64,000 bases of DNA from Scenedesmus sp. PABB004 (GCA_014905635.1 JABVCE010000017.1:682001-746000); one strand, 5' to 3'; shown: positions 1-64,000, numbered from the stretch's first letter. Notes: generated by a model not told the origin, from the letters alone. Numbers and translations are program-made.

Positions 1-184
1 GCGGGCCGCCGGGGCTGGCGGCAGCACTGCGGGACGGATGACCGGACTTGCGAGCGAGCGCCGCGCCTAGGGGCGCACCTCGCGCAGCGGCGGAGCGGCG
101 GCGCCCGCCGCCCGGCCGCCCTGCGCGCGCCGCCCGCGCCGCGCCCCACCGCCGCGGCCGCCGCCCGCCGGCGTGCGCGCGCAG

Positions 185-2009
<1,825 letters not shown>

Positions 2010-3205
2010 GCGCAGTGCATGCGTGTATGAGAGGGTGTGGGCGGGGACGGCGTTGAGCCCGCCAACGCGTTGGGCGAGGGGTGGGTGGCCTGGCGGCCGT
2101 GCGCGCGAGGCGGCGGGCGGCGGACCGCGCACACGTGGCCTTTTGTTCACATCCGTTGCAACTCCGAGGGCATGCATGTGCGCGCGGGGCGGGGCGGCCA
2201 GACCGCAGGGCGCAGCACGCGTCGCGTACGCGACCAGCGCTGGTGCCGGGAACCTCGCCGTGCGGCCCTCGCCGCACACGTGGCACCGCGGCAGCCTGCC
2301 GTCTCGCCGCCGCCCCAGCTCTCCAACAGCCTGCGGCGCCACCAGTGCCACCCCAACAGCGCGCGTGGCGCCGTCGCCAGCCGTTTGACCGTGCTTGTGT
2401 TGTTGCTGCCCCCTGCCAGCCAGCCTCGCACATGCAGCGCTGCGGGCACCCGGCACGCCCCCCCCCCCAGCCCCACGCACTGCTCCGCACGTACTTCAAG
2501 CACACACCAGGCCGGTGGCCGGCGCGAGCGCCAGCCACAGCAGCGGGTTGCGTTGTCGGGCGCCCCTCCCCGAGCCGCCTAGTGCCGCTGCCGCCGTTGC
2601 CACCGCTCCCGCCGCCGTTGTTGGCGCCGCAGCAGCCCGCGCCCAAGGTCAGAGGCCTTGACTTGCGCCCCAGCACCTCACGGGTGCGCTGATTGGTTGT
2701 GATTGGTTGTGTTCTGTTGTGATTCATTCGACGCGTTCTCCTTGCTTTGCTTTGCTTTGCTTTTCTTCTGCGATGCACCCGCCAGCAGCGGCGGTATTCT
2801 CTGCCTTGTGGTTGTGCCGGGCGCACGCCGCACACGCCGCGTCCCGTGATTGCAACCCAGCCCCGAATGGTGATTGAGCCCAGCCGGCGGGGCGCTGCGC
2901 AGCACCCCGCATGCGCGCGCAGAGGTTGACAAGACTTGACGTGATCTTGCAACAGCAAAACAGGCAACCGACGCCCGCAGCGGGAGACGTGGTGATCACT
3001 TGGCTGTTTGGATGCAGGGAGTCGTGCAGCCATGCCACAGGCACATCGGCTGCGCAAGAAGAACCTCACAGCCTCAATTCATTTCCCCAGCATGCTAGCA
3101 CGTGCAAAGGTTGTCTACGGGACCAGCAGATATGCACAGTTTGCGCCGTGCTCACGCCGCGCGCTCCGCGGCGCCCCCCCGCAGGGCGCGCGCCGCGCCA
3201 GCCGG

Positions 3206-5063
3206 TCACGCCACGGCGTACACGGAGGTGGTGCAGCTGCCGCCGCACATCTGACTGCCGTTGCCGGGGCAGGGGCTCTCGCACTTGGCGCCAGACACCG
3301 GGTACCTGGCCGTGAACTTGAAGGGGCTCTGCCCCCCGCGGCACTCGTTGCCGTTCTGCAGCCCAACAAACCTGAGGCCGGCAGTCACCGCCTGCTCCCG
3401 GCAGGCATCCAAGGTCGTCTCGGGGCCGTAGGACAGGAGCGGCCACACGCGGTCCGAGGCGCCGCCCGTGCAGACAAGCTCCGGGAAGCAGCCCAAGTAG
3501 AGCGGCGGCGCGGCCGTTGAGACACCAGCGTAATAGAGCGAGGCCACGCATGCGCCGCCGCAGATCTGTGCCGAGTTGCCGGCACACAGGCTCTTACAGG
3601 CACCCAGTTCGACGCCGTACGGCTCCAGCGAGTTGCCGCCAAAGCAGCTGGTTCCGTTCTGCAGCCCCGCGAACCGGAAGCCGCCCGCCTTGGCGAGCGT
3701 CAGGCAGGCCTCCACGGTGTTGGCGGTCGTCTGGCCGAGGAAGGTAAAAAAGGGGCTGGTGTTGACGCCCTGCTGGCAGGTGCTGCCCGGCTCGCGGAAG
3801 CAGCCGACGTAGTCCCCGAGCGAGGTCACCAGGCCTGCGTGCAGCGGCAGCAACAACGGCGCGGCGGCAGCCAATGCGCAGTGAGCACGGAGCGGGCGCG
3901 GCGCAGCGCCCTGGCAGGCAGACCGTGTGCCCCGCTGCGCCGCCTGCGCCCCAGCGCAGCGGCGCCGCACCTGGCGTGCACTGCCCAGTGGTGCAGAAGC
4001 CTGGCACGCCCGACTCGGGCACAGCACACGTTGTGCCGTCGGGCTTGTTGGTCGGTACGGTGCACGAGGCGCCGCTGCAGCCGCTCGTTTGGCAGGGCGT
4101 CTCAGGCATGCACACGTTGGACCCGCACGCCAGCCCTGCCGGCATAAACGAGGCGTTGAACTGCTGTTTGATGTTGCCCGCAGTGCAGGGCTGCACATAG
4201 AAGCGAGACTCTGTGCGCTCGTACTGCAGGCAGAGACTTGCGTCGCACGCGGGGCGCAGCCGACCGCCATCCCTGAACCACCGCTGCAGCGCCGTCCCTG
4301 CGCAGGTCCAGCCGCGAATCTGCGCTCCAGCCGTGCATTCGCTTGTGACACCCAGGCAGGTCGTGAGCCCTGGGGCGGGCCGGCGCGCACAGCATAAGAG
4401 CGGCTGGTGGTGGCCGGCGCGGCTTTGGGCGCCGCCGCCACCGGCGCTCGCCGCCTCTGCTGCTGCCGCCGCCCTGCTTCCCATCAACGCTGCTGCCCTG
4501 TCCGCCGGTCAACAGCCGCCCCCAGCCCTGCCCACCTGTGAACTTCAGGGAGCCGTCTGTCCAGTACTGAAGGCGCTGGTTCTCGTTGCTGGCAGAGCAG
4601 TCTTGCGCCTCAATGAATGCATCCCTCTCGGGCGACAGAGGCGCGAGGCACTTGGTCGGGCTGCCCGCGGTCTGGATGGGACCCCTTGGGAGCGTGCAGC
4701 GCTTGCCATCTTTGGACGCCGCAAAGCCCTTGGGGCAGCGGCCCACGCAGCGGTGCGCGCCCGTCGCGCGGTCCGGCCGGCACACCGCCATGCCGTTGCG
4801 CGGCGCGACGCACGGCGCGCACGCGGGGCCGCAGGCCTGCACGGTGATGCACCGCGCGCTGTCCTGCTGCGGCGCCGTCGCCGACACAGCAGCGGCCGCC
4901 AACAGCACAAGTCCTGCGCGGCGCGCGGGCGGCGGGCGGCGGGCCGCGGGGCGCGTCGGCGGCTGCGCGCGCCTCCGCGGCCAGGCGCGCGCCGACGCAC
5001 ACGCAGCCTCATCTCCCGCGGACGGCCAAGCCACTCACCCGCGGCGAAGATCAGGGCCCGCAT
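3206..5063 (-). CDS. Secreted Cys-rich / ricin-B lectin / 2x WSC protein (paralog A, no protease)
   Basis: ATG 5063, signal peptide MRALIFAAGLVLLAAAAVSA, 4 exons. Beta-trefoil-like repeats (KCLAP...QDC...NQRLQY; CLGV...WTC...LQRW; CLQY...QPC...KQQF). Two WSC repeats (YVGCF...TVEAC...AGLQNGTSCFGG...C...CAGN...ICGG...SLY; YLGCF...GLQNGNECRGG...CPGNGSQMCGG...SVY). Confidence 0.85.
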
Positions 5064-6534
5064 GGCGCTGGGCGGCGCACAGGCAGCACAGGCGGCAGCG
5101 GCCGCGACGGCAGCACCAGGTGGGGCCTGCTGGGGGGTCGGCGCGCCGCTCGCAGCGGAGCGACGCAGCTCCACGGGGCCGGGAGAGCGGTCGGGCGAGC
5201 GGCGACGGGCCAATGCGCGGGCGCGGGGCGGCGAGGGCTGTCACGGCGTGGGAGGTCGCCCGCAGTGCGGCCGGTTGCACGGGTATCCAGCCAAACTCAG
5301 CGGCGGGATGAAACGAGTGGTGCGCGAGGGCCTGGACAAGCGAGATGGGCGCGGCGCCGGCCTCAATGCCCGGGCCGGCCCGCCATCGTGGTTCCGCGCA
5401 CTTCCGCCCGGTGACGACCGCCGGACGGCGCTGGAGGGGGGCGGGAGCGTGGGCAACTTCACCAGGGTGCTGCATGCAGGCTGAAAGCGGCGGCCCAGCG
5501 CTGGCCTCGCACCGGCGGGCCCGGGCGGCGCCGCGCCGCCGCTTCGCGCGATCGCGGCGCACCCGCGGCGGCCACAGCGGGACCGTCGGCGCAGCATGGG
5601 TGCCGACCACTGTGTTACATTGTGGGGCAACCGCTGTGCAGCGCTGCGCAGTTCGCCGGCGTCAAGCCGTTCAGCCCACGTCGGGAACACCCGGCGGCCG
5701 CGTGGTGCTCCACCCCGCCAACATGCAGCGCCGGGGACACATCCCTGCAGCGGCAGATCATCGCAGCGCAAGCTTCACGCGCCGTTGGCCGGCGCAAGCG
5801 ACAGTCTGCGCAACCACAGCGGTGGGTTGCGTTCTCGGGCGCGCCCCTCCCCTCCCCGCGCTGCCAGGTGCCGCCGCCGCCGTTGCCGCCGCTCCCACCG
5901 CCGTTGTTGGCGCCGCAGCAGCCGCTTCCCCGCCGTGCTTGGCATGCAACAGACTGTTTCTGCGCCCAAGGTCAGAGGCCTTGACAGGCGCCCCAGCACC
6001 TCACGGGTGCGCTGATTGGTTGTGATTGGTTGTGTTCTGTTGTGATTCATTCGACGCGTTCTCCTTGCTTTGCTTTGCTTTGCTTTGCTTTTCTTCTGCG
6101 ATGCACCCGCCAGCAGCGGCGGTATTCTCTGCCTTGTGGTTGTGCCGGGCGCACGCCGCACACGCCGCGTCCCGTGATTGCCCAACCCAGCCCCGAATGG
6201 TGATTGAGCCCAGCCGGCGGGGCGCTGCACAGCACCCCGCATGCGCGCACAGAGGTTGACGAAACGACTAAATTTCGCAAAAAGCAAAACATGCACCGAC
6301 GCCCGCAGCGGGAGACGTGGTGATCACTTGGCTGTTTGGATGCAGGGAGTCGTGCAGCCATGCCACAGGCACATCGGCTGCGCAAGAAGAACCTCACAGC
6401 CTCAATTCATTTCCCCAGCATGCTAGCACGTGCAAAGGTTGTCTACGGGACCAGCAGATATGCACAGTTTGCGCCGTGCTCACGCCGCGCGCTCCGCGGC
6501 GCCCCCCCCGCAGGGCGCGCGCCGCGCCAGCCGG

Positions 6535-9083
6535 TCACGCCACGGCGTACACGGAGGTGGTGCAGCTGCCGCCGCACATCTGACTGCCGTTGCCGGGGCA
6601 GGGGCTCTCGCACTTGGCGCCAGACACCGGGTACCTGGCCGTGAACTTGAAGGGGCTCTGCCCCCCGCGGCACTCGTTGCCGTTCTGCAGCCCAACAAAC
6701 CTGAGGCCTTTGGTCACGGCGAGTTCCTGGCAAACATCCACGGTCGTGCCCGGGCCTGCCGAGAGAAGCGGCCACACGCGGTCCGAGGCGCCGCCCGTGC
6801 AGACAAGCTCCGGGAAGCAGCCCAAGTAGAGCGGCGGCGCGGCCGTTGAGACACCAGCGTAATAGAGCGAGGCCACGCATGCGCCGCCGCAGATCTGCGT
6901 CGGCTTGCCCGCGCACGTGCTCCGGCATGCATCAAACTCAATGCCGTAACGCTCCAGCGAGTTGCCGCCAAAGCAGCTGGTTCCGTTCTGCAGCCCCGCG
7001 AACCGGAAGCCGCCCGCCTTGGCGAGCGTCAGGCAGGCCTCCACGGTGTTGGCGGTCGTCTGGCCGAGGAAGGTAAAAAAGGGGCTGGTGTTGACGCCCT
7101 GCTGGCAGGTGCTGCCCGGCTCGCGGAAGCAGCCGACGTAGTCCCCGAGCGAGGTCACCAGGCCTGCGTGCAGCGGCAGCAACAACGGCGCGGCGGCAGC
7201 CAATGCGCAGTGAGCACGGAGCGGGCGCGGCGCAGCGCCCTGGCAGGCAGGCTGTGCGCCCCGCTGCGCCGCCTGCGCCCCAGCGCAGCGGCGCCGCACC
7301 TGGCGTGCACTGCCCAGTGGTGCAGAAGCCTGGCACGCCCAACTCGGGCACAGCACACGCAGTGCCGTCGGGCTTGTTGGTAGGTACGGTGCACGAGGCG
7401 CCGCTGCAGCCGCTCGTTTGGCATGGCGTCTCAGGCATGCACACGTTGGACCCGCACGCCAGCCCTGCCGGCATAAACGAGACGTCGAACTGCTGTTTGA
7501 TGTTGCCGGCAGTGCAGGCAAGCACATAGAAGCGAGACTCTGTGCGCTCGTACTGCAGGCAGAGGCCGGGGTTGCATGCGGGGCGCAGCCGACCGCCATC
7601 CCTGAACCACCGCTGCAGCGCCGTCCCTGCGCAGGTCCACGCGCGGATCTGCGCTCCAGTTGTGCAGTCGCTTGTGAGGCCCATACAGGTTGTGTAGCCT
7701 GCGGCGGGCCGGCGCGCACAGCATAAGAGCGGCTGGCGGTGGCCGCCACGGCTTCGGGCGCCGCCGCCACCGGCGCTCGCCGCCTCTGCTGCAGCTGCCG
7801 CCCTGCTTCCCATCAACGTTGCTGCCCTGCCCGCCGGTCAACAGCCGCCCCCAACCGCCCCCAGCCCTACCCACCTGTGAACTTCAGGGAGCCGTCTGAC
7901 AAATACTGCAGGCGCTGGTTCTCGTTGCTGGCAGAGCAGTCTTGCGCCTCAATGAATGCATCCCTCTCGGGCGACAGAGGCGCGAGGCACTTGGTCGGGC
8001 TCCCCGAGGTCTTGATGGGCCCCCCTGCAAGCAAGCGGGCAGGTGGTGTCGAGTGTGTCAGCACCAGCCGCTGCTGCAGCCCCAGCTCGTGCGTGCTCGC
8101 GAGCGCGTGCGAGCGCGTGCGAGCAGCTCCCGAGGCTCACTCGCGGCGCACACGCCGGCAAGGCAGGTGCCTCGAGCGACCTGGCCCAGCGGCCCCGCGC
8201 CAGCAAACACGACGTTGCACGCCCGCGCGTCCGCTGCCGTCGTGGCTGGCGCGCAGCCCGAGCCCAACGAGCAGCTGCCTCTGAGCTGGCACGGCCCCGC
8301 GGGGCACCGCACGCCGCACGGAGCTTGGGTCGGGGGAGGCGAGGGGTCGGGGGTGGGCAGGAGGCTGCGCGCGTCGCCGCACAGGCGGATGTCGCCGCTG
8401 ACCGGGCTCGGCAGCGCGTCGCCCAGGGCGTCCACGTTGGCGGCGACCAGCTCCTCCAGGATAGCGTCCGTGCTGATCGCCGCCTGGGTGGCCTCCACGA
8501 CAAACACGAGTTGAGCGTGCACGTGCACGAGCCGGGTCGGCGCGCTGGGCGTGTAGAGCGCGCAGGCCGTGTCGTTGGGGTCGGGGCGCAGGCCGCGCGC
8601 AAACTCTGCGAGCGTCGCCGCGAGCTGGTCCGCCTGCTCGGGCGCGCCGGGCCTGTGCGCGAAGCGCAGCCCGAACGTCGCGTCCGGCTGCATGACGCCG
8701 GCGGCGCCGTACGCGATGTTCAAGCTCCCCCGGTCGCCCCACGACTCGCCCCAGCTGTTCTTGCAGCGAAAGAACAGCCGCGCGTCGTCCCAGCCGTAGC
8801 AGAACACGGCGTGCAGCGTGGGCGTGCTGTTGGACGCCGCGCCGGCGAGCGGGGCAAACACGGTGTCGGGCGAGGGCGGATAGAAGGCGAGAAAGTCATC
8901 GCTGATGGTGAGCGAGGTCAGCACGCCGCCGTTGAGCAGGATCTGGTGCTGCACGCGCGCGATGTTGCTCGCCGGGGCGATGCTGAAGCGGTGGCCTGCG
9001 CGCGGGCGCGCGGGGCTGCGGCGTGACCGCGGGCGCCGCCGCGGCCGCGCGCGGCGGCCGCGGCCCGCCACCTGGTCCCCCGC

Positions 9084-9127
<44 letters not shown>

Positions 9128-9404
9128 CACCTGGCGGCAGCGCGGACTTGCAGGGCGCGTCAGGCCCGTCGGTGAGGTACCATGCAAAGTTGACGCTGCC
9201 CGCCCTGTAGGCGAGGCAGCTGCGGGAGGCCCACGCGTCCATGCGCCCCGCATTGACACTGATGACGACGGAGTCGTACGTTGTGCCCGACCGGCAGTCC
9301 ACGGGGTCCAACAGGCGGCAGAAGCTCGCGTCCTGGGGGCGGGGCGCCGCCGCGCGTCCGCCACCAGCAGCGGCGCCGCCGCCCACGCGCGCTGCTGCCG
9401 CCGC

Positions 9405-9484
<80 letters not shown>

Positions 9485-10431
9485 ACGCCGCCGCCGCCGC
9501 CGCACCTGCTCCGACAGCCCCAGCGCGGGCCAGTCCTGCAGCATGTGGGCGTTCACCGCCGCCTCGCCCGCCGCGGTGAGCGCAAAGCCGACGCAGGAGC
9601 CGCAGCTGCCCTGGTTTTGCGCGGGGCTGATGAACGCGTGCCCGCCGAGCGTGTCGGACGTCGCGTTGCTGCTGTACGCCGGCGGCAGGAGCGTGAGCAG
9701 CAGCACGTCGTAGTAGTCGGCGCACAGCGTGGCCGACGCCTCCTCGCCGCACACCGCCGTCACGAGCTCGCCCTTCTTGCGCCCGCCCGTGCCGCCGCGC
9801 CCGCTGCCGCGGCCGCCCATGTCCTGCACCGTCTTGGCCCGCTCAAACAGGCCGGCGTAGGTCCCGAGCAGCTGCTGCGGGTCGGGCGGCGACTGAATGG
9901 CCGGCTTGTTGGGCAGCAGGCCCAGGCCGCGCCTGGGCGCGCGCGGCGGGGAGCGCGCAGCAGCGGGTGCGGCGCGTGAGGCGGCCGGAGGCGCCGCGCG
10001 CGGGCGCCGCGCGCGGGCGCGGCTGCAGGCGTGCTGCGCGCGTGCCGCCGCGACTCACGCCTCGCATCGCTTGCCGTTCTTGGACACCGCAAAGCCCTTG
10101 GGGCAGCGGCCCACGCAGCGTCGCACGCCCGTCGCGCGGTCCAGCCGGCACACCGCCGTGCCGTTGCGCGGCGCGACGCACGGCGCGCACGCGGGGCCGC
10201 AGGCCTGCACGGTGATGCACCGCGCGCTGTCCTGCTGCGGCGCCGTCGCCGACACAGCAGCGGCCGCCAACAGCACAAGCCCTGCGCGGCGCGCGGGCGG
10301 CGGGCGGCGGGCCGCGGGGCGCGTCGGCGGCTGCGCGCGCCTCCGCGGCCAGGCGCGCGCCGACGCACACGCAGCCTCATCTCCCGCGGACGGCCAAGCC
10401 ACTCACCCGCGGCGAAGATCAGGGCCCGCAT
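6535..10431 (-). CDS. Secreted papain-like (C1A) cysteine protease - ricin-B lectin - 2x WSC fusion (paralog B)
   Basis: ATG 10431 with the same signal exon as A. Protease motifs SPAQNQGSCGSCVGFA (oxyanion Gln, catalytic Cys), LSEQ, LHAVFCYGW (His) and KNSWGESWGDRG (Asn). Followed by ricin and WSC exons nearly identical to A. Confidence 0.85.
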
Positions 10432-11324
10432 GGCGCTGGGCGGCGCACAGGCAGCACCGGCGGCAGCGGCCGCGACGGCAGTACCAGGTGGGGCCTGCTG
10501 GGGGGTCAGCGCGCCGCTCGCAGCGGAGCCACGCAGCTCCACGGGGCCGGGAGAGCGGTCGGGCGAGCGGCGACGGGCCAATGCGGGGGCGCGGGGCGGC
10601 GAGGGCTGTCACGGCGTGGGAGGTCGCCCGCAGTGCGGCCGGTTGCACGGGTATCCAGCCAAACTCAGCGGCGGGATGAAACGAGTGGTGCGCGAGGGCC
10701 TGGACAAGCGAGATGGGCGCGGCGCCGGCCTCAATGCCCGGGCCGGCCCGCCATCGTGGTTCCGCGCACTTCCGCCCGGTGACGACCGCCGGACGGCGCT
10801 GGAGGGGGGCGGGAGCGTGGGCAACTTCACCAGGGTGCTGCATGCAGGCTGAAAGCGGCGGCCCAGCGCTGGCCTCGCACCGGCGGGCCCGGGCGGCGCC
10901 GCGCCGCCGCTTCGCGCGATCGTGGCGCACCCGCCGCTGCAAGATCGATCGCGGCGGCCGCGCGGCGGCGGCCGCGCGGCGCCGACCCTGCCCGTGGGGC
11001 GTGGGAGCGACCGCCAGCGCCGCACGGGCGCCACCCTCCCTTGCCGGCGTCACCAGCGCTGGCGAGGCCGCTGCTGCTGCGCGCGCCGCGCGTCGCCTGC
11101 AGCGCCGCGCGCCCGGCCTGCGGTGTCTAGCGCTCCACCAGCACGCACAAAGGCGCTGCAGCAGGCCGCCGCCGACACGCCGCGCCGGCCTGAGCGGCTG
11201 CCGGCGCCGCGAACGGCGAGCCCCCGGGCGCGGGCGAGCGGGCCCGCCGCCGCTTGCTCGCTTGCCGGTGCCGCGCCCGCCAGGCTGTGCGTGTGCCGCG
11301 CGGGCGGCGCGATTTGCGAGCAGG

Positions 11325-11416
11325 ACACCGTGTCCTGTCAAGCGGGTTCCCGCGCCCTGCGCCCGCGCGTGTTTTGCCCGGCGGCGCGCGCCCCCACGCC
11401 GCACCGCCACGTGCTC
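11325..11416 (+). promoter_or_regulatory. Candidate ER-stress promoter motifs upstream of GRP94
   Basis: ACACCGTGTCC (11325-11335) and CACGTGCTC (11408-11416); both also occur upstream of BiP. Confidence 0.45.
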
Positions 11417-11547
11417 TCGTCGTCGCTAGCAGGCCGGGCGTGACGTCGCGGAGCGCTCGCGCAGGAGCAGCAGCAGCATCGGCTGTCGGTTGCCCGGCCC
11501 TCGATCGCGCCCTGCGGCCCGGACGAAGTGCTCAGCACGTCGCAGGG

Positions 11548-14500
11548 ATGAGGCGTGCGACCGCGCTGCTGCTGGTCGGGCTCTGCCTGGCGGCGGCGTC
11601 AGGTGCGGGCGCGGGGGCAGCAGATTCGCGAAGATGGCCGCCCTCTCAGCGCCCCGCGCGGTCCGCAGCCCGCCGTTGGGCGGCCAGCTGAGCGGCATGA
11701 CCGCGGCCGCTGCATGAGCGCGCCGCATGACCGCGCCGGCCTGGCCCGCGGCGCCTGGCGAACAGCAGCGGCGCGCCGCCGCGCTCCCCTCAGGCGCGCT
11801 CGCGGCGGAGGCGGCGGCCGACCTCAGCGGCTCGCCCAAGGTGGCGGAGGACGGCGTCGGCGGCGGCAGCGGCACCGACGCGGCGGCGCCGGAGCGGTGC
11901 GCGCCGCGCTGAGGCCGGCAGCGCCGCGCGTGGCCGCCGTGGGGCGCGCCGCACGACCGCGCCGCCGCGCCGCGCCCGCCGCGCCGCAGCGAGGCGATGG
12001 GCAAGATGTCGTCGCCGGCCTTCCAGCGCAAGATCCGGGCGAACGCGCAGAAGTTTGAGTTCCAGGCGGAGGTGCGTGCGCGCCGCCAACCACCCCGCGC
12101 CGCCGCCGCGTTGTTCTCTGCCTGCCTCGACCGCCGCGCGCCCTCAACCCTAAGCCCTGCGCCCCTAAACCCTCCCTGAACCCTCTCAGGTGACGCGGCT
12201 GATGGACATCCTCATCCACAGCCTCTACAGCAACCGCGACATCTTCCTGCGAGAGCTCATCAGCAACGCGAGCGACGCGCTCGACAAGATCCGCTTCCTC
12301 TCACTCACAGGCGTGCGGCGCGTGGCGCGGCGCACGGCGCCGCGTGATGCCACGGCCGCGCGTGATGCCACGGCCGCGCGGCGCGAGGCGGGCCCTCGCG
12401 CGCTGCGCAGCGCCGACGCCCGCCGACACCGCCGCCGCGTGCCGACCGCCGCCCGCCCGCGCGCCGCGCAGACAAGAGCGTGCTGGGCGAGGGCAGCACG
12501 GCGGTGATGGACATCCGCATCTGGGCGGACAAGGACGGCCGCACGCTCTTCATCCGCGACCGCGGCGTCGGCATGACCCGCGACGAGCTCGTGTCCAACC
12601 TCGGCACGATCGCCAAGTCGGGCACGTCGGCCTTCCTCGAGGCGATGCAGAAGGGTGGCGACGTCAACCTGATCGGCCAGTTTGGCGTGGGGTTCTATTC
12701 GGTGTACCTCGTCGCGGACTGGGTCGAGGTCGTGACCAAGGCGCCCGGCGGGCAGCAGTGAGTCGTCGGGCGGGCGGGGATGCGCCGGCGGGGGAGCGTT
12801 TCTGGCGGCGGGCGCGCGGCGGGCGGGGGAGCATGGCGGGGGAGCGGCGGCGCGCGAGCGCGCGGGCGGCGGGCGGCGGGCGCGCGGGCGGCGGGCGGCG
12901 GGCGCGCGGGCGGCGCGCGGCGGGCGGGCCGCAGGGCGACGCAGCGGGCGCCGCGCGCACACGCCCCCGCGCCCACGCTCGCGCGCCGCCGCCGCGCGCC
13001 CCCGCGCCGCAGGTACATCTGGGCGTCTGGCGCGGACGGCGCGTTCAGCGTGTCGCCGGACGAGGGCGAGAACGAGGACCTGGGGCGCGGCACGCTCATC
13101 AAGATCCACCTTAAGGAGGACGCAGAGGTGCGGTTTAGCGTCGGGCCCGCTAAGCCCTCGACCCCGACCCCGCGCGGCGGCGGCCGCGCGGCGGCCCGAC
13201 CCAGGGCAGCCCCGCCCGCGCGCGCCGCCCGCGCGCCGCCCTCCCTCGCACCGCGCGCCGCGCACACGCGCCGCCGCCCGCGCGCGCGCCGCTGATGCGC
13301 CGCGCGGCGTCCCGTGCCGGCGCAGGAGTATGCTGACGAGGCGCGGCTGAAGGGCCTGGTGTCAAAGTACAGCGAGTTCATCAACTTCCCCATCTACCTC
13401 CAGGTGGGCAGGGTTTTGGGCAGTTTAGGCGGGGGTTTAGGCAGCGCCGGCCGCGGCGGCGGGGTTTAGGCGGGGTTGGAGTTCAGGGCTGGGCAGGCGG
13501 CGGGGCTGAAAGCACCGGGGCGGCGGGGACTGGGGCGTGGGGCCGGGCGCGGGGCATGCGGCGGCGCCGGCGGCGGGCCCGCCGACGCGCCCGCGCCGAC
13601 GCGGCCGCGCCGCCGCCGCCGCCGCCGCCGCGTGCAGACCACGACCGAGAAGGACGTGCCGGTCGAGGACGACGAGGAGGCGGCACCGGGCGACGACAAG
13701 GAGGGGGAGGCGGGCGACAAGGAGGAGGAGGGCGACGACGACAAGAAGGACGAGGGTGCGCCGCCGGGGTTGGGGTTGACGCCGGCGCGCCCGCGCGGCG
13801 GCGTCACGGCGTCCGCGCGGCGGCGGCCGGGGGCCAGCGTTCGCGCCGCGCGCGCGGCGCAGCACCTCCCACGGCGCCGCCCGGCCGCCCGACCGCGCGC
13901 GCGCCGCCGCCGCAGAGGAGGAGGACGAGGGCGACGTGGTGGACGAGGAGGAGGAGGAGGAGGAGGACAAGCCCAAGACGGTGCGCCAGAACGTGACGGA
14001 GTGGGAGCACCTCAACGACAACAAGGCCATCTGGCTGCGCAAGGCCGCCGACGTGGGGGAGGAGGAGTACACCAAGTTTTACAAGGCCATCAGCAAGGTG
14101 GGACGGGGTTTAGGGTTTTAGGGTTCCGGCCAGCCTCAACCCTGCTCTCTCTGCGGGGCTGCGCGCGCCCCGCATGCGCGGGGGACCGACCGCGCCCCGC
14201 TGCGCCCAACCGCCGCCGCGCCGCGCCCAACCGCCGCCGCGCTGCGCCCAACCGCCGCGCCCGCCCCGGGGGCGCGCGCGCGCCGCGCAGGACTGGGACG
14301 CGCCGCTGAGCCGCATCCACTTCCGCGCCGAGGGCGACGTGGAGTTCAAGGCCCTGCTCTACGTCCCCAAGCACGCGCCGCACGACTTCTACGACACCAT
14401 CCAGCGCCCCAAGAAGGCCGGCTCGAGCGGCCCCGCCGGCGCGCAGGCGGGGGGCCTGAAGCTCTACGTGCGCCGCGTGTTCATCAGCGACGACGTCGAC

Positions 14501-17417
14501 GACCTCCTGCCGCGGTGCGTGTGCGGGCGCGGCGGCGGCGGTGGTGGCGGTGGCGGCGGTGGATGGCGGGCGGGGGCGCGGCGGGGGCGCGTGTGTGTGT
14601 GTGGGAGGGTGTGGGAGGGTGTGTGGGGGGGGGGGGGGGGGGGTGGCGGGGGCGGGAGCCCGGGCGCGGCGGCAGGGGAGGAGCGCGGCAGGCAGGCAGG
14701 CGCAGGCGGCGCACGCCCCGCTGCTGACGGGCGCGTGCCGCGCCGCTCCGCGCGCCGCGCGCCGCCGGTCTCTCCTCCTAAACCCTGCGCGGTCTCTGCT
14801 CCTAAACCCTACACCCTAAACCCTCAGGTACCTTACCTTCCTGCGCGGCGTGGTGGACAGCGACAGCCTGCCGCTCAACGTCAACCGCGAGATGCTGCAG
14901 GTGCGGTGCGGCGGGGCGGGCAGGGCGCCGCCGCGACGCGCGCGCACGCTCGTGCAGATTGGGTTTGGTTTCTAAGGTTGGGAGCCTTTCAACACCCTGC
15001 TGCTGAGCGCGCCGCCGCTGCCGCCTGTGCCTCGGCCCTGAACCCTGGACCCGCAGCACCACACGAGCCTGAAGACCATCAAGAAGAAGCTCGTGCGCAA
15101 GGCGCTCGACGCGATCAAAAAGATGGCCGACGACGAGGCAGCCTGCGCAAAGCGCAAGCCCGGGGCCGACGCCGACGACGACGGCCCCGACGAGGAGGCG
15201 TGCAAGGCGTTTGGCACGCTCTGGAAGGCGCGGCGGCGGCGCGCGGCGGCGGTTTGGGCGCGGCGGCAGCGCGCGGCGGCGGCGCGCGGCGGCGGTTTGG
15301 GCGCGGCGGCGCGCGGCTCGCCGCGCGCGCCGCGCTGAGACGGCGGCGACCGCGCGTTGCCCCGCGCCGCGCAGGAGTTTGGCCGCGCGCTGAAGCTCGG
15401 CATTCTGGAGGACGACAACAACAGGCGCGGCGCAGCGCGGCGCGCGCCCGGCTGGCTGGCAGACGCTGGGGCTGCGGCTGCGGCGCGCGCAGCCCGCGCC
15501 GCCGTCGCCGCCCACGCGCGCCCCGCGCGCCTCGCGCCGCCGCGCCGCAGGGGCCGGCTCGCCAAGCTGCTGCGCTTCCACACCAGCAAGTCGCCCGACA
15601 AGCTGACCAGCCTGCCCGAGTACGTGTCGCGCATGCGCCCCGGGCAGAAGGCCATCTACTGGATCGGCGGCGCCTCGCAGGAGGAGGTCGCGGCGTCGCC
15701 GTTTGCGGAGAAGCTCGTCGAGCAGGCGCGGCGGCGGCGCGCTCACGCGGCGCGGCGCGCTGACGCGGCAGCGCCGCGCCCCGCCGGCCCCGCGCCCGCC
15801 CCGCCCACCTCCTCCGCTCCCTGCACCCTAAACCCTTGCCCCTCCTCCCCCCCCCCCCAACACACACACACACACACACACAAAACCCTAAACCCAGGGC
15901 TACGAGGTCGTGTACCTCACCGACGTGCTGGACGAGTACCTCATGCAGGCGCTGCCCGAGTTCGAGGACAGCAAGTTCGTCAACATCGCCAAGGAGGACG
16001 TCGACGTCGCGCCCGAGGCGGAGGGCGAGGTGCGGCGCGCGCGCGGCCGCGACGTGTGTGTGGCGTGGGTGTGTGGGTGTGTGTGTGGGGGGGGGGGGGG
16101 ATGCGGCGGCGAGCGCGGCGGTGGGGCGCTGGCGGGGCGCGAGAGAGTGCGGGAGCGCGCCGCTCTGCCCATCGAGCTCTCCTCTGCAAACGCCGCGCCG
16201 CGCAGGACAAGGAGGCCGCGGCCAAGGCGAAGAAGGCGGCGGCCAAGGCGCTCAAGGCGGCATACAAGCCGCTCACGTCGTGGTGGAAGGAGCAGCTCGG
16301 CCCCCGGGTCGCGGGCGTGCGCCTGAGCAGCCGGCTCGCGTCGACGCCATGCATCGTCGTGGCCGCCAAGTACGGGCTGTCGGCCAACATGGAGCGCATC
16401 ATGAAGGCCTCGGTGCGCTTTTGACACACGCCGCTGCCGCCGCTGCCGCTGCCGCCGCCGCCGCTGCTGCCAGCGTGCATGCCGCTGCTGCCGCTGCTGC
16501 CGCTGCTGCCGCTGCTGCCAGCGTGCATGCAGCTGCTGATGCCGCCGCTGCTGCCGCTGCTGCCGCTGCTGCCGCTGCTGCTGCCAGCGCGCCGCTGCCA
16601 GCGCGACGCCGCCGCCTCACTCGCCGCGCTGCGGCCGCCGGCGCGGGCGCGCAGGCGTTTGGCGACCCCGCGCGCGCGACCGCAATGCGCGGGCAGCGCA
16701 CGCTGGAGCTCAACCCCGACCACCCCCTGATTGCTGGGCTCAAGGACAAGGTCGTGGCAGACCCCGACGACGACGCCGCAAAGGTGCCACGGCCGCGCCG
16801 CCGGGCGCCGCGCGCGCCGGGCGCCGCGCGCGCCGGGGCGGGGGGCAGGGGCGTCTGCGCGCGCGCGCCGCGGCCGTGGATGCGCTAGGCTCACGCGCCG
16901 CGCCCGCCGGCGCGCGCGTGCCGTGCTGCCGCGTGCCGCCGCAGGCCGCCGCGGTGCTGCTGTATGAGACGGCGCTGCTGGAGAGCGGCTTCGAGCCGGA
17001 CGACCCCAAGGTGCGCGCGCGCGCATGTGTGTGCGTGTTTGTGTGTGTGCGGGGGGCAGCTGCCCGCTGCGGGGGCTGCTGGGGGGCCGGCCGTCCCGGC
17101 TGGGCCGCCGCCGCCGACGCGCGCGCCGCGCTGCCCTTAACCCTGCCGCGCCCCTAAACCCTGCCGCGCCAGGGCTTCTCGCGGCGCATGTATGCGCTCA
17201 TGCGCGACCGGCTGGGCATCGAGGGCGACGCGCCCGCCGGCGGCGCCGCGGCCGGCGGCGCCGACGAGGAGGCCGAGGACGGCGACGAGCCGGCCGCGCC
17301 CGCGCCGGCGGCCTCGTCCGCGCGCGCGCGCGCGCCAAGGCCAAGGCCGCGGAGGCCGCGGCCTCGGCGGACGCGGAGGAGGAGGAGGATGAGGTGGCGG
17401 ACAAGGACGAGCTGTGA
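11548..17417 (+). CDS. HSP90B: ER HSP90 (endoplasmin/GRP94)
   Basis: Signal peptide [116 protein letters not shown]-terminal KDEL-stop at 17415-17417. About 18 introns; one apparent frameshift at ~17320-17333. Confidence 0.97.
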
Positions 17418-18374
17418 GGGCGGGCGGGGCGCCCAACGGGGGCGCCGCCCCGCGCAGCGGCCGGCGGCCGGGCGCGGCTTGCGTGAGCCGCGCGCCCGAG
17501 CCGCGGCGGCGGGCGAGCGGCGCGGGGCGGGGCGGGGCGGCGCGTGCGCGACCGGCTGCGTGAGAGGGGCGGCGGGCGAGCGTCGGACGGCAGCGGCGGC
17601 GGCGGGCGCTCGCGGGAGCGCGCCAGCTTTGCTGCAGCCCTGCCGGGCGGGCGGGGGCGGAGAAGGGATTGCCGGGGGTCTCCGCTGAAGAGATGAGGAG
17701 AAGGAGAACGTGCGTGCCTGGCAGGCAGGCACAAAGAGTTTAGCCGGTGTGTGCGCTCGCTGCAACGGCGCGGCGCGAGGTCTGGGCCTGGTCAGCAGCC
17801 TGCGGGGGCGGCGCCGCCGGCGGCCAGCCGGCGCGTTACAGCCGACGATCAGAGGGGGGCTGTGCGAGCAGGCCTGCTCACAAAGCGCTGCGCTCGAACC
17901 CGATGCCGTGCAAAGGAAGAGAGGGGGCACGGGGTGGTGGCAGTGCGTGGCGGCCAGGAACCGCGCGCGCTCACACGCACGCGCGGACAGGCCATGCCGT
18001 GGCGGCGGCGCGGGCGAGCGCCGCCGCAGCTGGCTGCGAGGGGTGATGATGACGCGGCGCCGGAGAGTGCTGAGACAGAGAGACAAAAAAGGCAAGCCGC
18101 GGGGGCCCGCAGAGCCGGGCCTGCCGCCGGCGTCCCGTTTCACAGCGCAGCGCCGCAGTGACTCACCGTGACCACCACCCCCCGTCCCACACGCACGCAG
18201 TGCAGAGTGCTCAGTCAACGCCTGCGCCGCCTGCTTGTTGCAGCAGCCGGCCCCCCCCCGCCCCCGTCCCCCGCCCACGCACGGTCGGGGGTTGCAGTCC
18301 TGCCTCGCCCGGTCATCCGCCGCACCCCCCACCCGAGGGTGGCGCAGGCCTGCGCGCCCGCCACCGGCTCACGA

Positions 18375-21300
18375 TCACACCGCGGCGATGCCGCTGCCGG
18401 CGCCGCCGAGCGCGCCGCCCGCGAGGCGCGCCGCGGCCGCGCCGAGCTCGGGCTGCGCGCGCAGCTCGCTGCCGATCGCGCCGGGCGCGAGCACGCGCGG
18501 CCGCGGCGCGGGCGCGGCGTCGCCGCCCTGCGCGGCCGGCGCCGGCGCGGCCGCGCCCGGGGCGAGGTACGCCGCGCTCGGCGCCGACACGGTCGGCGCG
18601 GCGCCGGGCGGGTATGTGCAGAGCAGGCCCGCCTCGACGTCGTAGTCGCACACGGTGCCGGGCGGCACGCGCACGCGGGGGTGGGGCTCCTCCAGGAGGT
18701 CAATCACCACGTGCACGCGCTCCACGGGGCTCAGGTTGCTGACCTGCGGCGGCGGCGGCGGGGCGGGAGTCGGACGGTCAGTCGGCCGCCCCCCGCGCGC
18801 GCAGGCGTCGCTGCGGGGCGCGCGACCGCCGTCGGGGGCGCCGGGCCGCGCCGCCCAAACCCTGGCCAGCGCGCAGGCGCTGGCTGACCTTGTGCGCGGC
18901 GCGGTTGTTGAGCTCGAATGCAAAGCCCTCCACCGTGGGAATCTTAAAGCACTCCTGGATGTCGAGCGTGCGCTGCGCCTCGCCGGGGCCGGGCGTGTGG
19001 GAGGGGTCGGGGACGTAGCGGTGGGGGCAGACGTCGAACGACACCTGCGGCGCGGCGCGGCGCGTGCGCGCGCGTGCGAGCGGCGGCGGCGGGGTGGGCG
19101 CGCGTGAGCGGGGGCAAGGCCCGGGCGGCGCTCGAGTCATTTCATAGGCGATCGACGGTTCAACGCTGCAGGGCGCAGGGGTTTAGGGTTGAGGTCAGGC
19201 TCGGGGTGCCCCCCCCCCCCGCCCGCGCCTCACCTCGGGGTGGGTGAAGACGGGGATGTGCAGGCGGTGCCCCCGGATCGCGTAGCCGCCGCTGTCGACG
19301 TGGATCTTGATGTCGCTCACGCCCGGCTTCATGAGCGCGAGCTGCAGGCGGATGATGTGCTGCATGTCGCGCCGCCCCAGCAGCTGCGCGGCGCGAGGGC
19401 GTGTGTGGGCAGGCGGGGGCGGGGAGGGTTTAGGGTTTAGGGTGTGTGTGTGTGTGGGTGGGCAGGCGTGGGTGGGTGTGTGAGGGTGCGCGCGTGTGCG
19501 TGTCGGGGGCATCAGCGGGGCGGGAGACGCGCGGCGCGGCGCGCGCGCAATCAGTGTGCGGCGTGCGCGGGCGCGCCCCAGGCCCTACGCCCCACCTCCT
19601 CGAGCAGCGGCTCGAGCGCGGGCGCAAAGTAGTCGTACGCGGGGAACTCATACACGGGGCCGCTGCCGTCGTTGGCGCTGAACAGCAGCACGATGCCCTC
19701 CACGCCTGGGGAGGGGGTTGGGTGCGCGGGGTTGCGCGGGGGCGTGTGCGAGGGAGGAGGGGTTTAGTCAGGGTTGTGCCGAGGCTTCAGTGGCGGCGGC
19801 GCCAGTGGGAAAGGGGGGGGGGCAGAGAGGCAGGCACGGCGGTGCGGCGCGGTGCGGCGCGCACCCGGCTTGAACGCGTTTTGGTTGCCCTCGCGCCCCG
19901 CCATGACGGCGGAGTGCACCGCCTGGTACTCGTGCGTCCACGCCTCGGCCGGCAGCGCGCCGACGGCGGCCTGGAGGGCGGTGATGTTGAGGTTGAGGAG
20001 GGGGAGCTGCAGCCCCGCGTCCCACGCGCGCTTGGTGGCCTTGGCCGCAGCGTCGAGGTAGGGCAGGCCAGACGACCAGTAGCCGCCGACCTGTCGGTTG
20101 GTGGGTGTGGATGGGTGGGCGGGTGGGTGGGTGGGTGGGTGGGTGGGTGGGTGGGTGGGTGGGTGGGTGGGTGGGTGGGTGGGAGGGAGGGTGGGTGGGT
20201 GGGTGGGTGGGTGGGTGGGTGGGTGGGTGGGTGGGGGCGTGGATGCGTAAGCAGGAGGGAGGGAGGCCCCAGTTCAGTGCAACGCCCGCCGTGCACGTGT
20301 GGGGGGTGCTCGCCGCGCGCTGCCCCCCGTCTTGCCCCCGCCGCCGCGCCGCCGCGCCGCGCCGCCGCCGCGCCTTGGCCGGGTAGCCGAGCTCCGCCAG
20401 GCTCGCCATCGCGGCCGCGACCTCGGGGCTCGCGTGGTGCCGGGCCACGCTGTCGGTCTCGGGGCGCCCCGTGTAACTGGGCAGGTAGGTGGACCCCGCG
20501 GACAGGTGCGGCGCGCCGACGATGTTCAGCAGGCCCGCGGTCGGCACCTGGCGGGGCCGGCCGGCCGGCCGGGGCCGCGCGTGGGTTTGAGTTGAGGTTT
20601 AGTTCAGGCAACGCGCGGGCTGCGGGCCGCTGGGAGGCCTGAGCCCGCCGGCGCCCCGGCGGCGGCGCGCGGCGCGCGGCGCGCGGCGGCCGGGCCGGGC
20701 CGGGCGGCGGCCGGCGCGGCGCGGCGCGGCTCACGCTGCGGCGCCAGAGGAGGCGCCCCGAGATGAGGTCAAACGCGGCGAGGTCGTTGTTTGAGGTGGG
20801 GTCGTCGCGCGCGGAGCGGGGGGCCCAGGGGCTGATGCCAAAGTAGGCGATGTCGTCGACGACGGCGAGGCCCTTGAGGAAACTGCGGGGTTTAGGGCGG
20901 CGGGCGGCGGGCGAGGGTTTAGGCGGGCGAGGGCTTAGGCGGGCAAGGGCTTAGGTGAGCGGGCGAGCGAGGCGACGCCGGAGCGCCCGCGCAGCAGGCG
21001 ACCGGGGGCAGCCGCGCGGCGCGCGGCGCGCCGCTCACACTCCCTCCTCGGGCGCCTTCCAGAGCTGGTGGAGCTTGAACCCCGCGCCCGGCACCGCGGC
21101 GCCGGTGAGGTCGAGCGCGACGAGCGCGCCGCTGTCCGAGTCGAGCAGCAGATACGCGCCCTGCCAGGGCACCAGCCCGTGCGCCTTGGTGCCCACGTGC
21201 TGCACGCGGCCGATGACGGCGTCGGCCGGCGGCCGCGGCGCGTCGACCGGCGCGACGCCGAGCGCGTGCGCCTGTGAGCGCGCGGCCTCGGCCGCCGTCC

Positions 21301-23119
21301 ACGCGGCGAGGTCGGCGATGGGCGGCACGGCGGAGACGTTGACACGCACGATGTCGCTCTGCGATTTTTGTGCGCGCGGGAGGGGGGGGGGGTGCACGCG
21401 CGCTCGGTGCCTCAGCAGACGCCCGCTGCGCGGGCGCGCAGGCGCGGCGCCGCGCCAGCCCCGCGGCGCGGGCGCGCGGGCGCGCGGCGCGGCGCCCGCC
21501 CGCGGCGCCCGCCCCGGGCGTGTGCGGCGGCGCCGCACCTCGCCGAGGTTGTGCAGGACGACAAGGAAGTTGTCCGGCGCAAGCGGCGCGAGCGTGTTGG
21601 GGTGGTCGCGCAGGCTGAACAGCTCCATCGACCGCACCTGGCCGCGCGCGGCGCAGCGTGGCGCGGCGCGGCGGCGGCGGGCCGGCCGGCGGCGGTGGGT
21701 TCAGGGGGGCGCGGCGCGGCGCGGCGGCGGCGGCCCGGGCGCCGGCGCAGGGTGCCAGGGTTTAGGCTCCCTCACGCCCCGCCCAAAGCCCGCCCCAGAA
21801 AACCCCAGAACCCCCTCAAAGCGCACCGGGGTCATGTCTGGGAAGGAGAGCTGCAGCACGCGGCCGTTGCCGGTGTCGCACACAAACACGCTGTCGCCGG
21901 AGCGCACGACGTCGTGCGTGAACCGCGACGGCAGCGCGACGCGCCGCAGCTCCACGCCTGCGCGCACGCGCGCCGCGCGCGGCGGCGGCGGCGCCGTCGG
22001 CGGCGCGGCGGCGCGTGCGCGGCGCGGCGCGCAGCGCGCCCCACCGCCCCCTGCCGCCGCGCCGCCGCCGCCGCCAGCCCCTGAACCGCTCGTCCTCCCC
22101 CCGGAGGCCCCTAAACCCTGCCCTGCTCCCCCAAACCCTCCCCCACCGCACCGGTGACCATGTCCAGCTCGACCAGGTACTCCGCCGACGTCGCGGGGCG
22201 CCAGTTGTGGGGGCGGATCGCCGTCCACACGCTGCTCGGCGGGCTGCCGGCGCCGGGGAACATGCCGTAGTGCACGCCCTGTGCCGCGCGCGGGGGTTGA
22301 GAGGGTCAAAGGCTCAGGGTTCAGGGCTGACCGTCGGCGCGCGCACGCTGGTGGCGGGCCCGGACCCCCCGCCGGGCCCCGCGCTCGCGCCGCGCGGCCC
22401 CGCCGCCGCTGGGCTCGCCGCCGGCGGCGGCGCACCTCGCCCTCGTGCAGCAGGAGCGTCTCGTGGGTGTCCGGGAAGTACCACATCAGGCGGGAGTGGC
22501 TCGCGAGCAGCAGCCGGTTGCGGGGCAGCGCCGCGGCGGCGGCCGCGGCGGCGGCGCGCTCCGGCGCTGCGCCGTCGGCCGCGGGCGCGCGCGCCTGCTG
22601 CGCGGGCACGCTGAACGACGCGGGCGGGCCGGAGTCGGCGAGGCGCTCCACCAGGGCGGGCTGGCGCTCGCCCGCCGGCGGCGCCAGCGGCGCGGGCTCG
22701 TCGGGCACGGGCGCCGCGGTCGTCGCCGCCGTCGTCGCCTGCGGCTCGCTGGCCGCCGCCGCGTGCGCCGACGCGACATGCGCGCGCAGCGCCGCCTGCT
22801 GCGCCGCGCTGGGCTGCTCCAGCGGCGCCGCGGGGCGCTGCTCCGGCGAGGTCACCGGCGGCGCCGCGGGCGCCGGCGGCGGCGTGACCGCGCGCGGCAG
22901 CGCGGCGGCGCGCATGCGCTCCACGTGCAGCATGCCCGCGCCCGCCAGCGCCGCTGCCACGAGGAAGAGGGCGAGTCCGGCGAGCTTGAGGCGGCCGCCT
23001 GCCGCCCGGGGCTCCTCGCGCGGCGCGGGTCGGCGCCCCGACGAGCTGGGGCGCAGCCCGCCCCCGCTGGCGCGCGCCGAGACGCGGCGCTCCTTGAGCT
23101 GCGACGCCGAGGGCCGCAT
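18375..23119 (-). CDS. Type II membrane protein with a propeller-like region and a C-terminal aspartyl/asparaginyl beta-hydroxylase-like (2OG-Fe(II)) domain
   Basis: ATG 23119; TM segment LAGLALFLVAAALAGAGML; repeated propeller-like motifs (FTHDVVRSGDSVFVCDTGNGRV, KAHGLVPW, FLKGLAVVDDIAYFG); C-terminal IIRLQLALMKPG..IKIHVDSG..HRLHIP..FELNNRAAHKVSN..ERVHVVID, giving the HxD...H and R motifs. Confidence 0.75.
20110..20235. repeat. (GGGT)n intronic microsatellite
   Basis: About 30 tandem GGGT units. Confidence 0.95.
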
Positions 23120-24624
23120 GGCGACAGGGACACTCCCGAGAGCGTTGCGGGGCTGGTGCCGCGCCGCGAGGGGGCGCGGCGGGCACGTCTCCGCGCGCGC
23201 GACTGTTTCAGACCGCACGGGCTGGGGCGCCGCACAAAAGGCTTGAGAGCGCGCCAGATGCCTAGCTGAGGGAGCCTCCCACGCATGGCGCTTGCCGTCG
23301 AGCCTCGAGCTGCCGAGCTGACCACGTACTGGGCGGGCAACTGCTGGCGAGACGTGCCCGTAACAGCGGCCGCGTGCGGCCCGCGCGTGGGCCCGCAGCC
23401 GCGCCAACAGTGCTCCTGAGCTTAAAACGACCAGTTCCGCGTCCTGGAACGGCGGTCGCGGAGGCGGCGCGCGCCGCCACTCGCCGGCGCGCGCCGCTGC
23501 TGCCGCCGCACCCGACGCGGCGCCGGCCCTGCTGGCTGGGGCTCGTGGCTGGGCGTCGAGCTCAGAGCTGACCGCCACGGCAGTGGCGGCGGTGAGTCTG
23601 CGCACTCGCCGCCGGTGCCTGCTGCTGGTCGCGCCTGCCGCTCCAGCGCAGTGGGGGTCGGCACCGCTGCCGCCGGCGCGCTGGCGTCACTTGCAGCTGC
23701 CCCGGGCAAGCGGGCCCGCTTGCCCGCGACGCGTGGAAGCTGCTGGCAATGCCGTGCTGCAGCTGGCTGGCCGCCGCGTGTGGGCGCTGGCTGCGTGGAC
23801 TGACCACCCGGCCGCACGCCGGCGGGCGCTGACCCTGCAGCGCGGCAGTCGTGGCGCCAGGCCGGTGACCTCTGCGGCTGGCGGGCCCCCGCCAGCTGGC
23901 GAGGGCCCCGCCAGCACACCAGACGCAGCAGGCAGGTGGTGCGCGTCACCGCCGCGCCTGCACTCGCACACACAACCGTTGCAGCGCCTGCCCGTTTTTG
24001 CTTCCACACCTCCACACACCCCCACTGCGCCGCGCCGACTGGGAGCGCTCCGCCCCGTGTGCCGTCGCCTGCTCCCGGCGGTCAAAGCTTGCCCTGGAGA
24101 CCAAAACCATCCGAGAAACCTCAACCGAGCAGCACCGTCCCCCCGACCACCACACGCGGCACCCGCTGGTGGGGCACGCCGCAGCGGTCTCGCCGCCCGT
24201 GAATCGTTGTGCCCCTGCCACATCGCCCGTCCCCCCGGCCCTGCCACGACAGCGCACCACCTCGCGCGCAATGAGCATTTGAAGCTAGCTCGTTCTGATC
24301 TGCGCCTAGGCGCAGCAAAGGCTTAACTTGTCCTGCCCCAGGCGCCCGTCGTTGCTGCTTGCGCACAAGAAAAAGCGACCTGCGGCAGGCGCCGCGCGGG
24401 CGTTCTTGACCGGTCGCCGTACTCCCGAGCCGCCTGGTTTGTTGGTTGAGTCGCAGCACGTGGATGCTGGTGATAACTGCACAACAACGCGGTGCGTCGA
24501 TGAAAGCAACTGGCTACAAGTGCGTGGGAGAGGATGGGGTTGGAATACTTGCCTGCGGCGCGCAGGATGCGAGGGATGCAATGGCGTGCGCTTGAACACG
24601 GAAAAGCACCGTGCACACAGTCCT

Positions 24625-26680
24625 TCAATCAAGAGACACGAGCTTTGTCACCAGCGCGTGCGCGGCGGCGCCCACGGGCGTGCACGCCCGCGCTCGCAGG
24701 CCGGCGCCCCACGCCGCCAGCGCGTCGCTGCCCACCAGGGGCCCTTGCGCGCTGCCCAGCGTGCTCAGCAGGCCATCCAGCTCCAGGGCGAGCGCCTCCA
24801 GCAGCAGCAGCGCGGAGGCGCGTGTGGGGCGCATTCCCCCGCTCTGCGTGGCGGCGCCTGGCTGCGTGAACTGCAGCACCACCTGCCCCACCAGGCTGGT
24901 CGCCGCCACGTGGCACATGGCTGCCGTGGCGCCGTCTGCGCCAGCCGGCTCCGCCTGCCTGAGCTCGCGCAGCACCTGCACCATCTCCGACACCACAGGC
25001 GCCTCGGACTCCCCGCCCAGCAGCGCCACGTGCATGCGCAGCACGGCGTGCAGGCAGTGCTGCAGCACCAGCTGCGCAGACGCCACGGGCGTGGTGGGGC
25101 TGACGACCGCGGCGCCCCGGGCCTGCGCCGGTGCCATGACCGCGCCGGGACCAGCACCGCCGCCGGGGCTGCTCACCTGGGGCTGGCGGTTGAGCTGCGC
25201 CGGCCCCTGCAGCAGCGAAGTGCTGTTGTCCGTGGTGCCCCCGCTGCACATGCGCTCGAGGAGCTGCAGCTGCTGGCGCATCGTGCCCACGATAGCCCTG
25301 CCGCGCTCGTCAAGGCTGCCGTCCGCCGGGCGCTTCACGCCAGCGGAAGAGACCCCCTGCGTCAGCTGCTCCAGCTGCTGCTGCTGGCCCAGCGCTGCCT
25401 GCAGTGCTGCTGGCGCGGACGGCGTGCACTGCAGGTCCATGCTTGGCCACTGCGCCACGATCTCCTGCGGCTGCTGAGCCGGCACGCCGAGGCTCGCCCA
25501 GCCGCCGTCACTTGCAGCGGCCGTGCCAGCGGGGCCGACCGTCGTGCCCGAGCTGGAGCTCAGGCGCCCAGGGTTGCGCTCGCTGCCCAGGCTGGTGGTG
25601 CAGCTGGGGCTGGTGCTGCCCAGCTCCGTGCGCAGCTGCGGCACAGGCGGCTGCAGCGCCGACGCGCAGAGCCAGGCTTCCTGCACCTCTCCCAGCCCGC
25701 CAAAGGCTGCGAGCGGCGGCGGCGCCTCGCCGTCGCCAGGCCCCGCGCTGCCGGTCGGGACCAGCTCAAGCGCGTGCGCCAGGCCGCTGTCTGCCAATGC
25801 CGGCGCCGCCAGCTCCAGCTCTGTGCTGCCGGGCAGCTCTAGGTGCTCGCTGTCGAGCGGCGCCAGCAGCCCTGGCGTCGGCAGGGGCGTCGAGTCGCCC
25901 ACCATGCTCAGCAGGTGCTGGAAGTCTGCCTCATCCATCGCTGCTGCGTCTGTAAAGCCAGAGGTGCTGCTGCTCTGCGCAACGAGCAGCCCGCCGTGCG
26001 GCAGCACCGCGGGCGGCGGCGCGGCGTGGTAGGGCTGCGCTGCCGCCAGCCCCTGCGGTGCAGCCTGCAGCTGCGCCTGCAGCTGCGCCTGCAGCTGCGC
26101 CTGCAGCTGCGCCATCATCAGGCGCTCATGCTGGGGCGCCTGCGGCCGCGTGTGCGCGCGGCGCGCTGCCACGCTGATCTGGGCGAGGAAGGCCGTCAGC
26201 CGCTCGGCGACCTCGCGGTTGTCCAGCTGCTGGGTGCCCAGCGGGTAGTTGGTCCTCACGGCGCGCTTGACAGACTGCATGCTCACAGCGACCTGGTCGT
26301 ACGCGAGGCGCGCGCTGTGCAGGTCGGCGTACCTGCGGCGGCGGCGGCGGCGTGCTCAGGCGGTGCCGGCGCGTGCGGCAGCGCGTTCGAGCGGGCCCGC
26401 CGGCGCGCCCGGCAGCAGCATTCGCCTTGCCGCGTGTGCGCGCGGCGGTGGAGCGCGTGCGGGCCCGGCGCGGCCGCCCCACACGGCGGCGCGGGTGCCC
26501 GCCACCGCACCTGCCGACCTCAAGGACGCGGCCTCGGTGGTGGAAGCGGACGCGGTAGTTGCGGCCGTGCGGCCTGGGGTCCCAGCTCACGCCCAGGCCG
26601 AGGCGCCCGCCCGATGCCGAGGCCGAGGGCGCGGCGCCGCTTCCGCTGCATTCGTCCGTGCGCGCCGCGTCAGCGCTCAT
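24625..26680 (-). CDS. AP2/ERF-domain transcription factor
   Basis: Exons 26680-26511 and 26332-24625 splice to GVSWDPRPHGRNYRVRFHHRGRVLEVGRYADLHSARLAYDQVAVSMQSVKRAVRTNYPL, an AP2 pattern (GV...G.Y....A..AYD.....TNFP-like). Followed by Q-rich and acidic low-complexity sequence. Confidence 0.78.
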
Positions 26681-27425
26681 GCTAGACCTCGAAACGCTGC
26701 TGGCGGTGCGCCCAGGCGGGCTGCGTGCGGCAGCAGGCGCTGCTGCGAGCGATCTCCGTGTCCCGCCGCCGAAACACCGCCCTCGCCCGCTATTGATCCG
26801 CCTTGAGCTGCCTCACCGACCTCCACGGAACCGCGCGGCGGGGCTGTGCCGCCCGGGGCCGCAGCAGCCGAGGACGGCGCGGTGTGCGACCTAACACGAG
26901 CAGAGGCGGTGGCATGGGGAGCGAGAGAGGTGCCAGCGTGCGCGGCAGACGAACAGGCGGCGCTCCGCACGGGCGCGCAGCGTCCCAGGGCTCAGGCAGC
27001 CGGATCCGGCGCAGCTGCTCGCCAGGTGCCCGCCAGCTGCCCGGCGGCGGCCAAGCCCTCCGCCGCCGGCGGCGCCGCTGCCCCAGACCCCAGCCGGTCG
27101 CCTCGTGCTGCCACGCACCCCGGCGGACTGAAAGGCCGGCTGGCGTCACCGCCGGCAGTCAATGCCCGGCCCGCCGCACGCACGGGCAGCGCGGCGGCGC
27201 ACCAGCAGGCTCTGCTGGCAGCAGGGCAGCACAGAGGCATTCGTGGTGCCGGGGCGGCGCACTCCGCTGGCAGGCTACGTTACATGGCACGCCGAGCCGC
27301 GCGCGAGCGCCGCTGCGGCTTCAGCGCGCTGGGCCGCCGGCCCAGCGCCGCACGGCCTGCGCGCGCATGTGTCGCACGCGTGCAGTGCGCGCCCAGGGGC
27401 CACGCCGGCGCGCCTGGCAGGGCGC

Positions 27426-28132
27426 TCATTTGAGCCAGGGGATGCAGGCTTTGCCGTCCTTGACGGCGACGGCGTCGGCGGGAGCGGTGCCGTTGAAGAG
27501 GCGAGGGTTGGCACTGAGGAAGCGCGCCAGCGCCAGCTGCGAGTCGGCCGAGCGCGCGATGACGTCAACAGCAAGCTCGCCGGCGACCACCGGCACGCGC
27601 TCAGCGCAGCGCCGGCCACGGCAGCGGGGATCATCTGGCTTGCGATCACCGCAGCCGGTGCCACCCCTTCCGCCGGGGCCGCGGCCGCTGGGATCCGCGG
27701 CGCCGGTCACCGCCGCTCCGTTGTCGCCGCCGGCAGCCACCGCCAGGCGCCGGTGCAGCAGCACGAGCGGCTCTGCGGCCTGTCGGCGACGCGGCGGCGC
27801 GGTGGCGCGGCAGCAGCGTCAGGCACTCTGCGCGTGCCCACCTCGCGCCGGCGCGCGGGCTGAGCCTCAGCGCACCTGTGTTGCCGCGTCGCTCACGGCA
27901 ACCTGGTCGGCAGCGCCTGCGAGGCCGCCGCCGGCGCAGTGCGGCGCAGGGGCAAGGCGGTGAGTGGGATGCGCAGGGCGCGCGGTGCGACTGGCGCGCC
28001 GCCGGGGCCCCCGCCCGCCGCCGCACCGTTGCCGGCGCCGGCGCCGCGCAGCGTCGCGGCCGTGCAGGGCCCCAGCAGGACCGCCGTCAGAAGAACGCAC
28101 AGGCACTGCTGGGCGGCCTGCGGGCGCGCCAT
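27426..28132 (-). CDS. Small secreted protein with a degenerate C-terminal LysM-like domain
   Basis: Three exons in frame via GT-AG; signal MARPQAAQQCLCVLLTAVLLGPCTA; RRL motif; C-terminus CAERVPVVAGELAVDVIARS...LARFLSANPRLF...KDGKACIP resembles a Cys-bracketed LysM. Confidence 0.55.
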
Positions 28133-28511
28133 GTGTGGCAAGGGCCTGGCCACCGAGTGAGGCAGCTCGCGGGCGCGCCTGTTGCCGCGGCTAGCGTGCT
28201 CCACGAGTTGCAGCACACGAATAGACGACGCTGGGCCTGCACGAGGCGCTTCCCGCGCGGTGCAGGGAGGTGAACCCGCGTCGCCGATGTCACCGGCTCA
28301 ATCGCCCGCGTCCCCGGCCCTGAAACACCGTCCCATCCAGTGGGTTCGACGTCTGATCGCTGTTTCATCCTTCCAGGGCGCCGCCCTGCCGCAACGCACC
28401 GTCCGCGCAGGTGCACGGCCTCGCCAAACCCCCGGCGCCTCCCCCGGCCGGCTGCGTGCGCCCCGCCCCACGCGCGCGACGGCATCGTGCGTCGGAGGAG
28501 GCGCTGCAGAC

Positions 28512-31500
28512 ATGGGCGGCCAGCCGCGCTGCCGCGGCCGCTGGGCGGGCGGTGAGCTGCCGCGCGCGCCGCCGGCGCTGCCACCGCGCGGTGCCGCCAT
28601 GCCCGCAGCCCGCAGCAGCCGCCGCTGGCGGCAGCAGCCGACGGGCCGTCCCGTCGCTGTGCAACAGCTCACTCGCACCGCCCGCCGCAGGCTGTGCGCT
28701 CCTGGCCTGCCTGCTCGTGACCTGCCGCGCCGAGCCCTCCTCGCCCGGCTCTGCAGGGGCGCGGGGCCTGCAGCAGGCGAGCCGCTGTGCCAACACGGCC
28801 GCCGCGTGTGGGCGCGCCTGCCGGCCCTGCGCCGTGCCGGTCAACGGCCAGGCCGTCTGCCGGCGGCTCAAGTCGGGCGCCTCCCGCTGCGACGTGCGCT
28901 GCAACGCCAGCTACGCGCGCGTCCCTGGGACGCCGCTTTCCTGCGCGGCCCGGTGAGCGGCTGGCTGCGCGCGCGCATGCGCATGCGTGCACGCGCGCAC
29001 GCGCGCGGCCGCGCTGCACCGAGCGTCCCCCGCCCGCGCGCCCGCGCGCCGCCGCGCCGCCGCGCCGCCGGCCACCTCCCCCCCCCCCTCTCGCTGCCGC
29101 GCGGTCGCAGGCGCACGGGGCTCATCCCCAACCGGGAGAGCAACATGAAATCCTCGCGCGACCGCTTCCTCTCAAGCTACAAGGCCCTCTCCGGCAAGGC
29201 GCGCGACATACGCGACATGGGCGGCCGCGGCGCCGGCGGGAAGGGCGGCACTGGCGGGCGGCGCGCGCGCGCGGAGCTGCTCAACGTCACGTGCGGCGCG
29301 GTCACCAACCCGCCGTGCGCCGGCTACTGGGACGCGGTCATCCTGTCGGTGACGCCGGCCCGGTACAGCAGCAACGCGACGTCCGACACGCCCGGCGGCC
29401 GGGCCCTCATCAGCCCCGCGCAGGACCAGATGAACTGCGGCTCCTGCGTCGCGTTTGCGCTCACCGCGGCGGCCGAGGCGGCTGCCAACTCGCTCCGGGG
29501 GCAGGACTGGCGCGCGCTGGGCCTGAGCGAGCACGACCTCGCCTTCTGCCGCCTGGCGCTCAACTGCGGTCGGGGCATGACGTACGACGACGCGCGCACC
29601 AAGATTGAGGCGCCTGCGCCCGGCAGCCCGGCCGTCAACGCCCTGGCCACGTGGACGGCCCGGGCGTGCATGCCGTACGACCTGCAGTCGTCCAAGACGA
29701 CCACCGAGTACTGCACCGACGAGGCGGCCCGGCCCGACGCGTGCGCGCCGGCGCTGCCGCCGGGTGCGGCGCCCGCGCGCATGGCCTGGGCTGCGCGCGC
29801 CCGCCCGCGCGCCTGGCCTGAGCGCGGACCCCTGCCCGCCGCCGCCCACGACGCAGGCTACAAGTTCAGCCTCACGCCGCTGCTGAACGTGGCCCAGGTG
29901 AAGCGACACATCATGCTGCACGGCGGCGTGGTCACCATCCTGGGCGTGGTGCCCGACTTTTACGCGCTCAAGAGTCCAGCGTCGCTCCAGCTGTTCAACA
30001 AGACGGTGGCCGAGTCTGATGTCAAGGAGTGGCACGCGATCTTCTGCTACGGCTGGGACGACGCAGAGGGCAGCTGGGTCTGCAAGGTGCGGCCCGCCGG
30101 CGCGCGCCGCCGGGAGCGGCACGCAGTGCGAAGAGCGCGCGGGCCGCCGGCTGCGCTGCTGCTGCCCGTCTCGCGGCTGGGCTGCACGCGCGTGACCCCC
30201 TGCTGCCCCCCCCCCCTCGTCCGCCCGCAGAACTCCTGGGGCCAGGACTGGGGCTGGCGCGGCAGCGTCAAGGTAGCGTACGGCTCGGCGTTTGTGATGA
30301 CCGACAGCGACACGCACGGCATGGCCTACGCGCCCGACTCGCCTGACGAGCGCAGCAAGTGGGCGAGCACGATCAGGCAGGACTTCAGGGGCCGCGCCGC
30401 AGCCGACCCAAACAACACCGACTGCCTGCTGCTGAGCCCGGCGCGCCCCACGCGGCTGGCGGCGGTCGCCTCCCGGCTGGCGTTTTACGCGCGCAACGTG
30501 GCCGCCTCGCGCGCGACGCTGGACGAGCTGACCGAGGCGCTGGTGGCGGACAACGTGGGCGACCTCGGCGCAAAGCTTGGAGACGCGATCGGTGCGCCCA
30601 TCAGGGTCTGCGGCGAGGCGCGCACGCTGCTGGCAGCCGCCGCCGCGCCGGAGCCGCCGCCCACGCCCTCGCCGGCGCCGGCGCCGGCTGCGCCGTCGCC
30701 GGAGCCGGCGTCGCCGTCGCCGGCGCCAGCTGGGCCGTCACCAGAGCCAGCGTCGCCGTCGCCGCCGCCAGCGTCGCCGTCGCCGCCGCCAGCGGCGCCG
30801 TCACCATCGCCCGAGGCTCAGAGCCCGCCCAAACCCTCTCCGTCACCAGGTGAGCCGCTGCTTGGCCTCCCCCCACCTCTCACCCACTCCCACACGCTCA
30901 CCCACACCCACGCCCACGCCCACCCACACCGCCCAGTGCCTCTGCCATCGCCCTCCCCGGCGCCGGCCAGCCCCGGGCCTGCGCCCACGCCTGCGCCAGT
31001 CCCAAGGTGAGGCGCAGCTTGCGCTGCACGCACACGCCTCACTGGCCGCCTCCTGACCCGTCGTCGCGCGCGCGCAGCCCGTTTATTCCGCCGCCAACAA
31101 CGGCCAAGTGCGGCCCTCTGTGCCCGGCCGGGCCGTGCCAATACCGCGGCAGCTGCTTCTCATCATACGGCTGCGACCCCGCCACGGTGGTAGCCGACGG
31201 CATGGACTGCAGCTTCCAGTTTGCTGGCGCGGGGACGCTGGGGCAGGTCGCTCAGGGCACCTGCTGGGCCGGCGTGTGCGCCGCCAGTGAGTGCACCCGG
31301 CTGCGGCCGGCACGCGCGCGGCCATGGACGGGGCGGCAGCAGCTGCACGGGGCGGCAGCAGCTGCTGCCGCAGCACCGACCCCACCCGCCACCCACTGCT
31401 GCCAGGAGGGACCATTCAGACCATGCAAAGCCCGACCAAGTGCGTCACAGCTCCGACCGGCGCCAACGGCGAGTTGGCAGAGGCGCGGGACTGCACCTTT

Positions 31501-33022
31501 GGCGACGACAGCCAGCGCCTCACTTACCTGTCGGACGGATCCCTGCAGTTCACAGGTGGGAAGCAGCGCTGGCCAGGCAGCAAAAGGGGGGGGGGGCAGC
31601 TGGCGAGCTCCTCAACTGCGGCGCCAGCAGGGGGCGGCGCCAGCAGCAGCAGCGCAGGCGGCGAGCGTCGTCGGCTGCGGCCCTAAGCTGCGGCGGCCAG
31701 CGCCAGCCGCTCTCATGCTGGGAGCACCGCCCCGCCGCAGGCTTCACGACCTGCCTGGGCATCACAGGCGGCTGCACGCCTGGGGCGCAGATCCGCGCCT
31801 GGACCTGCGCGGGGACGGCGCTGCAGCGGTGGTACAGGGATGGCGGGCGGCTACGCCCCCTGTGCGACCCCGGCCTCTGCCTGCAGCACGATCAGGCCAG
31901 TGCTCGCTTCGTTGTGCAGACCTGCTCGGCCGGCGACAGTCAGATGTTCAGTGCTGCCAGCATCCCTGCAGGTGGGCTGGCTGCCGCGACCGCAGTCCGC
32001 CGTCCCTGCCACTGGATGCTCACGCAGCCCGGTGCCTGCCCCGTTGCGCCGGCCCGGTCATGCAGGGAGGCTGTGCGACGCCACAGTGTGCATGCCCGAG
32101 ACGCCCTGCCAGACGAGCGGCTGCAACGGCGCGTCGTGCGTCGCGCCGACCAACAAGCCCGACGGCACGGCGTGCGCCGTGCCCGAGTCGGGCGTGCCCG
32201 GCTTCTGCACCGCTGGGCAGTGCATGCCAGGTGCGGCGCCGCTGCGCTGGGCGCAGGCGGCGCAGCGGGGCGCACAGCCAGGCGGTGCAGCGGGGCGCAC
32301 GGCCTGCCTGCCAGGGCGCTGCGCCGCGCCCGCTGCGCGCTCACTGCGCGTTGGCTGCCGCCGCGCCGCTGTTGTCGCCGCCGCACGCAGGCGTGGTGAC
32401 CTCGCTCGGGGACTACGTCGGCTGCTTCCTCGAGCCGGGCAGCACCTGCCAGCAGGGTGTAAACGCTCGGCCCTTCACCTTCCTCGGCGATACCATCGCC
32501 AACACTGTGCAGGCCTGCCTGGCGCGCGCCAAGGCGGGCGGCTTCCGGTTTGCGAGCGTGCAGTTTGGGACGAACTGCTTTGCCGGCAACTCGCTGGCGC
32601 GGTACCCCATCGAACAAGCCGTCTGCAGCAAGCCGTGCGCGGGCAACACCGAGCAGACCTGCGGCGGCACGTGCTCCGTATCTCTCTATTATGCTGGCAG
32701 CTCCGCGACCGCGCCGCCGCTCTATCTCGGCTGCTACCAGGAGCCTGTCTGCACCCCTGGGGGCAGCTCAGGGGATCGCATGTGGCCTGTCGTCAGCGCG
32801 GGGGCGAGCATGACCCTGCAGGTCTGCCAGCAAGCGGCGCTGACCGCCGGCTTCAAGTTTTTCAGTCTGCAAGACGGCACCGAGTGCCGTGCGGGGCACA
32901 GCCCGGTCAGGTTTATGGGCGCCGCCATTTCCGAGGGCGGCAGGTGCGAGCACCCGTGCCCCGCAAACAACAGCCAGATGTGCGGCGGCGGCTGCATGGG
33001 CTCATTGTACGCGGTCGCGTGA
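28512..33022 (+). CDS. Secreted papain-like protease - Pro/Ser linker - ricin-B - 2x WSC fusion (paralog C, more diverged)
   Basis: ATG 28512, intron 28552-28690, signal GCALLACLLVTCRA; SPAQDQMNCGSCVAFA, LSEHDLAFC, WHAIFCYGW, K|NSWGQDWGWRG; (SP)n HRGP-like linker 30650-30850; ricin and two WSC repeats ending SLYAVA-stop at 33022. Confidence 0.85.
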
Positions 33023-34134
33023 CCGGCCGACATCAAGGCACTTGGCCGACCAGCGGCAGCACTGCCGCCAAGTGAGCACGCGCATGCACGTGTGCGCGGA
33101 GTGCGCGTCGCCTGGCGGCCGCGGCGCGCCGCAACCGCGCCGCGGCAGCGCTCGCGGCGGCCGGCGACGCAGCGTCACCGCGCGCGCTTCGCGTTGCCTC
33201 AGCGGCCGGCGCGCGCGCGCGCGGGCGTGCACGCCCAAACGGCCGCCGCGCACTTGCTGGCGGCCAAGCTGGTGTGTTTTGATTGAACGACTGTGTGCAT
33301 GACCGTGTGCAGCGCGCGCCATAGCGTCCCTCGCTTCCTGCGCCGCAGGCAAGCATTCCAACCCCAGCCTCTTCCGCGCGCTTGTAGCCAGTTGCTTTCA
33401 TCGACGCACCGCTTGTGTTGTGCGGTTATCACCAGCATCCACGTGCTGCGACTCAACCAACAAACCAGGCGGCTCGGAAGCACGGGAAGCAGTCAAGAAC
33501 GCGGTCCGCGCGGCGCCTGCCGCAGGTCGCTTTAGTTAAGTTGTGCGCCAGCAGCGACGACGGGCGCGGGGGCAGGGCGCACGTCAAGCCTTTGGGCACA
33601 GCGGTCAGAGTGCGCTAGCTTCAAGCGCGCGCGGAGTGGTGTGCTGTCGTTGCGGGGCCGAGGGGGCGGGCGATGCCGGCTGGGCAGGGCCCAGGAGGGG
33701 GGCAAGGCGCATGCGCGGCACGCCTGGGAGGGCGCCGAGACCGGCCGCGCCTGAGTTGATCGTTTCTGGCTGTCGCTCCCTGCCTGCTTGCGCGGCGCGG
33801 CGCGCGGGGTTGAGTGGTGGCACTGCCGCCCGGGGTTCAAGCCGCCGCTGGTGACGCGGTCCGGCGGCGCACGGCTCGGCGAGGCGGGCTCGTCCTGGGT
33901 GCCTGCCAGACGCCTTCAGACCAGCGGCGGCTCCCAGCCGGCGCCTCACCGCGGCCACCACCACCACCGCCTGCGCAGCAGCAGCAGCGCCGGCGGCCGC
34001 TGTTTCCGTGCGGGGCGGCGGCGCCCAGGCCGACGCGCGTGGCGAGGGCTCAGCTTCGTGCCAGCGGTCTGCTGAGGATCGTAACTCGCGTGTCGCGGTC
34101 GGCCAACGAGCGCCAGCGCCCCCAGACAGGGGCC

Positions 34135-35007
34135 ATGCTGCACCTGCGCCGCCTCGCCCGCGGCCGCCACGCGGCGGCGCTGCCCGGCTGCAGTCGGCGC
34201 TGGGGCCGGCTGCAGTCAGCGCCGCTGTGGAGCGCCCGGGGCGCCCAGCCCGGCTGGGCGTGCGCCGCACGCGGCGGGCAGCAGCCGCCGGGCGGCGGCG
34301 AGCCGGAGGCGCTCGACATCGACGCCCTGCTCGCCGACGAGACCGCCATGGCCGCGCTGCGCAGCCACCTGCTGTCGGAGATGGCGCGCGGCGAGCGCGG
34401 CGAGCCGCCGGCCGCGGGCGGGGGCCGCGCGCAGCCCCGCGTGCTGGCGCCGGCGCGCGGCGGCGGCGGCGGTGGCGGCCGGGGCGCGGCGTTTGACAGC
34501 GACGAGTACGACGTGGGCGCGCTGGACAGCATGCAGCCGGCCGAGGCCGACGACGGCGCCGACGAGCTGTCGCGGCTCGCCGCCGACAAGGTGCGGCGCC
34601 TCGCCGCGCGCGGCTGCACGGGGCGCGGGGCGCGGGGCGCGGCGCGCGGCTGCGCGGGCGCGCGCCGCGACGGCCGCGCCGCCCGCGCGCCCTGGCGCTG
34701 CGCCGCCGCGCAGCTGGCGCACGAGTCGAGCGACATCGCCGCCCACATCCTGGCGGAGCACTCGGCGGACGACCTGCTCGATGCCGCGCCCCGCGGCGGC
34801 GGCGCCGAGCGGCAGCAGCAGGGCAGGGCGGCGGCGCCGCCGCGCGGCGGCGGCGGCGCCGGCGCGCAAAAGAGTGCGGGCCAGCAGGAGGTGCAGCGGC
34901 AGCAGCCGCGGGGCGCTGGGGGCAAGGCGGCAGCAGCGGCCGGGCGCGCTGGCAGCCCCGGCAAGGGCAACGGCGGCAGCAGCGGCAGCGGAAGCAGCGG
35001 CGGCGGC

Positions 35008-35050
<43 letters not shown>

Positions 35051-37063
35051 GCGGCGGCGGCAGCGGCCGCAGCAGCGGCAGCGGCGGCAGCGGCAGCGGC
35101 CGCAGCAGCGGCAGCGGCGGCAGCGGCAGCGGCACCGCCGCGCGGCTGGCTGGTGACACCGCGATCGGGCGCGTCGTGGCCGAGGCCACGCCGGGCACGC
35201 CGGTGGTCGTGCTGAAAAAGGGCAAAGCGCGGCTGTTTGAGGGCGCCGGCTCGCCCCTCGTCTACGGCGGCGCCACGGACTGCATCCTCGGCAGCCCGCC
35301 CGCCGCGGGCGACGCGGTCGTCGTGGCCGACCACACGCGCACGCCCATCGGCTGGGGCGTCTTCAACGGCGTGTCGATGTTCCGCGTCAGGCGCGCCGCG
35401 GCGCGGCGCGGCGCGCCGCCCCGCGCCGCCGGCCGCGCCGTCCGGGCGCGTTTGCGCCCGGGACGCAGCGCCCCACGCACCGCACGCGCGCCGCGCACAG
35501 CACGCGCGTGTCACCCGCGCGCCGCCCGGCCGCCGACCGCGCAGGCTGCTGCAGAGCGAGGCCGAGGCCCTGTCGGACGACAGCGCGGTGCTCAACCTGC
35601 CTGCGCTGCTGGACGAGCGCGTGCGCCAGGCGGTGGCGCTGCGGCGCTTCCTGGGCCTGGGCGTGGCCGGGGGCGACACCGACGTCTATCGGCTGATCAA
35701 CAGCGAGGGCGATCGCCTCTCGGGCCTCGTCGCGGATCTCCTGGGAGACACGCTGGTGGTACAGGTGCGGCCGGCGCGCGGAGGGGGCGCGCGCCCGGCG
35801 CAGCGCGCTGCGCCGTCGACGGCGGGCCGGGCCCCGCCCCGACCGCCGCCGCCGCCGGCGCGCGCCGCCGCCCCTCTGCGCGCCGCGCGGCAGTCGTGCG
35901 CCGCCTGGACGGAGCGGCACCGAGGCGACATCACCGACGCGCTGCTGCGCCACTCGGGCGCCGCGCGCGTGGTGTGGCGGCCCGCCGCCGGCATCCTCAG
36001 GGAGGAGGGCGTGGAGGTGGCGGCCGAGGCGGAGGCCGAGCCGGAGGCCGAGCCGGAGGCCGCGCCCGGCGCGGCGGGCGCCAGCGCCGCGGGCTCGCCG
36101 CTGTCGTCGCAGGCGGATGAGCCCGGCGGCGCGCCGCCGGCGCGCCTCGTGGTCGTGCGCGAGTGCGGCGTGAAGTTCCACGCCTGCCCCGAGGAGGGCC
36201 AGAAGACGGGCTTCTACGCCGACCAGCGCGCCAACCGCTCCGCCGTCGCCGCGCTGGCGGCCGGGAAGAGCGTGCTCGACCTCTGCTGCTTCACCGGCGG
36301 CTTCGGCCTCCGCGCCGCGGCGGCGGGCGCCGCGGCGGTCACGGGCGTCGACTCGTCCGCCGCCGCGGTCGAGCTCGCGACCGCCAACGCCGCGCTCAAC
36401 GGCCTGTCGGGCAGGTGCGGCGCGGCGGGCCGCCGTGCGGGCGGGCGCGCCTCCCTCGCCGCGCGCGCGCGCGCGCGCGCGTCTCGCGGCCGCGCCGCCG
36501 CCGCCCGCCGCTGCGACCGCTGACGGACGCGGCGCGCCTGCGCGTTTGTCGGGGCCCAGGGCCGTGTTTGTGAGGGACGACATCAAAAAGTTCCTGCATG
36601 CGGCCATCGAGGCGGGCAGCTCCTACGACATCGTCATCCTGGACCCGCCCAAGCTGGCGCCAAGCAAGGCCTCCCTGCCGAGGGCGTCCAGCAAGTACAG
36701 GTGCGGGGCTGCGCAGCGCCCCGATCGGCCCAGGGCCCCGCGCTCACGCTGGCCGGCCTGGCGCTGCAGCTGGTGGCCGAGGCGCGGCGCCCCGCCCCGC
36801 CCGTCCCCCGCCCTGCCCCGGTGCGCGGCAGGCAGCTCAACAGGCTCGCCCTCGGCGTCGTCCGCCCCGGCGGCGTGCTGCTCACCTGCTCGTGCAGCGG
36901 CGCAATGACACAGAGCGGCGGCCTGCCCCGCATCGTCGCCGACGCGGCGGCGGAGGCGGACCGCCAGGTCACGCTGCTGTGGACGGCCGGCGCTGCGCCC
37001 GACCACCCGCTGCACCCGGCCTGGCCGCCGTACCTGACCGCGCTCGCCTACCGCGTGCTGTGA
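34135..37063 (+). CDS. rlmI: RlmI-like SAM-dependent rRNA m5C methyltransferase, probably organelle-targeted
   Basis: PUA-like [91 protein letters not shown]. Arg-rich N-terminal transit-like peptide. Confidence 0.9.
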
Positions 37064-38365
37064 CGGCGTCAAGTGCGGCGGTGGCGGTGGCGGTGGCGCT
37101 GGCGGTTGTGCTGCAGCGGCAGCGGCGGCCCGCGCCACCCGTGGCTGCCGGAGAGGCTCTGAGAGGCTCTGGCAGCGCGTGCGGCCTGCATGCTGCCGCG
37201 CTGGCGGCGCCCAGGGCCGCGGCGCGTGCGCGCTCGGGGGCGGTGCGGGGCTCTGCGGCTGAACCCTTCTGCCCTGCGATCGCCGAGTCGCGCAGAGCCG
37301 GCGGCGCGCGCGCAATCCCCCAGCGCCCTGCACCCGGGCTGCAGCTGAGGAGTGGGGGGCAGTAGCCACCGCAGCACAGCCGCGTCCGCAGACTTGGGTT
37401 TAGGCGCGCGCGGTCAGCGACAGAGCCTGCCGACGCACCGACGCGCGGCCTGGCCGGTAGTCCGCGCAGCCAGCGCCTGCACGGCGGCGGCCAGCCAGCT
37501 GCAGCACGGCACTGCCAGCAGCTGCCACGTGCCGGTTGGGGGCACTGAGGGCAGCTGCAAGCGGCGCCAGCGCGCCGCCGATTGCGAGTCACCGGCCGGG
37601 CGCGGCCGGCGCGCGGGTTGTGCTGCCTCCGGCGCGTGCCTGGCTGCCCGGCCCTGCACGCACTCCCTGCGCTACGGCCAGCCGCTGCCGCCCCTGGGGC
37701 CGTCGGCTCGGCTCGCTGCGGCCCGGGTCAACGCCGCCCTCCGCGGTCAACCGCCACGAGCCCGCGGAGTCCGCCCCGATCAGGCGGTCGCGCAGTGCCT
37801 TCGAGCTTCTCATGCTCTTGGGCGCGCACACGCACCATTGCGCGCCGTCCTGTCCCTGCCGGCCGGCCGCGGCGCGAGGCTCGGCGGCCATCCCGAGCGC
37901 TCGCGGCGCGGGGCGGGCTCACCGACCGCCGCCGCCCGTTGCAGGGGTTTCTTTGGCTCTGAGGAATGATAAGAGCGCTCAATCGGGAGTTTTCAGTGCC
38001 TCTGGAACTCCGCGGTTGCGCCTGTTACAGCAGAGCCCCGTGCAGTTGCCCCGCTGCCGTCGCTCCCGCTATAGGCCAGGCTCCGCCAGGCCGCCCCCAC
38101 CCTGGCGCGTAGAACCTGCGTAGGCTAGCGTCTCGGTGCTGCCGCAATCGCCCCAGGCAGCAGCGCGTAACCGACCAGGCGCGCCCGGCAGCCCTCGCGG
38201 CCGTCGCAGGTGCGCGGCGAGCGGCCCGCAGTGCGGCCAGGGCGTGGACGTGGGCGGCGCGCAGCTGGGATGCCCAGGCGGGCGGGGGCGGCAGCAATAC
38301 ATCCCGCAGTTGGCGGCCCCCGCCCCTCGCTCACCGCGCGCCCCGCCGCCCGCAGGCTCCTCAAA

Positions 38366-40224
38366 ATGCGTGCCTCCGTGGCAGCGCTGCTGCTGCTCGG
38401 CGCGCTGGCGTGCGCCAGCGCAGGCGGCGTGGGTGAGCTCCGCGATTCCGCGCTCGCGGTTGCGCCGTTGCCGCGCGCGCGGCGCGCGCATGCCCGGCCT
38501 CAGCGCGTCCGGGCGGTCAGTGTCAGCCCTCGGACCTCGGACGCGCGCCGCTGGCCTGTCAGCCCCGCCAGGCGACCGGGGCCAGGCCTGCTGGTCGGCC
38601 GGGGAGCTGTTGCTGTTGCTGCTGCCAGCCCACCCTCGGGAGACCTCCTGACCGCGCACCCCGCTGCCCCTGACTGCTCGCCAACCCCACAGACGTGTCG
38701 ATCCCCAAGAAGGGCACCGGCCGCCAGACCTGCATCCTGCCCATCAAGCAGATTCGCTGCACGGTCGACACCAAGACCGGCTTCGTCGCTGGCTTCAGGT
38801 GCGCGGCGCGGCGCGCCCCGGAGTGCCCGGCGGCCTTGCAATCCCGGGCCCCAGGCAGGGCGAGCTCCCGGCGCGCCTGCGTGGCCGACGCGCCGCGCCG
38901 CGCGCGCGTCCGCCCACCGCCAGGTACGGCTGGGGCCCCTATGGCGACGCCAACGTGTGCGCCCAGGGTAACTCCTTCCAGACCACCTGGGACATGAGCC
39001 CCTCGACCTACGTGCCCGTGGTGCAGTGCGCCGACGGCTCCACGTACCCGCCGAACGCCGTGCCCGCGAACGTGCCGAACTGGCCGTCCCCCGGCAAGGG
39101 CCCCATTCCCGCCGACCAGCTGATGCCCTACGGCTCGCTCATCACCCAGATGCTCGCCCTCGCCGCGCCCAACCCGCTCGGCGAGCACTTCGGCGACCTT
39201 GCCGCCGTGAGCTTCCGCTACACCAACCAGCTGCTCGTGGAGGCCGCCGCCGCGGGCTGCATCCCCGAGCCCTACGAGTGGGCGACGTGCGGCAACATCG
39301 AGTACGCCAACGCCTACCTCAACCCCGGCGCCGGCCCCGCCCCGGCGCCGGTGACGCTCAAGGCCGCGTACTCGAGCCCCCTGGCCGAGGACGACACCCC
39401 GTCCTTCTTGGGCTCCTTCCAGGTGCGGCACCGCCGACGCCGCGCGGCCGACCGAGGGCGGCGCGAGCAGCGCCGCAGCCCCGCGCCACCTTGAGCCGCC
39501 GCCGCTCACGCGCCGCCGCCCGCCGGCCCCGCCCCGCCCTTGCGCAGGCCAAGTGCGCGCCCCGCGGCTCCAACTACATGGGCGGCGACCCGCAGACCTC
39601 CTCCAAGTTCTTCGTGGAGCAGTTCAAGCAGGTCTGCTTCGCCAAGCGTGAGTGACCTGACCTGCGATCCTACCGAACCCTGGGCTCTGCGCCGCCCGGG
39701 GCGGCGTGCTGCGTGTGCCGCGCCGGCCCGCCCGCGCGCCGCTGCAGCAGCCGCGCTGACGCCGGCGCCCGCCCGCGCACACGCGCGCGCCCGCCGCAGT
39801 GGCGCACGTCGTGCCCACCTCGCCCAGGACGCCCCTGCCTCCCCGCCCGGACGTCAGCTACAACTGGAACGTGCCCTTCAAGCCCTGCTACTTCGACAAG
39901 AAGGCCAACAAGGACAGCGCGTCGCTGTCGTGCGCGGAGTCGGGCGCCGCCGTGGCCACCGGTGCGCGCTCGGCCAGCGCGCGCGCGCGCACACTCCACC
40001 ACCACCACACCGCACACACACACACAAACGCTCGCACACACAAACGCTCACCCCGCGCCTAAACCACACCTGCCCGCGTGCTTGCAGGCAAGTACGGCGT
40101 GATCTACGTCGACAAGGACGACGGCCACGCGTACGACTGGAAGTACGACCACGACAAGGAGGAGTACCAGAGGGTGCGCGCCGCGTCGGTGTTCGAGGGC
40201 ACCGACCCCCAGGACGAGGAGTAG
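38366..40224 (+). CDS. Secreted Cys-containing protein of unknown function
   Basis: Signal MRASVAALLLLGALACASA. About 6 exons with strong codon bias splice in frame (DVSIPKKGTGRQTCILPIKQIRC...YGWGPYGDANVC...YNWNVPFKPCYFDK...VFEGTDPQDEE-stop). Confidence 0.8.
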
Positions 40225-41476
40225 GCGCGCCGACGGCGCCGCGCTGCGCCGCGAGCCGCCGGCCCCTGGGCGCCGCGCGCGCGCTCGCCTGAGCGGCGCG
40301 GCGCGCCGCCGCCGCCGCTGCTGATGCGGGCCGCCGGCGGGGGGAGGGCGGCGGCAGGACGAGGGGGAGGGGCAGGGAGGCCGGCGCGGGCGCGCGCGCC
40401 GCGGCCGAGCAACGGCTCATGGTTTGCGCTCCCGCGTGTGCCTGGCGCTCCAAGTGATTTTCGGGCTCACCCGGCGCGCCAGCGGCCGCCCTGCCGCCAC
40501 GCGTTCAAACCACGGACGCCGCGGGGCTGCAAGACGCCCCGGCAGCGGCGCCTGCACACGGTGAAGAAGCAGAGTGTGTGGCTGCAACACGCCTCACTCC
40601 GTGTATCAAACTGCTGCATCGGCTCCCTCGTTTGTCGGCCGCCGCGCCGCAGCGGGGGCGCACCCCCGCTGCCGCTGCTGCGTGCGCGCCGGCACACACA
40701 GCTAGGTCTCGCTCTGGCGATTGATGGTGTGCGTGGTTAACTACAATCGCTGCCCCAACATCCCCCGACTGCCCCGCGCGCGCCCGGGCAGCCCGCAGCG
40801 CTGCCGCCAGCCTGAACCCTGCTCGCGTCGTCAGCCGCCCACCTGAGAGCGGTCGCTGCACGCCCGAAATGACACGGCCGCCGCGCGCACAGTCAGCCTG
40901 TTGCTCGTGGGTTGCTTGCCTCGGCGGCGGGCCGGCATTACGTTTGCGCGCACAGCCGCCGCATGAGGATCGCATCGGCGGCCGTGACGCGTTGCACCCG
41001 CGCATGGCAGCGCTCGCGGCGGGGCGGCGGAGCGGCGTCACCGCAGCGCGCGCCGCCCCCGGCGCGCTGCCCGTAGGGGCGGGTCCTGGCTGGCAGGGCG
41101 CACCTCTGCAGCTGCTAGCCAGCGGCTTGGAGGCCAGGCTCCACACACACCGGGCAGCGTGAGGGGCGCGCCTGGGTCACCGCCGGCCAGGCGTGCGACG
41201 CGGACGGCGCGCGCGGCGGCGCGGGGCGCGCACGATGCGGGCGGCGCCGCCGCACAACGGTCACCGCTGCGCGGGCTTGCGGCAGCGAGAGAGCGCGGGC
41301 GTGTGCAAGAGAGCAGACGCAGTGACCGCTCTCAGCTGGTGGTGGGCTTGGGATGCGGGCGCATGCCGGAGCAGAGAGGCGCGGCCGGCGTGGCAGACCG
41401 CGTGCGCCTCGAGGCTTGACTGGTCTGACCTGGCGGCCAGCGCGGCGGTGGCGCTCTCAGAGACCTCTCGGCCGCA

Positions 41477-41489
41477 TGTAACTATTACA
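41477..41489. terminator. Palindromic two-way TGTAA poly(A) signal (second copy at 44601-44613)
   Basis: TGTAA-CTA-TTACA reads TGTAA on both strands; TGTAA is the established chlorophyte poly(A) signal. Confidence 0.5.
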
Positions 41490-41653
41490 CTGCACACGCG
41501 CTTGCCGCCGTCCCCGCGGCGGCTGCGGCGTCGAGCGATTGCGCACGCTCCCCACAACTGGCACACAAGGCCCCCGTCGCTCAGTTCTGCTACACCCACA
41601 CACAGCGCCTCGCAGCTGTGCTCTCGAATCCTAGAAAAGACCAGCCCGCACGA

Positions 41654-43515
41654 TCAAGGGCTCAGCTCAGGCGCGGCCTGAGTCGCGGCCTCGGCGCCCT
41701 CCGCGGCGGTGGGCACCACCTCTGCGGCCACGGCCTCCGCGGCCACGGCCTCCGCTGCCACGGCCTCCGCGACCGGCGTCACGGCGCTGGCAGCCTCCGC
41801 AGCGGGCACAGCCGCGCCGTTGTGCGTGGGCGCAGTCGCCGCATCGGGGACGACGGCCGCCTGGGGCTCGGCCACCGTGGCAGCAGTCGCCGCGGCACCA
41901 CCCGCCAGCTCGGGGCTCGAGGCCGGGGTGTCGAGCTCAGGGCTGAGCGCCACGGCGGTGGCGGCGGCGGCGCCGCGCACGCGGCGCCGGCGCCTGGTGT
42001 TGGTCGCGCCCGTGGCCCCGTCGCTGGCGGCCGCCCTCGCGCCCGTGCGGCACATGCAGGGGCAGAAGTCCTTGACGCCCGGCAGGCCGCAGGAGCCCAC
42101 GCCCCAGCCAGGGCAGGCGGCGTATGTGTCGACGCAGGTCGGCGGAGACGGCACCGGCGGGGGCGGGGGCGGGGGCGGGGGCGGGGATGGCGTGCTGCCA
42201 CACTTGCCGACGAGGGGCTGGCAGCCGATGCCGCAGTGGTCGGAGGTCACGCCACACCACCCGTACTGTCCGCAGCACTGGCCGGACGGGCAGCAGGCGC
42301 CGCCGCTGGTGGCCCCGCATTGGCCGCCAGGAGCCGCGACGCGCACGCAGGGCGGCGGCGGCGGCGGGGGCGGTGACGGCGACGACGGCGGCGGCGGGGG
42401 CGGCGGGGTGCCGATGACACGGATGTCGGCGCAGCTGTGAGGGCGGCGCAGAGCGGTGCAGCCTGTGAGCGGCCGGAGCCCTGGGTGCGGCCGCAGCCGC
42501 CTGGCCTCGGCTTTGTCGCAGCGCAGCACCGCCAGCCGCGACTCACTTGTGGAAGCGCTCGGTGCGAACGGTCGCGGAGCACACAGGCAGGCTGGTCTGG
42601 CGGAGCGCGGGGTTGGAGCCAGGGGTCGCGTAGCCGCCGCACGCGGCGCGGTTCTCGCAGCCGCCCCAGCAGCTGTTGTATGTGTGGTACTCCTGCGGGC
42701 GGCGCGGCAGCAGCACGGTGGGCGGCGAGCGCGGCTTTGCTTGCTGCCGGCATGCGGTGTCGCAGGCGCGGTGCGTGCAATCGGTGCGCGCGCACGCACC
42801 CACTGCAGCACGCAGCCGTTGGGGCAGCTGATGCCGGCAGGGATGATGTAATCCTGGCTCATCACCAGGGAGGGGCTGCAGACGCCGCTGCTGGCGCAGG
42901 GCCCGCCGGCCATGCCGTTGACGGTCTGGATGAACGTGTGGCGGCCCAGGCCGTCGGCGCGCTGCAGCGGGAAGCGGTCAAAGCAGGCCTGGTCCAGGTT
43001 GGTGTTGCGGTCGCAGATCTTGAAGCCGATCCAGCCGCCGTGGTTGGTGGTGATCGTCCACTGCAGGCTCACGCGGCTGCCCGGGGCGTACGTGGCGCTG
43101 GGCGACTGCACCTGCGCGGCCATCCAGTTGGCGTTGGCGGGGTCCCGCAGGTTCTGCCAAGGGTCGCCGCAAACGCCTGCGGCGGTGCGCCGCGGAGAAG
43201 CGGGTGGGCGCGCAGCAGAGCCGAGGCGCTCTCGGCGCGCGCTGGCCTAGGAGGCGGCCCGCGGCGTCGCCTCAGCGCGGCCCCTGCGAGGTGCGCCGCC
43301 GCCGCACCTGGCTGCGCGATGCCGCCGGGGCTGGAGGCATCGCGGGAGAGGCCGCGGCCGTTGCCGCTGTTGCGGTCCCACGCGATGCCGGGCGGCGCCA
43401 CGGCGTTGAGGCGCGAGTTGCGGGACTCGGGCCTGCTCAGCCAGCCGTGGCCGAGGGCGCCGGGGAGCGCCAGCAGAGGGAGCAACGCCAGCAGGGAGAA
43501 CCTGGCGACTCCCAT
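41654..43515 (-). CDS. Lytic polysaccharide monooxygenase (AA15/AA10-like) with hevein (CBM18) and ShKT-like modules
   Basis: Exons 43515-43308, 43176-42800, 42692-42547 and 42434-41654. Signal peptide then [11 protein letters not shown] (His1), VCGDP, ITTNHGG (second His), FKIC, CVLQWEY, ERFHNCADI. Hevein [49 protein letters not shown]...C...FCPCMC; Ala/Glu-rich tail. Confidence 0.88.
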
Positions 43516-45363
43516 GGTCGCAGCGTGTGTGTGGCTGGTGCTGTGAGTTGCGTCTGTAGGCCTGACGGTCGAGGCTGGTGCGCTGCAGCGCGGCGCGTGC
43601 TTATAGGCCCGCATCGGCGCGCCCAAAGCAACATACCACGGTTGGTCTCTCTCTTGGAGCGCCCGTTCTTGGTCCCAGGCGACCAGCAGGCGCAGCCGCG
43701 CGGCACCCGGGGCGCAGCTGCCGCGCGGCGCGCGCCGTGAGCTGCCGCCGCCCTCCTCGCCGCGCCGGAGCCGCTATCGCCCGGCTCGCGCCGCCCGACG
43801 GTCGTAGCGTCCGTCCCTTACGCCCGTGCGGGCGGCAGCGCGCGCTGGTGGCCGCTGGGGCGGGCAGCTCGGGAAGCCCGGACGCGCTCGCCCGCACGCG
43901 CTCGGCAAGCCGCGCGCCGACCGAGCAGCGCGTGGGCGGGTGCTGCAGGCCGCACCGCACGCGCACGGGTGCTGGCAGGTCGGCGGCGCTCGCGCGGCAA
44001 GCTGCGCGGGCGGGCGGCCGCCTGCGGACGCTTGCGCCCGCCCGCTCGCTGAGCGAGCTCCACGGTCTCACACAGGGCTTGGATGCGTGCGGCCCGATCG
44101 GCAGCGGTGCACGAGCACGCCACGCGTCAGCCCGCTGCGGCGGCGCCGGCGATCGCGGGGGCGCTCGCAGACGCGCGCCGGGGCGGCGCTGCGCGCGCAG
44201 CGCCTGCGGCCCGCCGGCCGTGCCCGGGGGCTGGCCTGGTGGTGCGGGCTGCTGGAGAGCTGGGCAGGCAGGACGGGCAGCTGCCAGCAGGACCGTGCCA
44301 GGCTGGTCCGCCAGGCCGCAGCGGCCCCGCGGATGGCCGCTGCGCGCGCAGCCAGTGGTGAGCGCATACGCCCGATCGCGACCCGCCTGCTTGGCCTGCG
44401 AGCAAGCCACGGCTGCGCTGAGCTGAGCCCCTGATCGTGCGGGCTGTACTTTTCTAGGATTCGAGAGCACAGCTGCGAGGCGCTCTGTTGTGGTTGTAGC
44501 AGGACTGAGCGACGGGGCCTTGTGTGTCAGTTGTGGGGAGCGTGCGCAATCGCTCGACGCCGCAGCCGCCGCGGGGACGGCGGCAAGCGCGCGTGTGCAG
44601 TGTAATAGTTACATGCGGCCGAGATGTGTCTGAGATCGCCACCGCCGCGCTGGCCGCCAGGTCAGACCAGTCAAGCCTCGAGGCGCACGCGGTCTGCCAC
44701 GCCGGCCGCGCCTCTCTGCTCCGGCACGCGCCCGCATCCCAAGCTCACCACCACCTGAGAGCGACCACTGCGTCCGCTCTCTTGCACACGCCCGCTCTCT
44801 CTCGCTGCCGCAAGCCCGCGCAGCGGTGACCGTTGTGCGGCGGCGCCGCCCGCATCGTGCGCGCCCCGCGCCGTCGCGCGCGCCGTCCGCGTCGCGCGCC
44901 TGGCCGGCGGTGGCCCAGGCGCGCCCCTCACGCTGCCCGGTGTGTGTGGAGCCTGGGCTCCAAGCCTGGCCTCCAAGCCGCTGACGAGCAGGTGCGGCGG
45001 TGCGCCCTGCCAGCCAGGACCCGCCCCGGCGGGCAGCGCTGCCCGCCGTAGCGCTGCCCTGCTAGCGCGCCGGGGGCGGCGCGCGCTGCGGTGACGCCGC
45101 TCCGCCGCCCCGCCGCGAGCGCTGCCGTGCGCGGGTGCGACGCGTCACGGCCGCCGATGCGATCCTCATACCGCCGCAGCTGCCGCCCAGGCGCGCCCAC
45201 GCGGGCGGCGCGGGCCGCGCGGGCTTTGGCGCGACTTTTGGCGGCCCAGGCGCGCGGCCCCAGGGCTGATGCTGCGCCGCGAGTGCTGCCACGACGCCGA
45301 TGCGCACGGGGGTAGAGAGCAAGGACGCGCCCAGCGCCCCGCCTGCGCGCACGGAGCCTTCAG

Positions 45364-47244
45364 ATGGACGCCGTGCTGGCCGAGCTCGCCGCCGCGCACA
45401 GGAGGTCGGCAGGCCACGCTTCGTCGATAACCCGGATTGCCGAGGACGCCAACTCGCTGCTGAAGCTGCAGCGGACCAAGGCGGCCGCGGATGCGGCCGC
45501 CGCGCAGGCGCAGACGGCGGAGCAGCGCGGCCGCGCCGCGCTCGCGGCCGCGCTCGACGTCCACCCCGAGCTGAGCGGCTCCGCGGCCGACGTCGAGGCG
45601 CAGAGGCTGCTGGCATCGCTGGGCCGCAGCTGGCACGGGGCGCGCGCGACCGCGACAGCAGCGGCGGCGCTGATCGCGAGCCCGCAGCTGCGCGAGCGCC
45701 TGCGCGGCGTGCGCAGCCGCAGCGCCGGGAGCCTGGCGGCGCAGCGCAAGCAGGTGAAGGCAGTGCTGGCGCACTCGCTCTGGCGGCAGCTCCGCCCCGA
45801 GCAGGCGCGCGCGCTGTGGGCGCAGGCGACGGTGGCGGAGCACCACCGCGACGTGCTGCAGCCCCGCTTCCGCCCTTCAGCGCCCGGCGGCGGTGCAGGA
45901 GGCGGCTGCAGGTGCGCCGGCGTGAGCTGCGGCTGGTGCGGCGAGGCGCTGCCCGCCAGGCAGCACCTGCTGCTGCACGTGTGCGGCAAGGCGCGCCGCG
46001 TGGACGCGCAGCTGCTGCAGGAGCTGGCGGCGGCGGCGGGCTGCGAGCCCACGCGCGTGACCGGGGACGGGCTGCGCCGCTGCTTCCTGTGCCCCAGCAC
46101 GCTGCCTCGCGGCGCGGTCGCGCACAGCTGCAGCGCGCTGCTGTGGCGCCTGCTGGTGGTGGACCAGAGCCAGCTGCCGTGGGCCAGCCCCGCGGAGCAG
46201 CCGGCGGTGGTGCTGCAGCAGGCGCACCTCAGCCGCCTGCGGCGCGACGGCCACATGCCGGTCACGGCGGTGTTCATGTGAGCGGCGCGGGGCGGGGCCG
46301 CGCTGGGGGGGGGGGGGGGCGGCCGCCGCGGCGGCGCACGTTGCCCGGCGTCTGCTGGCCCGCCGCCCGCACACCTCTCGCCTCCCCCTCCCGTGCCCCA
46401 CTGCCTCTTTGTGGCGCGCTGCTGCAGGTGCCCCCCCAAGCTGCTGCCCGCCGGCCTGCGTGGGAAGGCCAGGCGCCAGGAGATGCTGGACCGCGGCACC
46501 TGGCCGCTGCTGCGCAGCCGCCTGCTCGTCGGGCCCAGCAGCTTCGTGGCGGGCGAGCAGGGCCTGTTTGCGCTGGACGAGCCCGACCATTACCACGATG
46601 AGCGGCGCAGCCCCGCCTGGGCGGGGTCGCTCGTGGCGTACGAGGCCGGCGCGCGGCGCGGCGCGGCGCAGCTGCCCGTGCGCACGCGCAGCCTGGCCGG
46701 CGCCTACACCGGCCAGCTGCGCGCCCCGCTGCCCGACGACGAGGCCGAGCCGAGCCTGGCGGCGGTCAGCGTCGGCGGCGCGGTGTTTGACCCCTGCCTC
46801 GTGGGCGGCGTGCTGCAGATGGCAAACCTCGGCCACGGCCCCGCGGCGCTGCTGGAGCCCGTCCTGGCGGCCTGACGCCCTGGGCAGCAGCAGCTGCTGC
46901 TGGAGGTGCGCAGAGCGGTGCCGTCCACGGCGCGCGCCACGCGGCCAGCGCCGCAGCCGGGCTGGGTATGGGACGCGGCGGGGCGCGGCTTCAAGCTGGG
47001 CGGCGTGCTGTGCGAGCTGGCGTGGGACTACGCCGCAACCAGCACGCACGCAGACGACGCCCTCGCCGCCACGCTCTGCGCCTGCTGGGCCTGCACCGAC
47101 GGCGGCGCGGCCGCGCAGCACACGGTGCTGACCGTGCAGCCGCGGCAGGAGCAGCGAGTGCAGCCGCGCGCGGGGCGCAAGCGCAAGCGGCGCGCGCCGC
47201 CTGACGAGAGTCGCTCGCCGCGGCCCTGCCCAGGCGCGCGCTGA
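45364..47244 (+). pseudogene. Zn-finger-like + degenerate SET/post-SET protein with an in-frame TGA at 46873-46875 (pseudogene, readthrough or sequence error)
   Basis: Exon 45364-46277, intron 46278-46427. CGWC..HLLLHVC; LVGPSSFVAGEQGLFA; LQMANLG; after the TGA the same frame continues to ELAWDY...LCACWAC. Confidence 0.55.
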
Positions 47245-47813
47245 CCGGCCGCTGCGGCCGGGATGGGCAGGCGCGGCGGCCGGGGTGCTGGCCGCTGGGA
47301 CGCGCTGAGCTGAGCTGCCAGCGCGTGCGGCCGAGGCGGGGCGAGAACGCACGAGGCAGCCTCACGGGCGGGTCCGTTACCGAGGGGCCCGCCGCCCACA
47401 CGCGCGCGGCGGTGGCGCGGCGCCGTCACGGCGCCGCGCAGCCCGCGCGCGCGCGCGAGAGGGAGAGAGCTGCGTGACGCGCGGGGTCGCTGCCCCCCGC
47501 CCCCGCTGCCCCGACACACGGAAGCCCCGCCGAAGCTCAGCTCTGAAAATGAGTGCACCGCGCGCCTGCGCCGCCAGGCGCCCGCCGGCGCACGCACGCC
47601 GGGGCCCCGCCGCGCCGCCGGCCACACGCTGCACAGCCCCCGCGCGCAGCAGCTCGCTCGCCCGCAGGGCGCCGCGCGGCCACGCGCCGCGCGAGCGCCG
47701 CGCCTCGCGGCTGCCGGCTGCAGCCGCGCGCCGCGCCGCCGCCGCGCCGCGGGCGCCCTCGCCCCGCCCCTCCTCCGCGCCCCCGTCTGCAGCTCCCCGC
47801 CTCCCGCAGCTGC

Positions 47814-53668
<5,855 letters not shown>

Positions 53669-53721
53669 GGCTGCGGGCGGTCTGCTGCGACGGCTGCCGG
53701 CGCTGGGCGCGGGGGGGCGAG

Positions 53722-56430
53722 GTGTCCTCGCTGCTGCTGCTGCTGCTGCGGCTGGTGGCGGTCGCGTGCGGCGGCGCGCGGGCGGCGTCTCGACTGGGTG
53801 CGGGCCGGGGAGCACGTGTGGCGCGGCGCCGCGGCGCGCCGGGGCTCCACGGGGGCGATCGGGCTGAGCTTCTAGAGTCCTGCCCCGCTTCTTCGGCTCC
53901 CCTGCCGCACACCGTGTCCCCCGTGCGCGCCGCCCCCGTCCCGCCCACCGCGCGGTACGGCAGCCTGCCACGCCGCACCGCTCCGCCTCGCCCGCGCCCG
54001 GTCAACGCGCGCAGCGGCGCCGGCCCTGCCAGGGCGGCGTGCGGCGAGCCGGAAGCAGCCCGGCGCGGCGCAGCCGCTGGCAGCTGGCGCCAAATGGACG
54101 CTATGGTCGGCGGCACCGGGCGCGTGCGGCGTGCGGCGGGCGGTGCGCGCCGCGCACGGCGGCAGGCGCCGCGCCCGCAGCGGCGCCGCGCACGGCTGCA
54201 GGCGCCGCGCACGGCGGCGGCAGCAGCGGCGGCAGCGGCGGCGGCGGCGGCGCCGGCAGCGCCGGCAGCGCCGGCCAGCGGGCGGGTGGCGACGGACGGC
54301 GGGCAGCGACGGCAGCGGCCGCAGCGACGGCAGCGGCCGCGGCGGCTGCAGCGGAGTCAGAAGCCATCGCTCGCGGCGCCGCGGGGGCCCTGGTCCGCGC
54401 AGGCCGCGCAGCCGCCCGATCACGGCCTAGCCTAGCTACGGCGCGCCCGCGAGCGATCTGCCCGCGCCTGGCGCGGCTCTGCGCCTAACTGTGCGTCTTT
54501 ACAGGTCTACACACATCGGTCTCGGTGAGAGGGCGGGCGGCGCGGCGGGCGCCGCCTAAGGCCGCCGCTGGCGCGGCAGTGCCGTTGTCGCGCGCCTGCC
54601 GGTCGGCCTTCCCGCGCGCTGCGCCCGCGGGACCCGCGCCGCCCGCACGATCGGTCTGGGCAGCGGCCCCGCTGCCGGGGGCGCGCGCCCGGCGCCGGCG
54701 GGCGGCGTGCTAATCATTTTCGCGCGCGGGCCTGGTGGGAAGGCGGCCGGCACCTGCGCTGCTGGGGCGGCCCGGCGCCACGCGGCCGCACGCCGCACGC
54801 GCCCGGTGCCGCCGACCACAGCGTCCATTTGGCGCCAGCTGCCAGCGGCTGCGCCGCGCCGGGCTGCTTCCGGCTCGCCGCACACCGCCCTGTCAGGGCC
54901 GGCGCCGCTGCGCGCGTTGACCGGGCGCGGGCGACGCCGAGCGGTGCGGCGTGGCAGGCGGGCTTACCTCGCGGTGGGCGGGGCGGGGGCGGCGCGCACG
55001 GGGGACACGGTGTGCGGCAGGGGAGCCGAAGAAGCGGGGCAGGACTCTAGAAGCTCAGCCCGATCGCCCCCGTGGAGCCCCGGCGCGCCGCGGCGCCGCG
55101 CCACACGTGCTCCCCGGCCCGCACCCAGTCGAGACGCCGCCCGCGCGCCGCCGCACGCGACCGCCACCAGCCGCAGCAGCAGCAGCAGCGAGGACAACAC
55201 CACCCCTCCCTCCCCCCGCCCGCAACGCCGGTGCGGACCGCTGCGTCGGCGGGGTTCCGCGGCCGTGGCGCGCCGCGCCCGGCCATGCGCAAAGTACGCT
55301 CGGGTGTGCCAGCCAGGCACAGCACGCGCGCGGCGCGCCGCGGGCAGGCTTAGGCGGTCACGACGCTTCGGCGGCGCAGCGGCGGCCAGCGATGGCTGCA
55401 GGGGCAGCCCGCGCATGGCGTCGCCGCTGACCGACGACGGGGCGCGGCCGTGACAGCGGCGGCTGTGCTCGTGGCATAAATCGCGTGAAAACACCCCTGG
55501 GTGCCCATCCGGCGGTGCCGGGGCTCCAGGCCGGCCGCCGCAGCCGCGCCGCGCGGCGCAGGAACGCTGGTCAAACCTGGTGCGCCAGTCAAACGCGGTC
55601 AAACGCCGCTTCCCGGAGCGCTGCGCGACGGGCTGGCAGCACGGTGCGAGTGCTGGGCACGGGCCTCCCTCCCAGGAGCGAGCGCTCAGCGTGCCGGCTG
55701 CGCTCAGTGGGGCTGCGGCCGTGGGGCGGCACGGGCGCCGCACGCACGGCGCGCGGGCCCGGCCCGGGCCGGGCAGACACCGTTGCGCGGCCCGCGCTGG
55801 CTGGGAGGCAGGTGCGGAGGCCGGTCACGGCGTGTCCGCGTCGGCTGGCGGGATGCGGGCCCACACGGCCCGCCCGCCCAAGCGCGTCGCAGGTCGACAT
55901 TCCAGCTTTGGAGCCATTTGCACGTCGCCTGCGCGCTGCGATCGCCGCTCCGGGGGCCGCCCGACAGCGGCGTGGGTCCTCCGGCGCGGCCGCGTGGCGC
56001 CGGGCCGCCCCGCGGCGCAGGTGCCGGCCGCCTTCCCACCAGGCCCGCGCGCGAAAATGATTAGCATGCTGCCCGCCGGCGCCGGGCGCGCGCCCCCCGG
56101 CAGCGGGGCCGCTGCCCAGACCGATCGTGCGGGCGGCGCGGGCGCCCGCGAGCGCAGCGCGCGGGAAGGCCGACCGGCAGGCGCGCGACAACGGCACTGC
56201 CGCGCCAGCGGCGGCCTTAGGCGGCGCCCCACCGCGCGGCCCCCCTCTCACCGAGACCGATGTGTGTAGACCTGTAAAGACGCACAGTTAGGCGCAGAGC
56301 CGCGCCAGGCGCGGGCAGATCGCTCGCGGGCGCGCCGTAGCTAGGCTAGGCCGTGATCGGGCGGCGCACGCCCGCCAGGCGCGATGGACGCCCACGGCTG
56401 CCCGGACCAGGGCCCGCGCGGCGCCGCCGG
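53722..56430. repeat. Interleaved inverted duplications A-B-A'-B' between BiP and the cyclin
   Basis: A 53722-54137 is the reverse complement of A' ~54786-55195; B ~54375-54790 is the reverse complement of B' ~55985-56430. Confidence 0.92.
53810..53919 (-). promoter_or_regulatory. Candidate ER-stress / HSE-like motifs upstream of BiP
   Basis: CACGTGCTC on the minus strand (53818-53810), ACACCGTGTCC on the plus strand (53909-53919), and HSE-like cttctagagt at ~53869. Confidence 0.45.
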
Positions 56431-58356
56431 CGCCTGGGCGGAGCTCCAGGCCAAACCGCCGGTGATGGGCGGCCCCGCCTTCTCGCGGAGCGCCTCCATG
56501 TGCAGCAGCCAGGTGCGCTTGGCGTGCGGGACGCCCTCAGCCACCCCTGGGGGCGGCGGCGGGCCGCGATCGCGCCGCGGCGCGACGATGCGCCCGCGTG
56601 AAATCTGGGGGCCCCTTAGGGCGCGCCCCTGCGCCGCGCGGCGCCGCGCCCGGGGGCGCGCCCGCTGGCGGGGGAGCGCCTGCGGTCGCCCACGCCGCCC
56701 CGCCGCCCGGCGCGGCGCCGTGGCGCCGCAGACGCTGGCGTCGCTCGAGAACACCTGCAGCGGGCTCTCCCAGCGCGCCGGCGGGCCTGATGGCGGCCAG
56801 GCCATGGCGGACGACGCCTTCTACGCGTCCCCCGCCGACTGCGCGCCGGGGCTGGCCCCGCGCGCCGCGCCCGGGGGGTGGTTGGAGCCGGCCGAGCAGG
56901 GCGGCCCGGCCTCTGCCACCTACGCGGCCTGCACCGAGATGATCAGGCGCGCCGCGCAGCGCCGGGGCGCCGGATCGCACGCTGACGCGCTGCGGGCGCC
57001 TGCCTGAGCGCGCGGGGCGAGCGGGCGCAGCGGCCGCGGCGGGACGGTCGGGACGGGTTCGCCGCCGCCGGGCGCGCGGCGCCCACGCCCACGCCCCCGC
57101 CGCCGCCGCCGCCGGCCGCGCAGGCAGCACAAGGCGGCCGAGGCGCCCGTCGCGGCGGAGCTGGCGAGCCTGGCGGGCAGCGGCCAGCTGGATGAGGGCA
57201 GCCGCCTGATCGTGGTCAGCTGGATGGTCGAGGTCGCGGAGGAGTTTGGGCTGCAGCAGGAGACGCTGCACGCCGCGGTCGCGCTGCTGGACCGCTTCCT
57301 CGCGACCTCCAACGTGAGCGCCGCGCGGCCTCAAGGGACAGGCCCGTGTTTGGGGGCGCAACCGGCGCGCGCCCAGCAGCCGGCCGGGCGCCACGGCGGC
57401 GCGCCCGCGGCGGCCGACCCGCCCCGGCGCGCCGCCGCGCGCAGGGCGTGCCGCGCTGCGTGCTGCAGCTGGTCGCCGTGGGCTGCATTTTTGTCGCCAG
57501 CAAGCAGCTCGAGGTGCGGCGGCGCGGCCGCCGCGCGGCCCGCGGCAGCGGCGCACGGCGGGGGCCCGCGCCCGGCGGCCCGCGCCCTCCGCGCCCGCGT
57601 CACGCCCGCCCCGCGCCCGCGCGCGCGCGCGCAGGTGGTGCACCCCAGCGTGGCGCAGATGGTCGCGGTCGCGGCGCACAGCTTCAGCGCGGGCGACCTG
57701 CTGCGCGTGGAGCGCATCCTGCTGGACGGCCTCGCCTTTGCCGTCACCACGCCCACGCCATACGCCTTCCTGCACCTGCTCACCCAGGTGAGCGGCACCC
57801 GCGCGGCGGCGCGCAGCGCACAGCGCACAGCGCAGCGCAGCGCAGCGCAGCGCAGCACGCACGAGGCAGCGCAGCGCAGCGGGCTCACGCGCGGCGCCCC
57901 CGCCCCCGCGCCGCGCCGCCGCGCGCGCAGGCGACGCTCGCGGCCAACGTCGCGTCGGGGGCCGGGGTCGGGCCGAGCACCGAGGCGGTGGTGAGCCTGG
58001 CGATGTACGTCACGGAGCTCGCCCTGCTCGACACGGCGGCGCTCACGCACCGCGGCAGCGAGCTCGCGACCGCGGCGCTGCTGCTCGCGCACGCGACGCT
58101 CTCGCGCACGTGCGACGCGTGGCCGGGCGTGCTGTGCGCGGCGGGGCTGACCGCCGAGGCGCTGTCGCCCGCGCTGGGCGCGCTGCAGCGCCTGCACGCC
58201 GCCGCCGCGGCGCCGGCGAGCGCGCAGCTCGCGGAGCTGCTGGCGCCGCTCAAGGCCAAGTTTGGCCAGGACTGCTGGTGCCGCGTGGCGAGCGAGGTCG
58301 TGCCGCTGGCCCTGCAGACGCAGGCCGGCGCCGGCCCGCAGCCGGCGCGCGCGTGA
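56384..58356 (+). CDS. Cyclin (A/B-related, divergent)
   Basis: Cyclin box SRLIVVSWMVEVAEEFGLQQETLHAAVALLDRFL, LQLVAVGCIFVASKQLE, LLRVERILLDGLAFAVTTPT; C-terminal fold LAMYVTELALLD...GSELATAAL. Start codon tentative. Confidence 0.88.
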
Positions 58357-60858
58357 GGCCGGTGCGCGTGTGTGGGTGTGGGTGCGCGTCGCGCGCCGTG
58401 GGTGGTTGGGTGTGTGCGCGCGCGCTCCGGGCAGCTGCCGGGCGGCGCGTGATGGTCGGCCGAGCGAGCACCGCATTGCGCTCTATTGTTTTCCAGCCGC
58501 GCAGTGCACATCACATTGCGTGCCATTGGTGCGGGCCCCGGATCGGCTCGGGGCAACCTGACGCCAGTGGCCAGGCGGGTGGGCGTCGGTCGGTCGGTCG
58601 GGGGGCAGGGGGGCACCTTGGACATTGCTGGCCCGGCTGCTGTGCTGTGCGTCGGCAGCCGGCCGTCGGCCGCTGCTGCCGTCGCGGCGTCAAGCGCGTG
58701 CGCCATGCGCAGGTGCGGTGAGCGGGGCGGCTTTTGCTTGTCGGACGGTGGGCTGCCTGGCCCCTGCTGCGGGGGCCGACCTGCTGCACCCGATTTCATG
58801 GCGGGCGCGTCGCGGCCCCGACGATCGGCGCGCGCGCCCGGGGCGGCGGCGGCGGACGCCGCCCGCTGGGGCCATGTTGAGCTGCGCCCACGCGCGGCCC
58901 CGTGCGGGCGCGGCACCCGACGTGTCGTGCGCGGTGCGGAGCCGGCCGCGCGCTGGCGCGCGCGCGCTCGGCGCTCGGCGCTTGTCGCGTGGCGCCGCCG
59001 TGCTGCCCGCACGCACAGGTTGGGTGTGTGTGAACGTGAGCGGGGGATCGCGGGCGTGCAGTCGCCGGGGCGCGCAGCCCGCGCGTGCGTGCGCACTGCG
59101 CGCGGCGCGCGCCCTGACGCACCGCGCCGCCGTGACACCGGGCACTGCCTGCATGTGTGTCACGTGCTGCTGCATGTGCCGGCCTGTCTGGCCTGTCTGA
59201 GGCGCGCCGGCATGGATCCGCACGCCGCGCTGACGTTGTGCCGCCCCGTCGTGAGCTGCCGGCCTGACGCGGCACGCCAGGTTGCTGTCTTGCGCGCCGC
59301 GCTGGCGCGTTTGGGTTTGAGGTTCTGCGGGCGGCCCGGCTCGCACCCCGCGGCCCTGCGGCGGACACGGCCAGGCGCTGCCGCTGCTGCTGCGCGCACG
59401 CGAGCGCTTTTTGTACTGTGGCGACACAAAAACTTGTGGGCGGCCTCCGTCCGCGAGTGGCGCGGGCCTCGCGCGCGCCGCGCGCAGGCGCTCCCCCCGC
59501 GCCAGAGCACTCCCTCGCACTCGCACCGCCTTGCATACGGACTTGGACTTGGACGCCGGCCGGCGGGCGCATCGGGCCCGGACCGTCCCCCGCCCGCCGC
59601 GGCCCCTCTCCTTCACTGCTTGGCGCCGCGCTGCGCGGCCGCCCTCCGCCACACGGCTCAGCAGCACGCGCTGCGCCGGGCTGCTGCCGACACAGCGGCC
59701 CGACGACCGGCGACGCCGACGCGCCCCCGCGCGGCGGCCACTGCATTGTGTGTCGTCGTTTCACATGGGGCCAGCGCAGAGCGCGGCGATTCTTTTTGGC
59801 GTTGTGTGTTGTGCTGCTGCTGCTGTCCGGCGACGACGTCTGTCGGCGTTTCACACAGGGTCCACAGGAGGCAGGGGAAGCCAGACGGGGGGAGCCAGCG
59901 AGCAGCCAGGCAGCGCAGGCCAGGCAGCGCAGGCCAGGGAGGGGGCGACAGCGAGCCAGCCAGCCAGTGGGGCAGCGACGGCGAGGCAGCCAGCAGCCAG
60001 CCAGGCAGGCAGCGACGGCCCGGCAGCGGCCGGCCGCGCGGGTGATTGACCATCGATCAGTTGGCCGCGCCCCAGGGGCGCACCGCGCTGCACAGCGCGC
60101 CGCCCGGGCGTGCGGCCGGGCACTGCGTTTGGGGCTGTGGGCGCGCGCGCGTCATGGCCTGGCGCGGCGGCGGCGCGTGGTCTCACGCGCATGGCGGGCG
60201 GCCGTCACGGCCGCCGCCCATCACTTGCAGCTGCTGCTGGCACGCGCTGCATGCACAGTCTGTTTGGGCGGAGGCCAAGAAGATGCACAATTTGCGACAA
60301 GCAAACAACACCGTTGTGTGGACGATGCCAAGCGGAAGACGCGCAACAACAGACGCACTTCGCCACAAAACAAAACAAAACAAAACCCGCGCGCACGTCG
60401 CGGTCGGTCGTTGCGTGCCGGGCGGGCGCTGCCCTGCCGCTCTGCCTCTGGCGCCGCCGGGCGACGGCGCCAGCGTGCGGGCGGCAGTGGCCGTGGGCGC
60501 GCGTGCGGCTGTCGGCGGCGCGCAACTGAACTGCCGCGCGCGTTGTCAGTGGGACTAGGCCAGGCGGGGTGGGGGCGGCGTTGATCAGGCTAGGCTTTCA
60601 TCATCATCACGACTGACTCAGGCACAACGCACGCAGCGGTGCGCCACAGGCGGCTGTCACAGGCCGGTCGGGGGCGGGCCGCGGTAAGCTCAGTTCTGAC
60701 ACCGGCCCGCGCGCGGTGCAGGTCGCTCGTGCTTACACCCCAGCCAGCCAGCGCCTCCCTGCGCGCCGCGCGCGCCCCCTCCGCCGCCCCGCGCGCGCGC
60801 CGCCGCGGCCTCTCGCCTCCCCCGCCCGGCCCGGGCCGCGGGCCGCCGCGCGCGCGGG

Positions 60859-62620
60859 TCACGCCAGGCTGACGCGGCCCTTTGCGGTGCCCGCGCCGCC
60901 GCGCGCGAGCGCGCCGCCGCCCGCGGCCGGCGGGTCGGGGTCGTCCCCCTCGCTGAGCGGCGGGCTGCCGCCGCCGCTGCCGCTGGGGCAGTCGCAGGCG
61001 AGGGCGTTGAGCTCGCTGTTGGGCGGCCGCGTGGGCAGGCCGCCGTCGCCGAGGACGACGCGCAGCGTGTAGAGCAGCGCCGACACGTCGGCATAGTCCT
61101 GCGGGGCCGCGGGGCGAGGGGCGGGCGTGTGGGCTGGCGTGTGGGCGGGCGTGTGGGCGGGCGTGTGGACGGGCGTGTGGGCGGGCGTGTGGGCGGGCGT
61201 GTGGACGGGCGTGGGGGGGGGGGGGAGGGCTTGGCAGCCGCGGCGCGCCTGCTGCCAGCGGCGGCAGCGACGGCGGCGCGGGCGCCCGATGCGCCGCGCG
61301 CCCCGGCGGCGCGCCGCGGGGCGGCGCGGGCGGCCCGGCCGCACCAGCTTGGCGCCGCTCTTGGCGGTCTTCACCCAGAACCGCATCACGCGGCTGCCCG
61401 CCGGCGGCGGCGGCGCGCCGCGCGCCGCGGGGAGGCCGTCGAGCAGCTCGGGCGGGATCGGGTCCTCGCTGCCCCCGCGCACCACGCCCTCGCACACCTG
61501 GGCGGGGCGGGGCGCGCACGGCGCGCGGGGCAGGGCGGGGCGCGCGCGCACGCGCCGGGGTGTGCGCGGGGGGCCGGCGGCTGCCCGCCCGGCCGCCGCC
61601 GCCGCGCCGGCAGGGGCTCCGCGTCCCTGGCGCCGTGCCCCCTGCCCCGTGCCTCCTGCTGCCCCGCGCACCACGAGGCCCTGGCCGTGGAAGATGCTGG
61701 CCATCTCAAACAGCAGCCCTGTGACGGGGGGGGGGGGGGGGGGAGCGGCGGCGGCGCAGGGTGAGCTTGGTTGCGTCGCCGCACCACGCAACCAGCTGCC
61801 GCCACGCCCAGGCGGCCCCCCGGCGCCAGCGGGGGGGCCCAAGCCCTGCGCGCTGCTCTAGAGCAGCGTGCGGCGGCGTGCAGTGGCGGCGGCGCGCCTG
61901 GGCTGAAGATGTTTGCGGTGACCGCGACCTCGGTCCAGCGCGGGTGGCTGGTGTTGTCTATGGCGATGTCGCCGCACGCGTACGACTGGGTGGTGAGGGT
62001 GAGGGGGGGGGGTCGAGGGGTGGGGTGCGAGGAGGGGTGTGAGAGGAGGAGGGGCGAGAGGAGGGGCGTGAGAGGAGGTGAGAGGGAGCGAGGGCAAAGG
62101 AGAGCAAAGGAGAGCAAAGGAGGGCGCGGCGCGCGGCCGGGGCAGCGGCGGGCGGCGCGCACCGTGAACTCGCCCTGCGCAGTCGGCGCACAGACGCTGA
62201 CAAACTCCTCCAGCCGGTCCGCCACGTCGGCCGCCGACGCGTCCGACAGCTTGCGCCCGCGCATGTCTGCGGGGGCGGCGGCGGCGGCGCCCGCGGCGGC
62301 GGCGGCGGGCATGGGTGGCGTGCGGCCCAGGGACCACCTAAACCCCCTCCCTGGGGGTCCCCCGAGCCCTGGGCCCTCCCCCGGGGGGGGGGGGGCGGGG
62401 GGCGCCGCGCCTGTAACCCAGAAGACGTCGCTCGCGCCGCCGTCGTCGCTCGTGGCGAGCACCGCGTTGTGCACGCGGCAGCCCAGGCCTGGAGGGGCGA
62501 CGCGCGGCGCGGCGGGGCGCGCGCGCGGGCGCGTGGGCGCCGGGGTTAGCACGCGGCGGGCGCGCCATGAGGCGCTGCGCCCTGGACCGCCGCCGCAAAA
62601 GCCCTGGTCCCCTGAACCCC

Positions 62621-62652
<32 letters not shown>

Positions 62653-63251
62653 CACCGTTCATGACCCACGTTATGACGCGCAGCAGCCCAGGGTAGTCAG
62701 CCACCTGCGGGGGAGGGGGGGGGGGTGGAGCGCGGCGTGCGCGGGTTGGGGCGCGCCGCGGCCGCGCCGCCGCCGTCCCCCGCGGCCGCCGGCGCCGGCG
62801 CCTCACGTCGATGGCAAACTTGGTGTAGTGCGCGTGGCCGGCATTGTCTGGCGGGGGCACGCGGCGGCACGCGGCGGCACGCGGCGCGGCGCGGGCGCGG
62901 CGGGGTGGGACTCGCCGCTGCGCGCGCCGTGGGCAGGAGAAGACGAGCGCGCGCCGGAGAGCCCGCCGCGCGCACCCGCCACGACAAAGGCCGGGTTGCA
63001 CGGCGCCATGTCGGCCCAGCCCTCCTCGCCCTCCTCGCCCGCCGGCGCCGGCGCGGGCGACGCCGCGGCGCGGGCGCGGCGGCGCGCGGGCGCGCGTCGC
63101 TGCTGCCGCCCGCCGCCGCCGCCACCGCGCCGCCGCCGACGCCGCGGCGGGGGCCGGCGACCGCACGCGCACGCGGCGCAGCGCAGGCTCGCGCGCTGCC
63201 GGCGGACGCCGCCAGGCGCGGCGGCGCGGGCGGCGGCGCCGGCAGCAGCAT
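60859..63251 (-). CDS. Two-ACT-domain protein (ACR11/12-like), probably plastid-targeted
   Basis: Ala/Arg-rich transit-like N-terminus; DNAGHAHYTKFAIDVADYPGLLRVITWVMNGLGCRVHNA...DVFWVTD..GRKL; second repeat IDNTSHPRWTEVAV...PGLLFEMASIFHGQGLVV. Confidence 0.78.
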
Positions 63252-64000
63252 CGAGTCTGGTGCGGCGCGTGCGCTGGTGGCGTGCGGCGTGCGTGCGTGC
63301 GGCTGCGCTGCTGGTGTCGTGGCGGAGGTATGCACGCGGGGGAGGCGATCTGGGGGGCTCTCCGCGGTCGTGGACGACCGTAGCTCGCGACCGAAGCGGC
63401 CGGTGCGCTCCCGGCAAGGGCCACCCGACGTTTCGTGCCCTGCCCGCGCGACAGCGCGTCCACCACCTCAAACGTCCACCTGCGTGCGCTGCGCCATCAT
63501 CAGCAACGCCGCGCAGCGAGCGGCAGCAGCCCGCAGCGTCCTCCCGCCGCCCTCGGGTGCGCGGCGACTGGCGTGGGCGGGCGCAACGCGCTGTCCGTCG
63601 CAACCTCTAGCTCTCGGCCGCCCGCGCCGGGCCGTGCGGGCCGCGCGCGCGCCGCGCGAGGCCATCGCCGGCCGTCGGCGCGGCCCCGCAGAGCCAGCGG
63701 CGCGCGGAGGGCGCGGGGCGGCTGACACGCAGCAATTGCACGCGCGGCCAGGCGGCCCGCCGCGCTGGCACGCCGCGCCGCGCCGCGCCGCACGCAGCCG
63801 CCGCTGCTGCCGCCGCCGCCGGCGCCGCTGCCGGCTGCGCGGCTGGCGGCGCCACCGGCCGCCTCACCCGGGCCCTCCCGCGACCCGGCCCGCCCGCAGG
63901 CGCGTGAGGCGCGCGCACCCGGCAGCCGCCCCGGCGCGCGGCGGCTGGCCGGCGCGCGGCCGGCAGCGGACGACGGCGGCGCAGCGCGTGGGGCGCTGCG

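Follow-up and report, generated by a model that had tools for sequence, protein, structure and literature searches.

The window analysed here, a stretch of 64,000 nucleotides from Scenedesmus sp. PABB004, contains three intact paralogs, A, B and C, at the places named in the original prediction. They encode proteins of 476, 969 and 1086 aa, respectively. The gene models were obtained by a dynamic programme based on codon bias and splice sites, followed by hand correction. All introns of the three paralogs are of the GT..AG type, and no stop interrupts any of the reading frames:

3206-5063, minus: gene A, 476 aa, without protease; hand model with 4 exons (5039-5063, 4536-4913, 3971-4369, 3206-3834, stop included), equal to KAF8060353.1 residues 939-1414
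6535-10431, minus: gene B, 969 aa; hand model with 8 exons (10407-10431, 10059-10281, 9506-9932, 9131-9332, 8141-8995, 7875-8024, 7300-7698, 6535-7163, stop included), residues 1-936 equal to KAF8060353.1
28512-33022, plus: gene C, 1086 aa; hand model with 11 exons (28512-28551, 28691-28952, 29111-29763, 29857-30086, 30231-30849, 30937-31006, 31078-31286, 31406-31555, 31741-31971, 32066-32230, 32391-33022), or 10 if the uncertain in-frame linker intron at 30850-30936 is unreal

The locus is already deposited in GenBank as KAF8060353.1 (Scenedesmus sp. PABB004), with the automatic name "Wscd1". Residues 1-936 of this protein of 1414 aa are identical to B and residues 939-1414 to the whole of A, and its splice sites agree with our independently hand-built models of both genes. 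In practical terms, the record apparently merges paralogs B and A into a single model under a misleading label, and C was not found among database proteins, as the searches returned no protein identical to it. A secreted-looking gene with LPMO_10 and hevein chitin-binding domains lies 8.6 kb from C, possibly by coincidence.

B and C share the order signal peptide, 8-Cys module, divergent C1A protease, extension of ~110 aa, 8-Cys module, ricin-B trefoil, 8-Cys module and two WSC domains. This architecture had been foreseen except for the conserved domain after the protease, which was not listed. By eye, the N-termini of all three paralogs can be read as signal peptides (MRALIFAAGLVLLAAAAVSATA in A and B, a basic-then-hydrophobic start in C), and all three proteins end in ...YAVA-stop. 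Six intron positions are common to B and C in the same phase, with frames running unbroken across them; the intron separating Cys module 2 from ricin-B (116 nt in B, 119 nt in C) is of phase 1 in both, and no start or stop context was seen in it. The domains are located as follows:

10064-10219, minus: B Cys module 1, 8 Cys, aa 30-81; A copy 4696-4851 (minus), C copy 28786-28944 (plus)
8358-10060, minus: B pro-region, papain-like catalytic domain and extension, aa 83-505, with introns (Pfam, PDB alignments, AF2, Foldseek, VIA)
9613, 9595, 8813 and 8759, minus: codon starts of B Gln190, Cys196, His354 and Asn372
28948-30632, plus: C pro-region, catalytic domain and extension, aa 100-529 (Pfam, PDB alignments)
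29427, 29445, 30033 and 30231, plus: codon starts of C Gln207, Cys213, His378 and Asn396
8358-8684, minus: B post-protease extension, aa 397-505 (~110 aa), conserved across the family (AF2 of the domain alone)
30633-31108, plus: C Pro/Ser/Ala-rich linker with (SP)n-type repeats (translation and alignment)
8145-8318, minus: B Cys module 2, aa 519-576; C copy 31109-31282 (plus), none in A
7475-8001, minus: B ricin-B trefoil, aa 586-702, one intron inside; A copy 4146-4662 (minus), C copy 31429-31961 (plus)
7162-7456, minus: B Cys module 3, aa 709-761; A copy 3833-4127 (minus), C copy 32074-32392 (plus)
6538-7140, minus: B WSC1 and WSC2, aa 769-862 and 873-969; A copies 3209-3811 (minus), C copies 32414-33019 (plus)

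Peptidase_C1 (PF00112) matches KAF8060353.1 with E 3.4e-13 and 50.6 bits against a cut-off of 20.7 (profile 13-206 of 220), and single exons of B and C with 17-33 bits. The catalytic residues were said to be intact in both genes, and the alignments bear this out: Q190/C196/H354/N372 of B and Q207/C213/H378/N396 of C are in register with the motifs of cathepsin L (3f75) and falcipain-2. The AF2 model of B (pLDDT 84.6, pTM 0.83) reaches Foldseek E values of ~1e-10 to cathepsins K, L and S, with TM about 0.75-0.8 to these targets, and aligns with Der f 1 at VIA Z 22.5 and rmsd 2.5 over 212 residues; a papain fold is predicted for the core. No Pfam match to the Inhibitor_I29 propeptide was obtained. 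The N-terminal helices of the B model (18-36, 52-61, 73-81), which AF2 places with confidence, look like a pro-region, because the zymogen chains 1xkg, 1pci, 7avm and 1deu align from model residue 3-12. Throughout the clade, Val takes the place of papain's Trp after the catalytic Cys. Judged by sequence and catalytic residues, B and C belong to the papain-like (C1A) peptidases, for which thiol-dependent, E-64-sensitive endopeptidase activity would be expected.

The extension downstream of the protease is more enigmatic. Modelled alone, it folds with high confidence (pLDDT 94.2) into beta-alpha-alpha-beta elements, with a strand, two helices and a second strand at 41-102. This model matched no solved fold (at best Z 4.2 in VIA and E 0.4 in Foldseek), and the LysM-bearing chains 8rhe and 5jcd reached Z scores of only 3.6 and 3.3. 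LysM (PF01476) gave no Pfam match in the extension even at E up to 10, and iterated HMMs built no bridge between the extension clade and the LysM clade, save for one match at 0.0044. Relatives in the sister clade carry a true LysM in the same post-protease position, and hhalign pairs a stretch of just 26 columns of the extension with it (probability 43.7%, E 2.4e-4). The extension may thus be derived from LysM.

The putative glycan-binding modules are more readily recognised. Ricin_B_lectin (PF00652) matches KAF8060353.1 with E 7.7e-23 and 81.5 bits, the best stretch (profile 3-126 of 126) being A's copy; exon 9 of C scores 30.9 bits at a cut-off of 29. Three subdomains with the motifs QRLQY, LQRW and KQQF can be read in the trefoil. 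WSC (PF01822) is found as two stretches in each of A, B and C (E 7e-23 to 1.6e-26, profile 1-82 of 82), with E 1.6e-26 for the last exon of B, 1.1e-24 for that of C and 1.6e-33 for the whole of KAF8060353.1; each domain has eight Cys. WSC proteins of a fungus are described as glucan-binding in PMC9252488, whose reference list includes Wawra et al. (2019). Cys module 1 shows a weak cEGF match (E 0.015-0.02) under the Pfam cut-off, and Cys module 2 has no Pfam match and an AF2 pLDDT below 50. For Cys module 3, the sole Atlas lead, Dicty_CTDC (0.78), was not reliable. The linker of C is much longer than the short PTPDPSPPPTQAP linker of B, and its (SP)n-type repeats presumably resemble the hydroxyproline-rich glycoproteins of algal walls.

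Paralog A lacks the protease, as had been noted, and lacks Cys module 2 as well. Self-BLAST explains the shape of this gene: A 2639-4685 matches B 5962-8024 (93.9% of 2068 nt), A 4696-5566 matches B 10064-10934 (98.0% of 871 nt), and 8025-10063 is an extra segment of B between the two matching blocks. Paralog C, on the plus strand, is ~78% identical to the 3' halves of A and B. Paralog A is thus a young tandem duplicate of B on the same strand, in which an in-frame genomic deletion of ~2 kb has taken out both the protease and Cys module 2. Two features trace this history:

4686-4695, minus: deletion junction in A (self-BLAST and comparison with B)
5064-5566, minus: A's own copy of the B 5' flank (B 10432-10934), 6 mismatches in 503 aligned bases, 98.8% identical

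At the junction, exon 2 stops 5 nt short of the donor used in B and runs directly into roughly the final 11 nt of B's intron 5, bases that are now translated in frame as Thr-Leu-Pro. The protease is therefore not an optional component of the scaffold, as had been proposed, because its absence from A is a secondary genomic deletion; nor does A share B's promoter, since in this same-strand tandem it possesses its own duplicated 503-bp flank. The intact frame of A is weak evidence for function, because A hardly differs from B over most of its length and a junction that keeps the frame would arise by chance in about one third of cases.

The differences between A and B lie almost entirely in four short, highly divergent patches in the ricin-B and WSC domains. 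In these patches pS is 0.44 and pN 0.16, compared with 0.023 and 0.006 elsewhere, and differences are more frequent at coding sites (91/1421) than at non-coding sites (32/1494; Fisher p 9.5e-9). The dN/dS ratio stays below 1 throughout (0.35 for A and B, 0.67 for B and C). The patchy divergence is attributed to exchange of sequence or to escape from gene conversion; positive selection is not demonstrated, because synonymous change in the patches is equally high.

A profile search recovered 81 proteins at E <= 1e-30, and B, C and P0003 belong to an 11-member clade with a support of 0.991 (FastTree, 46 sequences). B and C have both the protease core and the conserved extension, and they group with proteins of Tetradesmus and Hariotina. 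The C-terminal partners of the core vary and include ricin-B, RCC1-like, LRR, LysM and C-type lectin domains. Among the 51 long relatives scanned by Pfam, ricin-B occurs in five (one being this locus), LRR or LRRNT in eight and LysM in three, while C-type lectin, SUEL lectin, PLAT and BTRD1 were found once each. A home-made HMM located LysM immediately behind the protease in 28 retrieved relatives. Several Tetradesmus and Hariotina models join C1A to ricin-B, and a transcriptome-derived ORF of Enallax has C1 and LysM on a single mRNA. T. obliquus P0005 contains C1 and ricin-B by Pfam, without a WSC match; its C-terminal module nevertheless aligns with the WSC of the window (hhalign probability 91.7%, E 7.9e-7, 74 columns), and a second module does so weakly (E 0.0068); BLASTP yields E 0.07. 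Tetradesmus therefore appears to have an architecture of C1A, ricin-B and a WSC-like domain. By these comparisons, the core belongs to a family, seen here only in Sphaeropleales, whose C-terminal modules are swappable. The original prediction recognised no named family, and indeed there is no Pfam model of the C1A, ricin-B and WSC combination and our literature searches found no published description of it; the genes are no orphans, however, being already deposited and forming a branch of this Sphaeropleales family. The three-gene family is real, and a lineage-specific variation on a known theme.

What do these proteins do? Their export, their binding of glycans and their proteolytic activity are inferred, as are the target and whatever role A may have. 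Our tentative preference is that B and C are secreted, lectin-guided papain-like proteases that act on a surface, most likely a foreign one, in defence or interaction, and that A is an in-frame lectin-only copy. Once exported by means of the signal peptide, B and C would be held on a polysaccharide surface by the ricin-B trefoil and the WSC pair, perhaps assisted by the extension if it is derived from LysM, with the 8-Cys modules and, in C, the long Pro/Ser-rich linker serving as spacers. The C1A domain could then cleave proteins embedded in that surface, which might be the wall of a parasite (chytrid, aphelid or fungus) or of a bacterium. Paralog A, headed by its duplicate of the B 5' flank, would be left with the lectin part alone. 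We lean toward a foreign target because the partner repertoire (ricin-B, LRR, LysM, lectins) is typical of ligand or non-self recognition, because LysM directly follows the protease in the 28 relatives, because A and B differ mainly in the four ricin-B/WSC patches, and because of the LPMO_10 and hevein gene near C.

Alternatively, the same molecules might act on the wall or matrix of the alga itself, in autospore release or wall turnover. The lectin modules would then fix the protease to the mother-cell wall or the coenobial matrix, and A would be a non-catalytic wall lectin. The likeness of the long linker of C to algal wall glycoproteins fits this possibility, as does the existence of wall-anchored C1A proteases that act on surface proteins of their own cell, such as Cwp84. 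It also fits that Scenedesmus frees its autospores by sporangial autolysis and sheds maternal walls (PMC11839794). However, neither the exchange of LRR, LysM or lectin partners nor the patchwise divergence of the lectin domains would be expected in a housekeeping wall enzyme, and Wscd1/KAF8060353 is absent from the text and one supplement of the wall proteome paper. Action on the own wall is a somewhat doubtful reading.

It is unlikely that A is not an independent gene at all, whether because it is transcribed by read-through from B, as the deposited model of 1414 aa has it, or because it is a young silent remnant. In KAF8060353.1, residue 936 of B is spliced to a site 5 nt upstream of the ATG of A (AG|GTACCC donor, CAG acceptor), and the near-identity of A to B outside the four patches means that its intactness says little. 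Yet the merged model loses 33 residues from the end of the second WSC domain of B, the YAVA-stop end is common to all three paralogs, and A still has its start codon and signal peptide, together with three canonical introns and the 98.8%-identical 5' flank. Moreover, gene predictors commonly merge tandem paralogs. A role in nutrient scavenging, with proteases tethered to detrital or bacterial glycans and freeing amino acids or peptides for uptake, would suit secreted-looking proteins with general glycan binders, but the multi-module, Cys-rich, paralog-diversified build is elaborate for bulk digestion and nothing specific speaks for this role, which appears very improbable. That two genes, one for the protease and one for the lectin part, were wrongly joined is hardly credible, even though the neighbouring T. 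obliquus models OEZ86_001527 to 001529 carry pieces of the architecture separately, because the short phase-1 intron between Cys module 2 and ricin-B offers no start or stop, the deposited CDS and the Tetradesmus and Hariotina models join both parts, and the Enallax mRNA joins C1 to LysM; with the continuous frames and the six common introns, this upholds the one-gene structure predicted earlier.

If the favoured targets, parasite walls, are correct, the locus would offer a way into the innate defence of Scenedesmus-type algae grown in mass culture, for which crashes caused by chytrids and aphelids are a concern, and A and B would be a natural pair for assessing what the protease contributes to the lectin scaffold. 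More speculatively, and with little probability as a whole, the locus could be part of an undescribed extracellular recognition-and-attack system of the Sphaeropleales. In such a system, a C1A core with a LysM or LysM-derived module would have been shuffled time and again via phase-1 introns among swappable domains (ricin-B/WSC, LRR, C-type and SUEL lectins, an RCC1-like propeller), the lectins would be kept diverse in patches, and A would serve as a free lectin, decoy or competitor.

Several known systems resemble parts of this arrangement. With the papain family (cathepsins L, K and S, Der f 1) the Scenedesmus core shares the PF00112 match, the Gln/Cys/His/Asn residues, the NSWG motif in register and the predicted papain fold. 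It differs in its strong divergence (16-24% identity, 50.6 bits), the Val for Trp after Cys, the lack of an I29 match, the ~110-aa extension, and the long lectin and Cys-rich tails. Plant RD21-type papain-like proteases carry a C-terminal granulin domain and also proceed from protease through a Pro-rich linker to a Cys-rich C-terminal domain, but the Scenedesmus Cys modules are without granulin's paired-Cys pattern and have no granulin Pfam match. In the oomycete Saprolegnia parasitica, secreted catalytic domains, proteases among them, carry fused ricin-B domains that are proposed to bind the surface of target cells; the one example named, SPRG_15005, is in contrast a subtilase without WSC, from an unrelated lineage and with a proposed pathogen role (PMC3681718). 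Fungal WSC lectins and Wsc wall sensors have the same WSC fold with eight Cys, whereas the Scenedesmus pair forms the C-terminal end of a protease or of a lectin and lacks a membrane anchor. Cwp84 of Clostridioides difficile (4ci7) combines a C1A protease, a lectin-like domain and cell-wall-binding repeats in a wall-tethered protein that processes the cell's own surface proteins. The B model aligns with it at VIA Z 19.6 and rmsd 2.8 over 221 residues, in the protease part only (model 9-324); Cwp84 is bacterial, however, and its anchoring repeats are unrelated to the Scenedesmus modules. A possible parallel in green algae is a cysteine protease of Volvox carteri that bears chitin-binding repeats and is induced by pheromone and wounding, reportedly described by Amon, Haas and Sumper in 1998 (Plant Cell 10:781; cited in PMC9818292), which is said to be a secreted papain-type enzyme with fused glycan-binding modules and a proposed defence role. 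The sister clade of the Scenedesmus protease likewise has LysM after the catalytic domain, whereas the Scenedesmus modules are ricin-B and two WSC, and the domain in the LysM position is too diverged for Pfam. The search made here returned no Volvox protein. The principle of a lectin-guided secreted protease is thus not new, being represented in oomycetes, bacteria and, reportedly, Volvox. What is new is the exact combination, in which a divergent C1A protease is joined to a conserved domain of possible LysM descent, to ricin-B and to a pair of WSC domains, and, as the relatives show, the use of a single protease core with many alternative recognition modules across the Sphaeropleales.

At the G+C content of the window (~76% throughout) all frames are open and ORF lists are uninformative, so gene models were built instead. 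This value is compatible with the genome of Scenedesmus sp. PABB004, a green alga of the Scenedesmaceae, which is listed at 39.8 Mb and 78.5% G+C in a published table (PMC12571836). The genes are spliced, which marks the window as eukaryotic, and a codon-bias and GT..AG dynamic programme, hand-corrected on three-frame views and by B/C conservation, placed the three paralogs exactly where the original prediction had them:

3206-5063, minus strand: gene A, 4 exons, 476 aa, without the protease
6535-10431, minus strand: gene B, 8 exons, 969 aa, with C1A protease, ricin-B and two WSC domains
28512-33022, plus strand: gene C, 11 exons, 1086 aa, domains as in B; one 87-nt in-frame linker intron (30850-30936) is uncertain

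All introns of the three genes are GT..AG, with a 5' end that is mostly GTGAG or GTGCG and a 3' CAG. Six intron positions are common to B and C in identical phase; one is private to B and three or four to C. Some introns of B contain GC-rich triplet or short repeats (9333-9505, in intron 3, and 9028-9126) that translate as poly-Ala, poly-Arg or (PR)n, and similar low-complexity tracts occur elsewhere in the window. An independent check of the models is provided by the deposited protein P0006 (KAF8060353.1, automatically named 'Wscd1 [Scenedesmus sp. PABB004]'), which is letter-for-letter identical to the window products: its residues 1-936 equal modelled B 1-936 and its residues 939-1414 the entire modelled A. 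In this 1414-aa entry, an AG|GTACCC donor within the last exon of B is spliced to a CAG acceptor 5 nt before the ATG of A (6535-6636, 5064-5068), with loss of the last 33 residues of B, which are the end of its second WSC domain. A read-through transcript of B and A is a conceivable source of this protein, but A, B and C have similar endings, and the merger is therefore read as an annotation artefact. The locus is already in the database, but apparently in merged form and under a misleading name. No database protein identical to the protease or WSC exons of C was returned within the length ranges searched; C may lack an annotation, or have one beyond these ranges. A cell-wall proteome lead with an accession near that of P0006 (KAF8060350.1; Scenedesmus maternal walls, peptide LYQFTQGR) was discarded, as the peptide occurs in no frame of the window.

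Self-BLAST of the window identified A and B as a tandem duplication on the same strand. The A-unit (2639-4685) matches the B-unit (5962-8024) at 93.9% of 2068 nt, and 4696-5566 in A matches 10064-10934 in B at 98.0% of 871 nt. The segment 8025-10063 is present in B and absent from A, so that A equals B minus this segment; C, on the opposite strand, shows a ~78% match to the 3' halves of both. At the junction, exon 2 of A ends 5 nt before the donor of B and is fused to the final ~11 nt of intron 5 of B; these intron-derived bases now read in frame as Thr-Leu-Pro. A is the product of a genomic deletion and not a splice variant, because skipping exons 3-5 would shift the frame (a phase-2 end meets a phase-1 start), and the state of B is ancestral because the protease is also present in C and in the Tetradesmus relatives. 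The original prediction saw in A the same scaffold without the protease. The loss of the protease is borne out, but the scaffold is not otherwise the same, since Cys module 2, one of three 8-Cys stretches between the other domains, was lost as well. A retains the start codon, a signal peptide (judged by eye), three canonical introns and the stop codon. Nor does it share the promoter of B, as had been proposed, because it is preceded by a separate duplicate of B's 5' flank that differs at 6 of 503 bp.

Freshwater metagenomes are neutral on the A junction (4686-4695), neither for nor against it: the bin 4488-4771 had zero cover in four of four contig sets and short pieces only elsewhere, and the joints listed lie within the A/B repeat or are short-sided. 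Runs X2 and X3 contain 145-200-bp pieces at 3088-3831 and 8453-9816 with 0-1 differences, and runs X1 and X5 contain pieces ~5% different from the window, which indicates that the same or closely related algae were present in those freshwater samples.

The differences between A and B affect 91 of 1421 coding sites versus 32 of 1494 non-coding sites (Fisher p 9.5e-9); divergence in introns and flanks is 0-6%. Nearly all of them fall within four short patches in the ricin-B, WSC1 and WSC2 domains:

Patches of A/B divergence (gene A, minus strand)
Window ~4311-4574: patch 1, A residues 123-154
Window ~4152-4250: patch 2, A residues 175-207
Window ~3569-3622: patch 3, A residues 339-356
Window ~3380-3439: patch 4, A residues 400-419

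Within the patches pS is 0.44 and pN 0.16, compared to 0.023 and 0.006 in the remaining shared coding sequence. As the patches show no less synonymous than non-synonymous change, the mosaic points to escape from gene conversion or to imports from other paralogs, and not to point-wise positive selection. C was rejected as a conversion donor: among the sites that differ between A and B, 37 with A=C and 39 with B=C are interleaved (37 runs versus 39 expected, z -0.46), so that neither A nor B can be called simply C-like. The overall dN/dS is 0.35 between A and B and 0.67 between B and C.

In P0006, Pfam recognizes Peptidase_C1 (E 3.4e-13), Ricin_B_lectin over its whole profile (E 7.7e-23) and WSC (E 1.6e-33). 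On single exons, two WSC domains score strongly in A, B and C, and ricin-B and C1 are weaker because they are split by introns. The predicted C1A protease with intact Gln/Cys/His/Asn was confirmed in B (Q190/C196/H354/N372) and C (Q207/C213/H378/N396). Aligned to cathepsin L and falcipain-2, the Gln and Cys lie in a (D/N)Q..CGSC motif and the Asn in KNSWG. In the family alignment the catalytic His is part of HA(V/I)FCYGW, and Val takes the position of papain's Trp after the catalytic Cys, as in all close relatives. An AF2 model of B 84-577, based on an 85-row family alignment (pLDDT 84.6, pTM 0.83), matches cathepsins K, L and S (Foldseek E ~1e-10) and Der f 1 (VIA Z 22.5). Zymogen structures can be aligned starting at model residue 3-12, so that the N-terminal helices look like a pro-region; Pfam found no I29 domain. 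By eye, all three proteins start with what looks like a signal peptide, and a C-terminal anchor appears to be absent. A Pro/Ser/Ala-rich linker is long in C and short in B. None of the three 8-Cys modules, each located between other domains, has a Pfam family; weak leads are cEGF (E 0.015-0.02), Ephrin_rec_like in a Hariotina relative and, for Cys module 3, Dicty_CTDC (0.78, ESM Atlas).

The domains listed in the original prediction are all present, but the list missed a ~110-aa extension between the protease and Cys module 2, which is conserved in all relatives in the family alignment. Folded alone by AF2, the extension reaches a pLDDT of 94.2, with a strand, two helices and a strand at 41-102. 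It matched no solved structure (best VIA Z 4.2, best Foldseek E 0.4), which does not imply a new fold; the ESM Atlas contained no usable match, and Pfam at E up to 10 returned DUF5503 at E 0.3 only. In the family's sister clade a true LysM occupies the position of the extension (in protein P0095, Pfam 38.4 bits), and a two-seed HMM placed such a LysM immediately behind the protease in 28 of the proteins retrieved. LysM-bearing chains align to the extension model with Z 3.3-3.6 only, iterating sequence HMMs from the extension side and from the LysM side did not connect the two clades, and a profile-profile comparison of extension and LysM gave a probability of 43.7% over 26 columns only. The chances that the extension derives from LysM appear about evenly balanced.

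A protease-core profile built from B, C and the three first matches was searched against 1.84 billion representative proteins and matched 12,207 at E <= 1e-3 and 81 at E <= 1e-30. A Pfam scan of the 51 longest among the best 150 of these 12,207 matches gave the following combinations:

Pfam content of the 51 scanned core matches
C1 + ricin-B: 5/51, one also with WSC (this locus)
C1 + RCC1-like: 1/51
C1 + LRR or LRRNT: 8/51; LRR only in 2 more
C1 + LysM: 3/51, of which two do not exceed the cut-off
C1 + PLAT, C-type lectin, SUEL lectin (below the cut-off) or BTRD1: 1/51 each
Ricin-B only: 1/51, a fragment
No Pfam family: 1/51
C1 alone: the rest of the 51

Names were looked up for 30 of the best 150 proteins, and all named ones are from Sphaeropleales: Tetradesmus obliquus, Hariotina reticulata, Enallax costatus, Chromochloris zofingiensis and Monoraphidium minutum. 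In a 46-sequence FastTree phylogeny, B, C and P0003, an RCC1-type paralog from the same genome, fall into an 11-member Scenedesmaceae clade (support 0.991), where C and P0003 form a pair (0.89). Ricin-type and RCC1-type members are mixed in a Tetradesmus subclade (0.995), so C-terminal partners must have been exchanged within the Scenedesmaceae clade. Phase-1 introns bound the block of ricin-B and Cys module 3 and also the WSC pair, as expected under exon shuffling. The T. obliquus protein P0005 consists of C1 and ricin-B followed by C-terminal modules, the first of which aligns to the window WSC domains (hhalign probability 91.7%, E 7.9e-7), a likeness missed by Pfam and BLASTP; the order C1A, ricin-B, WSC thus probably predates Scenedesmus sp. 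PABB004. Three further T. obliquus proteins, P0039, P0012 and P0059, are adjacent models (OEZ86_001527 to 001529). The first contains a C-terminal WSC-like piece, the second C1 + ricin-B and the third ricin with a C-terminal piece. They are either wrongly split models or a tandem array in which some members lack the protease, as in A/B. P0017, considered as a natural protease-less form, starts mid-domain on a 3.8-kb contig and was dismissed as a fragment.

At 41657-43246 (minus strand), 8.6 kb from gene C, one open frame encodes LPMO_10 (AA10; E 4.3e-6) and hevein-type Chitin_bind_1 (E 8.2e-9) domains joined by Pro-rich linkers and followed by a small Cys-rich tail. The product looks like another secreted, chitin-directed protein. 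Pfam also detected housekeeping neighbours, namely HSP90 pieces (12.2-16.7 kb, plus), a SAM-dependent methyltransferase (35.2-36.5 kb, plus), HSP70 pieces (49.7-53.6 kb, minus) and a cyclin N-terminal domain (57.0-58.0 kb, plus), and no family in the long high-GC3 frames at 21.7-26.4 kb (minus).

Overall, the observation behind the original prediction holds, and its interpretation is partly supported. Most likely, B and C would act as secreted proteases that ricin-B and WSC, possibly together with the extension, anchor to a polysaccharide surface, and would cut proteins within that surface. That these surfaces are foreign is a tentative lean, suggested by the recognition-type partners in the family, the patchy diversity of lectin domains, and the nearby LPMO_10 and hevein gene. 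A serious rival, held somewhat less likely, is that B and C act on the alga's own wall. The lectin-guided secreted protease is in itself a known principle. No description of a C1A + ricin-B + WSC protein was found in the literature searched, and the terms papain, cysteine prote-, WSC, ricin and lectin are absent from the text of a Sphaeropleales comparative-genomics paper; within this literature neither the particular architecture nor the conserved extension nor the modular family appears to have been described. Volvox reportedly possesses a wound- and pheromone-induced cysteine protease bearing chitin-binding repeats; a search with the Enallax C1 + LysM protein found no Volvox relative among the 5 proteins returned. 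As for the anchoring domains, excerpts of the respective papers describe WSC proteins of a fungus as glucan-binding (PMC9252488) and ricin-B fused to secreted proteases in Saprolegnia (PMC3681718). The structural matches of the B model include Cwp84, which is likewise a C1A protease and is tethered to the wall.
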